In this document: positions 1 through 23,585 of the stretch, piece after piece
How positions within the stretch are numbered: the stretch's first letter is position 1
How the letters are laid out: every line of letters starts with the position of its first letter
Origin: a virus
Lineage: Duplodnaviria; Heunggongvirae; Uroviricota; Caudoviricetes
IMG/VR virus record: IMGVR_UViG_2565956613_000007
Strand: one strand, 5' to 3'
DNA: 23,585 nt
Made by a program: the position numbers and the translations under genes
Notes under the pieces: generated by a model
What the model was told of the DNA's origin: nothing
Seen by the model: only the letters and a program-made list of their open reading frames with translations
Database searches by the model: none

Positions 1-17
1 TCACCGCTGGTACCGAG

Positions 18-43
18 TTCTCTTAAACCAAGGTTTAGGATTG
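18..43. other. cix-type crossover site for the Cin invertase (26 bp, imperfect dyad TTCTCTTAAACC-AA-GGTTTAGGATTG)
   Basis: Seen in sequence: the core AAACCAAGGTTT and the flanking half-sites match the hix/gix/cix family of invertase crossover sites as I remember them. It overlaps the last three codons and stop of the invertase gene. Bases 1..17 would then lie inside the invertible segment. Confidence 0.6.
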
Positions 44-595
44 AAATGATGACGCCGGAAACTTCTTATAAAGCGTGGAAACAGCCACATCATAGATGAT
101 TGCAACCTGCTTACGGGGGATGCCCTTCTCGAGCAATCGCCGCATTTGCTGCCATGTTTCTTCTTGGTATTTAGGCCGACGTCCACCTATACGACCTTCT
201 GCGCGAGCTGCATCAAGTCCAGCGCGTGTACGTTCAACGATAAGCTCACGTTCCATTTCTGCCAGCGCCCCCATTACGTGAAAGAAAAAGCGCCCCATTG
301 GTGTACTGGTGTCGATGGAGTCAGTGAGACTCCGGAAGTTAATGCCTCTGTCACGCAGCTCTTCCACCAGCACAACTAAGTGACGCATGCTGCGCCCAAG
401 ACGATCTAACTTCCATACGACTAGGGTGTCACCTCTGGAAAGCATACGGAGAACCTTTTTTAACCCAGGGCGTTCAGCCTTTTTGCCGCTCGCCTTGTCC
501 TCAAAAATTAGCTCACATCCTGCGCTTTCAAGAGCGTTTCGTTGTAAAGCAGTGTTTTGTTCATTTGTTGATACGCGTACATAGCCTATTAGCAT
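35..595 (-). CDS. cin: Serine-recombinase DNA invertase, Hin/Gin/Cin/Pin family (186 aa)
   Basis: ATG at 595. N-terminus MLIGYVRVSTNEQN carries the catalytic serine in the VRVST motif; the C-terminus has the helix-turn-helix GIPRKQVAIIYDVAVSTLYKK. Near-colinear with Gin of Mu from memory. The symbol cin is inferred from the P1-like context and the adjacent cix-like site. Confidence 0.88.
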   Translation of the reverse strand: MLIGYVRVSTNEQNTALQRNALESAGCELIFEDKASGKKAERPGLKKVLRMLSRGDTLVVWKLDRLGRSMRHLVVLVEELRDRGINFRSLTDSIDTSTPMGRFFFHVMGALAEMERELIVERTRAGLDAARAEGRIGGRRPKYQEETWQQMRRLLEKGIPRKQVAIIYDVAVSTLYKKFPASSFQS

Positions 596-722
596 ATTTT
601 CTGCTCACTATCGTTATTTATAGCAAGCTGCGGATTTTAATTAACAAAAACCAGTATGTGTGGAAATCACAAAGTACATACCGTTTCCCAATGATATTTA
701 ATTCACTATTAAGGAAATAGTT

Positions 723-1004
723 ATGTGTGATTTCACAATAATGCTCCTCTCCATCCTTGGCGGGGTGCATTCGTTTCTGAATGGGGTTCGTGAAAAACGT
801 TACGAAGCGTCATGCAGGCAATTGATGGCCGAGTGTATTGCTGCCGTACTTGCAGGCTTTATAGGCATGTATTTCGCGGAATATAAGGGTATGGATGAAA
901 GTCTTCAGAATTGCGTGACTATTATTTGCAGCATCAATAACAGGCTCATTCTTGAAAAGTTACAAAGGATTATCGATTCGTACCTCAATAGAAATGCCTC
1001 TTAA
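723..1004 (+). CDS. Small hydrophobic protein (93 aa), possible membrane or lysis-associated protein
   Basis: ATG preceded by AAGGAAAT at a sensible spacing; hydrophobic stretches LLSILGGVHSFL and IAAVLAGFIGMYF. Sits between the invertase and the holin gene. Function not recognised. Confidence 0.45.
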   Translation: MCDFTIMLLSILGGVHSFLNGVREKRYEASCRQLMAECIAAVLAGFIGMYFAEYKGMDESLQNCVTIICSINNRLILEKLQRIIDSYLNRNAS

Positions 1005-1071
1005 GCAACAAATGACCGGTTGAGAAGTTACTTTGCATACCATTACCTCCTGACAACGTAGGAGGGAACTT

Positions 1072-1401
1072 GTGCTTGACACACAGGAATTAGCTCCAGT
1101 TGCTATTGCGCTCCTGCTTTCAGTAATTGGTGGGATAGGCACGTTCCTGATGGATGTCCGAGACGGTCGCCAGTCTGGCAATTTGTTGGGATTGGTTACG
1201 GAGATCTTTGTTGCAGTGACAGCTGGCGCGGTGGCGTACCTATTGGGGCAACACGAGGGCTGGGAGTTATCAATTACGTACTTAATGGTAACGATAGCCA
1301 GCAATAACGGTCATGAGGTGATTTCAGGGATGAAACGAGTGAATATCGATAGCATTCTGAATGTTCTTACAAGTTTGGTGAAAAAGGGAGGCGGGAAATG
1401 A
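1072..1401 (+). CDS. lydA: Holin-like membrane protein (109 aa)
   Basis: GTG start 6 nt downstream of GGAGGG. Hydrophobic segments (VAIALLLSVIGGIGTFL, IFVAVTAGAVAYLLG) and a charged C-terminus. Position immediately upstream of the Dar operon matches my memory of P1 lydA; the symbol rests on synteny. Confidence 0.6.
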   Translation: MLDTQELAPVAIALLLSVIGGIGTFLMDVRDGRQSGNLLGLVTEIFVAVTAGAVAYLLGQHEGWELSITYLMVTIASNNGHEVISGMKRVNIDSILNVLTSLVKKGGGK

Positions 1402-1841
1402 TTGGCTGGGGTGTATGCGTTCTTGCGTTAGCCTTAGCCGATCGCTATTTGCTAAAACGCAAGGACATCACGCATTTAGAACTTGGTGATGTGGAAATTA
1501 AACCGGGTTTCATCCGGGTGCCGTTCAAGTACCGGTCTAAATTCCCGTTTTTGCGCGGCGCAACGGTCAGATATTGGATCCGCGATGTTCAGAAGCCGAC
1601 GACAGTGATTGAAGGTGAACAACGTTGTCTGACGTCGGCTGAACAGGGCGAAAACAGTGAATGGTTGTACATACCCACTGAATATATGGGTAAAGGAGAG
1701 CGACTGTGGCATTTCAACGTCATGGTTACGCATGGCGACTCGTTCATTAACCCGTTGTATCGGATTTTCCCTGTTACTCAGCAAATCCGCAGAAGTTACG
1801 TAATAAATCTCGCACAGGATGTGTCAGATGACGAAAAATAA
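1398..1841 (+). CDS. lydB: Antiholin-like protein (147 aa)
   Basis: ATG overlaps the lydA stop (ATGA) with GGAGG 7 nt upstream, so it is translationally coupled to the holin. Symbol by synteny with P1 as I recall it. Confidence 0.55.
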   Translation: MIGWGVCVLALALADRYLLKRKDITHLELGDVEIKPGFIRVPFKYRSKFPFLRGATVRYWIRDVQKPTTVIEGEQRCLTSAEQGENSEWLYIPTEYMGKGERLWHFNVMVTHGDSFINPLYRIFPVTQQIRRSYVINLAQDVSDDEK

Positions 1842-2430
1842 GTATGCAACGGTCGATTTTGACCAGGTTAATGAAAAGGGGCTGAAATCCCTTATCGCGG
1901 CGATCAATAAAACCGGTGTTACGGTAATTGAGGTTGACTCCAGCAACCGCGCAACAACGAAAGATGGCGTTAAAGTTAAAACCGCAAAGCTGGTTCTTAA
2001 CGACGGACAAATTCTTGCCATACAGGTAAACGATACTGGCGATATATCGTCTGTGAAGCTGAATGGAAAAGCTATTCCTAACGCTCAGTCGCCGGATATC
2101 AAGACGCTTGGTACCGTCATGGGACAGGCGGCCCGCAAAAACTCCGCAAAATTCCAGAAATCACTGATCGCCAAAGCGAAGCGTGTTGCCAATCCGGTAG
2201 ACAAGAAACCGGCAGTTAAATCCAACTTTCAGCGCCTGCAAGAAGCAAAACAGCGGAATGCTCAGGTGGTTGCCGCTTATAAGTCCGCGCAGAATTCGGT
2301 GTCTTTCAATCAACAGCAGATCACTGATTTGCGGGCGAAGCTGGATAAGGAGACGGGCCGACTCAATAACGAAAAGGCACGGAATGGCGAACTCAAACGT
2401 CGTCTTAAGCAACTGAAAGCAGGAAATTAA
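1828..2430 (+). CDS. hdf: Hdf, DarA-related protein of the Dar antirestriction operon (about 200 aa)
   Basis: Preferred start ATG 1828 (AGGA 8 nt upstream) rather than the track start 1819. Shares the heptapeptide KNSAKFQ and a similar basic, K/A-rich context with the next ORF (darA), consistent with Hdf being a homolog of a DarA fragment. Confidence 0.6.
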   Translation: MTKNKYATVDFDQVNEKGLKSLIAAINKTGVTVIEVDSSNRATTKDGVKVKTAKLVLNDGQILAIQVNDTGDISSVKLNGKAIPNAQSPDIKTLGTVMGQAARKNSAKFQKSLIAKAKRVANPVDKKPAVKSNFQRLQEAKQRNAQVVAAYKSAQNSVSFNQQQITDLRAKLDKETGRLNNEKARNGELKRRLKQLKAGN

Positions 2431-2431
2431 C

Positions 2432-4351
2432 ATGGAACAGTTCAATATCAATAAAGGGGTGACGATCAAGCCTGGGCTTGACGTGCTTCCCCCGCCAGTG
2501 ACTGATGATGAATATCGCGCATTAATGGCCGGTGAGGACCGCTATCTGATGACGGAATCCAACACCCTGGAGGAAATCGAGGCTACGTTCTTCTATGACA
2601 CGCCGATCCACTGGTGTGCTACGGATTTACTGGAGGCGATTAGTTCTACTCGTTTGCAGTTACACCGGACCATGCAGGCATTTGTCCGGGCATTGAACCA
2701 GAAGCTGAATGGTACCGGAATCTCTGCGGGGAGTGATAAAACGGGGGATGTGGCCCAGAGCGGCGCGCGCGCGATCGGCGGCGCTGAAATTGGCCGGGCA
2801 CGTAACGTTAACGGGCTGCCGGTCCTGCCAGCCATTATTCCGCTCAGTGATGGTCAGACTATCAGCATTCTGTTTCATAGCCCGACAGCGGAAAACCGGA
2901 TCACCAATAGCGATACGCTGGTTGCTTTCCAGTTCTTACTGAATAAAAAAGACGTTACTCACACCGTTGCTCCGATGAGTGGACGTGATATGACGCTGGC
3001 GCAGGTCACCATGAAACTTGCCAACCTTGCAGAGAAAAACTCGGCAAAATTCCAGCGTGCGCAGAAGAAGAAAAAAGCCCTTGTTGATGAAATAACCCAA
3101 CTACAGGCTGACAGTGACCAGAAAGAGGATGCCATGAGCGACCTCGCGGATCAGGTGGCAGCGGTAGAAGGGCAGAAGGCAGATCTGGAGCAGAAAATTA
3201 ACGCTGTTGCATCGGAAGCGGATTCTCTTTATGAAGAGAATGAGCGTTTGCAGACGGAGATTGATCAGCTCAATCGCACTGGTGGGCGCGATACCATTGC
3301 TCCAGCGGGGATGACTGGTGGGCACTCTCGCGCGCTGACGGATCGCCTTGCCAGTATCAAAAATCGTATGCATATGAACGGGGAAGTGACGCTCAGTAAT
3401 GGAGCATCAATGAAGCAATTCATTGAGGACGGCGAAGGGTATATCCAGTTAACCGATTCGGATGGCAGCGTGTACATGATCAAGGCTAAATCCATACAGG
3501 GTGTGGACATGGCAGATGCGATCGGCAAGCTGTTTAAAGCCTATAAAGCGGGTAATGTATCGGAATATCTGGTCCAACCAGAAGAACATAAACCGGAAAA
3601 CGTCGAACCTGAACCAGCGGAGGATACCGGTAGCTCTTCGCCTGAACCAGAAGTCTCTGTAGGTGCATATCGATATGCCTTGCAAATGCGTCCGGCGGCC
3701 CCTGGCGCAATACCTGAAGGTAACAAAGCAATTCTGCCGCGCCCTGATGAAGGTGACCCGTATTATGAATATGCACGCTACGGCATTGCTACTTACGATA
3801 CCCCGCTTTCTGATCAGCAAATGAGTGAGTACGACCTGAAGTTATTGCCTCGCGAGGATTCTTTCGACTTCCTGGCGAAGACACTTACTAATGGTCCGTT
3901 TGGCAAATATGCACAAAAAGCTCTGGATCTGGCCACCAGCTCACCAGACGAGTTCCGCGTAATGCTGAAAACTCAGTTTCAAAAAACTTTCCCCAATATT
4001 GCGTTTCCGGGGGGCGCAGGCACCGAGAAAATGGTGCAGAGCATGATCAATGCATTGCAGGCCGAAGTCGGTGAGATTACTCAGCCAGAACCTGCCCCGG
4101 CACAGCCTGATGAAACGGTTAGCGAAGCAGATGCAGAGGCTAATAAAGCCATTGAATATCTCAATAACGTGATGGATATGCAAAGCACTGACATGGCGGA
4201 GATCCGTAACGCCCGGGGTAATGTCCGGGAAGCGATTGCAGCCCTTCAGGCTGCCGGGCGTTTTGAGGAAAACGAAGAGCTGGTTAATGGCGCTGCTCGC
4301 CACCTGGCTGATCTGCTGGTAGCAATCCAGAAAGCGGGGGTAGCGGCATGA
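2432..4351 (+). CDS. darA: DarA-like virion antirestriction/head morphogenesis protein (639 aa)
   Basis: AGGA 8 nt upstream of the ATG. Size and position (hdf-darA-ddrA-ddrB order) match the P1 dar operon as I recall it. Contains coiled-coil-like segments (QLQADSDQKEDAMSDLADQVAAVEGQKADLEQKINAV). Confidence 0.68.
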   Translation: MEQFNINKGVTIKPGLDVLPPPVTDDEYRALMAGEDRYLMTESNTLEEIEATFFYDTPIHWCATDLLEAISSTRLQLHRTMQAFVRALNQKLNGTGISAGSDKTGDVAQSGARAIGGAEIGRARNVNGLPVLPAIIPLSDGQTISILFHSPTAENRITNSDTLVAFQFLLNKKDVTHTVAPMSGRDMTLAQVTMKLANLAEKNSAKFQRAQKKKKALVDEITQLQADSDQKEDAMSDLADQVAAVEGQKADLEQKINAVASEADSLYEENERLQTEIDQLNRTGGRDTIAPAGMTGGHSRALTDRLASIKNRMHMNGEVTLSNGASMKQFIEDGEGYIQLTDSDGSVYMIKAKSIQGVDMADAIGKLFKAYKAGNVSEYLVQPEEHKPENVEPEPAEDTGSSSPEPEVSVGAYRYALQMRPAAPGAIPEGNKAILPRPDEGDPYYEYARYGIATYDTPLSDQQMSEYDLKLLPREDSFDFLAKTLTNGPFGKYAQKALDLATSSPDEFRVMLKTQFQKTFPNIAFPGGAGTEKMVQSMINALQAEVGEITQPEPAPAQPDETVSEADAEANKAIEYLNNVMDMQSTDMAEIRNARGNVREAIAALQAAGRFEENEELVNGAARHLADLLVAIQKAGVAA

Positions 4352-4713
4352 CACTATCAGCTATTGAGTTAATGGATCTCAGCGATAAGTTGGATGCTCT
4401 GATGTCCAAAGCGGCTACCGCGAGTGGCATGGAGTTGCTGGATATCAGCGATGAAATTGACCAGATCATGCAACAGATGGGGTACGGTGTGTCCGGCGGC
4501 AGTAGTGGCGAGGAAAAACAACCTGCGGTACATGATGGTGTGCCAAAACTGGTTGCTGATTTCCTGGCTGATAAATTCGTCGATCAGAGCACCGATGCAT
4601 TTATCGGTACCTTGCAGGATTTGAGTCAATATGTTGGCACATACATCGACCTGGACCAGGTTAAACAGCACACGGCGGCATGGATAGCCGCCAACATTAA
4701 AGAGGCAGCATAA
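4348..4713 (+). CDS. ddrA: DdrA-like small acidic protein (121 aa)
   Basis: ATG overlaps the darA stop (ATGA), so it is translationally coupled. Acidic protein in the position of P1 ddrA. Confidence 0.58.
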   Translation: MTLSAIELMDLSDKLDALMSKAATASGMELLDISDEIDQIMQQMGYGVSGGSSGEEKQPAVHDGVPKLVADFLADKFVDQSTDAFIGTLQDLSQYVGTYIDLDQVKQHTAAWIAANIKEAA

Positions 4714-4725
4714 GGCGTAACAGGG

Positions 4726-7713
4726 ATGAGCTTAAGCGATCAGGTGGTAATGGCCACCAGCATAGAAACGCTGATCGAGCTGCTAAAGAACCTGCCCGAT
4801 TATGGGCGGGTTTCGTATGTGGTGACAGCGAAGGGAGACGAGGTAAAAACAGCGTTTGATATCGTCGATGCCTCAGTTCTTTTGGTATCCAATACTCTGG
4901 ATGGGAAAATTAATCCAGACTATCCCCAGGAACTTCAGCCGCGCGACCGGACCCGCGCATCCAGCCTTCTTCAGGTCAACCAGATATCCAAGGATTTGCG
5001 TCCTGCCCAGCTTACCGATTCCGGTTTATCCAGCCATGGCGCGCCAATAATTGGTGAGGACAATGCCGTTGAGTCAGGTAATGGGCGGACCATGGGGATC
5101 ATTAAAGCCTATCAGGACGGTAATGCGGATCGGTATCGGGAGTACCTGATTGAACATGCGACCGAATTCGGCATACGGCCTGAAAAGGTTGAATCAATGA
5201 CGGCTCCGGTACTGGTGCGCCGCCGGTTAACGAAGGTTGACCGTGTTCAGTTTGCCAAGGACTCAAATATTTCTGATCTCCAGGAAATGGCAGCCAGTGA
5301 AAAGGCTTTTGTTGATGCCGACAGCATAACACCGGCGATGATGGCGCTTTTTAACCCGTCAGAAAGCGGAGATCTGCTTAGCCGCAGTAATGACGCGTTT
5401 ATTCGCGGATTTATGACGCAAGTTGGTGCCACACAGGCGGCTGGCCTTGTAACTGAAGATGGGCGACCAACACGGCAACTTGTAGACCGTATACAAAACG
5501 CGATCTTTGCCAAGGCATATAAGGATGCGCGCCTGGTAAGGATGGTTGCAGAAGAACCTGATCCGGATATGCGTAATGTTCTGACGGCGCTTAATGCGGC
5601 AGCCAATGATTTTGTCCAGATGCAGGCTTTATCAGGAGAAGCGCACAAGCAGGCTGTGACAACTATTGTTGATGGCATTGAGACAGCGGATAGCCTCGAT
5701 AAAAAGGCGCTGGCGGCATTGAAAGATGCGGTAGACCTGGTAAGGCAATCGAAGGAGTCAGGCCAGCATATTACCGATGTTATTGCTCAGGGGGATATGT
5801 TCAGCGAAACGGCCCCGGAAGTGAAAGCACTCGCGTTGTTCATCGTCGCGAATAACCGTAGTGCGAAGCGTATGGCCACCGCCTTTAAGTTGATGGCGCA
5901 ACGTATCAATGATGAGTTACAGCACCAGGGCCAGGCGCTCGGGGATATGTTTGGCGGCGGCGATGTGTCGTTACAGGATATCCTTCGCCAAGTATCTCAG
6001 GAACTGGAAAACGAAGGTATGCAAGGGATATCTGGCGGTCTTTTCGAGTCAGCTTCTGGCGGTAGTTACAACGGTGTTGCTCCATATACCAGCTTGCTAT
6101 TACATCGGGCATCCGGCATCAAAGACATTATTCATCTGATCAGGCTGCTTTCCCGTACAGATCCCCAGGATGAACAGCTTGTTCAAGTGCTTGCGCATTT
6201 TGTTCGAATGCCTGTTGCCGACGTGAAAAAATGGTGCCGATTATTCGGTATCAGCAATTCGTTACTTCGCGGCTTGTTAAATCACGCATCCTCCCTTGGG
6301 CGCGATGGCTTTGACGAGATAGCGCAGGCGATAAAAAACGGAGATATGCCACCAGCTATTGACTGGTTTTCCATTCGCCCAACCAGGGTGAAAGCATTCC
6401 TTAGCGCGGCGCAATCAGTATCACCATTGGCAGAAATGGTTCAGAGGTTATCGCTCATATTCACAGACCATACCGCGTTGGGAGATCTGACTCTGGACGA
6501 GATGAAGGAAGCCTCCATTCAGTGGGCCGATCAACAAAATGAGGTTAACTCAGACTTCTTGCCAGCATTCAGGAAGGCCGTTAGTAAAGCTGATGATGCC
6601 CGTGGAATTCTGAAGGCATTTAAGGCATTGCAAAGTCAGGTTAATAAACATGTCGGTGATATCGATGGGGTAACGGCGGAAGGCAGGGATATCCTTAAAG
6701 AGCACGGCATAACGCCAGAGTTTATTGATGAGATCAGGACTGATATGCAGCGTGAGGTCGTATCGTCACTGCAAATCGTAGCCAGAGCGTTGGCGGATGC
6801 TAATCCGAAGAGTGCGGCCATTGTTAACCGTGTTATTGGTGATATTGAAGCATCGGAGGGCATGGGGGCGCTGAAACTCTTCCTTTCGCGAGCGTTTAAT
6901 CCTAACGGCAATATTCTCCCCGGCATTATTGGTGAGGCTAAAAAGTATGTCAGCGAAGAAGAACTTGAGCAGCTTGACCAACTACTTAAGCGATTCTCAT
7001 ATAACCCGCAGACACGCTGGCAAATGAATCAGCGAAGTATGGGTTCGGTCCACGAGAAAGTGTTATCTGCCATGAACAGTGCGATCGCAAACTCATCCGT
7101 ATCTGAAGAAAAAGCTCTTGAGTGGGCCGACTCTTTTATCACGGAAGAAGTGGAAGAAGCCCGCGCTGGACAGAATGGTGGGATAGACCTGCGCAAGGAA
7201 CTTGCTGATATTTATCGCCTGACCGGCGGTAAAATTTCGACCTTATCAAAGGTGGTTCACCACCAGGGAAGGGCATATGCAAATCTTAATGGTGTTGTTG
7301 CTGTCAATTTGAACGATGAAAATGCAAGTGCACTGTGGCACGAGCTGGGTCATCATCTTGAGTACAGTAACCCTGGTTTGTTAGAGAAAGCCCGGTCATT
7401 CCTGAAGGCCAATGTTGAAGGGGATAAGCCATCTTTCGTTAATATCGGTGGGCGTGGCAAGCCTGAATGGTGCTTCAGATCTCGATTGAGTAATATTTAT
7501 ATGGCGAAGGTATACCCGCCAGCCTCAGTAAGTAACACCGGGAAAATTCGGCAGAAATCACCGACTATTTCCAAAACGTCAGCAACGGAAGTATTCTCTA
7601 TGGCTCTTCAGTTGTATCATGACAAAGAGGCCGCTGCCGCATCACTGATGAATGGTGACGGATTGCTGGAACTGTTATTAGGTGTGGCAAAGGAGCTAAA
7701 TAATGCAGATTAA
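4726..7713 (+). CDS. ddrB: DdrB-like large protein (995 aa)
   Basis: Long uninterrupted ORF directly downstream of ddrA on the same strand. Size and position match P1 ddrB as I recall it; no enzymatic motif recognised. Confidence 0.62.
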   Translation: MSLSDQVVMATSIETLIELLKNLPDYGRVSYVVTAKGDEVKTAFDIVDASVLLVSNTLDGKINPDYPQELQPRDRTRASSLLQVNQISKDLRPAQLTDSGLSSHGAPIIGEDNAVESGNGRTMGIIKAYQDGNADRYREYLIEHATEFGIRPEKVESMTAPVLVRRRLTKVDRVQFAKDSNISDLQEMAASEKAFVDADSITPAMMALFNPSESGDLLSRSNDAFIRGFMTQVGATQAAGLVTEDGRPTRQLVDRIQNAIFAKAYKDARLVRMVAEEPDPDMRNVLTALNAAANDFVQMQALSGEAHKQAVTTIVDGIETADSLDKKALAALKDAVDLVRQSKESGQHITDVIAQGDMFSETAPEVKALALFIVANNRSAKRMATAFKLMAQRINDELQHQGQALGDMFGGGDVSLQDILRQVSQELENEGMQGISGGLFESASGGSYNGVAPYTSLLLHRASGIKDIIHLIRLLSRTDPQDEQLVQVLAHFVRMPVADVKKWCRLFGISNSLLRGLLNHASSLGRDGFDEIAQAIKNGDMPPAIDWFSIRPTRVKAFLSAAQSVSPLAEMVQRLSLIFTDHTALGDLTLDEMKEASIQWADQQNEVNSDFLPAFRKAVSKADDARGILKAFKALQSQVNKHVGDIDGVTAEGRDILKEHGITPEFIDEIRTDMQREVVSSLQIVARALADANPKSAAIVNRVIGDIEASEGMGALKLFLSRAFNPNGNILPGIIGEAKKYVSEEELEQLDQLLKRFSYNPQTRWQMNQRSMGSVHEKVLSAMNSAIANSSVSEEKALEWADSFITEEVEEARAGQNGGIDLRKELADIYRLTGGKISTLSKVVHHQGRAYANLNGVVAVNLNDENASALWHELGHHLEYSNPGLLEKARSFLKANVEGDKPSFVNIGGRGKPEWCFRSRLSNIYMAKVYPPASVSNTGKIRQKSPTISKTSATEVFSMALQLYHDKEAAAASLMNGDGLLELLLGVAKELNNAD

Positions 7714-8014
7714 AATCGCAGCGCCATTAGGCGGAGATGCCATTATCGAATTTGATGATAATGAAGAAGTTTCCGGGCGTTTAAGCATTATCTCCGGTGA
7801 CATTACCGAGGACATGATCGCTGAAGCCATAGCTGGGGCAAATCCCAATAGCTATATGGGATTCGTTAACACCCTTGATGCTCCCGCAAGTGATGTTCTC
7901 CGAACGCTGCATCTTTACGCTGGCTGGTTTGTTGATTGGCCAGCAGTAGATGGTGGCGATGAGGACGACGACGACGATGATTTTGGTGATCATGTAGACC
8001 AGATCGTATATTGA
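7703..8014 (+). CDS. Small acidic protein with a poly-Asp C-terminal tract (103 aa)
   Basis: ATG overlaps the end of ddrB with AAGGAG 8 nt upstream. The C-terminus DGGDEDDDDDDFGDHVDQIVY is strongly acidic. It is the last gene of the dar operon before a terminator. Confidence 0.55.
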   Translation: MQIKIAAPLGGDAIIEFDDNEEVSGRLSIISGDITEDMIAEAIAGANPNSYMGFVNTLDAPASDVLRTLHLYAGWFVDWPAVDGGDEDDDDDDFGDHVDQIVY

Positions 8015-8034
8015 AGAAATCCCGCCGATTGGCG
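8007..8034. terminator. Rho-independent terminator between convergent operons
   Basis: Seen in sequence: AAATCCCGCC-gatt-GGCGGGATTT stem-loop followed by a T run on the plus strand. It sits between the end of the dar operon (plus) and the end of the ssb operon (minus). Confidence 0.7.
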
Positions 8035-8042
8035 GGATTTTT

Positions 8043-8831
8043 TTAATCGCTTTCCACTTCTTCCGTGGTGTTTTCTTGCAGTTCTGTTAATGCAGCACGA
8101 CATAGGTTCCGGGCATTGGCTATAGCCACACTTTTGACTTCATCCGTCATCGTGCAGGTAATGTACTGATCGAGTTCTTCAGCGCGGATGATGCTTTTGC
8201 CAATCAGAAACTGTATTTGCCAGAGCAGATCGGCATCCATAATCAGAATTTCTGCCGGGCCTTCAGGGCCAGCCGGGAAGGAAACATAAGACTGTTTGCC
8301 CAGGCCGATAACTCGACAACTTGCTTCAAGAATTGCGCGCTTGAGGTCTGACTTTGTAACGGAAACAGGTTGGTTTTCACCAGTGATTATGCCGTTGACA
8401 TGGAAATGGAAGGGCATGTAGCTTGAAATACGCTCTACTTTCCACACGCCAGCAAGCGATCCTTCATGCAGCACAATGGGGGTAACCGCGAGTTTCATCT
8501 CACCATATAACTGCTGGCAGATAGCTGGATTGCTGAATACATCCAAAGGTTCACACTCAAACAGCGGCGCAATCTGCATGAGGTCCATCATGGTCATACC
8601 AGGGGTACGAGCAGTAATGAATCTGCGCATGCCAGTATCCATTGTGCGCCAGATAGCTACACCATGCTTTTTGCTCACTTCTTCAGTAAAGCCAAGGTGG
8701 CACATGATGGTTTTTTCGATAGCCAGATCAGAGATCGAAACCTTTTCGCCAGGCACACCATCATTATTGATGGTCACTTCGACACTCTGACCATTACGCA
8801 GGCGGTATTGAATTGCTTTAGTATTTTCCAC
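8043..8831 (-). CDS. Hypothetical protein (262 aa), last gene of the ssb operon
   Basis: GTG start 6 nt after the stop of the upstream gene, preceded by GGAG. No motif recognised. Confidence 0.55.
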   Translation of the reverse strand: MENTKAIQYRLRNGQSVEVTINNDGVPGEKVSISDLAIEKTIMCHLGFTEEVSKKHGVAIWRTMDTGMRRFITARTPGMTMMDLMQIAPLFECEPLDVFSNPAICQQLYGEMKLAVTPIVLHEGSLAGVWKVERISSYMPFHFHVNGIITGENQPVSVTKSDLKRAILEASCRVIGLGKQSYVSFPAGPEGPAEILIMDADLLWQIQFLIGKSIIRAEELDQYITCTMTDEVKSVAIANARNLCRAALTELQENTTEEVESD

Positions 8832-8837
8832 GTTAAA

Positions 8838-9515
8838 TCACTCCACTACAAACCAGTCACATGCCAGTAAGTCGCCTACAGAAGGAACCCACGGAACAAC
8901 TACACCTTGTGCATTTTTTAAGGCGAAATAAGCACCATACGGAACGAGGTCGCCGGGGAAATATCCCTTAATGGCTTCCATTCGTGCCGGGTACTGTCCT
9001 TCAGGAACCAGCCAGCAGAATTGGTTTTCGCCGTTCCACCCGCGTCGAGCAACTTTCTTGCCATCCTTCAGCCACATCAGCGCGTCAGAAAAGTCGGCTG
9101 CTTCAAGGTCGATTTCTTCTTGTAGAGTAGCGATACCGCCAGCAGAAATAGTTACGTCCCTGGCTGTAATGAATGTCACCCCATTGTGACCTTCAATGCT
9201 GAGCGATACCCCATTTTCGAAGAAGTCGTTAGTCCGACTAAAGCCTTCTTCAAATGTTTTTTCTGGTGAATAGGACAGAGATCCGTCCTCATAAGCGACC
9301 AGATATCCGCCAATTTCTGGTCGGTGTTTTTGCAAAAACATTTTATCAACATGGACTTTTACCCCTTCTGGCTCAACGACTTCGATGTTGCAAAGAAGGA
9401 CCACATCCATTAGGGCGATAATTTCGATATCTTTGATTTTTGAGGCGCGAACTGTTTTATGGCTTTTGTATTTTGGAAGTGCCGTCAAAAGCTCTTTCGT
9501 TGTCATGTTATTCAT
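8838..9515 (-). CDS. Two-domain protein (225 aa) with a C-terminal DUF2829/Tad2-like domain
   Basis: Preferred start ATG at 9515 with the strong SD GAGGAAAG; the track extends it to 9683 without good initiation signals. C-terminal segment FSDALMWLKDGKKVARRGWNGENQFCWLVPEG ... GDLLACDWFVVE fits the pattern I associate with DUF2829 (the family that includes the Thoeris anti-defence protein Tad2). This is a from-memory assignment. Confidence 0.55.
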   Translation of the reverse strand: MNNMTTKELLTALPKYKSHKTVRASKIKDIEIIALMDVVLLCNIEVVEPEGVKVHVDKMFLQKHRPEIGGYLVAYEDGSLSYSPEKTFEEGFSRTNDFFENGVSLSIEGHNGVTFITARDVTISAGGIATLQEEIDLEAADFSDALMWLKDGKKVARRGWNGENQFCWLVPEGQYPARMEAIKGYFPGDLVPYGAYFALKNAQGVVVPWVPSVGDLLACDWFVVE

Positions 9516-9529
9516 AGTCTTTCCTCTGC

Positions 9530-9712
9530 TTAAAACCTGATGTCTTGCGCCTTCAGGTGGGTCAGGAATGTTTTCCCACCAGCGAAAGCAATATCTCGGG
9601 GTGTTCTTTTCGTGAAAAGCGCGTGCCATTGCCAACTTTGGCGTTTGTTTGCGAGTTCGTGCTTTTGTCGGCGTCTGGACCACCGCTTTTCTTTCAGTCG
9701 TTTTTTACACAT
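9530..9712 (-). CDS. Possible small basic protein (60 aa)
   Basis: The ATG directly abuts the ssb stop (TGAATG) and the ORF ends 14 nt before the next gene start, so it fills the inter-gene gap exactly. Very Arg/Lys-rich. No SD of its own, so low confidence. Confidence 0.3.
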   Translation of the reverse strand: MCKKRLKEKRWSRRRQKHELANKRQSWQWHALFTKRTPRDIAFAGGKTFLTHLKAQDIRF

Positions 9713-10201
9713 TCAAAACGGAATATCGTCGTCAAAGTCCATTGGAGGTTCGTTATTGGCGTTGCTCTGAGGTTTACCGCCACCACTGTATTGCTGGTGG
9801 TTTTGAGGTTGGTTTGATTGCCCCCAGCCATTTGAGGACTGTGAATCGTCACGGCGAGCGCCGATCATTTGCATGGTGCCGCCCTGGCTGACGATAATTT
9901 CCGTCGTGTAACGTTCTACACCGGCGTCATCTGTCCACTTACGGGTTTTAAGTTTCCCTTCGATGTAGACCTGAGAACCTTTTCGTAAATATTCACTCGC
10001 AATTTCAGCAAGTTTTCCGAACAAAACTACTTTATGCCATTCTGTTTGCTCTTTCTGTTGGCCCGTTTGCTTGTCGCGCCATGATTCATTCGTTGCGATG
10101 CTGAGTCTTCCGACCGCGCCGCCATTTGGTATATACCTGATCTCCGGGTCTTGCCCCAGGGTACCAATCAGGATGACTTTGTTTACACCGCGTTGTGCCA
10201 C
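9713..10201 (-). CDS. ssb: Single-stranded DNA-binding protein (162 aa)
   Basis: Classic SSB OB-fold sequence ([18 protein letters not shown] ... [14 protein letters not shown]), a Gly/Gln-rich linker and the acidic C-terminal tail MDFDDDIPF. Confidence 0.92.
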
Positions 10202-10220
10202 TTATCTTACCTAATAAAAT

Positions 10221-10237
10221 AAATTAATTAGAGCAAT
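10221..10237 (-). promoter_or_regulatory. C1 repressor operator-like 17-mer (16 of 17 match to the consensus ATTGCTCTAATAAATTT as I recall it)
   Basis: Seen in sequence: the minus strand reads ATTGCTCTAATTAATTT, located 20 to 36 bp upstream of the ssb start in the ssb/lyz divergent region. Confidence 0.5.
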
Positions 10238-10260
10238 AATGTATATCTTTGAAACGTGGC

Positions 10261-10282
10261 TAACAAGTGATTTGCATTATCC
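10261..10282 (+). promoter_or_regulatory. Putative late-promoter element TAACAAGTGA plus downstream AT-rich hexamer
   Basis: Seen in sequence: TAACAAGTGA at 10261..10270 followed by tttgcaTTATCC, about 90 bp upstream of lyz. The same 10-mer recurs upstream of prt; the ACAAGTGA core recurs upstream of the gene at 22558..23199. Confidence 0.4.
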
Positions 10283-10370
10283 TGTGCCTTCTAAAGGGAT
10301 CGAGTCAGTCGGTATTGGCTGTGAATGAGTGTTTGTCCTGGAGCGTAAAAAATTCGCTTATGAGGTCTTT

Positions 10371-10928
10371 ATGAAGGGAAAAACAGCCGCAGGAGGCGGT
10401 GCAATTTGCGCTATCGCGGTGATGATTACCATCGTGATGGGTAATGGCAATGTGCGAACCAACCAGGCGGGGCTTGAGCTGATTGGTAACGCTGAAGGTT
10501 GCCGACGTGATCCATACATGTGCCCGGCGGGGGTATGGACTGACGGGATTGGTAATACACACGGGGTAACGCCGGGTGTGCGAAAAACCGACCAGCAAAT
10601 CGCCGCTGATTGGGAAAAGAATATCCTGATCGCTGAACGCTGTATTAATCAGCACTTCCGGGGCAAAGACATGCCCGATAATGCCTTCAGTGCAATGACA
10701 AGCGCGGCATTCAATATGGGATGCAATAGCTTACGAACCTACTACAGCAAAGCGCGAGGCATGCGAGTAGAAACGTCCATCCACAAGTGGGCGCAGAAAG
10801 GGGAATGGGTGAATATGTGTAACCATCTCCCTGATTTCGTGAACAGTAACGGCGTGCCCCTGCGAGGTTTAAAGATTCGCCGTGAAAAAGAACGCCAGCT
10901 TTGCCTGACAGGACTGGTCAATGAATAA
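10371..10928 (+). CDS. lyz: SAR endolysin, T4-lysozyme-like fold (185 aa)
   Basis: Preferred start ATG 10371 (GAGG upstream). N-terminal signal-anchor-release segment AAGGGAICAIAVMITIVMG. With this start, Cys13, Glu42, Cys44, Cys51 and Thr57 fall at the positions I recall for P1 Lyz. Confidence 0.88.
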   Translation: MKGKTAAGGGAICAIAVMITIVMGNGNVRTNQAGLELIGNAEGCRRDPYMCPAGVWTDGIGNTHGVTPGVRKTDQQIAADWEKNILIAERCINQHFRGKDMPDNAFSAMTSAAFNMGCNSLRTYYSKARGMRVETSIHKWAQKGEWVNMCNHLPDFVNSNGVPLRGLKIRREKERQLCLTGLVNE

Positions 10929-11175
10929 ACTCCGGCAGCTCCGCCGACTTTCGACAATGAAGTTATCGCTGGCGGCGATAGTTTTCGACTCGATTTTCAT
11001 GGCGGTATATGTGCTCAATGAGACGTGGCCACTGGAACCGCTATTGTATGCTGGGCTTCGGCTGTGCCTGACATTTTTGAGCATGGCTGCAAGATTGATG
11101 CAGCAGAAAGAAACCGCTTCAGATTGTCCACGCCGCGCGGTGCGCAAATATATGGCACGCAGGCGAAGGCGATAA
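10921..11175 (+). CDS. Small membrane protein (84 aa) with a poly-Arg C-terminus, translationally coupled to lyz
   Basis: ATG overlaps the lyz stop (ATGAATAA). Hydrophobic core LSLAAIVFDSIFMAVYVL and C-terminus RKYMARRRRR. Possibly lysis-associated; function not established. Confidence 0.45.
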   Translation: MNKLRQLRRLSTMKLSLAAIVFDSIFMAVYVLNETWPLEPLLYAGLRLCLTFLSMAARLMQQKETASDCPRRAVRKYMARRRRR

Positions 11176-11188
11176 TAGTTAACGAGAA

Positions 11189-11214
11189 CCCCGGCAGCCG
11201 CCGGGGTTATTTTT
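11189..11214 (+). terminator. Rho-independent terminator after the lyz operon
   Basis: Seen in sequence: CCCCGGC-agcc-GCCGGGG stem-loop followed by TTATTTTT. It lies between the convergent lyz operon and pro. Confidence 0.7.
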
Positions 11215-11219
11215 GGTGG

Positions 11220-13950
<2,731 letters not shown>

Positions 13951-13984
13951 TTAATTAGAATAATTCGCATCGTGTTTGAACGGA

Positions 13985-14006
13985 ATTTAACACTAGTCAC
14001 TTGTTA
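13985..14006 (-). promoter_or_regulatory. Putative late-promoter element for prt within a near-palindromic 21-bp sequence
   Basis: Seen in sequence: the minus strand reads TAACAAGTGActagtgTTAAAT. The surrounding 21-mer TTAACA-AGTGACTAG-TGTTAA has 6-bp inverted arms and sits in the 75-bp prt/darB divergent spacer. Confidence 0.4.
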
Positions 14007-14016
14007 AGGATTACCA

Positions 14017-17000
14017 ATGAACAAGCTATCTATGGGGGTGTTTCGCTGTTCAAGTGTCAGCGAAATATTGAAATACATTAGGGCAATAACATCTCACCGA
14101 GCGCCGATTAGATACGGCGTGGAAAAGGTGGAAGGCAAAAGCTATGACCGACTACGCCGGGAGGCGAATCAGAAGGCGATTGATTTGCTTAATTCGCTGG
14201 TGGACGGCGCGACACTGACAGATGAACAGCGCCAGATCCTGGCTGGGTACACCGGTGAAGGCGGCATTGGCGGGTCCGTCTCCGAATATTACACACCAAA
14301 GCCGATCGCTGAAGGTGTCTGGGAGATCATGAAGCTCTACGGCGCGGACGTAGGTAACACTCTGGAACCATCGGCGGGCACCGGCGTTTTTAATGAGACA
14401 AAACCGGTTGGTACGGTGATGACTGCGACTGAGATCAGCAGTGTTTCCGGTCGTATAAACCAGCTGTTACACCCGGAAGACAGCGTACAGATTTCCCCGT
14501 TCGAACAGCTGGCTGTAAGCACGCCTAACGATTCATTCGACCATGTTGTGGGTAACGTTCCGTTCGGTGGTCGTGATAACACACGCAACATCGATAAGCC
14601 TTACGCAGAAGAAACGGACATGGGTTCTTACTTCATGCTCCGCATGCTGGACAAGATAAAGCCAGGCGGATTCATGTGCGTGATTGTGCCGCCGTCCATT
14701 GTTTCAGGTTCAAACATGAAGCGGTTACGCCTGCGCCTATCACGGAAAGCTGAATTTCTTGGTGCTCACCGCTTGCCTACCGGTACTTTTGACGCAAACG
14801 GGACCAGTACAGTCGTTGATGTGGTGCTGATGCGCAAACATCCGGCAGAGATGGCTGAGAAAATCCCCCTGGTGGATGAAAGCACTCTTGAATCGGCAAA
14901 TGTGCTTTGGCCAACGTTTATTTCTGGCAAGTGGTTTGAAAAGGACGGTCGCCGGTTTGTTCATGGCACCCAGGAGAAGGGATTCCAGGGGCGTATTGAG
15001 GTTCGTGCCGACGGGCAGATTGATAACCAGGCTCTTAAAGCGAAGCTGATTCATCGTTTCGAAAGTCGTATCGACTGGTCTTTACTCAATATGGCTGAAC
15101 CGTCACCGACCGCAGACGTTGTTGATGAAGGGGAAATGCGCCTGATTAATGGCGTATGGCAAAAATATGCTGGTGGTCGCTGGATTGAATCTGATGCAGG
15201 GAAGGAGCTGAAGATTGATGTTGCCAGTTATGGCGCGGACAGCTGGGAGGCTCTTCAGCGTAACCTGACTACAACAGAAGGCCGTCTCGGTATGACATTT
15301 ACCCAGATGGCAAATGTCCGCGATAAGTACACCACATCAATCAGCGACGATATGGTGCAGCTGGTGGACTGGATTAACAGCCAGCCTGAAAAATACCGTG
15401 AACGCTTGTATCGCGGGGCGATGATTGGCCGGATGTTAATTGAATATCAGGACATGAAGGCCGCCGGGCATAGTGCTGAACAAATCGAACAGCAGCGCCT
15501 TTCTCTGGTATCCCGTTTGCAGGCAGAGATTGACCGTTTTGGTAACCCCGGTCGCGGTCCGATAGCGAAATTATCGGGGAGCGGTGCGCGCGCCTGGTTT
15601 GCTTTCCGTGGTGCAATTAAGCTGGATGGCACTATTTCTGACGAGCTGACAGGAAAACTGGTTACGCATGATTCCAGCGCCAGTTATGACTCCACCAGCT
15701 ATCAGGACACCCTGCGTTATCTCTACAGTGATCTCACTCGCGATCCAATCCAGCTCGATGATTTCCGCCTTGCGTTTACCGGCGAACTGCCAGCCAGTGA
15801 TGACGAGTTGCTTAATTTATTGGCCAGCACCCCTGGCATTGCGGTTTCACCGTATGGCGGGATTGTTCCGTTCGCCCGCGCCACCAGCGGAGACATTAAC
15901 GAGATAGTGGCACCAAAACAGGAATTCCTTGCCACACTCCCCGACGGTCCAGTAAAGAACAACGTCCTTAATCAGCTGGCAGCGATCGAAGAGAAGCGCA
16001 TCAAGACGCCAGCAGAGAATATCCGCTTTAAGCTCAATAGCCGTTGGTTCGACCGTTCCGTCATTCTGGAATTTTTGCAGGAAAACGGCTATCCGGATCT
16101 TCGCTATGTGCAGTCAGTGCAGCTGGAAGGCGACGAAATGGTTTCTGACACCTATCACGGTGGTGATGGTCTGTTCGTCGGGCACCGATACGGTGTTGTC
16201 CAGCGCAAGGATAAAGAAACAGGCGAGATCCGCTACGAGTGGGACCGTAAATCAGGTGAAAACGCGACCGGGTTCCCGGCACAGCTGGAAAAGTATCTCA
16301 ATGGTGCGCGTATCGGTGGCAAAGATAGCGCGACGGCGAACGGCTACCGCGAGCAGATGGCACTGCTTGAGGACCAGTTCAATAAGTGGATCAAGACGCA
16401 CGATCGCTACGATGAACTGGTTGCCAAATACAACGATGTGTTCAATAGCAATATCCCGTATGAACACTCTGGCGATCCGCTTGGGTTGAAGGGATTAAGC
16501 GGTAAGCGCCAGCCATTTGATTACCAGAATAGCGAAGTGCGCCGACTGTCCGAAGATGGGCGCGGCATCCTGGGCTTCGGCACCGGGCTGGGTAAAACTA
16601 CGACCGCGCTGGCGCTTGAAGCGTTCAACTATGAGAACGGTCGCTCCACCCGTACTGCGTATGTAGTGCCTAAATCAGTGCTGGAAAACTGGTATTACGA
16701 AGCAAAAGAATTCCTGAGTGAAGAGGCATTCAGTAACTACCTGTTCGTCGGTCTTGATGTGCTGATGGATGGCGATCAGATTCGCCAGGTGCCGGTGCTC
16801 GATGAGAACGGTAAACCTGTTCTTGGTACTGATGGCACTCCAGTTATGCGCGATGCCCTAAAACTGGCAGATGAAGCCACTATCACGGCGCGGATGAACG
16901 CGATCCCGCACTCAAATTACCGTGCAGTCGTGTTTACCAAAGAACAATACGCCCGCATTCCGCTACGTGATGACACCGTAGATGAGCATGCACAGGATAT

Positions 17001-20000
17001 GCTTTATGACTTCGTTGCCGCCGGGCGCGTAGCCAGCGCAATGGACTCCGACTCCCACCGCAAAGAGGCCGCGCGTCGCCGGGTATTGTCGGAGTATTCA
17101 GATACCGGCACCGAAAAAGCAGAGAAGTATCCGTACTTTGAGGATATGGGCTTCGATAGTGTGATCGCTGACGAAGGTCACAACTACCGCAATAGCTATA
17201 AAAATGGTCGCGAAGCGTCACAACTGGCCTATCTGCCCACCAGCGCGGTGGCGCAATCGGCGCGGGATATGGCAATTAAAAACGCGTACCTGATGAAAAA
17301 GAATGGTGGGCGCGGACCGGTTCTCCTGACTGCAACGCCAGTCGTTAACACCCCGATCGATGCATACAACATGCTTTCTCATGTGCTGCCGAAGGAATAC
17401 TGGCAGAAGATGGGGATCTACGGTCCTGATGACTTCGTTAAATTCTTCGGCAAGACCAGGCTGGAAACGGTACAGAAAATCAGCGGTGAAGTTGAAGAAA
17501 AAATGGCGCTGGTGGGCTTTGAAAACCTTGATGCGCTGCGCGGCATATTCCATCGCTGGACAACGCTTAAAACGGCGGAAGACGTTAAGGATACCGTGGA
17601 GATCCCGGAACTGGACGAGCACCAGCAGGATGCACCACTTACTGAAGAACAACTGGCGGCGTATGAAGAATTACGTCAGCAGGCGGAAGCGGCAGCAAAA
17701 GCCAACAATGGCGTAACGACCTCGGTCAATGAAGACGGCGTGATTGAGCACGAGAAAGCCCGTCCGATCTTCTCAATAATCAGGGATATGGACCGCGTAT
17801 GTACTGACATGGACCTGTACTATCGCAGGATCACCTATCGTTTCCTGCCGGAGTACGCCGATGCGGTGCAGCAGCTGGCGGACAGTTTGCCTAAACAAGC
17901 CACCAGCGAAGACGACGACAGTGATGATTCAATCACGCAGCAATCGCAATACTCCCTGATAGATAAGGGCGAGTTTATTCAGTTGCAGGTTCCGGAAGCG
18001 TTCGAGCAGGAAGTGAATAAGCGCCTGGCCAGGTTTGGCATTGACGAACAGACCGTAACTCACCCCGTTACACCCAAATACGCGAAGCTGATCGCCACGC
18101 TGAAGGAGTTTTTCCCGGAAGGTAAGCAAATCATCTTCACGGACGAAAAAACGCAGCACCAGAAGCTCAAGCGCATTATCTGCAATGCTCTTAACCTTGA
18201 ACCTTCAAAGGTGGGGATCCTGAATGCTCAGACGGTTGCCGAGGCAGGTAAAACCGGTAAGAAACTGAAAGCGGTTAAACCGCCGAAAGAGTTACCGGAT
18301 GAACCAACAGATGCACAGATAGCGAAATACAACGAGCAAATGGCTCTGTATGACGCCTATATCGCGCAGCAAAATGAAATGTCGTTGGGCGGTCTGGAAA
18401 AGATTGCTGCCGACTTCCAGGAGGGCCGGACCCCGATCATCATCTGCAACAAAAAGGCAGAGGTGGGTATCAACCTGCATCGAGGAACGACTGACATCCA
18501 TCATCTGACGTTGCCATGGACACCAGCCAGTATCGCACAGCGTAACGGTCGCGGTGCCCGAGTTGGCTCCAACCGTGCAAGCGTACGCGTTCACTACTAC
18601 TGCGGCAAAGGTTCTTTCGATGAATACCGACTGAAGACGCTGAAGCGTAAAGCAGGCTGGATCTCCGATATCCTCCGTTCAGATAAGTCAGAAATGGAGA
18701 ACGCCGACGCCAACGATATGATCGAAATGCAGATGTATACCGCTAAGGATGATGGCGAACGTCTGGCAATGATGCAGGTTCAAATGGATAAGGCGAAAGC
18801 CGCGCAACGCGCTCGCCAGAAAGAACAGGCTACTATCGACCTTCAGAACTACATCAAGGCGCAGCACGCAGCTGGCGAGGATGTGGAGGTACTTACCGCT
18901 GAATTAGAGCGAAGCAAAGCGGAACTTGAAAAGACCACCGCCGAGGTAGCTAAATTCAAACAGACGGTAATGGCCAAAGCAGCTGATAACGCAGACTGGA
19001 AGGCCCGCTGGGGTAGCGTCCATCACACAGACCGTACGTTGTTAGCACAGTATCGCGCGTCGTTGAAAAGCGCCATTCAGCGCAAGGCTAATATCTCTCA
19101 AGCCATCTCCCGCTATGAGAAATTATTGAACCGTACTCAGAAGGCCGCGACGGATATCAAACGCCTGCGCCCGCTGGTGGAGGATGCAATAAATAAAGGC
19201 ATTCTGGATGTTGATCCTGATCTGGTTAACCATGCGAATAAGTTCCTTGTTATCGGCGATCGCTCATGGCGTGTAGGCCAATACTACGATTGTGCCGGTG
19301 ATATCGTTCGCATTAAGTCGCTGGACTTCGACAGCCAGCGCGCAGACGTGGAGATCATCTTTACCTTCAAAGGCACCAAATCGGGTAACTGGGATGTGAA
19401 GACGCTGGATAAACAGGTGGATGTAACTCCCGATGAAGATGCTGTTATGCAGAAAATCAGTGGTGGCGTCTCCATCGCCGGGATTAATGACATCATTTCC
19501 TGTGACGATTTCTACCGTTTCCAGCAGCGCGGCATGATCAAAATCACTGACTCATACGGCGTTCAGACTACAGAGTCAGGCTATAGCATTGATTTTGTTG
19601 GTACCTATACGGCCCCACTGAAGCATGCGGTTTACCCGGATCGCCGTGACGGCGCGCTGAAGTCGTCAATTGCAAAATGGGTGCTTGGTATGATGTCGGA
19701 AGGGAATAACCGCCAGATCCGTTCGGCAGAAACATTCCTGGTTGAATTGTTTGGCTCCAATTATGGCGATGTAATCGCGTCATACGGAGATACGCTATCC
19801 CCTGAAGCAATTCAGGAGAAAATAGTGGATGCGATCGCAAAAATGCCGGAGAAAACAAGCCAGGGGGCTACTCGTAACGGGGATTCTGAACTTGAGGTCA
19901 CCAATGCCATTTTCGGTACCCATGAGTTCCGGGCGTCAGATTATGAGATCACCACAGCACAGTTTGGCACTATTGGCATTTACAGCAATAAAGCCGATAT

Positions 20001-20784
20001 CAAGCAGGCAATGGACGCAGCAAGCGCGCGCATCGCAGCAGAACGGGAAGCCAATCTGAATCATGCAGTCGCCGCACTGACTCAATCGTGGGTAACAGCA
20101 ATCAGGGAGGCCGCCACCACAGGGAAAATCACACCTGCAATTGCGGATGTCGTAAACGACGGCTCTAAATTTATGGATGCCTATAAAATGGATTCGGTGC
20201 AGTTGCCATCAGCCTATGGCCAACTCAGCTATCGCATGACCTACAACCTGGTATCAATGTTTTCCGACCTTGCCATCCTTGGGCTGGTGGATCTTAACGA
20301 GGTTACGCCGGAATTGCTCAGCATGCGCAAGAATCATGTGGAGATATTGCAGAGAATTAACACGGTTCTTGCCGGGCGCACCGATGAAGAGAAACAGGCC
20401 GACGCTGATCGGATAAACCTGGCCCTTGGCAACATCACGGAGGAAGAAATTGCCGCCAGAAACGAGAAACAAGAAGAGTTATCATCAATACAGGGTGATG
20501 CCACCAGCATAGCTCAGTCTCTTGGTCTGAATTATCGCGTATCCACCGCCGACCTGAAGATGATGTACGCACCAAAATTCGCCGCTGGCGAGGTATTTGG
20601 GCTTCAGGAAGCCTCAGGCATGAAAGGCGTTCTTTTCCGTGCCAAAGACGCAATCAAGGCGAAATTCGGCGCTCGCTGGCTGCCAGCGAAGGCGAAGAAC
20701 AGCGATTTCCCGGGTAACTGGTGGATTATCGAGACAAAACACAACGTGGCGGACGTTCTGGCCGTCATCCAACAATACGCATAA
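14017..20784 (+). CDS. darB: DarB-like giant antirestriction protein: N-terminal N6-adenine methyltransferase motifs plus an SF2/SNF2-like helicase domain (2255 aa)
   Basis: AAGGA 6 nt upstream of the ATG. SAM-binding motif LEPSAGTGVF (14362..14391), catalytic-type motif VGNVPFGG (14548..14571), Walker A GFGTGLGKTT (16573..16602), DEGH box (about 17167..17181) and motif VI QRNGRGAR (about 18538..18561). Length matches my recollection of P1 DarB. Confidence 0.88.
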   Translation: MNKLSMGVFRCSSVSEILKYIRAITSHRAPIRYGVEKVEGKSYDRLRREANQKAIDLLNSLVDGATLTDEQRQILAGYTGEGGIGGSVSEYYTPKPIAEGVWEIMKLYGADVGNTLEPSAGTGVFNETKPVGTVMTATEISSVSGRINQLLHPEDSVQISPFEQLAVSTPNDSFDHVVGNVPFGGRDNTRNIDKPYAEETDMGSYFMLRMLDKIKPGGFMCVIVPPSIVSGSNMKRLRLRLSRKAEFLGAHRLPTGTFDANGTSTVVDVVLMRKHPAEMAEKIPLVDESTLESANVLWPTFISGKWFEKDGRRFVHGTQEKGFQGRIEVRADGQIDNQALKAKLIHRFESRIDWSLLNMAEPSPTADVVDEGEMRLINGVWQKYAGGRWIESDAGKELKIDVASYGADSWEALQRNLTTTEGRLGMTFTQMANVRDKYTTSISDDMVQLVDWINSQPEKYRERLYRGAMIGRMLIEYQDMKAAGHSAEQIEQQRLSLVSRLQAEIDRFGNPGRGPIAKLSGSGARAWFAFRGAIKLDGTISDELTGKLVTHDSSASYDSTSYQDTLRYLYSDLTRDPIQLDDFRLAFTGELPASDDELLNLLASTPGIAVSPYGGIVPFARATSGDINEIVAPKQEFLATLPDGPVKNNVLNQLAAIEEKRIKTPAENIRFKLNSRWFDRSVILEFLQENGYPDLRYVQSVQLEGDEMVSDTYHGGDGLFVGHRYGVVQRKDKETGEIRYEWDRKSGENATGFPAQLEKYLNGARIGGKDSATANGYREQMALLEDQFNKWIKTHDRYDELVAKYNDVFNSNIPYEHSGDPLGLKGLSGKRQPFDYQNSEVRRLSEDGRGILGFGTGLGKTTTALALEAFNYENGRSTRTAYVVPKSVLENWYYEAKEFLSEEAFSNYLFVGLDVLMDGDQIRQVPVLDENGKPVLGTDGTPVMRDALKLADEATITARMNAIPHSNYRAVVFTKEQYARIPLRDDTVDEHAQDMLYDFVAAGRVASAMDSDSHRKEAARRRVLSEYSDTGTEKAEKYPYFEDMGFDSVIADEGHNYRNSYKNGREASQLAYLPTSAVAQSARDMAIKNAYLMKKNGGRGPVLLTATPVVNTPIDAYNMLSHVLPKEYWQKMGIYGPDDFVKFFGKTRLETVQKISGEVEEKMALVGFENLDALRGIFHRWTTLKTAEDVKDTVEIPELDEHQQDAPLTEEQLAAYEELRQQAEAAAKANNGVTTSVNEDGVIEHEKARPIFSIIRDMDRVCTDMDLYYRRITYRFLPEYADAVQQLADSLPKQATSEDDDSDDSITQQSQYSLIDKGEFIQLQVPEAFEQEVNKRLARFGIDEQTVTHPVTPKYAKLIATLKEFFPEGKQIIFTDEKTQHQKLKRIICNALNLEPSKVGILNAQTVAEAGKTGKKLKAVKPPKELPDEPTDAQIAKYNEQMALYDAYIAQQNEMSLGGLEKIAADFQEGRTPIIICNKKAEVGINLHRGTTDIHHLTLPWTPASIAQRNGRGARVGSNRASVRVHYYCGKGSFDEYRLKTLKRKAGWISDILRSDKSEMENADANDMIEMQMYTAKDDGERLAMMQVQMDKAKAAQRARQKEQATIDLQNYIKAQHAAGEDVEVLTAELERSKAELEKTTAEVAKFKQTVMAKAADNADWKARWGSVHHTDRTLLAQYRASLKSAIQRKANISQAISRYEKLLNRTQKAATDIKRLRPLVEDAINKGILDVDPDLVNHANKFLVIGDRSWRVGQYYDCAGDIVRIKSLDFDSQRADVEIIFTFKGTKSGNWDVKTLDKQVDVTPDEDAVMQKISGGVSIAGINDIISCDDFYRFQQRGMIKITDSYGVQTTESGYSIDFVGTYTAPLKHAVYPDRRDGALKSSIAKWVLGMMSEGNNRQIRSAETFLVELFGSNYGDVIASYGDTLSPEAIQEKIVDAIAKMPEKTSQGATRNGDSELEVTNAIFGTHEFRASDYEITTAQFGTIGIYSNKADIKQAMDAASARIAAEREANLNHAVAALTQSWVTAIREAATTGKITPAIADVVNDGSKFMDAYKMDSVQLPSAYGQLSYRMTYNLVSMFSDLAILGLVDLNEVTPELLSMRKNHVEILQRINTVLAGRTDEEKQADADRINLALGNITEEEIAARNEKQEELSSIQGDATSIAQSLGLNYRVSTADLKMMYAPKFAAGEVFGLQEASGMKGVLFRAKDAIKAKFGARWLPAKAKNSDFPGNWWIIETKHNVADVLAVIQQYA

Positions 20785-20790
20785 CAGGAG

Positions 20791-20808
20791 CGCCCGGTTC
20801 GCCGGGCG
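20791..20808 (+). ncRNA. GC-rich hairpin with a UUCG tetraloop between the SD and the ulx start codon (structured mRNA element)
   Basis: Seen in sequence: CGCCCGG-ttcg-CCGGGCG, a 7-bp stem, lying between AGGAG (20786..20790) and the ATG at 20818. Confidence 0.5.
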
Positions 20809-20817
20809 TCGCATAAT

Positions 20818-21258
20818 ATGGCCACACTATCTGATACAATAAAACCGAATAAAACATATCTTGAGGCGGTACTCCGTACAGCGTTGTTAGGAAAGACAGA
20901 AGACGAATACGTTGATTTCTTCCTGTCAGGGCTACGCGGGCGATTACTGAAAAATCCCCGCCTGTACCGCAGCTATGGTCCATACTGGCCGGAAATTAAA
21001 AAATTATTACTGGAGCGCGGTTATGGTAATTTCGGTCGTCTCGTTGACCGTGACGTTCGCAAAATTTACCGTTATGACCGCCCGGCGCTGACGCTCATAG
21101 CTGCGACGCTCTACAGCCAGGAGCGTTTTGATAATGGTCAGATATACTCAGCCTGGCATTTACTGCCAGTGCCTGAAGAGGTTGACGACCAGGACTATGA
21201 GTTTGAGTCTTACGATTTGGAAGTTGAAGCCTTAGCACAGGCTGGAGAGAAAACTTGA
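20818..21258 (+). CDS. ulx: Ulx-like protein (146 aa)
   Basis: Position directly downstream of darB on the same strand and upstream of an 82-aa ORF matches P1 darB-ulx-lxc as I recall it. No motif recognised. Confidence 0.5.
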   Translation: MATLSDTIKPNKTYLEAVLRTALLGKTEDEYVDFFLSGLRGRLLKNPRLYRSYGPYWPEIKKLLLERGYGNFGRLVDRDVRKIYRYDRPALTLIAATLYSQERFDNGQIYSAWHLLPVPEEVDDQDYEFESYDLEVEALAQAGEKT

Positions 21259-21503
21259 AAAAGCGATACTACACAGTAAAGCATGGGACGCTACGAGCAT
21301 TACAAGAGTTTGCTGACAAGCATAACGTTGAGGTGCGCAGGGAAGGGGGAAGTAAAGCTCTGCGCATGTACCGTCCGGACGGGAAATGGCGTACGGTCGT
21401 CGATTTCAAAACTAACAGCGTTCCCCAGGGCGTCCGCGATCGGGCATTCGAAGAATGGGAGCAGATCATCATAGATAACGCATTGCTTCTGAATGCTGAT
21501 TGA
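21255..21503 (+). CDS. lxc: Lxc/Bof-like small protein (82 aa), putative C1 co-repressor
   Basis: Apparent TTG start overlapping the ulx stop (TTGA), with GGAGAG 5 nt upstream. The 82-aa length and the position after ulx match my memory of P1 lxc (bof). Symbol by synteny. Confidence 0.5.
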   Translation: MKKRYYTVKHGTLRALQEFADKHNVEVRREGGSKALRMYRPDGKWRTVVDFKTNSVPQGVRDRAFEEWEQIIIDNALLLNAD

Positions 21504-21564
21504 TTTCTTATTAGGCCACTTTATTTTTTAGAGTGGCCTAAATTACTTATAATTAGGATGTGAT

Positions 21565-22515
21565 ATGAATGTTTTTATTGATACAAATCTATATTTAGAA
21601 TTTTATCGAATGGGTAAGGATAAACTAGATGAGCTAGATAAAGTATTTGCCTTACATCAATATGGTCGTTTAAAACTTTGGTTGCCAGAACTTTTAGTGA
21701 ATGAGTTCTGGAGAAATCGTTCTAAAGTTCTCTCTGAAACCATAAAGGAAATTGCAAAAGACTACAAGCCCGCGCTACCACAGATTTTCAGACAGCATGA
21801 AAAACATTCACTATTTAATGATAAGGTTATAGAAGCTAGTCGGCTAAAGAATGAAATTATTACCGATATACAGAACTTATTTAAAGAAGAGTCTTTAGCT
21901 GCCGATGTTGTAATTAAAAGGATTTTTGATGCAGCGTCTAAGATAGAGGCTGATGATGAAACAATAGAAAAGGGGAAACGCCGATTCGATCTTGGCAACC
22001 CTCCGGGTAAAAATAAATCATATGGTGATGCAGTCAATTGGGAGTGTTTGCTAAAAGCGATACCAAACGGAGAGGATATATACATTATAACTGAAGATGG
22101 TGATTATAAAAGTGCCTTTATAAAGGATGATATGAATGAGTATTTGAAGTACGAGTGGAAAAAGAAGAAAGATTCAGAACCACATATCTATGCCCGCTTA
22201 TCAGAGTTTATAGGCGAGCACTTTCCTCAAGCCAGTAACTTAGCGGAAATGGAAGTTAATTTCACTATAGATGAATTACGCCGCTCAGGCAGTTTTGCCA
22301 CAACACATCGAGTTGTAGCAAAGTTATTAAAATTCAATCATTTTACACAAGAGCAAATCCTAAAAATAATCGATATCTATTTTAATAATGATCAGGTTGG
22401 CTTCATTAAAGATGATGATGATGTAAAACTACTCGCCAGAAGACTAATATCACTTGGTGACGAGGATAAAGATCCTGAAGGGATGCTTGAGCCATTCCGT
22501 GTATTTATTGATTAA
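21565..22515 (+). CDS. PIN-like nuclease-domain protein (316 aa) in an AT-rich acquired cassette; candidate defence/abortive-infection effector
   Basis: ATG with AGGA 6 nt upstream. N-terminal beta-strand with Asp (MNVFIDTN), then LPELLVNEF, DLGNPPGKNKSYGDAVNW and IYIITEDGDY, a spacing of acidic residues typical of PIN-like folds. Codon usage and base composition are visibly AT-rich, unlike the flanking genes. Confidence 0.7.
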   Translation: MNVFIDTNLYLEFYRMGKDKLDELDKVFALHQYGRLKLWLPELLVNEFWRNRSKVLSETIKEIAKDYKPALPQIFRQHEKHSLFNDKVIEASRLKNEIITDIQNLFKEESLAADVVIKRIFDAASKIEADDETIEKGKRRFDLGNPPGKNKSYGDAVNWECLLKAIPNGEDIYIITEDGDYKSAFIKDDMNEYLKYEWKKKKDSEPHIYARLSEFIGEHFPQASNLAEMEVNFTIDELRRSGSFATTHRVVAKLLKFNHFTQEQILKIIDIYFNNDQVGFIKDDDDVKLLARRLISLGDEDKDPEGMLEPFRVFID

Positions 22516-22557
22516 TTAATGTAATGGGCGTGGGCGCATAGTTAGCGCCCAAGAAGT

Positions 22558-23199
22558 TTAAAGATAATTATCTCTGCCGGTTAATGAACCTTGAGGCACT
22601 TTCCGTGCGGTCATTTCATGAGTAGCTTGAATTATATTCACAAGGGAGCTTAGTAACGAAGGTTCTTGGCGGGTATCAATTTCTCCAGCCATTGCCCTGA
22701 TGTAGTCGGAGCTTGCAACGTTGTTGTATTCCGTTGCGAAGCAGCATAACAACGTCAGAACGTGCTCTGTCGTTATTTCGCTCCAGTTGATGTTGAAAAA
22801 TTCATCGCCTTTTTTGTCATGTTCGGAATCGAAGATGCTTTGGTGGAGGATGTATTTGCCGGATTCTTTGCGCGGTAACTTGATCGCTTTCTGGCGTTCC
22901 AGCTCCTTGTAAATCTGCATTGCTTCAATCAGTACCGGCCTGCCGTTCATGAAGGGATCGCGCAACCTTACACGCTGGCCAACTCGACCAGTAATAAAGC
23001 TGTTTTCCTCTTCCACCAGCACGATAAAACCCTTTTCCTCTTTTTCTCGCAATTCGCGCAGCAGCTGGAGTTCCATGTCGCGGCGGCGTTCAGGGTAGCT
23101 GGTACGCTCAGCCATTATCAGCTCGTTGTTGATCCATGCAGCAGTCATTGACGCCGGTTTGCCGACGCTCATCGAAACAACGCATATTTTCTTATCCAT
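22558..23199 (-). CDS. Hypothetical protein (213 aa from the preferred start)
   Basis: Preferred start ATG at 23199 with SD AGGGGG; the track start at 23346 lacks signals and would lie upstream of the putative promoter element. Glu/Arg-rich helical segment ELQLLRELREKEEKG. Convergent with the PIN-like gene. Balanced G+C, so probably a phage backbone gene. Confidence 0.55.
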   Translation of the reverse strand: MDKKICVVSMSVGKPASMTAAWINNELIMAERTSYPERRRDMELQLLRELREKEEKGFIVLVEEENSFITGRVGQRVRLRDPFMNGRPVLIEAMQIYKELERQKAIKLPRKESGKYILHQSIFDSEHDKKGDEFFNINWSEITTEHVLTLLCCFATEYNNVASSDYIRAMAGEIDTRQEPSLLSSLVNIIQATHEMTARKVPQGSLTGRDNYL

Positions 23200-23330
23200 A
23201 GCGCCCCCTACAAAAAAGAAAAGCCACCAGCGGCGGCTTAGCAATACAACAGAAGGTAGCGCCCGGTACTCAGACTGTGCCGTCCATGGAATATTTGAAA
23301 AGGGATCCATCCGTACCGGGCGTGTGATGA

Positions 23331-23350
23331 TTCTGACTGAAGTCACTTGT
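23331..23350 (-). promoter_or_regulatory. Putative late-promoter element (ACAAGTGA core) upstream of the 22558..23199 gene
   Basis: Seen in sequence: the minus strand reads TTGACAactgACAAGTGActtcagTCAGAA, about 130 to 150 nt upstream of the ATG at 23199. Confidence 0.35.
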
Positions 23351-23459
23351 CAGTTGTCAATTATTTATTATTAAAAATAATATATTTATTAGTGCATACA
23401 AATAAGGCACTAAGTGTGCACATTGCAACCTCAGAGAGGAAACATTCAACTAGATTGTT

Positions 23460-23476
23460 GTTGCTCTAATAAATTT
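23460..23476 (+). promoter_or_regulatory. C1 repressor operator-like 17-mer (16 of 17 match to ATTGCTCTAATAAATTT)
   Basis: Seen in sequence: gTTGCTCTAATAAATTT in the AT-rich region at the right end of the window, presumably controlling a gene beyond the window edge or the divergent region. Confidence 0.5.
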
Positions 23477-23585
23477 GATTTATTGAAACAAATAAACTAC
23501 TATTGGACGCCAGACTATTGATCTTCCTGTTGTTCAGGCTTATAGTTCCTACGTCGTAGCAAATTCTGCGACCGGGTTTAGCAGC

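Follow-up and report, generated by a model that had tools for sequence, protein, structure and literature searches.

Genes and promoters at the lydA locus

The window analysed here is a continuous stretch of 23,585 nucleotides from a tailed phage (IMG/VR record IMGVR_UViG_2565956613_000007), and its bases 700-1500 are those of phage P1 (AF234172, NC_005856) and close relatives, with 99.8-99.9% identity. The minus-strand gene cin is followed on the plus strand by lydC, lydA, lydB, hdf and darA (Table 1). Both LydA and LydC match Pfam family PF16083 (the LydA holin family), and LydB matches PF16084. The lydA gene starts with the GTG at 1072-1074, and the annotated start codon is supported by the presence of an ATG at the same position in SJ46-type relatives (such as L013). 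In this model temperate phage LydA is the main holin, and even its leaky expression is lethal; cloned lydA or lydC has been reported to be lethal (Bednarek et al. 2022, PMC9025707).

Table 1. Positions of genes and sequence features in the lydA region (window coordinates unless a related locus is named)
Feature	Position	Strand	Basis
cin	35-595	-	ORF and P1 annotation
lydC, holin-like	723-1004	+	ORF, Pfam PF16083, annotation
Spacer between lydC and LPdar, intrinsic terminator not found	1005-1024	+	terminator scan, homology
LPdar '-22' box AAGTTACTT, 9-bp inverted repeat, Lpa site	1025-1033	+	GenBank annotation, PMC10695390
LPdar -10 hexamer TACCAT	1038-1043	+	GenBank annotation
Hairpin 5' arm, anti-SD CCUCCUG	1046-1052	+	sequence, folding
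Late lydA/dar mRNA start (inferred)	1050-1052	+	promoter geometry
Hairpin loop ACAACG	1053-1058	+	folding
Hairpin 3' arm UAGGAGG, including SD AGGAGG (1060-1065)	1059-1065	+	sequence, folding
lydA, holin, 109 aa, GTG start	1072-1401	+	ORF, Pfam PF16083, P1 annotation
lydB, LydA antagonist	1398-1841	+	ORF, PF16084, annotation; start overlaps lydA stop
hdf	1819-2430	+	ORF and annotation
darA	2432-4351	+	ORF and annotation
Terminators GCGCC-NNNG-GGCGC, then T-run	L109 544-569; L113 524-553; L111 and L112, ~90 nt upstream of lydA		

The lydC gene has been described as a monocistronic early operon that immediately precedes the late dar operon (Bednarek et al. 2022, PMC9025707). It is co-directional with lydA, its stop codon (1002-1004) lies 42 nt 5' of the stem described below, and a terminator scan from lydC to lydA returned no terminator-like site; a sigma-70 promoter-like site is present at 568-595. 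Published P1 RNA-seq tables place the rise of lydA mainly late, with a log2 fold change of 5.2 at 10 min and 11.8 at 30 min in the P1vir table, which has no row for lydC and therefore cannot show read-through. CRISPRi roadblocks at lydC gave no plaque phenotype, whereas the knock-down of lydB gave one (PMC10695390), and this contrast is consistent with the late promoter LPdar, and not read-through, being the functional source of LydA and LydB. In P7 a C1 operator, Op(lydC), is predicted before lydC, and none lies near lydC in P1. Matches to the C1 operator consensus ATTGCTCTAATAAATTT with one mismatch are located at 10221-10237 (minus strand) and 23460-23476 (plus strand), and one of these two is likely the annotated Ossb operator.

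The Lpa-dependent promoter LPdar is annotated over the hairpin site in three independent GenBank records, which are those of P1 (AF234172), the P1 darA operon (AJ000741) and P7 (AF503408). The 9-bp Lpa site, an inverted repeat, is present in all 11 P1 late promoters (PMC10695390), and the box-N4-TAnnnT geometry of LPdar recurs in LPpro and LPlyz, which are the only other late promoters that AF234172 annotates across the stretch matched by the window. Only 2 nt separate the end of the LPdar hexamer from the 5' arm of the hairpin. Bases 7-9 after the hexamer are 1050-1052, and if the box centre (1029) is set at -22, +1 falls at 1051; we infer from this geometry that late transcription starts at about 1050-1052, where the anti-SD arm ends. 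A late lydA mRNA with such a start would lack the anti-SD and would be unable to form the hairpin. A start 2-3 nt after a -10 hexamer is not credible for the sigma-70 holoenzyme, and the 5' ends of P1 late transcripts were reportedly mapped by Guidolin et al. in 1989; the full-text literature within reach, to which key older P1 papers do not belong, yielded neither the lydA hairpin nor a mapped P1 late 5' end.

Folding of the lydA ribosome-binding site

The earlier note had proposed that CCTCCT (1046-1051) pairs with AGGAGG (1060-1065), the Shine-Dalgarno (SD) sequence of the GTG-started lydA, and both the pairing and the identity of the SD, which stands 6 nt from the GTG, are borne out by reading of the sequence and by folding. 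ViennaRNA adds a G1052-U1059 wobble pair, which extends the stem to 7 bp and leaves a loop of 6 nt (ACAACG). At 37 C the hairpin by itself is predicted at -10.7 kcal/mol, and in a 61-nt context the minimum free energy (MFE) is -16 kcal/mol, with z = -2.6. The window contains a single instance of CCTCCT-N3-12-AGGAGG, none of 100 dinucleotide-preserving shuffles has one, and a chance origin of the hairpin is unlikely. Among the 19 annotated genes of the window, lydA has the ribosome-binding site (RBS) with the highest predicted opening energy (15.45 kcal/mol in a -100 to +80 context), and the next three genes follow at 13.6, 13.4 and 13.1 kcal/mol; lydA thus heads a continuum of RBS occlusion and is no extreme outlier.

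The consequences of the stem differ between RNAs that read through from upstream and RNAs that start near the predicted late start. In folded read-through RNAs, with 5' ends at 602, 900, 1000, 1044 or 1046 and 3' ends from 1090 to 1401, all six SD bases are paired with 1046-1051 at a probability of at least 0.96, and opening of 1058-1077 is predicted to cost 12-17 kcal/mol. RNAs whose 5' end falls at 1049-1053 are unable to form the hairpin, and their predicted cost is 6.9-11.7 kcal/mol, varying with the 3' end. The predicted gap between the two classes is only about 3-6 kcal/mol, again dependent on the 3' end, and is not all-or-none. The SD of the late RNA is not simply free, and depending on the 3' end it finds weaker partners at 1069-1073, at 1094-1097 or in CUCCU at 1111-1115. 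In silico replacement or scrambling of 1046-1051 in a read-through RNA lowered the opening energy from 13.4 to 7.2-12.2 kcal/mol, the value for AAAAAA being 8.1 kcal/mol. Kinetics should favour a transcript-specific effect, because the anti-SD is already present as the SD of a read-through RNA emerges; in the late RNA, about 9 nt would precede the SD, whose partners would be made later and then cleared by translating ribosomes.

Several further structures were seen at the same site. CUCCUGC at 1111-1117 (plus strand), which encodes Leu-Leu in lydA, pairs with the SD at a probability of about 1.0 in the RNA 1051-1120, and this partner makes the idea of a free SD in the late mRNA less clear-cut. 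The MFE structure contains a second small hairpin, CUUGUG/CACAGG, around the GUG start (1069-1087, plus strand), which is present in read-through and late RNAs. The Salmonella pCFSAN001636 lineage retains the corresponding CTTGTG...CACAGG stem and JK004 a part of it (TGTG...CACA), but the 3' arm of the stem is constrained by Thr-Gln codons. On the minus strand, at 1036-1051, the palindrome also provides AGGAGG, a 7-nt spacer and an ATG (1038..1036), the first codon of a 17-codon ORF, MQSNFSTGHLLLKRHFY, that runs antisense to LPdar; no supporting evidence for this ORF was found, and we treated it as a by-product of the palindrome.

Distribution of the hairpin and other forms of insulation

The sequence from the Lpa box through lydA forms an invariant block, with the anti-SD arm kept, in all elements whose LydA identity is at least 95%, a set of 20 phage records, 81 IMG/VR or GTDB loci and several hundred plasmids. 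A scan of genome contigs returned one locus only, at 99% identity. The carriers are P1-, P7- and SJ46-type elements that are about 100% identical in the block, and the stem is identical in them apart from single variants; covariation analysis is therefore impossible and lends the hairpin no support. The single natural variants (L056, SJ46 and L074) are informative only anecdotally: A1045C in the IMG/VR locus L056 adds a C-G pair and brings the stem to -14.3 kcal/mol, and the change in L074 falls in the spacer between the SD and the start codon.

A mosaic junction lies just 5' of the Lpa box, at about 1012-1024. Homology to P7, RCS47 and Ro157c2YLVW starts at 1012-1015, the sequences diverge upstream of about 1022, and four upstream contexts are joined to the same LPdar-lydA module. 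At least three strongly divergent lydC alleles (the 93-, 87- and 94-aa types) precede the invariant module, and some contexts have no lydC. In one IMG/VR locus (L085, IMGVR_UViG_2597489893_000001, positions 1-60) similarity to P1 stops at the base before CCTCCT, at the boundary of GCAGGTCA and CCTCCTGACAACG, and unrelated sequence takes the place of LPdar; the site is at a contig end, and an insertion, a rearrangement or an assembly artefact could account for it.

The earlier note regarded absence of the complementary arm from close relatives as evidence against the hairpin, and here the outcome is mixed: the arm is kept at LydA identities of at least 95% and is missing at about 73% and about 43%. 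The P1 anti-SD is absent from JK004- and D6-type relatives. In D6-type elements, as in two Escherichia/Shigella plasmids, cin is divergent from lydA, so that no transcription reads into lydA. Canonical intrinsic terminators stand just 5' of lydA in Leclercia and Serratia plasmids, which have no anti-SD, and by eye an intrinsic terminator is also present 5' of lydA in Pantoea plasmids. The GCGCC-NNNG-GGCGC terminators (Table 1) sit between a tail-fibre-assembly gene and lydA, and P1 has none at the equivalent place. Enterobacter p60214CZ_1 possesses an anti-SD of its own, CCCTTCT, which directly follows a TAAGTT box, pairs with AGGAGGG at a probability of 0.95 and is located upstream of the expected late start, inside the promoter region; similar local pairing of the SD was found in a Citrobacter plasmid.

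The JK004/Salmonella lineage (about 73% LydA identity) is a counter-example, having a co-directional cin homologue upstream, with neither a predicted terminator nor a local anti-SD found there. An insulating hairpin at lydA is thus no universal requirement, given these JK004-type relatives that do without the device. Visual inspection had suggested a long-range anti-SD in this lineage, in which ACTTACCTT or GCTTACCCT, located 5' of the Lpa box, would covary with the SDs GAGGTGAGT and GGGGGGAGC; this candidate was dropped because partition-function folding pairs these SDs with the coding region at +29 to +38, and because two members (L102 and L096) break the proposed pairs. Over this small and phylogenetically uncontrolled sample, there seem to be several ways in which the need for insulation of lydA is met.

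Other local structures were noted in distant relatives. In phage D6 (L005), the region that separates cin from the divergent lydA contains a strong hairpin, TCCCCCCTT-N7-AAGGGGGGA, which adjoins the cin start codon at about 1397-1421. In the Pantoea alvi-type loci L104, L105 and L106, the SD GGAG is followed by its complement GGAGTAACTCC before the GTG (-14 to -2 of lydA), which places the SD-pairing element downstream of the SD and not upstream of it. In addition, the late promoter of L104 and L105 lies entirely between the arms of a 6-bp stem, CCCTGA/TCAGGG, and L106 reads CCCAGA in place of CCCTGA.

Proposed role of the hairpin and comparison with known systems

Our preferred reading, held with moderate confidence, is that the hairpin serves as a transcript-specific translational insulator of the lydA holin gene. 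RNA that reads through from upstream, for which the early lydC operon is the main candidate and to which any other transcription crossing cin-lydC would be equivalent, would carry both arms. The 7-bp hairpin would form in it once the SD is transcribed and would block 30S binding, and the lethal holin would be made neither early nor in the prophage state. When Lpa-activated RNA polymerase starts at LPdar, the late mRNA would come without the anti-SD and would expose AGGAGG for the translation of LydA. As a possible secondary effect, untranslated lydA RNA may be exposed to Rho-dependent polarity, which would also lower the expression of lydB and the dar genes from read-through RNA. The silencing is most likely confined to stray read-through RNA of upstream origin, and the hairpin is probably better called a safety device against upstream transcription than a throttle of lysis timing.

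This account retains some of the earlier note and departs from it elsewhere. The predicted occlusion of the RBS stands for RNAs that contain both arms and probably does not extend to the late holin mRNA. The suggestion that the hairpin restrains lysis timing is at odds with the position of the LPdar -10 hexamer at 1038-1043, given which the late lydA mRNA would lack the anti-SD. The other suggestion, that lydA translation depends on upstream events, comes closer if it is read as dependence on which promoter made the RNA; coupling to the translation of lydC is unlikely, given the 42 nt that separate the lydC stop from the stem downstream.

We consider it possible, but rather doubtful, that in P1 and its phage-plasmid relatives the promoter-embedded anti-SD works as an insulator at two levels, by a block of lydA initiation and by Rho polarity, and thereby, with no terminator, disconnects the lydA-lydB-hdf-darA operon from an early lydC cassette that is hypervariable and exchanged freely. 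If this were true, lydC alleles could be swapped at the mosaic junction 5' of the Lpa box at no risk, and the lydA hairpin would be the first device of the T4 gene e type in a temperate, sigma-70/Lpa-dependent phage and the first that guards a holin.

Among the alternatives, the one that survives best, which we nevertheless hold to be unlikely, is that the complementarity is fortuitous, 1046-1051 being the C/T-rich discriminator and initially transcribed region of LPdar and its match to the SD unselected. A purine-rich SD easily meets a pyrimidine-rich partner, and opening energies of at least 13 kcal/mol are also predicted for several other genes of the window; moreover, the carriers are near-identical and offer no covariation, and the nearest divergent lineages lack the arm. 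Against an unselected match stand the perfect 6+6 pairing with a short loop, which the shuffles never produced, and a simple estimate of about 10 positions x 4^-6, or about 0.002 per AGGAGG. The match is located exactly where silencing would be of most use, at a lethal holin gene downstream of an unterminated early gene, and the natural variant L056 extends the stem and does not erode it.

A role in lysis timing proper, in which the hairpin would be part of the functional late lydA mRNA and would throttle translation of the holin, is improbable. In its favour, lysis timing is known to depend on holin dosage, an RNA with both arms has its whole SD occluded by a stable hairpin, and GUG initiation together with the start-codon hairpin points to deliberately weak translation. 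Such a throttle, however, needs transcription to start at or before 1046, only 2-3 nt past the hexamer, which goes against sigma-70 geometry and the very name of the '-22' box, and RNAs starting at 1049-1053 cannot form the stem.

There is very little to recommend a DNA-level role, in which the palindrome CCTCCT-N8-AGGAGG would be the site of a dimeric regulator that represses late transcription or stands in its way as a roadblock: the inverted repeat is a perfect one (6-8-6) and spans about -5 to +15 of LPdar, but it has no second copy in the 23.6-kb window, it resembles neither the Lpa box nor the C1 operator, and one of its halves is fully explained as the lydA SD. Identity with a C1 operator was rejected, since the matches to that operator lie elsewhere. 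Equally remote is some other RNA role, as a 5'-terminal stabilising stem, a lydC terminator or attenuator, an RNA thermometer or an element of translational coupling to lydC; stem-loops near 5' ends or between genes often have such roles, but a stabilising stem would need a start at or before 1046, the predicted energy changes gradually (-12.1, -10.7, -9.6 and -7.9 kcal/mol at 30, 37, 42 and 50 C) with the structure unchanged, which is not the behaviour of a ROSE- or fourU-like thermometer, the stem is followed by GAACUUGUG and not by the U-run of a Rho-independent terminator (the scan being blank at 1040-1075), the lydC stop falls 42 nt before the stem and not within or adjoining it, and Rfam 15 covariance models gave no match at E<=1 on either strand of 600-1500.

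The proposed transcript-specific occlusion of the lydA RBS has a close parallel in T4. Early and middle read-through transcripts of the T4 genes e, soc, 49 and I-TevI form an RBS-sequestering hairpin, and late promoters located within the 5' strand of the hairpin give rise to late transcripts that lack this strand and are translated (reviewed in PMC3014915). As at gene e, which encodes lysozyme, an SD-occluding hairpin has a late promoter at its 5' strand (in P1 by annotation), and the gene that is protected in T4, and would be in P1, is a lysis gene whose expression too early would do harm. When the elements of the gene e arrangement are sought in P1, the hairpin is present as a 7-bp stem (1046-1052/1059-1065) of -10.7 kcal/mol, and the annotated geometry of LPdar predicts a +1 at 1050-1052. 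Upstream lies a co-directional early gene, lydC, with a promoter-like site at 568-595 and no terminator found, and evidence of read-through RNA was likewise not found. Differential translation is suggested by the predicted opening energies of 12-17 kcal/mol for read-through and 6.9-11.7 kcal/mol for late RNA. We regard the P1 lydA hairpin as likely to be a further case of the T4 e-type, transcript-specific RBS occlusion.

The two systems also differ. T4 late promoters consist of TATAAATA and are used with gp55/gp33, whereas LPdar combines a sigma-70 -10 hexamer with an Lpa box and is used with host SspA. The T4 e hairpin protects an endolysin and that of P1 would protect a holin. P1, unlike T4, is temperate, and silencing is also needed in the prophage state. 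There is no sequence homology between the two hairpins; the energy difference in P1 is modest, and the P1 device is known from predictions.

More distant likenesses exist as well. The RBS hairpins of mobE of Aeromonas phage Aeh1 and of other homing-endonuclease genes (cited in PMC3014915) are local and limit a potentially harmful embedded or downstream gene, but they act on endonucleases, and relief by an internal late promoter has been shown for some of them only. In the Leclercia, Serratia and Pantoea plasmids, the lydA-lydB-dar operon is isolated from co-directional upstream genes at the same site, 5' of the late promoter, as is proposed for P1, but by terminators that act on transcription and not on translation, and the anti-SD is absent.

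The hairpin is a tidy regulatory detail and opens no long-standing question. It also has practical implications, in that P1 lydA constructs that include 1046-1051 would remain silent in translation and those beginning after 1051 would be toxic. In the accessible papers we found no explanation of how P1 tolerates an unterminated early lydC directly before lydA, and a T4 e-type device would provide one. Such a device would carry the logic of a late promoter inside an RBS hairpin over to a different late-transcription system, from the virulent T-even phages to a plasmid prophage.

Follow-up and report, generated by a model that had tools for sequence, protein, structure and literature searches.

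In bacteria, the initiator fMet-tRNA reads GUG and UUG with a mismatch at the first codon position, and AUG is somewhat more efficient as a start than either. In E. coli infC, the sub-optimal start codon AUU lowers initiation and confers sensitivity to IF3, a case of IF3 autoregulation. In phage P1, the curated genome annotation reportedly goes back to Lobocka et al. 2004, and a study of 1990 is said to have purified Bof, now Lxc, and to have reported a TTG start for its gene. Reporter experiments in E. coli place initiation from GUG and UUG at 10–100% of that from AUG. ATG, GTG and TTG account for 81.8, 13.8 and 4.35% of start codons in well-annotated bacteria and for 83, 14 and 3% in E. coli. 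In genome-wide studies, selection on start codons proves to be no more than weak, and the neutral range is sizeable.

The stretch of viral DNA analysed here (IMGVR_UViG_2565956613_000007; 23,585 nt), hereafter the window, is a P1-like phage/plasmid segment with about 98% identity to P1. The original prediction had singled out four of its genes for a notable concentration of non-ATG starts, each with a strong ribosome-binding site, that might tune the expression of lysis and morphogenesis proteins. Our analysis finds these four GTG and TTG starts correct but ordinary, and those of lydA, prt and lxc already stand in the P1 annotation.

Results

Start calls and their comparative support

The four starts lie where they had been predicted: lydA at GTG 1072, a gene encoding a 262-aa protein at GTG 8831 (minus strand), prt at TTG 13941 (minus strand) and lxc at TTG 21255. 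Each is the first ATG, GTG or TTG past an in-frame stop. In agreement with the predicted lack of an upstream in-frame ATG, none is possible, because only 2–9 sense codons separate stop from start (six in lydA, two in the 262-aa gene, three in prt and nine in lxc). All four are also preceded by an SD element at workable spacing, namely AGGAGG at 6 nt (lydA), AAGGTG at 5 nt (prt), and GGAG at 7 nt (lxc) and 9 nt (262-aa gene). The adjective "strong" suits lydA alone, whose element ranks 8th among 106 P1 genes; the predicted anti-SD duplex energies of prt, lxc and the 262-aa gene (−6.2, −6.4 and −6.5 kcal/mol) are close to the P1 median of −5.9 kcal/mol.

At the aligned start position, orthologs of lydA, prt and lxc carry ATG, GTG or TTG interchangeably, and for lydA, lxc and the 262-aa gene the Pfam or PHROG profiles begin upstream of the next candidate start. 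The substitution-pattern test covered prt, lxc, the 262-aa gene, ssb and an upstream 281-aa ORF, the lydA loci being too few. Between the start and the next candidate start, third-position and synonymous changes are in excess in prt (codons 2–34), lxc (2–26), the 262-aa gene (2–42) and ssb (2–59). Judged by these sequence comparisons, the gene-start calls for lydA, the 262-aa gene, prt and lxc appear right and well supported.

Frequency of non-ATG starts

P1 uses 87 ATG, 13 GTG and 6 TTG starts (82.1, 12.3 and 5.7%; n = 106). The four genes listed by the original prediction, out of the 22 in the window, do not form a concentration against the 18% baseline (binomial p = 0.58). The list was also incomplete, as it lacked ssb (GTG 10201, minus strand); the corrected number of well-supported non-ATG starts, five of 22 (lydA, the 262-aa gene, prt, lxc and ssb), is likewise unexceptional (p = 0.36), and counting all annotated ones (7/22) yields no significant excess either (p = 0.085). 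The P1 segment homologous to the window has 7 non-ATG starts in 25 genes, compared with 12 in 81 elsewhere in P1 (Fisher p = 0.145). Thus, the number of non-ATG starts in the window is one to be expected of any E. coli-type genome.

Compensation of non-ATG starts by stronger SD elements was considered and rejected, since in P1 these do not differ from the elements of ATG genes (Mann–Whitney p = 0.45). Among the first genes behind P1 late promoters, 5 of 11 are non-ATG versus 14 of 95 other genes, a post hoc comparison (Fisher p = 0.025); judged by eye from annotated coordinates, the leaders of the non-ATG first genes show no obvious difference in length.

lydA

The holin gene lydA (109 aa) occupies positions 1072..1401 on the plus strand and begins with GTG 1072–1074, the first start in its ORF; the next in-frame start is an ATG at codon 27. 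Pfam LydA-holin (PF16083, holin superfamily III) aligns to residues 12–85 with 30.1 bits (curated cut-off 28.4), so the start must lie upstream of residue 12. The same GTG is annotated in P1 record AF234172 and, independently, in AJ000741. Five lineages were compared at the aligned start: GTG is found in three, including JK004 and an E. hormaechei plasmid, and ATG in two, D6 and an E. marmotae plasmid. The lydA SD element, AGGAGGG at 1060..1066 (plus strand), 5–6 nt before the GTG, is predicted to pair with the 16S 3' end at −10.7 kcal/mol, and a GGAGG-type element is kept in all five lineages.

prt

The gene for the 569-aa portal protein, prt (12232..13941, minus strand), starts with TTG 13941–13939, three sense codons after an in-frame TAA. 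Its next in-frame start is a GTG at codon 35, and the first 60 codons contain no ATG. Over codons 2–34, 31 synonymous changes stand against 15 nonsynonymous ones. The TTG is annotated identically in P1 and occurs in 81/81 P1-like loci. The start position itself is conserved in 14 portal lineages, of which nine have ATG, four TTG and one GTG, and in orthologs L096–L098 it is the sole possible start. The annotation of JK004 begins prt at an upstream ATG, which lacks an SD. The window protein aligns over residues 1–569 with chain C of PDB 9UMS (569 aa; 1276 bits), an entry that, like its cryo-EM paper, uses a 569-residue Prt; of the termini, the paper describes only the C-terminus, as unresolved. 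The match to Pfam Portal_T4 is sub-threshold (16 bits against 22.9). The SD element AAGGTG (13947..13952, minus strand), 5 nt before the TTG, ranks 42nd of the 106 P1 genes and is kept as GAAGGTG in JK004-type loci.

All nine sequences of the P1/JK004 and Pantoea clades retain the prt TTG, while synonymous sites are saturated (dS > 1.7). Four-fold T sites are seldom kept to this degree: of 106 such sites, one is retained in those nine sequences, two in at least nine of the 11 sequences and five when the P1/JK004 clade is taken by itself. The prt TTG is therefore retained beyond neutral expectation within these two clades, a sign that some of what is seen here may be neither neutral nor ordinary. 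Conservation across the whole portal family was also entertained and was dropped when a wider scan returned the ATG lineages mentioned above.

lxc

The lxc gene (formerly bof; 21255..21503, plus strand) encodes an 82-aa co-repressor/modulator of C1. Its TTG (21255–21257) overlaps the ulx stop TGA (21256–21258), and both the start and the position behind ulx are as annotated in P1. Lxc aligns end to end with phrog_2160 (residues 1–82 of 82, E = 7.8e-57), codons 2–26 have a coding substitution pattern, and the JK004 orthologs of both lxc and lydA have aligned N-termini whose sole possible start is at the same position. The SD element, GGAGAG (21244..21249, plus strand), lies inside the 3' end of ulx, 5–7 nt before the TTG (rank 35/106). 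P1 annotates three lxc promoters inside ulx.

Among 75 related loci, 73 have TTG and two GTG, and throughout the P1/JK004 clade the start shares a TTGA or GTGA with the end of ulx. Over 17 lineages, the gene at the lxc position starts with GTG in nine, TTG in three and ATG in five (12/17 non-ATG against about 18% expected). In every one of them, the start overlaps the ulx stop (TTGA/GTGA) or is placed −8 to +15 nt from it. The D6 and Pantoea proteins at this position are no more than probable homologs of Lxc (hhalign E = 1.9e-4, probability 48%). In the P1 clade, where ulx has ACN or AGR before its TGA, an ATG at the lxc start would leave the Ulx protein unchanged, but none occurs; against a neutral-site null, this "never ATG" pattern is not significant (28–37%).

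The 262-aa gene and the ORF upstream of it

The 262-aa gene (IsaA-like, phrog_2326, function unknown; 8043..8831, minus strand) starts with GTG 8831–8829, and its product aligns to phrog_2326 from profile position 1. Codons 2–42 carry eight synonymous and two nonsynonymous changes (0/2/8 by codon position). GTG is found in 16/16 reliable P1-like loci. Homologs on D6-like plasmids, with 47% identity to the protein, retain the GTG along with the first 14 codons; past that point they diverge, and an in-frame indel of 8 codons precedes the first ATG. The GTG codons 19 and 26 appear, by indirect evidence, to be excluded as alternative starts. No different codon occurs at the aligned start in the reliable orthologs (P1-like and D6-like), an ATG in SJ46 having been discarded. 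The SD element, GGAG at 8844–8841 (element 8838..8844, minus strand; rank 34/106), overlaps the TGA stop (8840–8838) of the upstream Tad2-like gene. The 6-nt junction between the two genes is conserved in the D6-like plasmids, which suggests that the 262-aa gene may be translationally coupled to its neighbour.

The upstream 281-aa ORF (8838..9683, minus strand; C-terminal Tad2-like/DUF2829 domain) opens with GTG 9683, a candidate for a further missed non-ATG start that was rejected, in favour of the ATG at codon 57, on PHROG alignment, SD strength and substitution pattern. The GTG is nearly devoid of an SD (−0.9 kcal/mol, rank 97/106), phrog_872 and the D6-type homologs start at residue 57, and the ATG (9515–9513; 225 aa) has GAGG 7 nt upstream. 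Codons 2–56 have a non-coding look (25 nonsynonymous and 6 synonymous changes; 16/10/5 by codon position). The 281-aa ORF is therefore probably over-extended.

ssb, lydE and the SJ46 record

The ssb gene (162 aa; 9713..10201, minus strand) starts with GTG 10201–10199 directly after an in-frame stop, with no sense codon between them, and this GTG is the sole start codon in the first 59 codons. We take the N-terminus of the window Ssb to align with residue 1 of E. coli SSB. Record AF125376 annotates the same GTG, with an RBS, and GTG is present in 75/75 reliable loci, a retention that is not significant against the neutral-site null (16%). A putative antiholin gene, lydE (71 aa; 11025..11240, plus strand), embedded in lydD in another frame, has an annotated GTG start in P1. 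Its SD is weak (−2.9 kcal/mol), the aligned start is ATG in the JK004 clade, and JL22 and SJ46 have no annotation for it; lydE is weakly supported as a gene.

The SJ46 record has ATG in place of GTG at the 262-aa gene, lydA, ssb and the 281-aa ORF. This was considered as a natural GTG/ATG interchange and rejected, the pattern not being an evolutionary one: all nine GTG codons annotated as CDS starts read ATG, all four unannotated ones stay GTG, and the TTG starts are all unchanged. The SJ46 GenBank record thus appears to have been edited at annotated GTG starts.

Discussion

Taken as a whole, our findings indicate that the starts of lydA, prt, lxc and the 262-aa gene are very probably ordinary near-cognate codons, present at normal frequency in well-known P1 genes. 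SD pairing 5–9 nt upstream would position the 30S subunit, and as the initiator fMet-tRNA decodes GUG and UUG, the proteins still begin with (f)Met. lydA and prt, the first genes behind the P1 late promoters LPdar and LPpro, would rely on their own SD. For lxc and the 262-aa gene, we infer that translation is probably due in part to coupling to the upstream cistron, because the lxc start shares the sequence TTGA with the ulx stop and 6 nt separate the Tad2-like stop from the 262-aa gene. Reduced initiation efficiency in these particular genes is likewise an expectation from the codons.

One alternative is mis-annotation, with the N-terminal extensions left untranslated and the real initiation codons, ATG or GTG, lying farther downstream. 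Over-long readings do arise in the window: pro, lyz and mat have long ORFs whose first codon is TTG or GTG but whose annotation begins at downstream ATGs, and the 281-aa ORF seems over-extended. In JK004, prt has been given an SD-less upstream ATG. For the starts in question, however, we hold this reading to be highly improbable, given the coding signatures in the N-terminal segments of prt, lxc and the 262-aa gene, the family profiles that cover such segments, the ortholog N-termini (L096–L098 prt; JK004 lxc and lydA) with a sole start at the same position, and the lack of an early ATG in prt. Another reading is that coupling relaxes the constraint on lxc and the 262-aa gene: ribosomes terminating on the upstream cistron would make start-codon identity matter little, so that GTG and TTG drift in and persist. 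The proximity of the lxc start to the ulx stop in 17/17 lineages that switch among TTG, GTG and ATG speaks for it, as do the overlapping SD and 6-nt junction of the 262-aa gene, found in both P1-like and D6-like elements, and the GTGA-type overlap of P1 dmt. On the other hand, it gives no account of lydA, prt and ssb, which are promoter-proximal first genes, and lxc may be translated independently, because P1 places promoters for it inside ulx. We regard relaxed constraint as a real possibility, though one somewhat short of an even chance.

Alternatively, weak start codons could be selectively maintained for protein dosage, giving few portal subunits per capsid, a low level of the Lxc co-repressor and proper holin timing. 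The above-neutral retention of the prt TTG, the preponderance of non-ATG codons at the lxc position, the avoidance there of a synonymous ATG, and the share of non-ATG codons among late-promoter first genes all agree with this proposal. It is weakened by the portal lineages, mostly ATG (9/14) and GTG in one, by the free alternation of lydA between GTG and ATG, and by the highly expressed major capsid gene 23, whose product gp23 is the most abundant virion protein and which likewise starts with TTG (P1, JK004) or GTG (D6). Furthermore, the null tests for the lxc and ssb patterns are not significant, the SD elements of non-ATG genes do not differ systematically from those of ATG genes, and selection on start codons is weak genome-wide. 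Dosage selection is in our view doubtful. Less likely still, and frankly improbable, is the variant in which P1-like phages are under selection to keep UUG at the start of the portal gene, and UUG or GUG at the start of the major capsid gene and of further late-operon first genes, within a programme of translation that fixes the stoichiometry of head proteins or makes late-gene translation respond to IF3 or ribosome availability late in infection; it is suggested by the above-neutral persistence of TTG at prt within the two clades and by the five of 11 late-operon first genes that are non-ATG. On whether these codons tune the lysis and morphogenesis proteins, the sequence evidence points both ways.

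The amounts of portal protein and Lxc and the timing of lysis might depend on the choice of start codon. The value of the present results lies mainly in annotation quality: comparative tests bear out the curated non-ATG starts of lydA, prt, lxc and ssb, and they offer the first such support for the GTG at which the intact 262-aa IsaA-like gene begins. The start of the 281-aa Tad2-like ORF is marked as probably over-extended, and SJ46 is flagged as a public record whose sequence has seemingly been altered at annotated start codons.

With respect to known systems, the start-codon proportions of P1 match those of E. coli and other bacteria, with initiation likewise SD-dependent and carried out by the initiator tRNA; TTG is nominally slightly more frequent in P1 (6/106), a difference that is not significant. 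Unlike infC, with its non-canonical AUU and demonstrated feedback loop, the window has the common GUG and UUG, known here from sequence alone. The geometry of lxc and the 262-aa gene resembles that of coupled overlapping genes (ATGA/GTGA/TTGA), since the lxc TTG and the ulx TGA form a 4-nt overlap with the SD inside ulx, and the 262-aa gene follows closely on a stop that its SD overlaps; in the window, however, coupling is deduced from this geometry only, and P1 also has the internal lxc promoters. The closest relative is P1 itself (AF234172/NC_005856), in which lydA GTG, prt TTG, lxc TTG and ssb GTG are annotated at the exact homologous codons, behind upstream sequences identical to those of the window. 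P1 differs in having res/mod at the place of the window's PIN-domain gene and in having no separate 262-aa gene: its isaA (320 aa), which adjoins IS1, is a fusion of residues 1–65 of the 281-aa ORF with residues 2–262 of the 262-aa protein, whereas the window keeps the intact two-gene arrangement.

Authenticity of the four non-ATG starts

Our results indicate that the four non-ATG codons are real starts, several independent lines of sequence comparison being in agreement. All four were found exactly where the original prediction had placed them, and none has an in-frame ATG upstream, as claimed, the nearest in-frame stop lying 6, 2, 3 and 9 sense codons before lydA, the 262-aa gene, prt and lxc, respectively. 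The GTG of the holin gene lydA (1072, plus strand) follows AGGAGG at 6 nt, and the next possible start is an ATG at codon 27. For the IsaA-like 262-aa gene (phrog_2326; GTG 8831, minus strand), GGAG stands 9 nt upstream, where the TGA of the preceding gene overlaps it, and the next candidate is a GTG at codon 19. The portal gene prt (TTG 13941, minus strand) is preceded by AAGGTG at 5 nt, with a GTG at codon 35 as the next choice, and lxc, formerly bof (TTG 21255, plus strand), by GGAG at 7 nt, with a GTG at codon 27; the ulx stop and the lxc start overlap as TTGA.

The starts of lydA, prt and lxc are already known, being annotated at the homologous codons in the curated P1 record (AF234172); the lydA GTG also appears in an earlier independent entry (AJ000741). 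A TTG start for bof/lxc was reportedly described in 1990 along with the purified protein. JK004 and an Enterobacter hormaechei plasmid share the GTG of lydA, the orthologs in D6 and an E. marmotae plasmid have ATG in its place, and a GGAGG-type Shine-Dalgarno (SD) sequence precedes the start in every ortholog compared. The prt TTG is present in 81/81 P1-like loci, and it is the sole possible start in several Pantoea-type loci; in a survey of 166 loci the aligned portal start position was kept in all 14 lineages, as TTG in 4, ATG in 9 and GTG in 1. The lxc codon is TTG or GTG, at an unchanged position, across the whole P1/JK004 clade. D6-like plasmid homologs of the 262-aa gene (47% identical) share with it the junction, the GTG start and the first 14 codons; beyond these they diverge, and an 8-codon indel lying ahead of the first ATG is in frame, so that the frame stays open.

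Additionally, the Pfam LydA-holin model begins to match at residue 12, that is, before the next candidate start, and the PHROG profiles of the 262-aa protein and Lxc align from position 1. In prt, lxc and the 262-aa gene, substitutions in the interval from the proposed start to the following candidate are of coding type: 31 synonymous against 15 nonsynonymous in prt codons 2-34, 27 against 19 in lxc codons 2-26, and 8 against 2 in codons 2-42 of the 262-aa gene (0/2/8 by codon position). The P1 portal structure (PDB 9UMS) and its paper describe a 569-residue protein in which only residues 534-569 are unresolved, which is consistent with the TTG start but not decisive.

In JK004 (handle L004, 15761-15791), the TAA before the prt TTG reads GAA, and the open frame reaches 10 codons further back to an ATG, from which its depositors annotated the gene; that ATG lacks an SD, while the TTG is conserved there together with its SD, and the annotated start is likely a mis-annotation. 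The counterpart of this ATG heads a 6-codon mini-ORF in the window (13942-13972, minus strand), whose TAA overlaps the prt SD, and reads ATG-TGA in P1. In hdf (1819-2430, plus strand), in-frame ATGs stand at 1819 and 1828, at a distance of three codons; P1 is annotated from the first, JL22, SJ46 and JK004 from the second, and AJ000741 gives both as alternatives.

A probably wrong start in the same region

The 281-aa ORF just upstream of the 262-aa gene (8838-9683, minus strand) also opens with GTG, and P1 isaA is annotated from the same codon. This GTG has almost no SD (rank 97 of 106); codons 2-56 carry 25 nonsynonymous and 6 synonymous changes with no third-position excess; the PHROG family and the DUF2829 homologs of D6 type start at residue 57; and the ATG at that codon (9515-9513) has GAGG 7 nt upstream. 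All of this disfavors GTG 9683, and the Tad2-like gene probably starts at ATG 9515 and encodes 225 aa, the annotated GTG being an over-extension. With such a start, ssb and the Tad2-like gene would be separated by about 200 nt that appear to be non-coding. Taking the first start of the longest ORF is thus not automatically correct, and the comparison shows that the four starts pass tests that a wrong one fails.

Strength of the ribosome-binding sites and frequency of non-ATG starts

A strong ribosome-binding site had been proposed at every one of the four starts. Ranked by predicted anti-SD pairing energy over the 106 annotated P1 genes, lydA conforms to this description (8th, -10.7 kcal/mol), but prt, lxc and the 262-aa gene are ordinary (-6.2 to -6.5 kcal/mol, against a P1 median of -5.9). 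SDs of non-ATG genes in P1 were not found to be stronger than those of ATG genes (Mann-Whitney p=0.45), and the general claim is an unsupported overstatement.

The codons listed are as stated, but the list is incomplete, having omitted ssb, whose GTG (10199-10201, minus strand) is the only start within its first 59 codons. It is annotated with a ribosome-binding site in entry AF125376 and occurs in 75/75 reliable P1-like loci, including relatives of about 83% identity; its SD is weak (AGGT, -3.8 kcal/mol). As for the supposed concentration of alternative starts, four of 22 window genes do not depart from an 18% baseline (p=0.58), nor do five of 22 with ssb added (p=0.36); the value is 0.085 when lydE and the 281-aa ORF, both annotated but dubious, are also counted. 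The curated P1 record holds 87 ATG, 13 GTG and 6 TTG starts among 106 CDSs (82.1/12.3/5.7%), where the published norms are 81.8/13.8/4.35% (well-annotated bacteria) and 83/14/3% (E. coli), and non-ATG codons account for 7/25 starts in the part of P1 that is homologous to the window vs 12/81 elsewhere (Fisher p=0.145). What is seen here is the normal use of start codons in bacteria.

The record of Salmonella phage SJ46 (NC_031129, identical to KU760857; IMG/VR copy L052) reads ATG at lydA, the 262-aa gene, ssb and the 281-aa ORF. It does so at 9/9 P1 GTG starts that it annotates as CDS starts (lydA, isaA, the Tad2-like ORF, ssb, dmt, gene 24, pmgN, pdcB and pacA), whereas 4/4 P1 GTG starts lacking an SJ46 annotation are still GTG and the 5/5 TTG starts examined are unchanged. 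The deposited sequence looks as if it had been edited following annotation rather than evolved and, since its ATG pattern tracks annotation, SJ46 was dropped as ortholog evidence.

Initiation context and possible tuning of expression

As is well established, GUG and UUG are initiated by fMet-tRNA after SD positioning. Their output in E. coli reporters is 10-100% of that of AUG. The P1 annotation places lydA first after the late promoter LPdar, prt first after LPpro, and ssb behind a promoter of its own; being promoter-proximal, these three must initiate de novo. The lxc start, in turn, overlaps the ulx stop or sits -8 to +15 nt from it in 17/17 lineages, and the 6-nt junction of the 262-aa gene with the Tad2-like gene is retained in P1-like and D6-like elements, so that both genes are likely to be translated by coupling to the upstream cistron.

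A sigma-70 promoter predicted for darB (13931-13961, plus strand; -35 TTGTCT at 13931-13936, -10 TAGAAT at 13956-13961) lies across the start codon and SD that prt has on the other strand, so that the control regions of these two divergent genes overlap within about 75 bp. Non-ATG codons open 5/11 first genes behind annotated P1 late promoters (prt, 23 and pmgL with TTG, lydA and pacA with GTG) vs 14/95 others, a post hoc, uncorrected difference (Fisher p=0.025).

The further proposal that codon choice tunes the expression of lysis and morphogenesis proteins is unproven overall, and for prt and lxc it is possible but rather unlikely. In its favor, the nine sequences from the P1/JK004 and Pantoea clades all keep the prt TTG despite synonymous saturation between the lineages (dS >1.7), while T is kept across those nine at only 1 of the 106 four-fold sites with a T in P1. 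It is kept at 2/106 in at least 9 of 11 sequences, a sample fixed before start codons were inspected, and at 5/106 throughout the P1/JK004 clade. The gene at the lxc position is non-ATG in 12/17 lineages, and in the P1 clade an ATG there would be silent for Ulx yet is unused. However, comparable null tests gave no significant result for lxc or ssb, ATG is the portal start in 9/14 lineages, and lydA switches between GTG and ATG. A simple equation of weak codon with low-copy protein is contradicted by gp23, the most abundant virion protein; its gene, the major capsid gene 23, opens with TTG in P1 as well as JK004 and with GTG in D6. In addition, genome-scale studies describe only weak selection on start codons, with a sizeable neutral range. 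Beyond ordinary start-codon usage, the sole mildly non-trivial remainder is the clade-level TTG conservation on portal and capsid genes.

Comparison with P1 and related elements

Phage P1 and its relatives match the entire window at about 98% identity (megablast), and the genes in question are therefore those of one of the best-annotated phages. The window corresponds to the P1 minus strand from about 2.6 to 32 kb, from cin through lyd, dar, ssb, lyz, pro/prt, darB, ulx and lxc to mat, but lacks P1's IS1 and res/mod genes. Between lxc and mat it carries a gene for a 316-aa PIN-domain protein (21565-22515, plus strand; PF16289 PIN_12, PF18476 PIN_8), where the EcoPI type III res/mod genes stand in P1 and a RelA/SpoT-family gene in SJ46; as each of the three holds different genes there, this slot is a variable, probably defense-related hotspot.

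The isaA region differs as well. P1 isaA (320 aa; P1 record L001, 9924-10886) consists of residues 1-65 of the 281-aa ORF fused to residues 2-262 of the 262-aa protein, so that P1 has lost most of the upstream gene. Unlike P1, the window (8043-9683, minus strand) and the D6-like plasmids L090 and L091 hold the intact two-gene cassette, a DUF2829/Tad2-like gene (Thoeris anti-defense 2, PF11195) followed 6 nt on by the phrog_2326 gene.

Follow-up and report, generated by a model that had tools for sequence, protein, structure and literature searches.

The adjacent genes hdf and darA of a P1-like phage are very probably ancient paralogs, the heptapeptide KNSAKFQ shared by their products being the family consensus, retained in both, of a DarA_N-domain helix that is critical to the fold. 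That Hdf and DarA are paralogs is already known from the gene name, Pfam PF18788, Iyer 2017 and cryo-EM of the DarA-Hdf pair, and with the complex of both proteins already solved, homology in itself adds little beyond housekeeping. What is added here is that the colinearity of the two proteins continues through their long pairing helix, so that the capsid-bound heterodimer is made of paralogs, that in the last DarA_N helix the heptapeptide equals the consensus of the family and is split by the Pfam boundary, and that Hdf has no counterpart of the DarA insertion overlapping the hexon-contact loop. These points may help in the design of Hdf and DarA mutants or in redrawing the domain boundaries.

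Gene and domain map

The window, that is, the whole stretch of 23,585 nt that was analysed, is from a P1-like phage, and the region described here is its darA operon. Open reading frames and the P1 annotation gave the gene order lydA-lydB-hdf-darA-ddrA-ddrB downstream of the late promoter LPdar, as in the darA operon of P1, and Pfam placed a ddrB-ParB domain in the next large ORF. The P1 reference (NC_005856) has the same gene order and an identical heptapeptide, and the window is a P1 variant with a DNA identity of about 98.4-98.8%; hdf itself is approximately 98-99% identical to the gene annotated as hdf in that reference. Both products are the same proteins as those in the P1 structures (PDB 9ukm and 9vz0, chains H and I), with about 13 substitutions in DarA and, in an Hdf of the same length as 9ukm chain H, two substitutions in 203 residues. 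Residues are numbered from the ATG at 1819 for hdf and from the ATG at 2432 for darA, and the features are as follows.

1819..2430, + strand: hdf coding sequence, 203 aa from ATG 1819 (ORF list, P1 annotation)
1855..2190, + strand: Hdf DarA_N alpha+beta domain, aa 13-124 (helix 23-31, strands 36-81, helix 94-124)
2137..2157, + strand: Hdf KNSAKFQ, aa 107-113, middle of helix 94-124
2224..2418, + strand: Hdf long C-terminal helix, aa 136-200 (AF2), colinear with DarA 221-283
2432..4351, + strand: darA coding sequence, 639 aa (ORF list, P1 annotation, full-length match to PDB 9ukm chain I)
2432..2638, + strand: DarA N-terminal ~69 aa, without Hdf counterpart (pair alignment; low pLDDT at residues 1-68)
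2627..3055, + strand: DarA DarA_N domain, aa 66-208 (AF2: helix 77-91, strands 113-170, helix 189-203)
3035..3055, + strand: DarA KNSAKFQ, aa 202-208, at the kink where the last DarA_N helix (189-203) gives way to the long helix (205-282)
3044..3277, + strand: DarA long helix ('alpha-helix domain'), partner of the Hdf helix, aa 205-282 (AF2, Zheng 2026, hhalign)
3662..3847, + strand: DarA_C domain, aa 411-472 (Pfam PF18789, E=5.6e-17), absent from Hdf

An earlier note on this DNA had started hdf at 1828, which is the second in-frame ATG (M4) and gives 200 aa, and the start in most database gene calls; the full ORF begins at 1819. An AGGA at 1815-1818, 9 nt 5' of the ATG at 1828, favours the 1828 start. 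Hdf matched PHROG 1620 ('Hdf-like antirestriction') over its full length (E=4.7e-80, aa 4-203 on profile positions 2-200 of 200), and DarA 166-283 weakly matched the same profile (3.2e-4). Both proteins cover the Pfam DarA_N model (PF18788) end to end, at positions 2-122 of 122, and score far above threshold, Hdf with aa 13-109 (E=1.1e-21, 77.3 bits, cutoff 27) and DarA with aa 66-204 (E=3.8e-42, 143.4 bits). The AF2 model of Hdf has a mean pLDDT of 84, and its last DarA_N helix extends to aa 124.

Extent of the similarity between Hdf and DarA

The partial duplication of hdf and darA that the earlier note had claimed is borne out by the pairwise alignment it proposed, and the similarity reaches well past the heptapeptide by BLASTP, Pfam and hhalign alike: all of Hdf is colinear with DarA from about residue 66 to 283, in agreement with the name 'homolog of DarA fragment'. 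BLASTP aligned Hdf 29-115 with DarA 107-210 at 29% identity (E=0.001). Using hhalign with a 12-sequence Hdf family and a 22-sequence DarA family, Hdf 43-202 was colinear with DarA 121-283 at a probability of 97.8% (E=7.7e-13). The N-domain without the motif gave 2e-5 in hhalign versus 0.34 for a reversed control, the motif helix alone 6e-7 versus 0.012, and the long helix alone 7e-7, where support for homology is weakened by coiled-coil composition, the reversed control still giving 5e-4. Searched against the PDB, the AF2 model of Hdf had significant matches only to the solved DarA chains 9vz0_I (E=4e-6) and 9ukm_I (1.6e-5), over 200-209 columns, and the helix-strands-helix order of both AF2 models is that of an alpha+beta fold.

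In its published description DarA-N forms the N-domain of DarA and is the only domain of Hdf, and it has an alpha+beta fold, a conserved Asp and an NX+ motif (Iyer 2017, PMC5512222). Hdf D62 and DarA D140, as well as Hdf N82-G-K84 and DarA N171-K-K173, are invariant in both family alignments, and the Asp and N-x-basic residues were identical between the paralogs in all six phages compared; D140 and N171 are 100% conserved in 153 representative DarA_N rows. By our own reading of Iyer 2017, the published NX+ motif is assigned to N171 and not to N203.

An old duplication would have produced the adjacent pair, all of Hdf corresponding to DarA ~66-283, that is, the DarA_N alpha+beta domain followed by the long helix. 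Compared with DarA, Hdf lacks the ~65 residues cleaved from the N-terminus, a pair of loop insertions and all of the sequence past residue ~285. In the alignment these two insertions in the DarA_N domain of DarA fall at about aa 92-109 and 153-165, and the published hexon-contact loop overlaps an insertion of DarA that has no equivalent in Hdf.

Hdf and DarA belong to the proteins of the virion head and carry the annotation of head-size determinants (Gonzales 2022, PMC9024508), and cryo-EM of the head revealed 55 DarA-Hdf pairs per head (Zheng 2026, PMC12810830; bioRxiv 10.1101/2025.11.26.689930). In each pair the long helices of one DarA and one Hdf form a parallel bundle on the inner face of the capsid, at the junctions of pentons with hexons; the pair touches packaged DNA and is required for normal head size and for loading of the other Dar antirestriction proteins (Zheng 2026). 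According to Piya 2017 as cited by Zheng 2026, loss of Hdf or of DarA removes all other Dar proteins. Contact between DarA and Hdf is made by the downstream alpha-helical domains, and capsid contacts by the alpha-helical domains and DarA loops 102-116, 321-326 and 342-346, none of them in the motif segment (Zheng 2026). In the same study Hdf residues 135-203 were modelled as an alpha-helix domain, the N-domain of Hdf, motif included, was not resolved in the map, and the N-terminal segment of DarA was not visible in the virion, having probably been removed by the prohead protease. A mobile Hdf N-domain in the cryo-EM map fits the finding that Hdf is without the hexon-contact-loop insertion.

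The heptapeptide in the DarA_N family

Each protein contains a single copy of KNSAKFQ, and the identical heptapeptide in a similar basic context described in the earlier note is exact: the contexts GQAARKNSAKFQKSLIAKAKR and NLAEKNSAKFQRAQKKKKA were verified, and the sequence around the motif is basic in Hdf and in DarA. At the DNA level the 21-nt motif is the best direct repeat between hdf and darA, with no other occurrence in the window and 0 expected (100 shuffles). At DarA positions 202-208, K, N, S, A, K, F and Q are the respective majority residues of 152 representative DarA_N domains. N203 was found in 150/152 and F207 in 150/151, both among the ten most conserved columns; 20-22 DarA homologs show no variation at E201, N203 and F207, and in the 152 representatives conservation at these positions is about 98%. 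The pattern [KR]N[ST]x[KR]F was present in 109 of 150 DarA_N representatives. The Pfam model stops at the KNS of the motif, so its boundary splits the heptapeptide and leaves the highly conserved F207 outside, and the description of DarA-N in Iyer 2017 does not mention the E-[KR]-N-S-x-K-F signature.

The same N-terminal domain and helix signature as in the P1 pair occur in polyvalent phage proteins with DarA_N, which are mostly multidomain proteins of 900-1800 aa (71/150 of at least 900 aa), and the motif is kept in hundreds of DarA_N domains within long polyvalent proteins of unrelated phages (median 851 aa). P1, unlike these phages, has its functions divided over separate genes and carries a small solo paralog, Hdf.

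For the helix at DarA 189-209 the direction of the hydrophobic moment (354 deg) coincides with that of the conservation moment (342 deg), and N203, S204 and F207 lie on that face. K202, A205 and Q208 are directed outward, away from this face, with K206 on the helix flank, and outward positions vary family-wide (A205, 1.56 bits; Q208, 1.89 bits). On the evidence of helical periodicity and conservation rather than coordinates, N, S and F are most likely buried, packing the amphipathic helix against the beta-sheet, and the outward and flanking lysines would contribute to the basic surface that, in the described DarA-Hdf complex, faces the DNA. In DarA the motif is also the hinge at which the N-domain passes into the long helix.

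Other hdf and darA loci were compared with the window. A scan of viral contigs for diverse hdf loci returned only 99-100% identical P1 copies, and a scan of species-dereplicated genomes returned seven loci, with new divergent pairs from L090 and L092-L094. With a DarA-type HMM made from the 152 representatives no Hdf ORF was recovered at E<=1e-3, and the Hdf ORFs of other loci were located by tblastn coordinates. The order lydB-hdf-darA-ddrA is conserved in five loci (L002-L006), among which Hdf identity falls as low as 38%. A distantly related metagenomic phage (L008) also has a gene pair for a small Hdf-type and a large DarA-type protein, next to that for a ~2,500-aa helicase-domain protein, and in a Methylomonas prophage (L007) a DarA_N protein is present with no recognisable Hdf upstream.

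In ten other Hdf/DarA pairs the Hdf copy shares only 1-4 of the 7 motif residues with its own DarA, and the gene pair is retained. No within-genome co-variation of the motif was found among these ten pairs (1.90 within versus 2.09 between genomes, permutation P=0.92). The drift of Hdf and this lack of co-variation make an element of the fold core the best reading of the motif, rather than a discrete peptide for targeting. Concerted evolution still acting on the motif was also considered and rejected, there being no excess within-genome identity across 11 same-genome pairs. The Hdf motif of the window matches the DarA of each of 11 genomes at 4-7 of 7 positions and so fits the consensus rather than its own partner specifically. 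The identity of P1 Hdf and DarA at the motif would then be explained by retention, in both, of the ancestral consensus of a helix critical to the fold; all DarA lineages examined have kept this consensus, whereas among Hdf proteins it survives in the P1 lineage proper alone.

Alternative readings of the shared segment

That two basic proteins should share a lysine-rich heptapeptide by coincidence is extremely improbable. Hdf and DarA are both rich in K, A and Q, and of 2000 shuffles 27 produced a common 6-mer; only one produced a common 7-mer, and the match lies in register within a significant colinear alignment, on conserved family columns. A chance match was rejected on these shuffles and the in-register profile alignment.

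A recent micro gene conversion or template switch in the P1 lineage, in which ~21 nt were copied between darA and hdf and a drifting Hdf helix was re-made identical, is an improbable reading with several points in its favour. The motif DNA is identical at 20 of 21 nt, for which P is ~0.019 for a match of at least this quality given the same peptide, operon codon usage and independent codon choice. Within the pair the motif is an outlier, with 7/7 residues against 4/7 in the next-best 7-column stretch and a background identity of 24.5%. The darA orthologs of L002 and L003 differ from that of the window at several synonymous sites in the motif codons, which indicates no obvious codon-level constraint, and in Hdf clades with 69-79% identity to P1, 3-4 of the 7 residues are already different. 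However, DNA identity was found on neither side of the motif, leaving no flanking identity for homologous pairing, and the longest perfect run is 12 nt. The ten other pairs, as above, do not co-vary within genomes; P1 Hdf matches foreign DarA proteins at 6/7, the peptide being the family consensus; and each P1 Hdf residue that is changed in one Hdf clade is present in another (A4 in L003 and L090, Q7 in P0027), so that retention needs little coincidence. The 20/21 nt identity is slightly better than simple ancient retention predicts, and counts against that explanation.

The earlier note had also suggested that with the heptapeptide the two proteins share a module for interaction or targeting. 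We consider it quite unlikely that it is a discrete exposed recognition peptide by which both proteins bind the same partner, whether in capsid, scaffold or protease docking or in DNA contact. In its favour, both proteins are packaged in the head and, in the citation of Piya 2017 noted above, all other Dar proteins are missing when either is lost; in addition, K202, A205 and Q208 point outward in basic surroundings. The most conserved residues, N, S and F, are nevertheless family-wide fold signatures on the hydrophobic face, whereas the exposed A205 and Q208 are variable. Divergent Hdf orthologs with QAAPAFA, ASAPTFA or AAAPAFA still adjoin darA, the motif is kept in polyvalent proteins of unrelated phages that will not share the capsid partners of P1, and the published capsid and DarA-Hdf contacts are elsewhere. 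The module that Hdf and DarA share is the whole domain, not the peptide.

Beyond ancient paralogy with a retained consensus, there is a small but real chance either that the 21-nt identity reflects micro-conversion between the paralogs or that the DarA-Hdf capsid anchor is an ancient pseudo-homodimer, in which a DarA_N-plus-helix unit was duplicated and its copies now pair with each other. In the latter case the hexon-contact loop may have disappeared from the small copy and its helix signature may have become relaxed. If this were true, the pair of small and large DarA_N proteins in L008, outside the P1-like phages, could point to a general capsid-internal module for DNA anchoring and cargo loading.

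The hdf and darA genes and their common heptapeptide

Over its first 8 kb, the window shares 98.3-98.8% identity with phage P1 and phages closely related to it, and comparison of the ORFs with the annotated reference NC_005856 identified cin, lydC, lydA, lydB, hdf, darA, ddrA, ddrB and hxr.

Positions of hdf, darA and the two KNSAKFQ copies in the window
1819-2430: hdf, 203 aa (ORF and NC_005856 annotation)
2137-2157: KNSAKFQ in Hdf, residues 107-113, single occurrence in the protein
2432-4351: darA, 639 aa (ORF and NC_005856 annotation)
3035-3055: KNSAKFQ in DarA, residues 202-208, single occurrence in the protein

The earlier note had reported an identical heptapeptide in both products, and this was confirmed, once per protein and with the quoted flanking residues exact. 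No 8-mer was common to the two whole proteins, and shuffling Hdf against DarA gave a shared 7-mer in 1 of 2000 trials. The two 21-nt stretches encoding the motif differ at one base (TCC versus TCG) and form the top direct repeat between the genes; the window has no other copy of the pattern (chance expectation 0).

The interval used in that note, 1828-4351, runs from the second in-frame hdf ATG to the darA stop codon. Within bp 1815-1830 there are in-frame ATGs at 1819 and 1828, and since an AGGA (1815-1818) abuts the former but lies 9 nt ahead of the latter, ATG 1828, giving a 200-aa product (MTKNKYATV...), looks like the better start from the sequence. Hdf is 200 aa long in most database gene calls (one cluster has 924 members) and 203 aa in both RefSeq (P1) and the PDB.

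Downstream, bp 8000-23585 matched the P1 reference in three pieces (87% coverage), with a span of 15.4 kb here versus approximately 19.9 kb in P1, and this variant therefore has insertions or deletions relative to reference P1 in that region. Coverage was a little greater in phages SJ46 and Ro157c2YLVW (92%). A 2255-aa ORF at 14017-20784 overlaps the region annotated as darB in P1. According to the P1 reference annotation, part of darA (L001:4169-4557, approximately window 3669-4057) has 95% identity to GenBank locus ATMET11 (X77335), which looks like P1-derived vector or contaminant inside an unrelated record. An hdf 100% identical to that of the window is labelled as a Bacillota MAG (L089, contig JAFAFU010000075.1), and a DarA of 70% identity (P0057) as Bacillus altitudinis; in both cases DNA of enterobacterial phage-plasmids is the probable source, through contamination or mis-binning.

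Extent of the similarity between Hdf and DarA

Pairwise alignment showed similarity well beyond the heptapeptide. BLASTP aligned Hdf 29-115 with DarA 107-210 (29% identity, E=0.001), and the entire Pfam DarA_N model (PF18788, cutoff 27 bits) matched Hdf 13-109 (77 bits) and DarA 66-204 (143 bits). Iyer et al. 2017 (PMC5512222) defined DarA-N as an alpha+beta domain that stands at the N-terminus of DarA and is the only domain in Hdf; they described an NX+ motif and a conserved Asp, and Hdf and DarA of the window have both features. A profile-profile comparison of 12 Hdf homologs with 22 DarA homologs (97.8% probability, E=7.7e-13) gave one colinear block, Hdf 43-202 with DarA 121-283, which takes in the heptapeptide as well as the domain and the long helix at the Hdf C-terminus. 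When regions were scored alone against reversed-profile controls, each had its own signal, although the E-value of the long helix is partly, not wholly, due to coiled-coil composition.

E-values of separate regions and of their reversed-profile controls
N-domain without the heptapeptide: 2e-5; control 0.34
Helix around the motif: 6e-7; control 0.012
Long C-terminal helix: 7e-7; control 5e-4

The AlphaFold2 prediction for Hdf has a mean pLDDT of 84 and consists of a helix (23-31), strands within 36-81, a helix (94-124), a loop (125-135) and a helix (136-200). Its only significant PDB matches were the solved DarA chains 9vz0_I (E=4e-6) and 9ukm_I (E=1.6e-5), over 200-209 aligned columns. The profile alignment and these structure matches make Hdf a paralog of DarA residues ~66-283, lacking the N-terminal ~65 residues, two insertions (DarA ~92-109 and 153-165) and all sequence past residue ~285, including DarA_C. 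The partial duplication proposed earlier, and the name "homolog of DarA fragment", are thus supported, with homology wider than was claimed.

The heptapeptide within the DarA_N family

An exhaustive search with DarA 66-215 (E<=1e-3) returned 870 representative clusters. Among the best 152 of these, the majority residues at DarA 202-208 were K, N, S, A, K, F and Q; KNSAKFQ is the family consensus at those positions. N203 was present in 150/152 and F207 in 150/151, placing them among the ten best-conserved DarA_N columns together with the D-G-Q strand and the L-N-K motif. Across 20-22 DarA homologs with identity down to 22%, E201, N203 and F207 were three of just 14-16 invariant positions. In both proteins, ...KNS marks the end of the Pfam model (window 3041-3055, DarA 204-208; Hdf 109-113), so that the ~98%-conserved Phe (DarA F207, Hdf F112) lies outside the curated boundary, as does the end of the motif helix.

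On a helical wheel of DarA 189-209, the hydrophobic (354 degrees) and conservation (342 degrees) moments agree in direction, with L189, V192, L196, A200, N203, S204 and F207 on the shared face and K202, A205 and Q208 directed away from it. By this periodicity the motif N, S and F would pack the last DarA_N helix against the sheet, and the outward and flanking lysines may add to a basic surface. The DarA model kinks at S204 into a long helix (205-282), and the motif therefore forms the junction of N-domain and pairing helix in DarA; Hdf has ~14 additional residues there, a loop among them.

Ten further same-genome pairs were compared, from five P1-like elements (L002-L006, Hdf identity 38-79%), one Pantoea locus, three Xenorhabdus loci and a distant metagenomic phage (L008). 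DarA kept [KR]N[ST]x[KA]FQ in all ten, versus NNSVKFR, RNTAKFS, QAAPAFA, ASAPTFA, AAAPAFA and SGRAAFQ in Hdf, where only the Phe is constant and 1-4 of 7 residues match the DarA of the same genome. With the window excluded, mean motif identity was 1.90 within and 2.09 between genomes (permutation P=0.92), giving no sign of concerted evolution by this test. The Hdf motif of the window matched the DarA of every genome compared at 4-7 of 7 positions; it resembles the consensus, not its own neighbour in particular. On the simplest interpretation, P1 Hdf and P1 DarA have each kept the ancestral sequence at a helix that would be critical to the fold, and the Hdf lineage has experienced relaxed constraint there. 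A patch of micro-conversion between darA and hdf could also produce the identity, and the motif is an outlier in the window (7/7, versus 4/7 for the next-best stretch), with at least 20 of 21 identical bases having P ~0.02 given the same peptide and operon codon usage. However, no identity extends into the DNA flanking the 21-nt stretches, and the P1 Hdf residues concerned also occur in other Hdf clades, so we regard conversion as improbable.

The capsid complex and DarA_N proteins in other phages

[quoted passage not shown] 2026, PMC12810830). DarA 1-69 is missing from that map and the Hdf N-domain was too mobile for modelling. An independent preprint agrees, with DarA-Hdf densities missing in small heads (bioRxiv 10.1101/2025.11.26.689930), and a virion proteome list gives Hdf and DarA as head-size determinants (PMC9024508). 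Deletion of hdf or darA yields particles without any of the other Dar proteins (Piya 2017, as cited by Zheng et al. 2026, PMC12810830). Published helix pairing combined with our alignment suggests that the capsid-bound heterodimer consists of paralogs pairing via homologous helices. The DarA 92-109 insertion (window 2705-2758) overlaps the hexon-contact loop 102-116, which is consistent with an Hdf N-domain that is not anchored to the shell.

The proposal that the heptapeptide is a common interaction or targeting module found no support, because its conserved residues would face the domain core, variation falls on its exposed positions, the gene pairing persists where Hdf orthologs lack the motif, and published contacts are located elsewhere. 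The Hdf-DarA relationship was already known: it is recorded in the name of the gene, in Pfam, by Iyer et al. 2017 and in the solved structures PDB 9ukm and 9vz0. Our additions are incremental: the motif is the family consensus and is cut by the Pfam boundary, the colinear alignment runs on through the pairing helix, the Hdf copy has drifted, and one phage outside the P1 group has a small-plus-large DarA_N pair.

A Methylomonas prophage (L007:4234-6053) encodes a 350-aa DarA_N protein with LAEKNSAAFARAN, and upstream of it no Hdf-type gene could be recognised, so not every DarA_N locus includes the small paralog. In L008 (4461-11209), a 176-aa Hdf-type DarA_N protein is encoded immediately upstream of a 402-aa DarA-type protein, the two having AAFQR in common at the motif, and the pair is followed by a ~2,486-aa helicase-domain protein that recalls P1 DarB, suggesting a Dar-like module beyond P1-like phages.

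Follow-up and report, generated by a model that had tools for sequence, protein, structure and literature searches.

The open reading frame at positions 8043..8831 on the minus strand of the 23,585-nt stretch of viral DNA analysed here (referred to as the window) is, near certainly, the isaA gene of a P1-like phage-plasmid, and a real gene under purifying selection. From guilt by association, we infer that its product might be a soluble, acidic and non-enzymatic binding protein that serves as a counter-defence or host-takeover factor, a tentative reading to which we give slightly less than an even chance.

The window as a whole derives from a P1-like phage-plasmid, sharing 98.5% identity with Salmonella phage SJ46 and about 97% with P1. 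The 3′ 785 nt of P1 isaA show 95.7% nucleotide identity to the 8043..8831 ORF, and P1 IsaA (P1_gp017, YP_006486.1) is 96.6% identical to the encoded 262-aa protein over residues 2–262. Moreover, the phrog_2326 profile matches the protein over residues 1–262 (E 5.6e-151), and the SJ46 annotation already names the orthologous gene isaA. The gene was thus catalogued before (i.e., as P1 isaA, D6 orf113 and PHROG 2326), and its identity is already known. The initial annotation, which called it an unrecognised 262-aa protein, was right that the ORF is real and its function uncharacterised, but not that it is unrecognised. Its suggestion that little may be known of the gene in the reference phage agrees with the P1 annotation, where isaA is named “IS1-associated gene A” with unknown function; PHROG 2326 likewise carries the annotation “function unknown”. 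Between the window and P1, isaA shows 25.5 synonymous and 8.5 non-synonymous differences (dN/dS of 0.088), with 25 of the 34 differences located in third codon positions. Since, in addition, IsaA homologs remain full-length down to 17% identity, the ORF is more than a product of chance.

Searches of the protein against Pfam, NCBIfam, PADLOC and PDB sequences returned no match (E<=1 for Pfam and PADLOC), in line with the initial annotation's remark that it has no recognisable motif. Pfam searches with all 28 IsaA relatives yielded only noise (E >= 0.09), and PDB searches by sequence, using either the single protein or the family profile, gave nothing below E 0.4. All family members are acidic (pI 4.4–5.1, net charge –7 to –27), with on average no basic segment. 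Four residues are invariant (L126, W130, G176 and D221), and polar or aromatic residues are conserved at Y9, E133, Y138, K179, Y182, F185, Y223, E231 and R241, yet no catalytic-type motif could be discerned among the conserved residues. Neither did we find a signal peptide, a membrane segment, a helix-turn-helix (HTH), or a nuclease, NTPase or toxin motif.

The quality of the AlphaFold prediction depended on alignment depth, in that 8 sequences gave a poor model (pLDDT 63) and 28 sequences a confident one (pLDDT 88, pTM 0.85). The latter predicts an N-terminal β-hairpin, two α-β3-α units, a further α/β unit, a long C-terminal helix and a short acidic tail; no internal sequence repeat was detectable between the two α-β3-α units. 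A Foldseek search of the model against BFVD retrieved only P1's own fragment. The remote homology and structure prediction advised at the outset delivered PHROG 2326 and a confident model, but no informative fold relatives. Several candidate assignments were rejected along the way. A 521-aa match (P0056), considered as an IsaA domain fusion, proved to be a spurious repeat translation. An RNA-binding protein of the dsRBD type was dismissed because of the lack of a basic face, of a Pfam dsrm match, and of identity above 8–15%. A PD-(D/E)xK nuclease, considered after hits to Hjc and the tRNA-splicing endonuclease, was set aside because conserved catalytic D...(D/E)xK residues were not found on the β-sheet. 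The acidic character and the lack of an HTH speak against an Aca-like regulator, and 0 PADLOC families at E<=1 against a known anti-phage defence protein.

The anatomy of the region well supports isaA as the last gene of a C1-repressed ssb operon, with which it would be co-transcribed. This operon starts with ssb (9713..10201, minus strand; annotated as such in P1, SJ46 and P7), and is preceded by a C1 repressor operator (ATTGCTCTAATTAATTT; 10221..10237, minus strand) that has one mismatch to the consensus, compared to 0.11 matches expected by chance, and that occupies the position equivalent to Op21/Ossb in the P1 annotation. Terminator prediction on the minus strand found none between ssb and isaA, and a promoter scan of the 7600–10400 region found no sigma-70 consensus sites, leaving an internal isaA promoter unsupported. 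The operator and the uninterrupted stretch behind it agree with the earlier view of the gene as the terminal one of an ssb early operon, and such a position would have isaA made early in infection or upon induction.

Downstream, the isaA ORF ends 2–3 nt from a hairpin (8010..8047) whose plus-strand and minus-strand forms fold at –24 and –17.1 kcal/mol (z –5.7 and –3.7), respectively. It outperformed every shuffled sequence on both strands, and U-rich tracts follow the stem on either side. This combination marks the hairpin as a bidirectional intrinsic terminator, as had been noted before, common to isaA and the convergent hxr gene (7703..8014, plus strand, 103 aa; phrog_2292, annotated in both P1 and SJ46), which ends at the same structure.

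The gene immediately upstream of isaA (8838..9515, minus strand; PHROG 872) was rightly described as DUF2829-like, since PF11195 (DUF2829, Tad2-like) matches residues 197–280 of the 281-aa ORF in which it was originally called (E 2.5e-22). It consists of a variable N-terminal domain and a C-terminal Tad2 domain, the former of which (~140 aa) is highly variable among relatives and mostly missing from D6, whose protein has 146 aa. Its 3′ end (...GTGGAGTGA) reads GTG GAG TGA, with the TGA at 8838–8840, and is followed by a TTTAAC spacer (8832–8837) and the GTG start codon of isaA (8831–8829). A GGAG motif (8841–8844) is embedded in the last codons of the Tad2-like gene, 9 nt ahead of the isaA start. 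This minus-strand junction (8832..8844) contains the 6-nt spacing, GTG start and GGAG reported in the initial annotation, and one relative (L139) has an ATG exactly at the position of the GTG. From this arrangement, translation of isaA is probably coupled to that of the Tad2-like gene. IsaA itself does not belong to the Tad2/DUF2829 family, as it has no PF11195 match and its hhalign probability against an alignment of the neighbouring Tad2-like proteins is only 0.3%.

A comparison with the IS1-flanking genes of P1 established isaA as the ortholog of 8043..8831, and placed the main difference on the upstream side of the gene. IS1 indeed adjoins P1 isaA, as had been suggested, but the accompanying idea that it may disrupt the gene in the reference phage did not hold, since IS1 and isaB (together about 1.7 kb) lie beyond the intact isaA stop codon, between isaA and hxr, where the window has the 30-nt terminator alone. 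Upstream, P1 lacks the segment corresponding to 8828–9511 of the window (684 nt, nearly the whole Tad2-like gene) and has 6 nt in its place. Consequently, P1 isaA uses the RBS and ATG block (AAGCAGAGRAAAGACTATG) that opens the Tad2-like gene in the window, and its product starts with MTAQNTK... rather than with V/MENTK....

The absence of the Tad2-like gene from P1 also accounts for the over-long annotation of its IsaA (320 aa). Specifically, a 56-codon upstream extension (9516–9683 in the window, minus strand) is common to this 320-aa P1 isaA and to the 281-aa ORF of the window. The extension is non-coding, since in-frame stops interrupt it in about half of 27 distinct leader variants taken from related elements, the PHROG 872 profile only sets in at residue 57 of the 281-aa ORF, and in D6 the same RBS and ATG come straight after dut. 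As read from the sequence, the correct models are therefore a Tad2-like protein of 225 aa (8838–9515, from the ATG at 9515) instead of the over-called 281 aa, and a P1 IsaA of 264 instead of 320 aa. The extension forms part of the non-coding leader between ssb and the two genes (9516..9712, minus strand), whose 3′ end (9516–9535, TTTTAAGCAGAGGAAAGACT) constitutes the conserved 5′ boundary and RBS of the Tad2-like/IsaA pair. RNA structure in this leader was not significant (z –1.66), and an Rfam search of the whole window gave no match. Finally, the ORF that “interrupts isaA” in pTZ20_1P (PMC6906374) is the Tad2-like cassette.

The linkage between both genes extends well beyond the window. In a survey of 66 Tad2-like loci (whose proteins are 58% to 100% identical and 146 to 234 aa long), IsaA was found downstream in 58, with an identical stop-plus-6-nt junction in 56 of them; the other eight are distant Tad2-like genes, mostly outside the P1/D6 lineage. 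This junction (GACTGGTTTGTAGTGGAGTGATTTAACGTGGAAAATACTAAA) is found in both P1-type and D6-type elements, and together with the 5′ boundary (TTTTAAGCAGAGRAAAGACTATG) it is common to the ssb and the cre-dut contexts, so that RBS-(Tad2-like)-IsaA acts as a portable module. P1-type and D6-type elements are near-identical in the C-terminal Tad2 domain and over the initial ~14 isaA codons, pointing to an exchange of cassettes by recombination. One P1-type locus (L116) carries an insertion of ~1.4 kb (4583–5997), probably a mobile element, between a truncated Tad2-like gene and isaA. Moreover, two loci with an IsaA homolog of 23% identity show the reverse gene order, with a stand-alone 71-aa Tad2-like gene located 54 nt downstream of the IsaA homolog (L158, 6831–7046; L159, 6215–6430). 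This small gene scores 24.5 bits (E 4e-5), just below the Tad2-like cut-off of 25, and its alignment covers the R..GWNG..Q and LKNAQG motifs.

Conversely, among 82 IsaA loci the Tad2-like gene accompanies 23 P1-type and all 22 D6-type ones, and is absent from about 36 P1-type ones. According to a published survey, 93% of D6-type phage-plasmids carry Tad2, compared to 56% of P1-type ones (10.1101/2025.09.12.675607). As about 60% of P1-type elements and the majority of distant relatives have IsaA but no Tad2-like gene, IsaA appears to have a function of its own. This bears directly on the idea that IsaA could play no part of its own and serve only as a dedicated helper (a chaperone, co-sponge subunit or Aca-like regulator) of the Tad2-like protein. 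The invariant 6-nt junction and the near-perfect co-occurrence in D6-type elements are what such a helper would predict, but in P1 and most of the distant relatives IsaA is kept under selection without a Tad2-like gene, Tad2 proteins from elsewhere work on their own, the eight distant Tad2-like loci do without IsaA, and an acidic protein lacking an HTH is no DNA-binding regulator. We therefore regard a mere helper role as very improbable.

The IsaA family is small and lineage-specific. Searching 1.84 billion representative proteins exhaustively with the profile gave only 43 hits, and all 28 aligned relatives match PHROG 2326; a genome-contig search with an alignment gave 2 loci. In PLSDB, 477 plasmids carry an IsaA homolog (336 at >=90% identity and 138 at <60%, the latter D6-type); almost all are non-mobilizable, with listed examples of about 80–220 kb. 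P1-type ssb is present on about 500 plasmids, about 336 of which carry isaA. Every context examined was a P1/D6-type phage-plasmid, with IsaA either beside c1 and cre or beside ssb, and the window too belongs to such an element (with C1 repressor, Cre and Dar/Ddr backbone).

D6 has the order c1 | cre - orf117 - orf116 - dut - Tad2-like - isaA (orf113), and D6 together with relatives at 17–25% identity follows the scheme c1(–) | cre(+) - ~110-aa orf117-family gene - [orf116-like] - [dut] - [Tad2-like] - IsaA. Only in P1-type elements does isaA reside behind ssb. The cre operon is the usual site of the family, and this position is the ancestral one. The orf117 family (~110 aa, no Pfam match), positioned directly after cre and present in all distant IsaA relatives, is a second uncharacterised conserved partner of IsaA (D6 orf117 corresponds to L006 1271–1615, with homologs in L005, L007, L008, L157, L158, L160 and L162), and in L158 and L162 the orf117-family gene overlaps the IsaA start by 4 nt.

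These neighbourhoods are the basis of the main rival explanation, in which IsaA assists DNA metabolism or recombination as an accessory factor of phage-plasmid life. It might modulate Cre-lox cyclisation, dimer resolution, SSB function, or nucleotide/uracil handling, similar to the host-mimicking P1 genes ssb, hot, humD, ref and ban. In all distant relatives the gene indeed lies 1–4 genes downstream of cre and next to c1, always with the orf117-family partner and often with dut, and in P1-type elements it follows ssb. Such deep synteny, together with the low dN/dS, would suit a conserved lineage function. On the other hand, the IsaA segments are all acidic or neutral, and thus offer no DNA-binding surface, and neither sequence nor fold resembles replication or recombination proteins. 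Furthermore, isaA is dispensable in P1 and absent from P7, and the cre-side position is itself a cargo region that also houses the Tad2-like gene. Weighing both sides, we consider a role in DNA metabolism unlikely.

Knocking down isaA by CRISPRi caused no drop in P1 plaquing (PMC10695390), and in the literature the isaA-IS1-isaB segment is known as variable region 2 or RD-2 (PMC9603915, PMC6906374). In P7 and JL22, isaA is missing, and a porin gene (nmpC/ompD) occupies the same slot on the opposite strand (L163 of P7, 3652–4767; L164 of JL22, 3655–4767), which marks the interval between ssb and hxr as a general cargo hotspot. isaA is thus an accessory gene that is dispensable in the laboratory. 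Other P1-like elements hold defence genes in the P1 cargo slot (10.1101/2025.09.12.675607).

The window carries further potential cargo where P1 has res-mod. This slot is filled by a gene for a 316-aa PIN-domain protein (21565–22515, plus strand; PIN_12 at 7.6e-18, with a weak PADLOC match to PDC-S34 at 1.4e-11) and by another 262-aa ORF (22558–23346, minus strand), which has no domain matches and is unrelated to IsaA. A second near-consensus C1 operator (23460–23476, plus strand) adjoins the latter ORF, and both genes could be defence cargo. A third, weaker C1-operator-like site with three mismatches is situated near the darB start (14071–14087, minus strand), at a position equivalent to that of the hypothetical Op(pro) in the P7 annotation, and the left edge of the window (35–595, minus strand) encodes a serine resolvase/invertase (Resolvase and HTH_7 domains) consistent with the P1 cin invertase.

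A slot that receives porin and defence genes would also be a natural home for a prophage-encoded defence, superinfection-exclusion or lysogenic-conversion factor that aids the host or plasmid. Moreover, D6-type isaA sits behind cre, which, as in P1, may be expressed in lysogens. In P1-type elements, the C1-repressed promoter would nevertheless keep isaA off in lysogens, and the gene shares an operon with an anti-defence-type gene. Neither does the protein have a PADLOC match, or a signal peptide, membrane segment, or nuclease, NTPase or toxin motif. A role in protecting the lysogen is therefore quite improbable, more so than one in DNA metabolism.

This brings us back to the tentative reading of IsaA as a counter-defence binding protein. 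If so, IsaA would be produced early from the C1-repressed ssb operon, be co-delivered with the Tad2-like signal sponge by the portable two-gene module, and bind stoichiometrically to a host factor, probably a sensor or effector of immunity, so as to neutralise it, most likely through neither catalysis nor nucleic-acid binding. Early expression is what the C1 operator at 10221–10237 predicts, and dispensability, residence in a variable cargo slot and absence from P7 and JL22 would befit such a factor. Furthermore, in two different operons isaA adjoins a gene of a recognised anti-defence family by the same junction (56 of 58 cases), an association that the L158 and L159 loci repeat in another gene order. 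Tad2 proteins are known to sequester the Thoeris signal gcADPR (10.1101/2023.05.01.538930). An acidic protein with a confident model, no catalytic motif and no PADLOC defence match agrees with this reading as well.

Several observations nevertheless weigh against it. IsaA often occurs without the Tad2-like gene, and their linkage could thus reflect a single historical insertion site spread by recombination, rather than a shared function. Its synteny with cre and c1 across 17–25% identity, under strong purifying selection, looks more like a lineage-specific backbone function than like fast-turnover cargo, and its other neighbours (ssb, dut and cre) are DNA-metabolism genes. Finally, a pI near 5 is not unusual among cytoplasmic proteins. 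A text search of the literature found no link between IsaA and anti-defence. More specifically, IsaA might found an anti-defence family with a fold that lacks a close solved counterpart, joined to the Tad2-like sponge as a counter-immunity module; it could, for example, block the sensor or effector of a signalling system (Thoeris or CBASS-like) or of a system triggered by phage SSB. We rate this stronger claim as possible though rather doubtful, and the probability left over from the four readings of IsaA function goes to something else.

P1 serves as a workhorse phage, and phage-plasmids of the P1/D6 type are often met with in pathogenic strains of E. coli, Shigella and Salmonella; taking all four phage-plasmid groups together, 9% of the E. 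coli and Shigella genomes from surveillance contain one. The name isaA has been a placeholder from the annotation of the P1 genome onwards. The present analysis adds the two corrected gene models, delimits the family and its ancestral site in the cre operon, and describes Tad2-like-IsaA as a portable module whose boundaries are conserved. It also adds a confident structure model, although one that has no informative relatives in fold. Being conserved and selected, lineage-specific, and joined to a Tad2-like gene in two operons, isaA is a concrete and cheap target for an anti-defence screen, for which it is a reasonable, if not surprising, lead. Should IsaA turn out to inhibit immunity, the anti-defence repertoire would gain a new fold, and the host range of phage-plasmids would become easier to explain; should it not, isaA would be an ordinary lineage-specific accessory gene.

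Among known systems, P1 IsaA is closest, having the same place (after ssb and convergent with hxr) in the same C1-controlled operon, but P1 differs from the window in lacking the Tad2-like gene, in carrying IS1 and isaB between isaA and hxr, and in an annotation inflated by the 56 non-coding codons. D6 orf113 and the other members of PHROG 2326 are full-length homologs (48% down to 17% identity), and D6 has the same Tad2-like-IsaA junction, although orf113 belongs to the cre operon instead of the ssb operon. With the Tad2/DUF2829 sponges, IsaA shares an operon, adjacency, probable co-translation and an accessory slot, both being small-to-medium soluble early proteins, yet it is unrelated to them in sequence and three times the size of SPO1 Tad2. 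The dsRBD-like α-β3-α domains and the B. cereus phage protein 1r7l (itself uncharacterised and of no known function) reach only twilight-zone scores at 8–15% identity. Finally, the acidic decoy anti-restriction proteins Ocr and ArdA are likewise early, dispensable, acidic and non-enzymatic, and isaA has the Dar/Ddr anti-restriction genes of P1 in its vicinity. This likeness is by analogy only, as no similarity of IsaA to Ocr or ArdA was found in sequence or fold, its pI of about 5 is far less extreme than that of DNA mimics, and, unlike these, its predicted structure does not have an elongated all-helical shape.

Follow-up and report, generated by a model that had tools for sequence, protein, structure and literature searches.

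The locus considered here raises a question about division of labour: why should a phage-plasmid related to P1 carry, ahead of what looks like a Tad2 signal sponge, some 140 residues of a different kind in the same polypeptide? Signal sponges are a main route by which phages get past Thoeris, CBASS, and Pycsar immunity. The gene lies in a stretch of 23,585 nucleotides (IMG/VR virus record IMGVR_UViG_2565956613_000007), which I will call the window, and it is referred to below as OB-Tad2, after the two domains of its product. I consider it probable that the phage-plasmid, which is P1-like, uses the product against host defence and that its two modules are an early-expressed Tad2 sponge and an accessory or second counter-defence module. 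The N-terminal OB domain is the more interesting part of it.

The gene and its translation signal are placed as follows.

8838-9515, minus strand: the OB-Tad2 fusion gene, encoding 225 aa, with its stop codon at 8838-8840 and its ATG at 9513-9515 (open reading frame and sequence)
9519-9526, minus strand: the Shine-Dalgarno sequence GAGGAAAG, from reading of the sequence, with its GAGG 8-11 nt 5' of the ATG

Translation from the ATG at 9515 gives a product that runs MNNMTTKELL...DWFVVE. A longer frame of 281 aa, beginning at GTG 9683, has been annotated in SJ46. I rejected it as coding because two stop codons interrupt it in an E. albertii relative, where the frame is thus closed; the ATG and the ribosome binding site, by contrast, are conserved. 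By sequence comparison, isaA of P1 is preceded by the same leader, ribosome binding site, and ATG as OB-Tad2, and the 320-aa IsaA of the P1 annotation starts in a leader frame that has stop codons in a relative. The OB-Tad2 protein shares 99% identity with a cluster (P0001) that has 453 members and goes by the name DUF2829 domain-containing protein, and a 100% identical copy of the gene is present in the E. coli plasmid NZ_CP103660.1.

The better understood of the two domains is at the C-terminus.

8841-9104, minus strand: the Tad2-like domain (PF11195/DUF2829), residues 138-225, recognised through Pfam, PDB sequence matches, Foldseek, and pLDDT

The preliminary description of this gene had claimed that its last 85 or so residues resemble DUF2829/Tad2, and the claim holds at the level of both profile and structure. 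The Pfam model PF11195 (Tad2-like, formerly DUF2829) matches residues 141-224 with an E-value of 1.6e-22 and a score of 80.3 bits (cut-off 25 bits), covering profile positions 2-73 of 73, far beyond what chance would give. A phmmer search of PDB sequences returned ModTad2 (9eib, 6e-20), 8v3e, HgmTad2/AcrIIA7, SPO1 Tad2, and SptTad2. The AF2 model has a pLDDT of about 90 over residues 140-225, and the top 24 Foldseek matches to it are all Tad2 structures (target TM 0.62-0.85), the best being 9eib, ModTad2 with His-ADPR (TM 0.79, 46% identity; 0.79-0.85 to ModTad2). These comparisons show the C-terminal 88 residues to be a bona fide Tad2-family domain.

Pocket residues were mapped by means of published contact lists (10.1101/2023.05.01.538930; 10.1101/2023.11.15.567273), according to which the conserved residues in the pocket of HgmTad2 for ADP-ribose signals include W21, N22, S90, and D93. 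In the alignment, W25, N26, W73, S76, and D79 of SPO1 Tad2 correspond to W160, N161, W209, S212, and D215 here, all of them conserved, and 42 homologues show no variation at W160, W209, or D215. Of the ten positions that line the pocket, five are not as in SPO1 Tad2 (I63L, T65N, D67Q, H71V, and T78G, that is, the adenine-side residues L199, N201, Q203, V207, and G214 of the present protein), and four of these five differ from ModTad2 as well. A variable insertion between beta2 and beta5, at approximately residues 171-193, has the length of its counterpart in ModTad2. A signal-sponge function of the domain in anti-defence, as suggested in the preliminary description, is supported; the sponge activity itself is predicted from homology.

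By analogy with characterised relatives, the Tad2 domain would form a homotetramer, whose inter-protomer pockets would capture an ADP-ribose-derived signal produced by a TIR protein, and a Thoeris-type system would then be unable to switch on its effector. An assignment of the ligand from the pocket residues was tried and abandoned, since at the variable positions the protein agrees with neither SPO1 Tad2 nor ModTad2. With ModTad2 as the nearest relative of solved structure, His-ADPR, of type II Thoeris, may serve as a first guess, and 3'cADPR and N7-cADPR stay on the list of candidates because so many pocket-lining positions differ from those of SPO1 Tad2 and ModTad2. The beta2-beta5 insertion may contribute a second pocket, which might bind a cyclic mono- or dinucleotide of the sort that serves as signal in Pycsar or CBASS. 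The second pocket of ModTad2 binds cUMP and cCMP, and the protein rescues phage P1 from E. coli Pycsar. No close relative of the present protein was found among the Tad2 proteins tested in the supplementary files of two Tad2 papers. The 137-residue appendage at the N-terminus could alter the assembly of the Tad2 domain; Acb4-Tad2 of phage Pm86 blocks both CBASS and Thoeris, showing that Tad2 can be active when fused.

The proposal also concerns when the protein would be made, and for this the surroundings of the gene need to be considered.

9713-10201, minus strand: ssb, which opens the operon (Pfam SSB, E=7e-40; P1 annotation)
10221-10237, minus strand: a C1 repressor operator of 17 bp, ATTGCTCTAATTAATTT, identical to Ossb/Op21 of P1
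10204-10266, minus strand: the promoters P1ssb and P2ssb, which overlap or abut the C1 operator (P1 annotation and sequence comparison)
9516-9712, minus strand: the spacer of 197 nt between ssb and OB-Tad2, holding an open reading frame of 60 codons (9530-9712)
8043-8831, minus strand: a homologue of isaA, 262 aa (phrog_2326, unknown function, E=5.6e-151)

It had been claimed that the gene belongs to the ssb operon and stands downstream of a C1 operator-like site, and both statements stand up. With ssb directly 5' on the same strand, 197 nt away, and no terminator-like site seen on the minus strand between the two, OB-Tad2 is the second cistron. The operator (10237-10221) matches that of P1 exactly, the P1ssb promoter is likewise identical to its P1 counterpart, and P2ssb is one base off. 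If P1 biology and annotation are a guide, the protein would be silent in the lysogen and made at once upon infection or induction.

The 60-codon frame within the spacer begins immediately after the ssb stop codon (TGAATG) and is open in all four of the relatives (4/4), with seven non-synonymous and two synonymous differences from E. albertii in an alignment read by eye. That it is protein-coding is uncertain, and it has no match in NCBIfam. A structured RNA was considered for the spacer and discarded, the 197 nt having no Rfam match at E<=1. On the other side of OB-Tad2, the isaA homologue starts 6 nt past the stop codon. It has no match in Pfam, NCBIfam, or the PDB, and its place behind OB-Tad2 is conserved: one IncY P1-like plasmid has a 96% identical partner, and D6-like plasmids have 47-49% identical partners downstream of their OB-Tad2 genes, at another locus.

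The remainder of the protein consists of two segments.

9225-9488, minus strand: a Dec-like OB-fold domain, residues about 10-97, in the order beta1-beta2-beta3-alpha-beta4-beta5-alpha
9105-9224, minus strand: a linker, NGVSLSIEGHNGVTFITARDVTISAGGIATLQEEIDL, residues 98-137, strand-like in pattern, pLDDT below 50

The region had been described as an unrecognised N-terminal domain of 140 aa. This is correct insofar as the N-terminal 140 or so residues match nothing in Pfam, NCBIfam, or the named PHROGs, and needs qualifying in that the region can now be recognised as an OB-fold like that of Dec, the decoration protein of phage L (profile E=6.7e-6, with 28% identity in an alignment of 81 residues), and, behind it, a variable linker. 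The linker has two allelic forms, and some homologues in the alignment lack it. The idea that it represents the trimeric spike of Dec, a C-terminal tail-fibre repeat, was not supported: a local alignment of residues 95-140 with Dec 89-134 is not significant, since 45% of shuffles score equally, 10% of shuffles reach the alignment score obtained with the other linker allele, and the OB-Tad2 protein has no tail-fibre PHROG matches, whereas the tail of Dec does.

The family to which the OB domain belongs was found by an exhaustive profile search; an indexed search with the N-terminal 100 aa had given only close fragments. Clustered at 50% identity, its members fall into more than 5,000 clusters, and Pfam has no model for it. 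The members inspected are the best 150 of 5,017 clusters, and among these representatives 50 are standalone proteins (about 85 aa), 9 are tandem OB-OB proteins, and 30 are fused to Tad2 and/or Sequestin. Fusions of the last kind account for 8 of 46 non-redundant viral loci. Two close relatives of the OB-Tad2 protein (P0135 and P0105) carry OB, Tad2, and Sequestin together. The OB domain was considered as a possible Lockin, Sequestin, TadIV-1, or Acb5, and it is set apart from all of these by their published descriptions and by the occurrence of the OB motif in fusion with Sequestin and with a Lockin-like-looking protein. TadIV-1, for one, is a helical protein confined to T4-like phages.

Supplementary tables already published contain, unremarked, fusions of OB with Sequestin and of OB with a protein of Lockin-like appearance.

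The OB domain may be regarded as a separable, recombining module that would add a second counter-defence activity or a helper activity to the sponge, and its candidate partners would be a small molecule, the capsid, or another protein. One extension of the two-module account, which I advance tentatively, is that the OB domain is itself a signal sponge or some other direct counter-defence module, so that one protein would neutralise two signals or pathways. The company it keeps argues for this. Among the matches listed, the Pfam partners in 84 multi-domain OB members come from four sponge families only (Sequestin in 16, Tad2 in 12, Acb4 in 3, and the Acb2/Tad1 hairpin in 2), and fusions to Tad2 or Sequestin are as frequent as the counts above indicate. 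Against this, 51 of the 84 have partners with no Pfam hit, and so "only sponges" applies to the recognisable partners alone. Sequestin was found by the same criterion, fusion to known sponges; Acb4-Tad2 and Tad2-Sequestin provide known parallels, and proteins in which OB is joined to Sequestin or to something resembling Lockin do exist. A standalone form of about 85 aa that is common, together with the tandem form, is a sponge-like trait and suggests a multimeric unit. The conserved basic and aromatic residues (H19, K20, K26, K63, H64, Y75, D77, Y79, S81, and S83), which take in the L45 loop of the OB fold, speak for the same reading, and Dec has lost the polar and aromatic residues that the family conserves. 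It is harder to reconcile with the P1/D6-type alleles, in which the OB domain is the most divergent part (48-58% identity, beside a Tad2 domain 93-100% identical) and the family-conserved polar residues are often replaced, unlike what would be expected of a pocket for an invariant small molecule, or with the numerous standalone members that adjoin terminase and portal genes.

The relaxation of functional-site residues in the P1/D6 alleles agrees with another possibility that I would entertain with reserve: the OB domain, lacking a target, assists the sponge passively, by way of solubility, stability, higher-order assembly, or spacing. To the architecture it is dispensable, for there are natural variants that consist of Tad2 alone (112 aa) or of Tad2 joined by deletion to a dUTPase, with the linker absent in some homologues, and it is attached promiscuously to several unrelated sponge folds, as a generic helper would be. 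The dUTPase-Tad2 "fusion" (P0056) should not be taken as designed modularity. It is the product of a 452-nt deletion in D6-like plasmids, which brought dut together with its neighbour OB-Tad2 across a microhomology of 10 nt. A passive tag would not be expected to stand as a gene by itself in thousands of phages, nor to keep about 20 positions conserved at 90% or more, surface-type H, K, D, S, and Y among them.

A third reading, in which the OB domain binds the capsid lattice, either tethering the sponge to capsids in assembly or masking a capsid feature that is recognised by defence sensors, or in which the whole protein is a virion decoration, I judge unlikely. It draws on Dec, the sole characterised homologue, which uses its OB domain to bind capsids, and on the flanks of 38 standalone OB genes, whose PHROG matches are rich in terminase large subunit (13), portal (8), and head-tail adaptor (6), as with dec in phage L; the rapid divergence of OB among P1/D6 alleles would also suit a protein-protein interface. 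These flanks are weakened as proof of a structural role by three examples: a genuine OB-Tad2 gene (locus L024) occupies a similar site, between lysis and terminase genes; the OB gene of phage Dewey lies in a lysis-terminase moron region; and the homologue in phage Dolphis, though labelled "capsid decoration protein", is found among small early-type genes. A separate Tad2 or Sequestin gene adjoins a standalone OB gene in a single case (L030). Further against a capsid role, the gene of the window belongs to the C1-controlled early ssb operon rather than a late operon, P1 forms normal virions without OB-Tad2, and Dec does without the conserved polar residues of the family, while its trimerising tail is not detectable here.

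That the Tad2-like domain serves no defence-related end, binding instead a housekeeping nucleotide such as c-di-GMP so as to alter the physiology of the host, acting as the anti-CRISPR that AcrIIA7 was once proposed to be, or being an inactive relic, is very improbable: HgmTad2 does bind c-di-GMP with picomolar affinity, AcrIIA7 does belong to DUF2829, and half of the pocket-lining residues are unlike those of characterised Tad2 proteins, but the anti-Cas9 activity of HgmTad2 was not reproducible, no change is seen at the core of the pocket in 42 homologues, about 99% of Tad2 proteins are predicted to have a working gcADPR site, and purifying selection is indicated, since hundreds of plasmids carry the gene intact and its Tad2 part is often 100% identical across alleles that are otherwise mosaic.

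The two-module counter-defence protein is also in keeping with an accessory gene, and the distribution of OB-Tad2 is that of one. P1 lacks exactly the 684 nt that encode it, which were either lost from P1 or never there, and P7 has a porin gene at the same position; the gene is accessory and dispensable. It is carried by 229 PLSDB plasmids, and a DefenseFinder screen has reported Tad2 in 56% of P1 and 93% of D6 elements (10.1101/2025.09.12.675607). The presence of Tad2 in phage-plasmids of these types is therefore already known, and it is the N-terminal part that is new. Since laboratory P1 lacks OB-Tad2 and more than half of natural P1-like elements carry it, those of STEC and Salmonella included, defence assays based on P1 may understate the evasion of signalling immunity by wild P1-like phage-plasmids.

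New sponge families have recently been recognised by their fusion to known sponges, as with Sequestin, in a screen confined to Pfam. With recognisable partners that are all sponges and a common standalone form of about 85 aa, the OB domain offers a testable lead to a new counter-defence module. If the lead is correct, OB proteins could add a major counter-defence family, or they could explain why sponges are coupled to a fold resembling a capsid binder. One may go further and suppose, with due caution, that with the OB domain we have the first example of an unrecognised and very large family of phage counter-defence modules, a new sponge or a mask or tether for the capsid feature that signalling defence systems sense, that occurs alone or fused to sponges of the Tad2, Sequestin, Acb4, Acb2/Tad1, and Lockin types, Dec being a derived offshoot that lacks the conserved site.

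Comparison with known systems places each part of the protein. The closest solved relative of residues 138-225 is ModTad2 (MoTad2), from a Myroides odoratus prophage (8V3E apo, 9EIB with His-ADPR), which at 46% identity shares the W-N ... W-x-x-S-x-x-D pocket motif and the length of the beta2-beta5 insertion. It differs in being a standalone protein of 89 aa, without the N-terminal extension found here, and in four pocket residues, where T, D, A, and S of ModTad2 are replaced by N201, Q203, V207, and G214. SPO1 Tad2 (gp34.65; 8SME/8SMF/8SMG), the founding member, has in common with the present domain the Pfam family, the fold, and the W25/N26/W73/S76/D79 contacts, but it is only about 35% identical, its insertion is short and occluded, and gcADPR is its only ligand.

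The isaA region of P1 (ssb-isaA-IS1-isaB) has the same operon, leader, ribosome binding site, and start codon, with isaA as the gene downstream, and differs by the 684-nt stretch. Dec of phage L (6E3C) has a homologous OB-fold with strands in the common order beta1-beta2-beta3-alpha-beta4-beta5, and in both proteins a strand-rich segment, disordered in the monomer, comes after the OB domain. The two part ways in that Dec, encoded upstream of the small terminase gene, is made late and forms trimers that bind mature capsids at quasi-three-fold sites and bear a beta-helix spike of tail-fibre repeats, whereas OB-Tad2, as the second cistron of a C1-repressed operon, would be an early gene; the conserved polar and aromatic residues of the OB family are, as noted, missing in Dec.

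The nearest parallels in design are the two-sponge fusions, Acb4-Tad2 of Pasteurella phage Pm86, Tad2-Sequestin, and Sequestin-Acb4. No Pfam hit to Acb4 (PF13876), Sequestin (PF21825), or Acb2/Tad1 (PF24729) was found in the OB-Tad2 protein even at E<=1, and the published screen for such fusions, being based on Pfam, was blind to an OB domain that has no Pfam model. Like those two-sponge fusions that contain Tad2, the OB-Tad2 protein has Tad2 and another small phage module in a single chain; in this case the partner lies outside the known sponges and is a Dec-like OB-fold.

Over positions 8000-10300 the window shares 98.3% identity with Salmonella phage SJ46, and it is a P1-like phage-plasmid. 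I will refer to the gene considered here as the OB-Tad2 gene, after the two domains of its product: an N-terminal OB-fold domain resembling the decoration protein Dec (the OB domain) and a C-terminal Tad2-like domain. A 100% identical copy of the gene is found in an E. coli plasmid. The gene and its neighbours are:

8043-8831, minus strand: isaA-like gene, without a match in Pfam, NCBIfam or PDB (phrog_2326, unknown)
8838-9515, minus strand: OB-Tad2 gene, an open reading frame of 225 aa
9713-10201, minus strand: ssb, 197 nt upstream of the OB-Tad2 gene

A longer frame of 281 aa, starting at GTG 9683, is annotated in SJ46, and in P1 the counterpart frame is given as the N-terminal end of IsaA. 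An E. albertii relative has two stop codons in this frame, ruling out the 281-residue product, and keeps ATG 9515 with its GAGG Shine-Dalgarno sequence; the 225-residue product is therefore the real one. The annotated starts of P1 IsaA (320 aa; NC_005856, locus L001, 3001-3963) and of the SJ46 protein (locus L002, 3334-4179) both lie at the upstream GTG, in the ssb-proximal leader, and since the leader frame carries stop codons in a relative, each annotation is probably about 56 codons too long.

The preliminary description placed the gene in the ssb operon, downstream of a C1 operator-like site, and this agrees with the position of ssb and with a 17-bp site at 10237-10221 identical to the P1 C1 operator Ossb/Op21. 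Promoter P1ssb has the P1 sequence unchanged, and P2ssb has a single base difference. No minus-strand terminator-like site was found between ssb and the OB-Tad2 gene, nor did an Rfam search of this spacer match any family. According to the P1 record, and in keeping with established P1 biology, C1 represses the operon in the lysogen, and derepression switches it on at once; by analogy, the same would hold for the window element. A second C1 operator-like site, GTTGCTCTAATAAATTT, lies at 23460-23476 (plus strand), with one mismatch to the consensus ATTGCTCTAATAAATTT. The spacer also contains a 60-codon open frame (9530-9712, minus strand) for a very basic peptide (MCKKRLKEKRWSRRRQKHELANKRQ...), unannotated in any record seen, which begins directly behind the ssb stop (TGAATG) and stops 14 nt short of the OB-Tad2 ATG. 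It is open in P1, SJ46 and an E. albertii plasmid, with about 2 synonymous and 7 non-synonymous changes relative to the last.

The C-terminus had been described as DUF2829-like, with a possible signal-sponge function; profile and structure confirm the likeness, and the proposed function is supported so far as computation can go. PF11195 (Tad2-like, formerly DUF2829) aligns along the whole of its profile with residues 141-224 (E=1.6e-22; 80.3 bits, threshold 25), far beyond chance. Sequence alone finds ModTad2 (9eib, 6e-20), HgmTad2/AcrIIA7, SPO1 Tad2 and SptTad2. Residues 140-225 are confident in an AlphaFold2 model (42 homologues in the alignment), and Foldseek places 24 Tad2 structures from the PDB at the head of its list, ModTad2 bound to His-ADPR coming first (46% identity, TM 0.79).

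Published pocket contacts were transferred through the HMMER alignment. SPO1 residues W25, N26, W73, S76 and D79 correspond to W160, N161, W209, S212 and D215, conserved in five of five cases, and W160, W209 and D215 are invariant in the 42 homologues. SPO1 I63, T65, D67, H71 and T78 are replaced by L199, N201, Q203, V207 and G214, where ModTad2 has L, T, D, A and S. Judged from this alignment, the ribose-phosphate core of the predicted pocket is intact, and the side that would read the ligand's variable part agrees with neither of these two characterised proteins. The beta2-beta5 insertion is as long as in ModTad2 and occurs in at least four exchangeable versions among close alleles. Known ligands are 3'cADPR for SPO1 Tad2, N7-cADPR for Tad2_71, His-ADPR for ModTad2 (with cUMP/cCMP in a second pocket), and cyclic dinucleotides, in the insertion pocket, for HgmTad2 and SptTad2. 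Phage P1, which has no OB-Tad2 gene, is restricted by the Pycsar system of E. coli E831 and rescued by ModTad2. My best guess for the putative ligand is an ADP-ribose-derived TIR signal, His-ADPR first, with possibly a cyclic nucleotide in a second pocket.

The gene is a discrete, dispensable cassette. P1 has 6 nt in place of the 684 nt at 8828-9511, the same leader, RBS and ATG leading straight into isaA; in P7 the place downstream of ssb is taken by the porin gene nmpC. An E. albertii plasmid (IncY) is arranged as in the window. In D6-like plasmids the gene lies at another locus, immediately after dut and near cre, and is followed by an IsaA-like gene (256-266 aa, 47-49% identical to that of the window). 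As the pair recurs at the ssb and dut loci, the two genes form a conserved module, which suggests that they are functionally linked. The isaA-like gene always follows the OB-Tad2 gene at both loci (in relatives L008, 1018-1794; L010, 857-1654; L011, 1418-2194; L003, 4733-5500), and P1 retains isaA alone of the pair. The gene was found in 229 PLSDB plasmids, 225 of them non-mobilizable, about 90-100 kb and from Escherichia, Salmonella or Shigella. Tad2 carriage by P1-like phages is not new, since a DefenseFinder survey found it in 56% of P1-group and 93% of D6-group elements (10.1101/2025.09.12.675607).

The region downstream of ssb seems to be a hot spot for insertion and deletion. P1 has IS1 just past isaA. 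The match of phage RCS47 (FO818745.1, about 14710-15950) to the region 9060-9515 ends inside the OB-Tad2 gene, and the record lists a "conserved protein of unknown function, part 1" adjoining an inverted repeat; this RCS47 gene thus appears interrupted by an insertion.

Comparison of 8841-9515 with homologues P0003-P0055 shows mosaic alleles, in which at least three segments have been swapped independently of one another: the OB domain, the linker (in two types) and the beta2-beta5 insertion (in at least four). Outside the insertion, the Tad2 domain is 87-100% identical. A 241-aa "dUTPase-Tad2" protein (P0056) on several contigs (L003 4001-4726 compared with L008 1801-2987) arose when 452 nt were deleted in frame between the neighbouring dut and OB-Tad2 genes, at 10 nt of microhomology, which removed the OB domain. 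A Tad2-only variant of 112 aa lies at L011 2201-2539.

The roughly 140 N-terminal residues, previously called unrecognised, indeed lack any Pfam or NCBIfam match, and the PHROGs that they hit are all of unknown function. The full-length model is confident and beta-rich at 10-97, with low confidence at 98-137; modelled alone, the OB domain reaches pLDDT 87.8 and pTM 0.78. Foldseek lists phage L Dec (6e3c, E=1.2e-3), a profile of 21 N-terminal domains matches Dec at positions 13-91 (E=6.7e-6), the pairwise score exceeds 2000/2000 shuffles, and the two share the motifs P-x-YK, V-x-A-x-x-IK and PE-x-GGYL ... G-x-L-x-Y ... AFE-x-x-Y. This is evidence, from sequence and model, for homology with the Dec OB-fold. 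In a shuffle test the linker bore no significant resemblance to the trimerising tail of Dec.

In an exhaustive HMM search 5,017 representative clusters reached E<=1e-3 (2,597 reached E<=1e-10), and the best 150 were sorted by architecture.

Table. Architectures among the best 150 of 5,017 representative clusters.
Standalone, <=130 aa: 50
OB + other sequence, 131-200 aa: 41
OB-Tad2: 15
OB + other sequence, >200 aa: 13
OB-Sequestin: 11
Tandem OB-OB: 9
Giant repeat proteins: 7
OB-Tad2-Sequestin: 4

Giant proteins (P0129-P0134, P0176, P0208; 1,800-4,600 aa) match only the centre of the OB profile, positions about 41-86, in 11-28 repeats. OB domains also occur in proteins annotated as MazG-like pyrophosphatases (phrog_37613; BFVD A0A384WK77 of Vibrio phage vB_VpaS_KF6, 394 aa), another nucleotide-handling partner, missed by the Pfam scan of top representatives.

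That the OB domain acts directly in counter-defence, for example as a new sponge for immune signals, is a tentative reading. In its favour, a Pfam scan of the 84 members of 131-1000 aa among the best 150 recognised only sponge partners, in four families: PF21825 Sequestin (16), PF11195 Tad2 (12), PF13876 (3; the Acb4 family, 10.1101/2025.07.12.664507) and the PF24729 Acb2/Tad1 hairpin (2). Independently, fusion to Tad2 or Sequestin is seen in 8 of 46 non-redundant IMG/VR genes. Against a new sponge, 38 standalone OB genes are flanked mainly by terminase-large-subunit (13), portal (8) and head-tail-adaptor (6) PHROGs (family hits; one protein may match more than one), a position similar to that of dec. 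Moreover, no segment diverges more among P1/D6 alleles than the OB domain (48-58% identity, beside 93-100% for Tad2), and its family-conserved polar residues are often substituted there, a pattern that fits a protein interface or relaxed constraint better than it fits a binding pocket for an unchanging metabolite. That the domain is a passive helper is possible, if doubtful to a like degree. A capsid-directed role is improbable, given that the window gene is early and P1 manages without it, that a genuine OB-Tad2 gene lies between lysis and terminase genes at locus L024, that the gene in phage Dewey lies in the lysis-terminase moron region and the SopranoGao OB-Tad2 gene in an early regulatory region, and that Dolphis gp96, labelled "capsid decoration protein", has small early-type genes as neighbours.

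The C-terminal domain adds to a kind already known and surveyed. Neither the fusion of a Dec-like OB-fold to Tad2 nor the restriction of its recognisable partners to sponges is described in the literature searched, and together they open a way to test directly, by experiment, for a possible new counter-defence family. The term "OB-fold" was absent from the sponge literature searched, and the Acb4 paper gives no description of fusion partners; the supplementary tables of 10.1101/2025.07.12.664507, whose fusion screen was limited to Pfam families, include OB-Sequestin proteins as well as a single OB fusion whose partner looks Lockin-like, without remarking on either. Most conserved in 146 OB domains are H19, K20, K26, K63, H64, Y75, D77, Y79, S81, S83, P84, E89 and Y92 (window protein numbering), with Y75-Y79 in the beta4-beta5 loop. 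Dec has the same published order of secondary structure. Its hydrophobic core is preserved, but almost all of these residues have been lost.

Follow-up and report, generated by a model that had tools for sequence, protein, structure and literature searches.

Putative C1 operators upstream of ssb and at the start of a c4-icd-ant type cassette in a P1-like phage-plasmid

The DNA analysed here is a stretch of 23,585 nucleotides, referred to below as the window. For the part from 8000 to 12000 the megablast matches were the Punavirus genomes SJ46, Ro157c2YLVW, P1, P7 and RCS47 at 97-99% identity, and hundreds of Escherichia and Salmonella P1-like plasmid prophages matched the entire window. By its sequence, the window belongs to a P1-like phage-plasmid (Punavirus) and is reverse-complemented with respect to the P1 map. 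The gene order is ddrB and others, isaA-like, ssb (minus strand), lyz, pro, prt, darB, ulx, lxc, a PIN-domain gene and mat (minus strand). The genes on which the analysis turned were the following:

8043..8831, minus strand: isaA-like gene, 262 aa, third gene of the putative ssb unit (97% identical to P1 IsaA residues 60-320)
8838..9683, minus strand: second gene of the putative ssb unit; its 281-aa product contains, over residues 197-280, a Tad2-like domain, formerly DUF2829 (Pfam PF11195, E = 2.5e-22)
9713..10201, minus strand: ssb, 162 aa, GTG start (Pfam SSB, E = 7e-40; 99.4% identical to P1 Ssb)
21255..21503, plus strand: lxc (bof), the C1 co-repressor gene (the homologous position is annotated as lxc or modulator protein in JL22, P1 and P7)
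21565-22515, plus strand: gene of a PIN-domain protein (PIN_12, PIN_8), 316 aa, between lxc and mat
22558..23310, minus strand: mat, the maturation control gene (its ATG at 23310 corresponds to P1 position 2716)

The slot of the PIN-domain gene is held in P1 by the EcoPI res/mod genes. The c1 gene lies outside the window, while the co-repressor gene lxc lies inside it. Lxc enhances the binding of C1 at its operators, 22 of which are dispersed in P1 (PMC8546580).

The consensus of the C1 operator is the asymmetric 17 bp sequence ATTGCTCTAATAAATTT, with the core GCTCTAAT. The consensus used in the original prediction proved to be the same as the published one (PMC8546580). The two 16 of 17 matches that had been claimed were both found in their places: ATTGCTCTAATTAATTT at 10221-10237 on the minus strand (site 1) and GTTGCTCTAATAAATTT at 23460-23476 on the plus strand (site 2), each with a single mismatch. 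Given the size and composition of the window, 0.00016 sites with at most one mismatch would be expected by chance, and such a site did not occur in any of 400 Markov-1 simulations. When up to three mismatches were allowed, 0.11 matches were expected per window and none of 100 shuffles reached three matches. A related plasmid supplied 15 operator-like sites for the training of a weight matrix (PWM), the homologues of the window's own sites having been excluded. The matrix gave 26.0 bits for site 1 and 23.8 bits for site 2, within the range of the training sites (21.3-28.5 bits), and under its null model 0.007 sites per window are expected at 20 bits or above and 0.18 at 15 bits or above.

One weaker look-alike was also recorded inside a coding region:

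14071-14087, minus strand: operator-like 17-mer with three mismatches inside darB, ATTGCCCTAATGTATTT (PWM 15.9 bits, 0.18 expected by chance)

It lies in frame, over codons 19-24 of darB, and was found in the plasmid pB19429_2 (NZ_CP142921) too; the P1 annotation has no operator in the matching region. As a C1 operator this 17-mer is marginal.

The plasmid pB19429_2, which has the same right-end junction as the window, encodes a C1 protein 98.9% identical to that of P1. About 20 operator-like sites with at most three mismatches were present in it at the places expected from the P1 regulon, including the overlapping dmt pair, kilA, the immI modules, ssb, mat, the coi-c1 region and lpa. We infer a cognate c1 gene in this particular genome as well.

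Site 1 lies between ssb and the divergently oriented lyz (10371-10928), with the following elements:

10221..10237, minus strand: monovalent C1 operator Op21 / Ossb, ATTGCTCTAATTAATTT, by identity to the annotated P1 Op21 (AF125376, AF234172)
10238..10266, minus strand: ssb promoter P2ssb (former Pr21), transferred from the P1 annotation by alignment
10265..10283, plus strand: late promoter LPlyz of lyz, transferred from the P1 annotation by alignment

In the P1 ssb record (AF125376) Op21 is annotated as a C1 binding site between the ssb promoter and the ribosome binding site, in the P1 genome record (AF234172) the same site is the monovalent C1-controlled operator Ossb, former Op21, and the P7 annotation has an Op(ssb) at the equivalent place. 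The resemblance to P1 goes beyond the operator itself: the 17-mer, the promoter hexamers and the distance to the ssb start were all identical in the P1 records (AF125376, AF234172, M25412), the divergent lyz neighbour with its late promoter was shared, and the whole ssb-lyz intergenic region could be aligned at about 99% identity. P2ssb consists of a -35 element TTGTTA (10261-10266), a 17-nt spacer and a -10 element TACATT (10238-10243), with one substitution in the spacer relative to P1. As it is an 8/12 match to the sigma-70 promoter, the simple promoter scan with a threshold of 9/12 returned no promoter at ssb, and P2ssb was placed by homology. Site 1, read from 10237 to 10221, directly follows the -10 element and is separated by 19 nt, containing the ribosome binding site, from the GTG at 10201. 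Since the operator adjoins the -10 element, the start of transcription must fall inside it, which is the arrangement of a classic RNA polymerase block.

A more distant relative was provided by the Cronobacter phage JK004, whose SSB is 63% and whose C1 homologue is 77% identical, and in which the divergent lyz-ssb arrangement is the same. In this phage (1435-1503 of the stretch compared) the intergenic region was mostly unalignable, yet the order of -35 block, -10 element, operator and ssb was kept, and the operator, ATTGCTCTAATAATTAT, ends 21 nt before the ssb GTG. Phage D6, taken as an outgroup for the ssb operator, had no close ssb match. The first demonstration of C1 binding to Op21 is said to be that of Citron, Velleman and Schuster (J Biol Chem 1989), and Lehnherr et al. 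(J Bacteriol 1999) reportedly found an ssb-lacZ fusion to be fully repressed in lysogens. By RT-qPCR in P1, ssb belongs to the C1-controlled genes whose expression goes up once the thermolabile C1.100 has been inactivated by heat (PMC4713147). The identity with the annotated Op21/Ossb and this induction in P1 support the prediction that ssb is under C1 control. By sequence, site 1 is thus an already known operator, the identical one having been annotated and studied in P1. Within the P1 immunity regulon Op21 has textbook status, and a P1 specialist would find no surprise here. C1 bound over the transcription start and the short 5' leader, aided by Lxc, would block RNA polymerase, so that the ssb unit (ssb, Tad2-like and isaA-like genes) would be off in the plasmid prophage, and on when C1 is absent, as in a fresh infection, or inactivated, as in induction.

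A gap of 29 nt separates ssb from the Tad2-like gene, and one of 6 nt separates the latter from the isaA-like gene; all three share a strand. Simple scans of the minus strand from 7600 to 10300 gave neither a promoter nor a terminator. Because of this spacing and the lack of minus-strand signals in these scans, one C1-controlled transcript of the three genes would be the simplest reading, and C1 control may reasonably be extended to the DUF2829 gene, as had been proposed. Proteins with DUF2829 constitute the Tad2 family, whose members sequester gcADPR, the signal molecule of Thoeris (bioRxiv 10.1101/2023.05.01.538930). The product of the isaA-like gene (262 aa) had no Pfam match.

The corresponding region of P1 is organized differently. 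P1 IsaA is a fusion of the first approx. 55 residues of the 281-aa gene product with residues 2-262 of the 262-aa one, which means that P1 has deleted the Tad2-like domain. Downstream of ssb, P1 therefore carries the deletion-fused isaA followed by IS1, whereas in the window the Tad2-like gene is intact, the isaA-like gene is separate and IS1 is absent. Since P1 is devoid of the Tad2-like gene, the published P1 expression data do not extend to it and P1 offers no precedent for its control. The slot after ssb corresponds to the region of difference RD-2 (PMC6906374). It is occupied by the Tad2-like and isaA-like genes in the window (8043-9683), by an 'anti-phage dGTPase' in pB19429_2 (5023-6378 of the stretch compared), by nmpC in P7 (2223-3338 of the stretch compared) and by isaA-IS1-isaB in P1.

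Site 2 is found close to the right end of the window, upstream of two promoter-like sequences and a truncated leader:

23460..23476, plus strand: C1 operator of the Op51 / Oc4 type, GTTGCTCTAATAAATTT, by column-for-column alignment with P1 Oc4 (48140-48156) and P7 Op(c4)
23475..23503, plus strand: P51a-like (P2c4-like) promoter, -35 TTGATT (23475-23480), 17-nt spacer, -10 TACTAT, by sequence reading and homology with P1 P2c4
23518..23546, plus strand: P51b-like (P1c4-like) promoter downstream of site 2, TTGATC-17-TATAGT, from the promoter scan and aligned with the annotated P1 P1c4
23540..23585, plus strand: 5' part of the c4-a1b1 leader (target sites of the C4 antisense RNA), ended by the window edge (Rfam RF03163)

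The P51a-like promoter is an 8/12 sigma-70 match, below the threshold of the scan, and it was placed by homology. Its -35 hexamer overlaps the last 2 bp of site 2. Both 17-mers fit the consensus and both are situated where a bound repressor would block a promoter, site 1 directly after the -10 element and site 2 over the -35 element. The leader matched positions 1-46 of the 53 of RF03163 with 42.5 bits (E = 1e-9); it falls short of the gathering score of 46.7 for no other reason than that the end of the window clips the match. A search of the whole window with the Rfam gathering thresholds accordingly returned nothing, and the leader was seen only in an E-value search of the last 286 nt.

In P1 (Oc4, former Op51, AATGCTCTAATAAATTT) and in P7 (Op(c4)) the operator has the same position relative to the -35 element of P51a/P2c4, and it is likewise followed by the P51b/P1c4 promoter and the a1b1 leader. 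The three operators have the core TGCTCTAATAAATTT in common, while their first two positions vary (GT in the window, AA in P1, TC in P7) and the DNA upstream of site 2 is unrelated to that of P1 Op51 and P7 Op(c4). The core TGCTCTAAT was invariant in six c4-icd-ant modules (the window, three of pB19429_2, P1 and P7), the upstream flanks being unrelated. In eight orthologous cassettes located next to mat, 15 of the 17 operator columns and all six of the TTGATT hexamer were invariant, as against 12 of the 20 nt to the left of site 2 and 19 of the 37 nt to the right. Position 1 is A in six of these eight, four of them being perfect consensus sequences; the G of the window is a minority variant and is present in none of the 15 training operators. 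Going by this comparison, the operator at site 2 is of a known kind, the ordinary Op51 type, and what is new is this copy of it.

A bivalent operator at site 2 was considered and rejected. The inverted partner (23476-23492, minus strand) scored 8.2 bits and was variable among the eight relatives, and it would overlap site 2 by 1 bp, compared with 6 bp in the overlapping dmt pair of pB19429_2. This half-site reads TTTGCTCTAATAAATCA in Ro157c2YLVW (three mismatches) and has decayed to TTTGTTTCAATAAATCA (six mismatches) in the window.

A third operator, absent from the original prediction, was found upstream of mat:

23382..23398, minus strand: C1 operator Omat (former Op2b), TATGCACTAATAAATAT, four mismatches to the consensus (PWM 19.0 bits)

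P1 Omat is annotated at 2628-2645 with the sequence CATGCACTAATAAATAT. The two are identical in 16 of the 17 bases and have the same position about 20 bp upstream of the Pmat -35 element; in P1 the operator overlaps the stop codon of ref, and the Omat of the window is at the corresponding position. The difference concerns the first base, T in the window and C in P1, because the P1 homology ends inside the operator at the junction where ref has been replaced. In eight related elements 15 of the 17 columns were invariant. Since mat has its own operator, its control is attributable to Omat and not to site 2. A promoter-like sequence, TTGTCA-16-AATAAT (10/12), was also noted at 23354-23381 on the plus strand. 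It is directed rightward, its -10 element ends directly before Omat and it overlaps the Pmat -35 element back to back; it could read through Omat towards c4-icd-ant.

The homology with the ref-mat region of P1 ends at 23397, inside P1 Omat and at the ref stop codon. Past this position most P1-like phages carry ref, while about 32 plasmid records and the phage Ro157c2YLVW share the sequence of the window. The plasmid pB19429_2 was 98.8% identical over 23340-23585. In this plasmid and in Ro157c2YLVW an Icd-like gene and then a KilAC antirepressor gene come next, and in pB19429_2 Rfam detected the full c4-a1b1 leader and the C4 antisense RNA (70 bits) between the operator and icd, icd and ant being intact. 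To judge from these relatives, an immI-type c4-icd-ant cassette would begin at the right end of the window and extend for the most part past it. P1 immI is located next to sim and kilA, whereas this cassette is located between mat and c8, where it replaces the ref reading frame.

The replacement concerns exactly the ref reading frame (P1 2069-2628; NZ_CP142921 71600-73380), and the cassette has the opposite orientation. One junction is inside Omat (23397/23398 in the window), the other just before the ref start codon (P1 2069), and the orphaned Oref has decayed to ATTGTTATAATTAATTG in pB19429_2. The idea that C1 operators served as recombination joints in the ref-to-immI swap is half supported at best, because one junction is inside Omat but the other precedes the ref start and is not at Oref. 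An operator-like 17-mer also occurs between cre and c8, ATTGCTATAATTATTTG in P1 (1485-1501) and ATTGCTCTAATTATTTG in pB19429_2 (NZ_CP142921 73843-73859); in AF234172 it has no C1-site annotation.

The b1 target of the window cassette, GGGTTTAGCAGC, is of the P7 and not of the P1 type, and so is the C4 loop in pB19429_2. In the eight orthologous cassettes the b1 target is either TTTAGCAGC or TTTGACAGC, which means that the cassettes next to mat carry different C4 specificities. Three icd-antirepressor modules were seen in pB19429_2, at about 28.5 kb, 72 kb and 78 kb, and in all three a C1 operator-like 17-mer stands upstream at an equivalent position. The c4 type is divergent in two of the modules, and that of the module next to mat is P1/P7. 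In relatives of the window the cassette next to mat comes on top of one or two other icd-ant modules. For pSvP1, 'homologs of P1 icd-ant1/2' have been described next to mat, in a region of difference replacing res-mod (PMC6906374).

It had been predicted that the right end is under repressor control. The operator was confirmed, and alignment identified it as one of the Op51/Oc4 type, but the claim was vague as to what is controlled: the target would be the antirepressor operon, over which C1 would have partial control, as the P51b-like promoter is situated downstream of site 2. A model of P1 immI is reportedly given by Heinrich et al. 1995. By analogy, C1 at site 2 would shut off the upstream P51a-like promoter by occluding its -35 element, while the P51b-like promoter would stay free and continue the supply of the leader and C4 RNA. 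The C4 RNA would pair with the a/b targets and keep the expression of icd-ant, the antirepressor, down. This mechanism was modelled on P1 immI from its GenBank annotation and from general descriptions (PMC8198154, PMC8201110), and the two right-end promoters are presumed to be active on the same basis.

Three other explanations of the two sites have to be weighed. Both could be functionless occurrences of an AT-rich word: the motif is AT-rich, both sites are in AT-rich intergenic stretches, and weaker look-alikes such as the one in darB do exist, at a score (15.9 bits) for which 0.18 sites of 15 bits or above are expected. However, two sites with at most one mismatch were found against an expectation of 0.00016, site 1 is identical to an annotated operator, and both are conserved islands within otherwise diverged relatives. 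The statistics together with the homology effectively refute a chance origin, which we consider to have practically no likelihood. Site 1 could, alternatively, act mainly on the divergent lysis gene lyz, or in both directions, rather than specifically on ssb. It does lie within the 169-bp divergent intergenic region and its end is only 27 bp from LPlyz, but it is on the ssb strand after the -10 element of the ssb promoter, LPlyz is outside the operator, P1 records class LPlyz as an Lpa-dependent late promoter (PMC8201110), and the P1 and P7 annotations both give the operator to ssb. LPlyz is not C1-controlled, and a main action on lyz is very improbable.

Somewhat more weight, though still little, belongs to the explanation that the c4-icd-ant cassette beside mat is a duplicate of immI in decay, and site 2 a relic with nothing useful left to control. 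The window stops ahead of any gene of the cassette, redundancy is plausible with up to three icd-ant modules in the relatives, the inverted partner half-site has decayed (8.2 bits) and varies among relatives, and position 1 of site 2 is the unusual G. Against this, the block of operator and -35 element is more conserved than its flanks among eight cassettes that differ by up to about 10%, and in the cassette of pB19429_2 the C4 RNA reaches a full score (70 bits), the a1b1 leader is complete and the icd and ant frames are intact. We regard decay as unlikely. Because of the sequence identity and positional homology to annotated operators (Op21/Ossb for site 1, P1 Oc4/Op51 and P7 Op(c4) for site 2), their conservation in relatives and what has been published on ssb of P1, it is highly probable that both 17-mers are operators of the P1-type C1 repressor regulon.

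For annotation, these results pin the window as a P1-like plasmid prophage, would assign the ssb unit to the regulatory class of C1-controlled, early genes, and would mark the right end as the beginning of an immI-type antirepressor operon of P7 specificity at the location of P1 ref. An intact Tad2-like gene probably stands under the C1-controlled ssb promoter in this lineage, a by-product of modest interest. A wider picture can be offered only tentatively, and we would not count it as the likelier outcome: the C1-gated ssb promoter may drive an intact candidate anti-Thoeris (Tad2-like) gene, the slot after ssb may be a site of C1-timed defence and counter-defence cargo, and the antirepressor cassette of P7 specificity that has taken the place of ref would likewise be C1-gated. 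If this is true, the timing of an anti-defence gene would be set directly by the prophage master repressor, which would keep it off while the phage persists as a plasmid and let it come on as soon as infection or induction begins, and plasmids of this kind would own up to three differently addressed antirepressor modules.

Follow-up and report, generated by a model that had tools for sequence, protein, structure and literature searches.

The P1-like window and its late-promoter sites

The window, that is the whole stretch of 23,585 nucleotides analysed here, was aligned in its entirety by BLAST to the P1 record AF234172.1, with which it shares an overall identity of about 98.5% and is collinear over positions 1-8012 and 9512-21501 at 98.4% identity (Table 1). 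Between 9000 and 15000 it is 98-99% identical to P1, RCS47, SJ46, P7 and vB_EcoM-Ro157c2YLVW. This resemblance places the window with the P1-like phages or plasmid prophages, as a relative of P1 rather than P1 itself, and it differs from P1 in carrying other DNA in place of part of isaA with IS1, and in place of res/mod. The segment 8828-9511 occupies the place of the isaA end and IS1 in P1, and the ORF at 8838-9683 (minus strand, 281 aa) has a C-terminal Tad2-like domain (Thoeris anti-defence 2, PF11195, E = 2.5e-22). The segment 21502-22628 is DNA unrelated to P1 in place of EcoP1 mod and res, and the ORF at 21565-22515 (plus strand, 316 aa) encodes a PIN-domain protein (PIN_12, E = 7.6e-18). 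On the upstream side of the mat promoter and operator (23398-23585), P1 runs on into ref and the window does not; about 120 bp there are without a match, and the terminal 23516-23585 resembles the P1 c4 immunity region (84%). The lpa gene itself lies outside the 23.6-kb window; among complete relatives, the two closest (SJ46 and RCS47) encode an Lpa that is 99-100% identical to that of P1.

Intergenic DNA makes up only about 4% of the window, as counted by hand with the ORF list and the P1 map as guides. Four sites of one type lie in intergenic spacers, each co-oriented with its downstream gene (mat, lydA, prt or lyz) and 19-87 nt ahead of the start codon. Three of them hold the recurrent word that the initial annotation had placed in promoter positions, and for these three the placement is borne out. 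The 10-mer TAACAAGTGA has exactly two matches in the window, at 10261-10270 (plus) and 13997-14006 (minus), and the 8-mer core ACAAGTGA has a third at 23343-23350 (minus); all three copies are in spacers and are oriented to the downstream gene (lyz ATG 10371, prt TTG 13941, mat ATG 23310). The mat start used here follows the P1 annotation, where the initial annotation had used the internal ATG at 23199. The annotated ATG gives a mat product of 250 aa (22558-23310, minus) and lies 19 nt past the LPmat −10 with no obvious Shine-Dalgarno sequence, the alternative start at 23199 is preceded by GGGGG, and either may be the true start.

Table 1. Late promoters, neighbouring elements and P1-collinear segments of the window (P1 coordinates refer to AF234172.1; matrix scores are in bits)
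Feature	Window position	Strand	Sequence or content	P1 counterpart	Matrix score
LPpro	13984-14006	-	TAAC, AAGTGACTA, GTGT, TAAATT; for prt-pro	LPpro, 17251-17269	28.7 (top match in window)
LPpro parts	5′ flank 14006-14003; −22 box 14002-13994; spacer 13993-13990; −10 13989-13984	-			
LPlyz	10261-10283	+	TAAC (10261-10264), box AAGTGATTT (10265-10273), GCAT (10274-10277), TATCCT (10278-10283); for lyz-lydD-lydE	LPlyz	25.9
LPmat	23330-23352	-	TGAC, AAGTGACTT, CAGT, CAGAAT; box 23348-23340, −10 23335-23330; for mat	LPmat (former LP2), 2678-2696	26.4
LPdar	1021-1043	+	TGAG, AAGTTACTT, TGCA, TACCAT; for the lydA-lydB-hdf-darA-ddrA-ddrB operon	LPdar, 31212-31230	22.0
P2ssb −35	10261-10266	-	TTGTTA; divergent sigma-70 promoter, former Pr21	P1 annotation (locus L001, 1750-1755)	
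PdarB equivalent	13931-13961	+	−35 TTGTCT (13931-13936), −10 TAGAAT (13956-13961); within the prt 5′ end	PdarB, 17292-17322	
Near-palindrome	13987-14007		arms TTAACA (13987-13992) and TGTTAA (14002-14007), around the −22 box		
darB start region	14007-14019	+	Shine-Dalgarno AAGGA (14007-14011), ATG (14017-14019), abutting the LPpro flank		
darB ORF	14017-20784	+			
Segment	1-8012		cin to hxr	32254-24246	
Segment	8043-8827		part of isaA, 95.7% identity	part of isaA	
Segment	8828-9511			no match (BLAST)	
Segment	9512-21501		isaA end, ssb, lyz, lydD/E, pro, prt, darB, ulx, lxc	21740-9752	
Segment	21502-22628		position of mod and res in P1	no match (BLAST)	
Segment	22629-23397		mat, 96.5% identity	3397-2629	
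Segment	23516-23585		c4-region likeness, 84%	48193-48262	

Architecture of the four sites

In the P1 record a late promoter consists of a 9-bp "−22 region", an imperfect inverted repeat with the consensus AAGTGACTT, followed by 4 bp and a −10 hexamer, and 11 such promoters are given (LPmat, LPpro, LPlyz, LPdar, LPs, LPsit, LP23, LP26, LPpmgL, LPhot and LPpac), some of which are predictions rather than mapped starts. The consensus was taken from the GenBank features of AF234172.1 and then rebuilt from the sequence; the aligned promoters read (T/C)-R-A-C as 5′ flank, A-A-G-T-G-A-C-T-T as box, N4 as spacer and T-A-n-A-A-T as hexamer, with a −10 that is TAnnnT-like and no usable −35. It follows from this alignment that the 10-mer TAACAAGTGA comprises the four flank bases and the first six bases of the box, namely the flank plus the left two-thirds of the P1 −22 box. 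The word regarded as the unit by the initial annotation is thus a part of a real element, while the unit proper is the AAGTGACTT box, 4 bp and the −10 hexamer.

The 23-mers of all four sites are identical between the window and P1, and their placement with respect to lyz, prt, mat and lydA is the same. Three of them are base for base the annotated LPlyz (described in the record as the "previously identified late promoter of gene 17"), LPpro and LPmat, which agrees with the initial suspicion of a P1-type, Lpa-dependent late-promoter element. The three sites first seen are all real, but a fourth, LPdar, had been missed, because its flank and the central base of its box differ: its word is GAGAAGTTACTT, diverged from the ACAAGTGA core, and the site, upstream of lydA, reads TGAGAAGTTACTT... 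Each of the four boxes, AAGTGATTT (lyz), AAGTGACTA (pro), AAGTGACTT (mat) and AAGTTACTT (dar), is the −22 region of its P1 counterpart, with the repeat imperfect in LPpro (AAGTGACTA), and in each case a −10 hexamer (TATCCT, TAAATT, CAGAAT and TACCAT, respectively) lies 4 bp past the box. The LPmat hexamer CAGAAT is poor, departing from the consensus at position 1, yet it is the annotated LPmat −10 in P1.

As in the P1-type late promoter class, the sites have no sigma-70 −35 element at the normal distance. By inspection, the hexamers at 17-bp spacing are GTGGCT in LPlyz and AATCCT in LPpro, matching TTGACA in three and one of the six bases, respectively. At LPmat, a TTGACA does lie 19 bp upstream of the −10, and P1 annotates a separate predicted promoter there, Pmat, using the same −10. 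Additionally, the sites agree with the P1 promoters in orthology, and in location and orientation relative to the late operons.

A 23-nt log-odds matrix built from the ten standard-spacing P1 late promoters found exactly four strong matches in the window, the four sites of Table 1, followed by a next match of 10.4 bits over a background of −36 ± 11. The degenerate pattern AAGTKAYTW-N4-YANNNT, derived like the 9-mer pattern after the sites had been seen, matches exactly these four sites against 0.01 expected in the window, whereas its 9-mer part alone gives five matches against 1.32 expected. Both matrix and pattern scores are partly circular, because the P1 sites from which they were made include the orthologues of these four; this concern is lessened by the leave-one-out scores of the P1 sites, which are 11.8-25.1 bits with the exception of LPpmgL, a weak prediction at −11.2 bits, and by the scan of Cronobacter phage JK004 described below. 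Based on the architecture and the agreement with P1, the motif is very probably the upstream half of P1-like phage late promoters.

The same matrix also picked out an unannotated late-promoter-like site in P1 itself, at 76780-76802 (minus) of AF234172.1 (29380-29402 of locus L003), which reads CAACAAGTGACTGGTGATAACCT, scores 21.1 bits and lies just within the 5′ end of gene 7, facing genes 24, 6 and 5. In JK004, the matrix gave nothing of 8 bits or more at the corresponding place.

The prt/darB spacer

LPpro stands between the divergent genes prt and darB, and its flank abuts the darB Shine-Dalgarno sequence, which accounts for the conserved ATCCTT beside the promoter. The initial annotation had proposed that a near-palindrome in this spacer could serve both genes. 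Were the LPpro box read in both directions, Lpa would also turn on darB late, and P1 offers a precedent in the single −22 box common to LP26 and LPpmgL, likewise a palindromic box between divergent genes. The reverse reading, TAGTCACTT-GTTA-AGGATT, resembles LPpmgL, TAGTCATTT-GTTG-AATATT, and is apparently the sixth-best of 47,126 window positions (4.9 bits, about the sixth value of 5.0); DarB, moreover, is a virion protein that is packaged into virions, and would therefore be needed late. However, 4.9 bits compares with 28.7 bits for the forward reading and 22-28.7 bits for the four sites, the −10 would be AGGATT, without the conserved A at position 2, and a start about 7 nt past it would fall at 14019-14020, beyond both the darB ATG at 14017 and its Shine-Dalgarno sequence, while a 9-bp spacer like that of LPhot would bring the −10 into overlap with the ATG. 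The prt/darB spacer thus differs from LP26/LPpmgL, of which LPpmgL is itself a poorly scoring member, in that no −10 of its reverse reading is usable and too little room is left before the darB start codon.

With the matrix, no other late-type site facing darB was found in the window. The annotated source of darB transcription in P1 is PdarB, a separate predicted sigma-70 promoter upstream, which was mapped to the window by hand, and it is the only promoter annotated there as facing darB. Divergent use of the LPpro site for darB is unlikely on this evidence, and a bidirectional late promoter through which Lpa would act on both genes is very improbable; no late-type promoter accounts for a late expression of darB. 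Separately, TTGTTA at 14001-14006 (plus) was considered as a darB −35 and rejected, since by inspection a −10 at 17-20 bp would lie inside darB codons 3-6 and is poor. The motif is in fact shared, though otherwise than proposed, in the lyz/ssb spacer, where the first six bases of TAACAAGTGA (TAACAA) double as the −35 of P2ssb on the other strand.

The near-palindrome itself exists, but it is weaker than the initial description of 21 bp implied, being a 6-bp inverted repeat with arms 9 nt apart and 7 of 10 pairs about its centre, and it is not conserved. It might have been a separate element (the operator of a further dimeric protein, or a hairpin in the darB leader), given that its 6-bp arms pair perfectly and that the site would fall in the darB leader if PdarB were used. 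However, the plus strand over 13968-14030 folds no better as RNA than its shuffles (z = 0.01), and the minimum-energy structure leaves the arms unused; four 6-bp inverted repeats occur within a stretch of 101 bp here alone; and relatives at 83% Prt identity carry TTCACA for the arm TTAACA and, in some, TGTTAC for TGTTAA, changes that are uncompensated. Each arm is, moreover, accounted for by the promoter, one being the R-A-C flank 5′ of the box and the other the spacer with the first −10 bases, and such arms are absent from the other late promoters. By inspection, the centre of the near-palindrome (13997) is offset by 1 bp from that of the LPpro box (13998). On this evidence the repeat is probably a chance product of overlapping elements, and a separate signal here is extremely unlikely. 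Operators of C1 were also considered and set aside, as Ossb (10221-10237) and Omat (about 23381-23398) lie nearby but apart, and their consensus is unrelated.

Conservation among relatives and the late activator

Among the IMG/VR loci around the prt, lyz and mat homologues (80 each), 29, 20 and 25 distinct upstream variants were found, respectively, in which the box and −10 are near-invariant and the flanks variable. In the 29 prt variants the box, spacer and −10 are almost unchanged while the remaining spacer varies, and the relatives at 83% Prt identity (L076-L081) carry the module TCACAAGTGACCAGTGTTA(A/C)ATT. In the 20 lyz variants the box and −10 are invariant; one spacer base changes, and one variant has a C-to-T change at the first shown base of the 5′ flank. 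At mat, loci with unrelated upstream DNA (L209, L228, L242, L223 and L225) still hold TTGACA...TGACAAGTGACTT (or AAATTACTT)...CA(G/A)AAT.

The positional bias upstream of late genes that the initial annotation had put forward as a test holds in P1 and, as an independent case, in JK004, which has an Lpa 67% identical to that of P1. The P1 matrix gives six matches of at least 20 bits and 11 of at least 11.5 bits in this genome. Nine of the 11 lie wholly within the intergenic 9.9% of the genome and the other two (3767-3789 and 23653-23675) overlap an adjacent CDS by 3 nt each; all 11 are co-oriented with a start 13-147 nt downstream and have AC directly 5′ of the box. The genes served include counterparts of mat, R, 23, pacA, prt, 26, lyz and pmgC, as assigned from gene size and order, every CDS in the JK004 record being named "hypothetical protein". 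That a short word merely recurs by chance in AT-rich spacers, without function, is an explanation already refuted and of negligible probability: the 8-mer count taken alone is marginal (three matches against 0.76 expected, with three reached in 2 of 100 shuffles), but the 10-mer occurs twice against 0.04 expected, with at least two matches in none of 100 dinucleotide-preserving shuffles, just as the initial annotation had judged, the full 19-nt pattern shows the excess given above, the sites match annotated P1 promoters exactly, and both conservation and positional bias of the motif are seen in JK004.

Phage D6 (MF356679.1) was set aside as the independent genome for this positional test in favour of JK004, since the P1 matrix gives only one site above 12 bits in it and its motif is another one. 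As in P1, lydA, R, 23, prt, 26, 7 and the lysin gene of D6 are preceded by a common motif, about 40-60 nt upstream of the starts, but this motif is AAATCACAnACT rather than AAGTGACTT; it is present upstream of lydA, R, 23, prt, ddrB, 26, 7, pmgB and the lysin orf16. Since the element is kept at 67% Lpa identity in JK004 and replaced at 31% in D6, it follows its activator, and in D6 activator and site look to have co-diverged.

The conservation extends to the flank. Among the ten standard-spacing P1 late promoters, the A and the C 5′ of the box are each present in nine, and the flank AC is also kept in the diverged prt promoters as well as in the top JK004 sites. Given these flank frequencies, the conserved core is the asymmetric ACAAGTGAC and not the symmetric 9-mer alone. 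We tentatively suggest that promoter direction could be set by the asymmetric R-A-C 5′ of the otherwise palindromic box, acting as a functional component of the Lpa site, a reading we consider possible though less than even. The GenBank annotation and the reviews consulted describe only the 9-bp repeat, and the role of the flank may already be known from the original mutational study of Ps.

Late promoters of this general design are familiar from other temperate phages. In those of Mu C and of P2 Ogr/P4 Delta, the site of a phage-encoded activator replaces a poor or absent −35 and the host sigma-70 polymerase uses the −10, with activator families and site sequences that differ from those of P1. 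In P1 there is a further requirement, for SspA of the host as co-activator (PMC1891329). Lpa activates by sequence-specific DNA binding and acts with SspA; it is thought to act via E. coli SspA, an RNA-polymerase-associated protein with no binding of its own to late promoter DNA (PMC1891329). Late, Lpa- and SspA-dependent transcription and binding of Lpa to the box are described in the literature (PMC10695390; PMC1891329; PMC8201110), and lyz is among the late genes dependent on Lpa (PMC8198154; PMC8201110).

In conclusion, the promoters of the window do not differ from P1 LPlyz, LPpro, LPmat and LPdar, of a type whose prototype is Ps (LPs). The finding is ordinary because these sites are described P1 late promoters, and the element is a textbook feature already annotated in P1. 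This work gives exact coordinates for four late promoters in a P1-like element, its importance beyond correct annotation being small, and illustrates that a real regulatory element is recoverable from sequence by a reader without tools. Following the literature on P1, we propose that the phage late promoter activator Lpa (gp10) would bind the box and, with the host RNA-polymerase-associated SspA, could make sigma-70 RNA polymerase start late in infection, and the four copies in the window would then turn on lysis (lyz, and the lydA operon with darA), head morphogenesis (prt and pro) and maturation control (mat).

Follow-up and report, generated by a model that had tools for sequence, protein, structure and literature searches.

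A putative split ribosome binding site between darB and ulx in P1-like phages

The ulx gene of a P1-like phage or phage-plasmid is probably translated from a split ribosome binding site (RBS) of the type known from phage T4 genes 38 and 25, a reading to which we give a probability of roughly 70%. The Shine-Dalgarno (SD) sequence of ulx is separated from its start codon by exactly 27 nt, counted from the last G of AGGAG to the ATG at 20818, and most of this distance is taken up by an 18-nt hairpin with a perfect 7-bp, all-G/C stem (20791-20808). If the hairpin is closed, the SD would be brought to an ordinary distance from the AUG. Selection on the SD, on the stem and on the length of the spacer that follows them can be shown computationally by comparing relatives, and this comparison carries most of the argument below. 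Throughout, 'the window' refers to the whole stretch of DNA that was analysed, which is 23,585 nucleotides long.

The window comes from a P1-like phage or phage-plasmid whose nearest relative is phage JL22 (99.3% identity), and its darB-ulx-lxc segment is 98% identical to that of P1. The annotation of P1 and JL22 has darB, ulx and lxc in this order, with the 33-nt gap between darB and ulx and the ulx ATG both as in the window. In the P1 record, the sole promoter annotated for the darB-ulx-lxc unit is the predicted PdarB, upstream of darB; the same GenBank record has no promoter, terminator or RNA feature annotated between darB and ulx, and a promoter and terminator scan of the window found no promoter between the two genes. 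Since a promoter at this place is neither annotated nor predicted, ulx is taken to be carried by the darB mRNA, which the two genes share. P1 virions contain the Ulx protein (PMC9024508), and the gene must therefore be translated; Ulx aids the entry of DarB into the capsid (PMC12810830).

The surroundings of this unit are of some interest in their own right. The junction between ulx and lxc is a conventional coupled one, unlike that between darB and ulx: lxc starts with a TTG at 21255 and overlaps the ulx stop by 4 nt (21255-21258). Similarity to P1 stops just past lxc, at ~21510. The reading frame at 21565-22515, on the plus strand, encodes a 316-aa PIN-domain protein (Pfam PIN_12, E = 8e-18), and P1 has its mod/res restriction genes in that place, which suggests that the cassette after lxc, accessory or defence in nature, has been swapped.

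The features of the junction are collected in Table 1.

Table 1. Features of the darB-ulx junction in the window
Feature	Position	Strand	Basis or remark
darB, upstream gene of the operon, 2255 aa, stop TAA 20782-20784	14017..20784	+	ORF list; annotated at the matching position in P1 and JL22
SD AGGAG of ulx (putative)	20786..20790	+	Best anti-SD duplex upstream; 27 nt linear distance to ATG
Hairpin 5' arm CGCCCGG	20791..20797	+	Sequence, folding
Hairpin loop TTCG, sequence unconserved	20798..20801	+	Relatives compared
Hairpin 3' arm CCGGGCG	20802..20808	+	Sequence, folding
Spacer tcgcataat, single-stranded; its 9 nt would be the effective SD-AUG distance with the hairpin closed	20809..20817	+	Relatives compared
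ulx, 146 aa, start ATG 20818-20820	20818..21258	+	ORF list; P1 and JL22 annotation; conserved N-terminus

Read in order, the junction is gca TAA c AGGAG CGCCCGG TTCG CCGGGCG tcgcataat ATG gcc. The hairpin starts 7 nt past the darB stop, adjoins the SD with 0 nt between them and is followed by 9 nt to the ATG. An earlier note on this DNA, made from the sequence alone, had described the hairpin as lying exactly between the SD and the start codon; it does lie between the two, though off centre, against the SD. The same note had taken the ATG at 20818 to be the sole possible start of ulx and AGGAG to be its sole SD, and we come to the same view of both. The two genes share a frame. Eleven open codons separate the TAA from the ATG, namely cag gag cgc ccg gtt cgc cgg gcg tcg cat aat, and an ATG, GTG or TTG is not among them; the ORF list agrees. 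The start is further fixed by the N-terminus of Ulx, M-[A/T/S]-T-L-x-D, which is kept in homologues down to 41% identity. AGGAG gives the top anti-SD match in the 45 nt upstream of the ulx ATG (-6.6 kcal/mol), and no comparable SD-like match is found 3-13 nt upstream of that ATG. Judged by what is established on SD spacing and by the T4 cases (PMC3014915), a gap of 27 nt between SD and AUG far exceeds functional spacing.

The RNA folding calculation that the earlier note had proposed as a check also bore it out, giving a dG of -13.6 kcal/mol for the isolated hairpin and a pairing probability of ~1 for the stem positions in a 100-nt context. An additional pair is possible in the P1 haplotype, between G20790 at the end of the SD and U20809, which lengthens the stem to 8 bp. 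A further pairing was seen between GGCCGU in the last darB codons (~20752-20757) and AUGGCC at the ulx start (20818-20823), which would enclose the SD and the hairpin; it appears in the 100-nt folds of several haplotypes and is absent from the 201-nt minimum-free-energy fold, and its conservation is uninformative because both sides are under coding constraint.

Taken by itself, a single sequence is only suggestive that the hairpin is beyond chance. Two perfect all-G/C 7-bp hairpins are present in the window, versus 0.12 expected per shuffled window, and the fold z-scores of the whole region are unremarkable and not significant (-1.26 and -0.45). It is because of the comparative data that we judge the hairpin to be beyond chance.

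Homologues of Ulx were gathered from IMG/VR, GTDB genomes, metagenomes, PLSDB and a public-assembly index (ENA, JGI, NCBI and Logan), and among those collected there are eleven distinct darB-ulx junctions with the hairpin. The distance from SD to stem is 0 nt in all eleven haplotypes, and the spacer from stem to ATG measures 6-9 nt in every one of them, its sequence varying in 8 of 9 columns. The SD reads (A/C)GGAG throughout the P1-clade haplotypes, GGAGG in the contig L246 and GGGGG in Enterobacteriaceae bacterium B14. Across the nine haplotypes of the P1 clade, the 5' arm CGCCCGG is invariant, and the sole change anywhere in the stem is a C->T in the 3' arm of L160, which makes a G-U pair in the plus-strand RNA and a C-A mismatch on the opposite strand. 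For comparison, ulx in these haplotypes departs from the window at 50 to 61 of its first 100 third-codon positions.

The loop behaves quite differently from the stem. Ten loops occur in the relatives (TTCG, TTAG, CGCG, CACG, ATGT, CGAA, CGGAG, GAAG, GTAA and AGTC); all but the last two belong to the P1 clade, in which almost every lineage has its own, and the loop of L168 has 5 nt. Tuerk and colleagues reportedly described, in 1988, extra-stable C(UUCG)G tetraloop hairpins in the intercistronic regions of T4. The haplotype of the window and P1 resembles these in carrying a UUCG loop on an intercistronic G/C stem, and the earlier note had named the hairpin after its UUCG tetraloop. A special role of this loop is not supported: the closing pair of the ulx hairpin is G20797-C20802, so that the loop is not of the C(UUCG)G kind, and nine other loops, one of them of 5 nt, are found in relatives. 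Because the loop is replaced in relatives and closed by a G-C pair, we regard its UUCG identity as incidental.

Counted by column, 2 of 19 positions are variable in the SD and stem versus 12 of 13 in the loop and spacer (Fisher p = 4.8e-6), which answers in the affirmative the question of stem conservation across P1-like phages raised in the earlier note. In the 14 stem positions, one change was seen against at least 22.6 expected at the minimum loop/spacer rate (Poisson P = 3.6e-9); the SD likewise shows one change against at least 8 expected at the loop/spacer rate (P = 0.003). Coding constraint is excluded on either strand because the indels in the loop and spacer (1-2 nt) are not multiples of three. 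The minus-strand open reading frames that cover the junction (20604-20825, 20614-20814 and 20765-20983) were considered as a source of constraint and rejected in view of these same 1- and 2-nt indels.

Two lineages outside the nine P1-clade haplotypes add changes within the stem. In L246, whose Ulx is 74% identical, the innermost pair has changed from G-C to A-U, the outermost pair is lost and the loop is GTAA. The junction of B14, whose Ulx is 57% identical, reads TAA-GGGGG-GCGCCCC-AGTC-GGGGCGC-aagcaaa-ATG, i.e. a perfect 7-bp all-G/C stem at the same place with another sequence, five of the seven pairs differing on both sides when the two stems are compared in register. It should be noted that L246 is a single 976-nt contig and B14 a single genome: PLSDB yielded no close relative of either, and a search for further relatives of these covarying lineages returned only the B14 contig itself, and none for L246. 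In a formal pair count over nine gap-free haplotypes, 98.4% of cells are paired, versus 22-46% when the partners are slid. Formal covariation over the same nine haplotypes is thin, consisting of one double-sided change, with a score that was reached in 59 of 500 shuffles. B14 was compared by hand and left out of the formal pair count because MAFFT set its hairpin out of register. Covariation thus amounts to the A-U pair of L246, the G-U pair of L160 and the stem of B14, and the case rests mainly on the conservation contrast together with B14, not on abundant covariation. The stem changes that have been tolerated fit a helix formed by the plus-strand RNA.

More distant relatives do without the hairpin altogether. 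Their SD is located at, or overlaps, the darB stop and stands 5-8 nt from the ATG. Junctions of this kind are found in Enterobacter/olxA-type elements, as TAAGGAtttgaaATG (L083) and TAAGGAttttgaaaATG (L237-239); in L234-236, as TAAGGGActactATG; in L084, as GGGAttaatcATG; in sequences from gut metagenomes (L224-228), as TAGGAGtctcaaATG; in a Desulfovibrio MAG (L163), as TAAAGGTGGtaggcATG; and in Vibrio plasmids, as GGAGataaaaATG and GAGGAaatttgcATG. In a neighbour-joining tree of Ulx, the carriers of the hairpin (the P1 clade and B14) form one clade nested among hairpin-less lineages, and the hairpin was therefore gained once. The earlier note had spoken of a hairpin 'inserted' between SD and start codon, and the tree and the hairpin-less junctions make this an apt word: the simplest history would be a single 18-nt insertion between the SD and the spacer of an ordinary RBS, in the ancestor of the P1 clade.

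There is also a P1-like lineage in which ulx is not accompanied by darB (L199, L209, L075/L151, L214 and L244, the last being E. albertii plasmid NZ_CP030784.2). Here, the 5' base of the hairpin (window 20791/20792) marks the point at which homology to the window sets in, and the SD is absent. The stem is disrupted, with dG values of -6.0, -7.5 and -0.5 versus -13.6 kcal/mol, and ulx itself shows decay, its ATG having become ACG in L244 and ATA in L214. The stem is thus conserved only where the unit of SD, hairpin and AUG is intact, and the darB-less lineage would serve as a natural control. In L199, an upstream ATG lengthens the ulx ORF by 17 codons across the hairpin. A separate breakpoint was noticed in the metagenome contig OOBN01012092.1 (L216:1440-1500), where the end of an IS911 element (IS3 family) adjoins the ulx hairpin loop (window 20798) and occupies the place of the 5' arm, the SD and darB.

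We envisage the following mechanism. In the darB-ulx-lxc mRNA, the 18 nt directly 3' of AGGAG would fold as a 7-bp G/C hairpin. When closed, the hairpin would be looped out of the mRNA path of the 30S subunit, and the SD-anti-SD helix would come to stand 9 nt from the AUG, a normal distance; when open, it would leave the 27-nt gap and the SD would be useless. That a folded hairpin restores normal SD-AUG spacing was the interpretation offered in the earlier note, and the comparative data (a spacer of 9 nt here and of 6-9 nt in relatives) lend it support. The hairpin was acquired once, in the ancestor of the P1 clade, and has since been under strong selection for maximal stability. Selection for an all-G/C stem explains why its sequence is frozen, since any single change lowers the stability; pair flips are seen only at the depth of B14 because the passage from G-C to C-G needs a mismatched intermediate. 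We infer folding of the hairpin in vivo at the time of initiation, dependence of ulx translation on the folded hairpin and perhaps an extra role, e.g. fast refolding each time a ribosome has terminated at the end of darB.

For membership of the split-RBS class, we used as thresholds an SD more than ~15 nt upstream in linear distance and a spacing of about 5-13 nt with the hairpin closed. At the sequence level, the ulx junction has all the features of the class, namely a distant SD, no alternative to it, a hairpin in between and phylogenetic conservation. The precedent on which the earlier note relied is real: in T4 gene 38, the SD is 22 nt from the AUG, a hairpin cuts the spacing to 5 nt and mutations that destabilise the hairpin reduce initiation (PMC3014915). 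The T4 gene 26-25 junction has an 'accommodated' RBS, whose linear spacing of 27 nt is shortened to 11 nt (Nivinskas 1999; Malys and Nivinskas 2009, summarised in PMC3014915). For T4, the mechanism is supported by mutagenesis, reporters and DMS probing (PMC3014915).

The P1 ulx junction resembles that of T4 gene 38 in its distant SD and intervening hairpin, the spacing here going from 27 to 9 nt. There is no sequence homology between the two, which belong to different phage families and concern different genes; in addition, the P1 hairpin is all-G/C, adjoins the SD and lies 7 nt after the upstream stop. With T4 gene 26-25, the ulx junction shares the identical 27-nt linear spacing (effectively 11 nt in T4 and 9 nt in ulx), the intercistronic position and the distribution among relatives, close ones having the hairpin and distant ones a normal RBS. 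In T4, the gene 25 hairpin is found in close T-even phages only, more distant relatives having a normal RBS (PMC3014915), a distribution that points to a single late acquisition. The two sequences are unrelated, however, and the upstream stop precedes the SD in P1, whereas the T4 genes overlap; the P1-like elements also offer a relaxed-selection control in the form of the darB-less lineage. A different arrangement is the 'split ribosome binding site' of E. coli thrS, where a hairpin is accommodated by the 30S subunit and stays folded (PMC3936740). The thrS hairpin stands between the domain that holds the SD and AUG and a single-stranded region for standby or binding further upstream, and it is an operator for ThrRS; the ulx hairpin separates the SD from the AUG and has no known regulator.

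Like an intrinsic terminator, the ulx hairpin is short, rich in G/C and found where a gene ends, and it differs from one in having no U tract. A terminator was rejected on these grounds: the hairpin is followed by UCGCAUAAU, no U tract is found on either strand in any haplotype and the terminator scan was negative on both strands. Elsewhere in the window, three hairpins look like ordinary intrinsic terminators: those at 8017-8040 and 11187-11208 are perfect, G/C-rich and followed by T runs, and a 13-bp hairpin at 21511-21541 comes right after lxc. A scan of 20500-21100 against Rfam 15, with E values up to 10, gave no relevant match; the sole match lies elsewhere and is a chance one (E = 7.9).

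The hairpin could be more than a passive spacer, acting as a device to capture the ribosome that leaves darB or as a site that a factor of the phage or host recognises by its sequence, and we consider this rather improbable. In the capture variant, a ribosome ending the 2255 codons of darB would sit against the stem or open it, and the stem, on folding again beside the SD, would pass the 30S subunit on to the ulx AUG. With only 7 nt from the darB stop to the hairpin, a terminating ribosome does sit against it. A capture device would fit because the stem is frozen through >50% synonymous divergence, adjoins the SD and begins so soon past the stop. If it were true, synthesis of Ulx, a packaging helper of DarB, would be confined to the time and place at which a complete DarB has just been finished. 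That the stem is invariant in sequence, beyond pairing alone, would also fit a sequence-specific ligand.

It could also be that the hairpin was selected for another function, e.g. mRNA stability, the split-RBS geometry being a mere consequence. In the fuller form of this idea, which we hold to be unlikely, the hairpin is mainly an element of mRNA stability or processing, either as a barrier to 3' exonucleases for the 6.8-kb darB message or as the 5' protective stem of a processed ulx-lxc RNA, and ulx is translated mostly by ribosomes that re-initiate after darB. A very stable G/C hairpin (-13.6 kcal/mol) does end a very long gene, only 7 nt past its stop; the two genes share an mRNA, with no promoter between them; and an all-G/C stem conserved for maximal stability is what such an element would show. 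This account leaves unexplained why the SD is constant and abuts the stem in all eleven haplotypes, and why the stem stays 6-9 nt from the ATG despite a spacer whose sequence changes freely. A scanning post-termination ribosome would, moreover, have to cross the hairpin itself. That the stem decays in the absence of darB and the SD, though ulx and lxc remain, fits both readings and is only weak evidence against this one.

The opposite sign of effect has to be weighed as well. The hairpin may be a negative element that, placed right against the SD, acts by lowering or insulating ulx initiation to keep the Ulx:DarB ratio low, such that its removal would raise Ulx synthesis. Such an element would agree with the split-RBS geometry, and the two readings part only over whether the net effect, measured against an ancestral junction, is positive or negative; we rate it as quite unlikely. 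The 8-bp stem of the P1 haplotype, in which the last G of the SD pairs with U20809, speaks in its favour, as do the relatives that function without a hairpin. The G-U extension is, however, absent from all other haplotypes, in which the spacer starts with G or A, and occlusion of the SD is therefore unconserved. The analogous T4 hairpins, for their part, enhance translation in comparison with destabilised mutants (PMC3014915).

We see little prospect for a feature that acts as DNA, i.e. a palindrome of two 7-bp half-sites around a free 4-bp centre, at which a dimeric protein would bind or a recombination process would act. Invariant half-sites around a hypervariable centre are the classic pattern of a dimer operator, and two independent breakpoints fall within the palindrome (at its 5' base in the darB-less lineage and, with the IS911 end, in the loop). 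Set against these, the 5-nt centre of L168 alters the phasing of the half-sites, the L160 change keeps a G-U pair on the plus strand and breaks the DNA palindrome, and B14 and L246 alter the half-site sequence yet retain pairing. There is no nearby promoter to regulate, and the position of the element is fixed relative to the SD and the ATG (6-9 nt).

A chance or neutral palindrome without function, with ulx translated poorly or independently of the SD, is scarcely credible: the hairpin is only mildly unexpected by itself (~0.12 per shuffled window) and the regional z-scores are not significant, but the stem and SD have been kept while neighbouring and synonymous sites are close to saturation (P = 3.6e-9), B14 has a hairpin of independent sequence at the same position, decay of the stem is confined to the darB-less lineage and the Ulx protein is found in virions (PMC9024508).

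Two further candidates were rejected. Programmed read-through of the darB stop codon, stimulated by the hairpin downstream and giving a DarB-Ulx fusion, does not agree with the gap lengths, which are 33 nt (P1), 32 nt (L085) and 31 nt (B14); the frame relation of darB and ulx also varies among the hairpin-less relatives, and the common frame in the window is probably coincidental. Ulx-like proteins of greater length do occur in the databases (P0003, 217 aa; P0005, 161 aa). In L086-type relatives, an alternative SD could be formed by the 3' arm together with GGU, 7 nt from the ATG; it is weak, available only with the hairpin open and unconserved.

A split RBS thus remains our preferred reading, and the darB-ulx junction of P1 is most likely a new, unrelated case of a rare but known RBS arrangement. 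To our knowledge, natural split RBSs with a looped-out hairpin are documented for very few genes, T4 genes 38 and 25 being the reference cases. We found no discussion of the ulx RBS in the papers examined that name ulx or darB; papers on the P1 genome or the Dar system may mention it. The junction would provide an unrelated example in a classic model phage and in a large family of phage-plasmids, and one that comes with a natural series of hairpin-less ancestral junctions, some ten hairpin variants, two-sided pair changes and a decaying version. This series would be a ready-made means of testing how the 30S subunit deals with structure that intervenes between SD and AUG. On the practical side, gene callers and predictors of RBS strength would rate ulx as having no RBS. 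For the biology of P1-like phages, the arrangement is relevant to the stoichiometry in which the Dar anti-restriction proteins are packaged in P1 heads, and its significance would increase if the hairpin couples the synthesis of Ulx to the completion of DarB.

Follow-up and report, generated by a model that had tools for sequence, protein, structure and literature searches.

P1-like phage-plasmids carry exchangeable cargo at the junction between lxc and mat, and in the 23,585-nucleotide stretch of DNA analysed here – hereafter the window – this cargo is a single AT-rich gene encoding a 316-aa protein, in which a predicted PIN nuclease domain is followed by a small helical domain. From its context we infer that this gene is, on balance, probably an accessory cargo specifying a self-contained, single-protein sensor-nuclease defence against phages, of the abortive-infection type. 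If the PIN gene does defend against phage, it would provide immunity through one protein with a PIN effector, in a compact module of ~1 kb.

The window is a segment of a P1-like phage-plasmid with 98.5% identity, in two blocks, to Escherichia phage JL22, and it has the backbone order darB-ulx-lxc, which had been proposed from the letters and is borne out by the annotated P1 record. Positions 21,504 to 22,557 are exactly the 1054 bp separating the stop codon of lxc (plus strand) from that of mat (minus strand), and their GC content is 0.35 compared with ~0.50 in the flanks; per 300-bp interval, it falls from 0.49-0.52 in darB/ulx/lxc to 0.33-0.39 over the PIN gene, and returns to ~0.5 in mat. 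The only gene in this interval is an ATG-initiated open reading frame (21,565 to 22,515, plus strand), so that the original prediction of an AT-rich, ~1-kb, single-gene cassette with its own Shine-Dalgarno sequence holds (Table 1). Another variable slot of the window encodes a protein that has a Tad2-like anti-Thoeris domain.

The hairpin that had been noted upstream of the gene is real – none of 200 shuffled sequences folded equally well – but is not special to the PIN gene, as every cargo has a hairpin of its own immediately after lxc, and at the empty site the two convergent genes share a GC-rich one. Because a distinct hairpin follows lxc in each of these arrangements, that at 21,511 to 21,541, which is terminator-like with a weak T-tail, is best read as the lxc terminator rather than as a regulator of the PIN gene, and was probably brought along by the PIN cargo allele. 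A consensus promoter scan upstream of the PIN gene found no qualifying sigma-70 site; the TATAAT hexamer is, as a sequence match, a weak promoter candidate and too near the ATG, and it is plausible that the gene is transcribed by read-through from the lxc promoters. The hairpin separating the PIN gene from mat folds on both strands (−15.0 kcal/mol, z −2.9, on the plus strand; −14.2 kcal/mol, z −4.0, on the minus strand) and may be a bidirectional terminator.

Table 1. Features of the lxc-mat interval and its flanks (positions in the window).
Feature	Position	Strand	Evidence or remarks
lxc (modulator of C1), conserved left flank	21255..21503	+	PHROG 2160, E 7.8e-57; annotated lxc in JL22, RCS47, SJ46 and P1
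Hairpin directly 3′ of lxc stop	21511..21541	+	13-bp stem, 5-nt loop, −21.1 kcal/mol, z −5.0
Perfect −10-like hexamer TATAAT	21548..21553	+	From sequence; poor −35 TTTAGA, 15-nt spacer; ~11 nt before ATG
Shine-Dalgarno AGGA	21556..21559	+	From sequence; 5 nt ahead of ATG
PIN_12/DUF4935 nuclease domain (predicted), aa 1-220	21565..22224	+	Long helical insert after strand 2
C-terminal six-helix domain, aa 222-316	22228..22512	+	Small alpha-helical-repeat (HEAT/ARM/TPR-like) module
TAA stop codon of 316-aa ORF	22513..22515	+	From sequence
GC-rich hairpin separating convergent PIN gene and mat	22525..22551	.	Folds on both strands; without T-run
Last ~24 codons of mat	22558..22628	-	Far more diverged than remaining mat; co-varies with cargo
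Conserved mat body (maturation control), right flank	22629..23200	-	PHROG 1837, E 1.3e-109; 94-97% nucleotide identity to other P1-like elements

Comparison of P1-like phage-plasmids shows that the lxc-mat junction is a cargo hotspot, with conserved flanks, at least eight unrelated cargo types and an empty state. The annotated P1 record has the gene order mat, res, mod (interrupted by IS5), lxc, ulx, darB, which places the EcoPI res-mod genes between lxc and mat, in the slot to which they had been assigned. In RCS47 the junction is empty (39 bp), and in JL22 the identical slot holds the same PIN gene, annotated as ‘hypothetical’; SJ46 has a gene for a 373-aa RelA/SpoT protein, CapRelSJ46, and Ro157c2YLVW has an HTH gene together with a small gene that is EAL-annotated in its relatives. 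A sample spread over the 779 PLSDB plasmids that match adds cargos annotated as SIR2, DUF2971, YaaC, type III restriction-modification, EAL, GNAT, KilAC and OB-fold. The PIN gene is thus not uniform in P1-like backbones and alternates with other cargos, as had been anticipated, and every one of these cargos is AT-rich (GC 0.32-0.39). Counted as DNA matches anywhere in a PLSDB record, with the slot position confirmed only for some, the HTH and EAL-type pair occurs in 145 records, DUF2971 in 89, YaaC in 84, SIR2 in 61, PIN in 23 and CapRel in 22. Among 5426 complete E. coli genomes the PIN cassette is present in 30, and all 31 places are on plasmids of ~90-108 kb.

Two of the slot cargos are validated defence systems, EcoPI res-mod in P1 and CapRelSJ46 in SJ46, the latter being an experimentally validated anti-phage system (PMC9712102). 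PADLOC models match several of the sister cargos, with SIR2 matching PDC-S25 and ThsA, DUF2971 matching PDC-S31, and CapRelSJ46 matching PDC-S33 (E 7e-87); none matches the HTH and EAL-type pair or the YaaC protein and its small partner, and some lxc-mat cargos do not look defence-like. Variability of the P1 type III restriction-modification region among Salmonella phage-plasmids has been mentioned in passing in a preprint, and our literature search returned no account of the lxc-mat junction as a defence hotspot. The junction is a practical discovery site: its flanks are fixed, P1-like plasmids have been sequenced in the hundreds, and the cargo types are few, with two already validated.

The limits of the exchanged module are sharp on the left, where homology between P1-like elements stops at the lxc stop codon (BLAST breakpoints at positions 684-686 of a 686-nt query). 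On the right, homology to RCS47, SJ46, P1 and the SIR2 and YaaC elements begins at position 72 of the mat-segment query, and homology to the other cargo types at positions 117-133, such that it resumes 71-135 nt within mat, and the last 24-45 residues of Mat are allele-specific and move with the cargo. As the 3′ end of mat is diverged and co-varies with the cargo, the right recombination breakpoint lies inside mat; the boundary originally set at 22,557 is therefore too short, and the exchanged module reaches ~71 nt further.

The 316-aa protein has more than 150 full-length homologues, and the two E. coli alleles, which differ at 9.4% of DNA positions and 21 amino acids, have a dN/dS of 0.08 (dS 0.39); the gene is under purifying selection and, given these homologues and this ratio, is not a chance reading frame. 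Relatives are present in 390 of 185,579 species genomes in a thin, patchy distribution across many phyla and classes, including Proteobacteria, Bacteroidota, Chloroflexota, Cyanobacteria, Patescibacteria, Planctomycetota, Acidobacteriota, Actinomycetes and Spirochaetia, and they are mostly chromosomal, in islands or prophages, rather than plasmid-borne. Across 80 loci, no family of neighbouring genes is seen at more than five, which agrees with the proposal of a stand-alone gene and leads us to reject a two-gene system with a conserved partner. Individual settings are varied: one homologue lies in a CP4-like island with HNH, Mrr and HsdM genes, one at the end of a Pantoea prophage, one within a Vibrio array of small same-strand reading frames, one overlaps the end of an MmeI-like restriction-modification gene, and one adjoins Hachiman HamA and its helicase. 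Of 149 reading frames lying up to 2.5 kb away in 79 genomes, a minority match GajA/OLD/AriA-type ATPases, AbiLi, mad3, Mrr_cat or ResIII and many are housekeeping genes; by raw counts, the association with defence genes across the 80 genomes is modest.

These distributions bear on whether the gene could instead serve the phage-plasmid life cycle or counter-defence, for example as a nuclease that breaks down the RNA or DNA of the host or of competitors in the lytic phase, which would extend the neighbouring anti-restriction block of darB and ulx. Its position directly downstream of darB-ulx-lxc, the PHROGs label of ulx (‘Ulx-like anti-restriction’), the Tad2-like protein in the other variable slot and the prophage location of some homologues are consistent with such a role. 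We nonetheless consider it very unlikely, as the validated cargos of the slot are defence rather than anti-defence systems, the empty state in RCS47 indicates that the PIN gene is dispensable for the phage, and a Foldseek search of the BFVD viral structures gave a single weak PIN-like match (E 1.3e-3). The homologues, moreover, reside mostly in chromosomes of many phyla, including the candidate phyla radiation (CPR), near restriction-modification, Hachiman or Gabija-like genes.

The N-terminal part of the protein belongs to Pfam family PIN_12 (PF16289, formerly DUF4935), with residues 3-181 matching positions 1-172 of the 172-position model at 65.9 bits against a gathering cut-off of 32. In an alignment of 40 family members with 34-95% identity to the window protein, the invariant columns are D6, N8, E47, R50-N51-R52, D114, R140, G144/P146-P147-G148-K149, G154-D155, W159, D178, D180, S183 and E197-W198, with N145 nearly invariant, and the acidic motifs first singled out as PIN-like are among these columns. 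Matched to canonical PIN positions by their place in the predicted secondary structure, the four metal-binding acidic positions of the superfamily would be filled by D6, E47, D155 and D178 (plus D114 and D180), which are invariant in all 40 sequences. The AlphaFold2 model is confident (pLDDT 90.6, pTM 0.74), and both the profile match and the predicted structure – a parallel beta-sheet flanked by helices – support the expected PIN fold of the VapC-like group. By fold, the modelled domain is closest to the VapC toxins of type II toxin-antitoxin systems, at a sequence identity of just 10-18%, and these structural relatives suggest that it is an RNase with tRNA, rRNA or mRNA as its target.

Sequence searches outside this family were largely silent: a whole-protein search of PDB chains gave nothing beyond a designed helical repeat (E 0.44), NCBIfam yielded no matching family, and the PIN part is not covered by any PADLOC v2 model. 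The prediction had described the system as undescribed, and this stands only in part, because the PIN_12/DUF4935 family is already catalogued and NCBI names the gene a ‘PIN domain-containing protein’; the 2017 classification of the PIN superfamily nevertheless lists the family as ‘function unknown’, mono-cistronic, and with a C-terminal region without known homologue (PMC5499597). No experimental work on any DUF4935/PIN_12 member, or on PDC-S34, was found in the literature.

The kinship of the predicted fold with VapC raises the alternative of a fused toxin-antitoxin or addiction module, in which the PIN domain would be a VapC-type toxin and the C-terminal domain a cis-acting antitoxin, selected for phage-plasmid stability through post-segregational killing or for plasmid competition and not for phage defence. 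The element that hosts the PIN gene is a plasmid prophage of low copy number, and the 31 places of the gene in E. coli are all plasmid-borne; furthermore, CapRelSJ46, from the same slot, counts formally as a toxin-antitoxin fusion (PMC9712102). However, one stable polypeptide alone cannot give post-segregational killing because an unstable antitoxin is needed, no separate adjoining antitoxin gene is present either here or in the 80 other genomes, and the prevalence of homologues in chromosomal islands and prophages rather than on plasmids also argues against addiction, which we regard as unlikely. P1 itself has an addiction module, phd-doc.

Residues 222-316, which lie within the last 120 aa that had been called unrecognised, form a separate, 95-residue domain of six predicted helices (pLDDT 96.1), with conserved residues L238, S241, F244, N275, Q277, D284 and D286. 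This domain does have a recognisable relative, as residues 226-297 match positions 298-369 of the 384-position PADLOC profile PDC-S34 over 72 positions (E 1.4e-11), and six other family members show the same C-terminal-only match. Since the match is confined to this part of the profile, membership of the window protein in PDC-S34 is rejected. A word-indexed search with a profile of the C-terminal domain recovered only eight fragments, and an exhaustive HMMER search was used in its place, giving 1288 cluster representatives; among the best 150 of these, nearly all have the domain where the PIN_12 architecture expects it, with five confirmed by Pfam. The one outlier is a 398-aa protein (P0225) with an N-terminal TIR_2 domain, in which the shared domain is 37% identical over 84 aa. 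The fusion is represented by one sequence, from a 2.2-kb contig, and the other matches in a full-length search cover the TIR domain only; as a singleton, it carries little weight as evidence.

On these sequence matches, the C-terminal domain is modular and portable, and its occurrence in both a PDC-S34 candidate and a TIR_2 fusion is a pattern of effector swapping typical of defence proteins. We propose that the predicted helical-repeat module is a sensor or regulatory domain, noting that a helical-repeat fold of this kind would say nothing specific about the bound partner. With two confidently predicted domains encoded in one gene and with no conserved partner, the protein has the predicted organization of a single-protein effector-sensor system. 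The defence libraries searched have no entry for the combination of a PIN effector with this C-terminal domain, and no report was found in the literature of the domain as a module common to TIR and PDC-S34 proteins. If the gene does defend against phage, the domain would be a small sensor that evolution has combined with PIN and TIR effectors and with at least one more, and would provide a handle for finding phage triggers.

Part of the family has an additional C-terminal feature, a terminal [D/E]-x-(L/I)-P-F that is often exactly DDDIPF (for example in homologue P0037), present in 60 of 178 full-length representatives and at 17 of 80 species loci. This tail of distant homologues (DDxIPF) has the motif of the SSB C-terminal tip, and no earlier description of such tails in these proteins was found; they suggest that a nuclease of the defence type is linked to the SSB interactome. 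These tails could mean a DNA or replisome target, with the protein acting as a nuclease recruited to SSB-binding proteins or replication intermediates and cutting foreign replicating DNA, which would still be defence or mobile-element exclusion. For the window protein, a DNA-directed nuclease rather than an RNase seems quite improbable, because it and its enterobacterial and Vibrio relatives are without the tail and the closest folds are RNases.

Returning to the sensor-nuclease reading, we infer a nuclease activity, an RNA substrate, autoinhibition, a phage trigger and a defence phenotype as follows. The gene would be expressed in the lysogen by lxc read-through or from its own weak promoter, and the N-terminal VapC-like PIN domain would be a metal-dependent endonuclease, with tRNA, rRNA or mRNA as the putative substrate. 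The C-terminal helical-repeat domain would bind a ligand or protein and either keep the nuclease off or confer specificity until a phage component is sensed; activation would then lead to RNA destruction and aborted infection, protecting the lysogen population and the resident plasmid.

A broader proposal can be made only tentatively, and we think it less probable than the reading of the single gene. It holds that PIN_12 with the helical C-terminal domain could form a widespread and new family of anti-phage nucleases encoded by single genes, that the C-terminal domain could be a portable phage sensor common to TIR and PDC-S34 effectors, and that the SSB-tip mimic in a fifth to a third of the family could link the enzyme with the SSB interactome or with replication intermediates. 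In the same proposal, the lxc-mat junction would be a general exchange site of single-gene immunity modules, and the YaaC, HTH and EAL-type, DUF2971 and SIR2 cargos would also be defence systems.

Compared with systems that are already known, the window protein is a member of the PIN_12/DUF4935 family as catalogued (PMC5499597), being of the same length class, with the long insert after strand 2, four to five conserved acidic residues and a mono-cistronic gene. The protein itself is no different from that description; what is new is the P1 hotspot context, the C-terminal 95-residue domain, now resolved and found to be shared, and the tails resembling the SSB tip that some members have. Relative to VapC toxins, it is twice as large, with a ~45-residue helical insert and the extra C-terminal domain. 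In contrast to VapBC, there is no VapB antitoxin gene, as lxc lies directly upstream with no small reading frame between it and the PIN gene; membership in VapBC is rejected on the lack of an adjacent antitoxin gene and on the 316-aa length, compared with a compact single-domain toxin of ~130-150 aa.

PDC systems are candidates that were picked out by ‘guilt-by-embedding’, from their location inside BREX, DISARM or type I restriction-modification loci (Payne et al. 2024, bioRxiv 10.1101/2024.01.29.577857). PDC-S34, a single-gene phage defence candidate, has a homologous C-terminal domain, whereas its first ~290 profile positions have no match to the PIN domain, which indicates a different effector on the shared module. 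[quoted passage not shown]

The closest parallel is with CapRelSJ46, which occupies the identical lxc-mat slot of a sister element as an AT-rich cargo with a single gene of similar size, occurs at a similar frequency in PLSDB, and joins an N-terminal toxic enzyme domain to a C-terminal regulatory or sensor domain, roles that in the PIN protein are predicted. The two differ in that the CapRelSJ46 effector is a RelA/SpoT-family toxSAS (a small alarmone synthetase homologue), unrelated in sequence and fold, and in that its gene is on the opposite strand relative to the PIN gene. The trigger of CapRelSJ46 is a phage capsid protein and its phenotype was shown by experiment (Zhang et al. 2022, PMC9712102); by analogy, the best-supported reading of the PIN protein is a sensor-nuclease that would resemble CapRelSJ46 in logic, not in sequence.

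On the mat side of the lxc-mat slot, the final ~24 codons of mat are much more diverged than the remainder of the gene and vary together with the type of cargo. Recombination breakpoints thus fall within mat, and the Mat C-termini exist as cargo-linked alleles. On the other side, within the first ~40 nt and directly 3′ of the lxc stop codon, there is a perfect inverted repeat, and comparison of the window with other lxc-mat loci (L001-L004 and L014-L017) shows that its sequence is different for each cargo allele and for the empty site. Judged from these sequences, a putative terminator function is retained at this position and its sequence is exchanged.

The PIN alleles of the window and of locus L019 differ with a dS of 0.39, whereas the backbone genes around them share 97-99% identity, and the cargo alleles are thus far older than their present backbones. 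The 90.6% identical PIN allele is recorded in O157:H7 and O111:H8 strains and also in untyped human isolates. In the closest plasmid, NZ_CP142921.1, the cassette is 100% identical; the plasmid stretch is ~1.3 kb longer than that of the window and includes an annotated TnpB-family gene, which is absent from the window. Relative to phage JL22, the sole difference of the window lies in a second variable slot, between hxr and ssb, where JL22 carries an ompD porin gene and the window codes for two proteins, one with a Tad2-like domain (see table).

Coordinates of features at the compared loci.
Feature	Sequence	Coordinates	Strand	Description
Diverged mat 3′ end	Window	22558-22628	-	Cargo-linked
PIN allele	Window	21565-22515	+	
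PIN allele	L019 (NZ_CP013030.1)	1562-2512		
Second variable slot	Window	8013-9712		
281-aa protein	Window	8838-9683	-	Tad2-like domain (Thoeris anti-defence 2; E 2.5e-22) at the C-terminus
262-aa protein	Window	8043-8831	-	No Pfam match
Closest plasmid stretch	NZ_CP142921.1	58908-71788		Compared with window 12000-23585
Homologue and restriction-modification gene	L012	5287-8990		Berkelbacteria MAG
CapRelSJ46	L003 (SJ46)	2342-3463	-	

Among distant PIN-family members, about one-fifth to one-third are extended at the C-terminus by an acidic tail that closes with [D/E]-x-(L/I)-P-F, frequently as exactly DDDIPF. These include P0037, P0051, P0059, P0066, P0067, P0083, P0118, and others, and the tail is encoded at the 3′ end of the central gene in loci L024, L026, L027, L029-L031, L033, L034, L038, L041, L042, L049, L055, L060, L062, L081, and L087. 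Tailed homologues occur in Bacteroidota, Chloroflexota, candidate-phyla-radiation (CPR) bacteria, Planctomycetota, Spirochaetia, and Nitrosomonas; the tail is absent from the window PIN protein and its enterobacterial and Vibrio relatives. By its sequence, the tail looks like the C-terminal tip of SSB.

One CPR homologue, in a Berkelbacteria MAG (L012, on the same contig as L034), has a start codon overlapping by 4 nt the stop codon of an upstream 905-aa MmeI/Eco57I-like restriction-modification fusion gene, itself preceded by a Fic gene; this overlap suggests that the homologue and the restriction-modification system are co-transcribed. Separately, P0225 (398 aa, on a 2.2-kb contig) has a TIR_2 domain followed by a ~170-residue linker and the C-terminal helical domain of the PIN family (37% identity across 84 aa), and a search for this fusion beyond P0225 gave no further example.

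CapRelSJ46, the lxc-mat cargo of SJ46, matches the PADLOC phage defence candidate PDC-S33 nearly end-to-end (E 7e-87). Because CapRelSJ46 is a validated defence protein, at least one of the PDC-S candidates is experimentally supported under another name.

Follow-up and report, generated by a model that had tools for sequence, protein, structure and literature searches.

The mat locus of a P1-like phage-plasmid: a short Mat product and a conserved, probably structured leader RNA that carries an intrinsic terminator

The stretch of DNA considered here (the window; 23,585 nucleotides, IMG/VR record IMGVR_UViG_2565956613_000007, Caudoviricetes) carries near its right end a minus-strand gene, 22558–23199, which by sequence comparison is virtually certain to be mat ("maturation control") of the P1-like phage-plasmids. 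When phage genomes were searched by megablast, window positions 22629–23397 proved to be 96.6% identical to phage P1 over mat, the homology to P1 starting at 22629 and stopping at 23397, and matches at 95–97% identity came from P1, P7, RCS47, SJ46 and others. The protein matches the profile phrog_1837 at an E value of 6e-110, with residues 1–213 on profile positions 1–212; PHROG 1837 is itself annotated as "unknown function," and the cluster names that match Mat read "maturation control protein." Moreover, PGAP calls precisely this 642-nt CDS in near-identical plasmids. The gene order is that of P1, darB-ulx-lxc-[slot]-mat, which places mat between the cre/ref side and the res-mod slot, lxc, ulx and darB. 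P1 res/mod is replaced here by a PIN gene, exactly as in phage JL22, and ref, upstream of mat in P1, is replaced as well. A preliminary description of this locus had found within the minus-strand ORF 22558..23346 (GTG start, 262 aa) an internal ATG at 23199 giving 213 aa, and these coordinates are confirmed; it had listed the function as unknown and suggested a comparison with the gene beside res in P1, and that comparison identifies the gene as P1 mat. The features of the locus, mapped from the P1 record where applicable (window position = 26026 − P1 coordinate), are as follows.

22558–23199, minus strand: mat coding sequence, 213 aa plus stop (P1 identity, PGAP, homologue starts, phrog_1837)
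22558–22628, minus strand: mosaic terminal part of mat covering the final ~23 codons and the stop, not P1-like, co-inherited with the PIN cassette
23200–23323, minus strand: complete 5′ leader of ~124 nt, reaching from where transcription is predicted to begin up to the last base ahead of the ATG
23204–23209, minus strand: Shine-Dalgarno sequence (SD) AGGGGG with a polymorphic G run (G4/G5), 4 nt before ATG 23199
23212–23239, minus strand: intrinsic terminator (terminator scan), stem AAGCCGCC/GGUGGCUU (23239–23221) with loop GCU
23240–23259, minus strand: variable linker from junction to terminator, 54–61% identity between lineages
23260–23322, minus strand: predicted three-way junction of the leader RNA (RNAalifold consensus, pair counts, conservation)
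23322–23313 with 23269–23260, minus strand: closing stem of the junction, 10 bp (RNAalifold consensus)
~23309–23306 with 23290–23287, minus strand: helix P2, UGGA/UCCA, closing a 15-nt loop UCCCUUUUCAAAUAU that is pyrimidine-rich and conserved
23281–23279 with 23275–23273, minus strand: helix P3, GGC/GUC, 3 bp (RNAalifold consensus)
23330–23360, minus strand: dual promoter Pmat/LPmat, identical to the annotated P1 and P7 features
23335–23330, minus strand: shared −10 CAGAAT, matching the P1 record
23348–23340, minus strand: Lpa −22 box AAGTGACTT of the late promoter LPmat, matching the P1 record
23360–23355, minus strand: −35 TTGACA of Pmat, matching the P1 record
23381–23398, no strand assigned: C1 repressor operator Omat ATGCACTAATAAATATA, P1 record 2628–2645, monovalent, controlling mat

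P1 is a reference phage and a standard tool in transduction and Cre-lox work, and phage-plasmids of its type, which are widespread, carry genes for resistance and defence. Gene 1 is the former name of mat in P1 and P7, and the primary paper on it is Lehnherr et al. (2001; J Bacteriol 183:4105). In the accessible literature, mat is listed as essential, with Lehnherr et al. 2001 given as the source, and CRISPRi knock-down of mat is given an EOP of 0.28. The gene is thus not new: it has a name, a genetic phenotype and a dual promoter described in print, and automated annotation already uses the short start.

At its 3′ end mat converges on an AT-rich gene with a PIN_12 domain (21565–22515), which lies 42 nt away and has a GC content of 0.33–0.39 vs. 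~0.50 in both flanks, much as the preliminary description had it in placing a convergent gene next to an AT-rich cassette. DNA containing mat is present in 776 plasmid records, where the cargos beside it include res/mod, PIN, GNAT, SIR2, DUF2971, EAL/HTH and RelA/SpoT. Judged by these neighborhoods, Mat is evidently encoded by a backbone gene that forms the right-hand border of a variable slot. This was one of two readings put forward earlier, and the variety of cargos beside mat bears it out; the other, in which mat would be a functional partner of the PIN-like gene (an antitoxin, a regulator or a second defence component), is extremely improbable. A partnership would fit two convergent genes with only 42 nt between them, and it would also fit the C-terminal tail type of Mat found here, which occurs only with the PIN downstream cluster. 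Against this, mat occurs with at least seven different cargos and was not found in consistent company with PIN among the 776 plasmid records, distant relatives have a mat without any of these cargos that heads a baseplate operon instead, a PADLOC search returned no match for Mat, and mat has its own phage-cycle promoter. The linkage of the tail is, moreover, explained by a recombination breakpoint within mat. JL22, which carries the PIN cargo, matches the mat 3′ end throughout, unlike P1, and GC content falls across 22558..22628; as the tail type is tied to the PIN cassette, the recombination boundary of the slot therefore falls within the 3′ end of mat. A clear match to a known backbone gene had been named beforehand as evidence that would speak against partnership, and P1 mat is such a gene; as far as genomics reaches, partnership with PIN may be regarded as already refuted.

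Ahead of mat, the P1 record annotates Omat, the sigma-70 promoter Pmat, the late promoter LPmat with its −22 box, and a −10 that the two promoters share. Compared with P1 and P7, the window appears to hold the entire dual control region (C1 operator, sigma-70 −35/−10 and Lpa −22 box), and the promoter elements are conserved in an alignment of mat upstream regions. A promoter-like element (TTGACA followed by ACAAGTGA) had previously been placed inside the would-be N-terminal extension of the protein. By its match to the P1 record this element is the published mat promoter, with ACAAGTGA at 23349–23342 coinciding base for base with the LPmat −22 box in P1; the elements are present as described, but the −35 lies upstream of the long ORF rather than inside it. 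The GTG at 23346 is located between the −35 and the −10 and should therefore be absent from the transcript of this promoter, whose start is predicted at ~23323, ~7 nt past the annotated Pmat/LPmat −10.

It is highly likely that the real start of mat is ATG 23199 and that the product has 213 aa. The preliminary description had favored this shorter protein and had pointed to a strong AGGGGG ahead of the ATG, a choice now upheld by the starts of homologues, by SD energy and by closed upstream frames. The SD (23209–23204) forms an anti-SD duplex of −9.3 kcal/mol, which ranks among the best 1.3% of the window's 20-mers, vs. −3.0 kcal/mol at ATG 23310 and +0.7 kcal/mol at GTG 23346. Homologues from 98% down to 27% identity share one start Met, in the form MDKKIC or, further out, M-x-x-K-I, the latter pattern being found at the start of the 37 family members aligned; the longer ORFs annotated in two relatives have extensions that bear no relation to the P1 one. 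Correspondingly, a profile search of 1.8 billion representatives yielded 144 family members, nearly all 200–225 aa in length. The frame upstream of the ATG is closed after 23 codons in 41 of 95 loci and open for at least 46 codons in 38 of them, and in related loci the two states differ by one G in the run GTAGGGG(G)CGCT. In the 41 loci this 1-nt change in the G run shuts the frame, so that no longer form can be made; JL22 and SJ46, both isolated phages, are of this closed type, and divergent lineages carry frame-breaking indels, of 1 nt and larger, inside the "extension."

Annotators have been divided on this point. The 642-nt CDS (213 aa) is used by PGAP and by the annotators of RCS47 and SJ46, and the curated P1 and P7 records give mat 753 nt (250 aa), starting at ATG 23310. 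The preliminary description had overlooked this in-frame ATG, which its promoter argument does not exclude. We considered two upstream starts and rejected both. The ATG at 23308–23310 (minus strand, 250 aa) falls on the 5′ side of helix P2, 13 nt from where the transcript is predicted to begin, lacks an SD (−3.0 kcal/mol), would yield a peptide that is not conserved in relatives, and is out of frame with mat in the G4 variants, including JL22 and SJ46. The GTG at 23344–23346 (minus strand, 262 aa) lies inside the promoter and likewise lacks an SD (+0.7 kcal/mol). The two other frames over the same stretch contain only 0–1 stops, and the open frame is uninformative because the region is stop-poor in all three frames. 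The curated 250-aa form and the 262-aa GTG ORF are thus very probably artefacts of a stop-poor leader.

The sequence between promoter and start codon evolves in a manner opposite to that expected from a coding extension. Among 68 distinct P1-like sequences, mat nt 1–495 has 91 variable sites, 68 of which are at third codon positions; in the same sequences, 23321–23272 has none and the whole junction only 4. Between lineages whose mat DNA is 67–75% identical, the junction is 76–81% identical. A consensus fold was derived from an alignment of 19 leader variants with RNAalifold and pair counting, and 97.8% of its paired cells can pair, vs. 36–44% when the 3′ partners are slid by 1–3 columns. Four pairs of the closing stem have changed on both sides (C-G/U-A, G-C/A-U, U-A/C-G and A-U/G-C, the A-U to G-C change in 8 sequences), a covariation drawn from only about five independent lineages and set against a shuffle control that related sequences can exceed. 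The two breaks within the core of this stem occur in the two mat pseudogene loci, and the outermost pair is unpaired in six sequences. Furthermore, ~43 cells of the fold are G-U, which on the opposite strand would turn into A-C mismatches; the fold therefore belongs to the mat-sense RNA. The minimum free energy (MFE) fold of each lineage taken by itself gives the same junction and the same terminator, and, taken alone, the leader has an unremarkable thermodynamic z-score (−1.44). Taken together, we consider it likely that the leader is a structured, conserved and non-coding RNA.

The element is closely bound to its gene. Each of 106 viral contigs contained its core motif a single time, and in the loci read this motif always lay 67–86 nt before the mat start; a covariance model (R1) located a single copy, before mat, in P1 and in a complete 98.8-kb relative, with no second copy, and its weak matches in distant relatives covered the terminator part only. 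The leader is unannotated in the records examined, that of P1 among them, absent from Rfam, and was not found in the accessible literature. Rfam 15 returned nothing meaningful on 23200–23330 at E values up to 10. Elsewhere, the only real Rfam matches were c4-a1b1 and isrK at 23540–23585, on the other strand.

The leader ends in an intrinsic terminator. A terminator scan reads AAGCCGCC-GCU-GGUGGCUU followed by UUCUUUUUUG, that is, an 8-bp GC-rich stem with a 3-nt loop and a U tract, UUUUCUUUUUU, which extends to 23212 and so ends 2 nt before the SD. Seven of the pairs are kept in the 19 leader variants, whose loops vary, and the terminator is present with differing loops in every P1-like lineage. 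The arrangement has two hallmarks of an attenuator: a sense-strand GC-rich hairpin with a U tract between transcription start and start codon, and an upstream structured domain with covariation (the 10-bp closing stem with its 4 two-sided changes). Lineage-by-lineage folds revealed no conserved antiterminator helix, and the predicted pairing partner of the SD differs between lineages. On the sequence evidence, we hold the chances to be even that the leader acts as a transcription attenuator.

The account of the locus that we consider probable as a whole is that of a mat gene with a 213-aa product, preceded by a structured leader with a terminator and controlled by read-through. Transcription would start at ~23323 from a C1-repressed sigma-70 promoter and an Lpa-dependent late promoter. 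The first ~124 nt would be untranslated and would fold into the three-way junction (23322–23260), followed by the Rho-independent terminator (23239–23212). The terminator abuts the SD; most transcripts would stop at about +111 as an RNA of ~111 nt, and only read-through transcripts would carry mat. In this way the leader may set or gate the amount of Mat, and the invariant junction and loops would be the likely site at which some factor tunes read-through.

More distant relatives extend the comparison. In elements with a Mat of 27–72% identity, mat opens a baseplate operon and is followed there by a gp25-like wedge protein and then PHROGs 1722, 1906 and 1767. Three of these relatives, with 27–40% protein identity (L090, L227 and L228), have an intrinsic terminator directly before the mat SD, and in L228 (31% identity) the MFE fold repeats the layout of closing stem, P2 and P3: its closing stem is long and holds two hairpins, one of 5 bp with a loop of 13 nt and one of 3 bp. 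The MINKKIC clade (~41% identity) has no U-tract terminator before mat. In P1-type elements the baseplate operon is located elsewhere, with its own C1 operator and late promoter and with no leader; the leader is therefore tied to mat and not to late operons generally.

Several other explanations of the region upstream of ATG 23199 have to be set against a structured leader. It is highly improbable that the product is a longer protein, of 250 aa (ATG 23310) or 262 aa (GTG 23346), with the conserved stretch as its N-terminal domain. The frame is indeed open in the window, P1, P7 and RCS47, the curated records annotate 753 nt, and some gene callers yield 250–262 aa; yet the same frame is closed or shifted in the 41 of 95 loci that include phages JL22 and SJ46, relatives show no protein-level conservation of the extension, neither upstream start has an SD, and the GTG sits within the promoter. 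The substitution pattern is, moreover, not codon-like, the supposed coding region would contain a terminator hairpin and U tract, and the open frame carries no weight where the remaining frames have 0–1 stops. A related proposal dispenses with the long protein and has a short leader ORF translated from AUG 23310 through the terminator, so that the ribosome suppresses termination or couples translation, as in pyrBI-type attenuation. Such an ORF does traverse the terminator in all P1-type variants analysed, as it does in the L094/L144 lineage; in L174, as read from the sequence, it is closed by a UGA that precedes the mat ATG by 2 nt, and the first six codons are similar (M-x-[L/P]-F-[S/P]-[N/K]). 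We nonetheless regard it as very unlikely, given that an open frame is expected from the base composition (other frames with 0–1 stops), that its ends and frames differ in close variants, that its AUG has no SD and is buried in helix P2, and that constraint on the RNA sequence accounts for the resemblance among the first codons. Extreme sequence conservation, loops included, next to operator and promoter DNA might also suggest a site acting at the level of DNA in 23260–23322, for protein binding, recombination or replication. That the 10-bp helix is kept by compensatory changes, that many G-U pairs are tolerated solely on the mat-sense strand, and that the whole element comes after the promoter and leads up to a strand-specific terminator make this a most improbable source of the conservation.

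A further alternative overlaps with the account given above and is not exclusive of it. Specifically, the main product of the promoter could be the terminated RNA of ~111 nt itself, a stable sRNA acting in trans or with Mat, and mat a by-product of read-through. A helix near the 5′ end and a terminator hairpin with a U tail are the usual build of enterobacterial Hfq-type sRNAs, and the predicted transcript has a helix 2–3 nt from its 5′ end and a terminator hairpin with a U tail at its 3′ end. Its loops and junction are conserved beyond the needs of a mere attenuator, with 0 variable sites over 50 nt, and the pyrimidine-rich P2 loop resembles an anti-SD seed. Weighing against an sRNA, complementarity of at least 12 nt elsewhere in the complete 98.8-kb relative is at chance level, the search of that phage-plasmid genome (NZ_CP142921.1) for trans targets having returned only chance-level exact matches of 12–13 nt, and the element is always tied to mat. 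We therefore consider the sRNA reading unlikely. More doubtful again is the proposal that the ~111-nt RNA is a functional phage RNA bound by a dedicated factor, possibly Mat, the two forming a feedback or antitermination switch or a maturation ribonucleoprotein. The most conserved segment of Mat, the candidate factor, is the arginine-rich GRxGxRxRLRD, on a fold of a nucleic-acid-binding type. If true, a functional RNA would represent a new class of riboregulator common to P1-like phage-plasmids, its architecture kept down to relatives with a Mat of ~30% identity.

The read-through account can be contextualized with respect to known systems. Mat of P1 and P7 shares with the gene studied here the flanking backbone, the C1 operator, the −35, the Lpa −22 box and the −10; it differs in that the curated product has 250 aa, whereas the conserved product here and in all relatives has 213 aa, and in that the last ~23 codons here are of the type found in JL22 and linked to PIN. 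In phage lambda, pR′-6S RNA-tR′ forms a promoter-proximal terminator module of the late operon that is read through by Q. The mat leader resembles it in having a promoter and an intrinsic terminator within ~110 nt, ahead of a morphogenesis gene, and the mat leader of distant relatives even stands ahead of a whole baseplate operon. Unlike the lambda module, the mat element stays with mat and not with the late operon, and the RNA between promoter and terminator is conserved and covarying, which is not required of 6S RNA. We know of no Q-like antiterminator in P1, in which late transcription is activated by Lpa. Leaders of the riboswitch type, or those that attenuate through a bound protein, share with the mat leader a layout in which two hairpins sit on a closing helix, junction and loops are invariant, and a variable linker leads to a terminator before the SD; the mat leader differs from them in having no known ligand or binding factor, no conserved antiterminator and no Rfam family, and its P3 is just 3 bp.

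What appears to be new is the demonstration that the 250-aa form is very probably an artefact, the conserved leader with its terminator, and the assignment of a fold to Mat (see below). The mat annotation of the P1 and P7 reference records is very probably 37 codons too long, which affects constructs, knock-downs and proteomics. A leader with a terminator would add a post-initiation layer to a gene already noted for its unusual control by two promoters, and could explain weak phenotypes from mat interference in screens. These points should be useful to P1 specialists and leave the general view of phages unchanged.

As for the protein, an AlphaFold2 model of Mat built from 21 sequences has a mean pLDDT of 79.2, with most of residues 1–160 at 77–92. 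Foldseek matches of the model in BFVD are mostly large subunits of terminases, and an earlier, weaker model gave the same ranking of fold matches. The predicted structure has the RNase H-like alpha/beta fold of the terminase type, the closest known counterparts being the nuclease domains of the large terminase subunits (T4 gp17, G20c, SPP1 G2P, P22 gp2, HK97 and HCMV UL89). Mat differs from the large terminases in having no ATPase domain, no acid in strand 1 and no profile similarity. Indeed, no sequence-profile method links the two: Pfam gave no match for 21 members of the Mat family, NCBIfam none for Mat, a sequence search of the PDB only NusG at an E value of 0.33, which is noise, and hhalign against P1 PacB a probability of 0.4%, that is, no similarity. 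At 213 aa Mat stands alone, with no fusion to a packaging ATPase. As judged from alignments, strand 1 (K-I-C-V-V-S) bears no acidic residue in any of the 37 family members, among which only G131 is invariant and only a [DE][DE] pair after strand 4 is general. The model thus portrays Mat as a stand-alone alpha/beta protein with a predicted terminase-nuclease-like fold from which the catalytic acids are missing, and Mat is probably not a canonical nuclease. A terminase-like fold would fit a gene named for particle maturation, and may provide the first structural lead on the meaning of "maturation control."

The variable-cargo slot between lxc and the maturation control gene mat (22558..23199, minus strand, 213 aa) differs in content among the P1-like elements compared, the window's slot spanning 21565-22515.

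Cargo of the lxc-mat slot
P1 and P7: res/mod
This window (21565-22515) and JL22: PIN_12 gene
SJ46: RelA/SpoT
Other P1-like elements: GNAT; SIR2; DUF2971; EAL+HTH

At its C-terminus, the PIN gene product shows weak similarity to PDC-S34, a candidate system in PADLOC (E 1.4e-11). Variation in this region extends into mat itself. The final ~23 codons (22558-22628) differ from the P1 type, and GC content declines over the same interval. Moreover, the C-terminal ~45 residues of Mat sort into discrete types, and the type carried by this window is seen only alongside the PIN cassette (six distinct sequences). Because of this non-P1-like 3' end, the PIN-restricted C-terminal type and the drop in GC, the recombination boundary of the slot is placed inside mat. 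The 42-nt gap separating the convergent PIN and mat genes (22516-22557) holds an inverted repeat, GGGCGC-N7-GCGCCC; it is accompanied by no U tract on either strand, and may form a hairpin ending transcripts from both directions.

The genomic position of mat likewise points to past reorganization. In relatives with 27-72% Mat identity (loci L094, L090, L227, L228, L230, and L231), the baseplate operon begins with mat; the P1-type elements instead have this operon away from mat (e.g., 95055-98310 in the complete plasmid NZ_CP142921.1), under a C1 operator and late promoter of its own. These arrangements argue that a rearrangement split mat and its structured RNA leader from the baseplate genes.

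Upstream of mat, the direct repeats TGACAAC/TGACAAG in the promoter (23340-23360) overlap the -35 element and the Lpa box, the -22 box of the late promoter, and one related contig (L057) has an additional copy. Within 23204-23222, the G run of the Shine-Dalgarno sequence is G4 or G5, each in about half of the related loci; the U-tract length of the intrinsic terminator is also variable, in both cases among otherwise near-identical elements. The closing part of the window, 23398-23585, lies beyond the homology to P1, which ends at 23397 within the C1 repressor operator Omat and the end of ref. NZ_CP142921.1, the nearest plasmid at 99.6% identity, has an icd and KilAC-antirepressor module in place of ref, one of three such icd/ant modules in that plasmid. 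At 23540-23585 (plus strand), Rfam matches to c4-a1b1 (C4 antisense RNA targets; 42.5 bits, E 2e-9) and, second, to isrK are both incomplete, being truncated by the window end.

Within the close Mat family, the best-conserved segment is residues 64-81 (window ~22957-23010), with the arginine-rich consensus E-E-N-S-F-I-T-G-R-x-G-x-R-x-R-L-R-D. This segment is of low confidence in the first predicted model, forms short strands in the second, and could constitute a nucleic-acid-binding surface.
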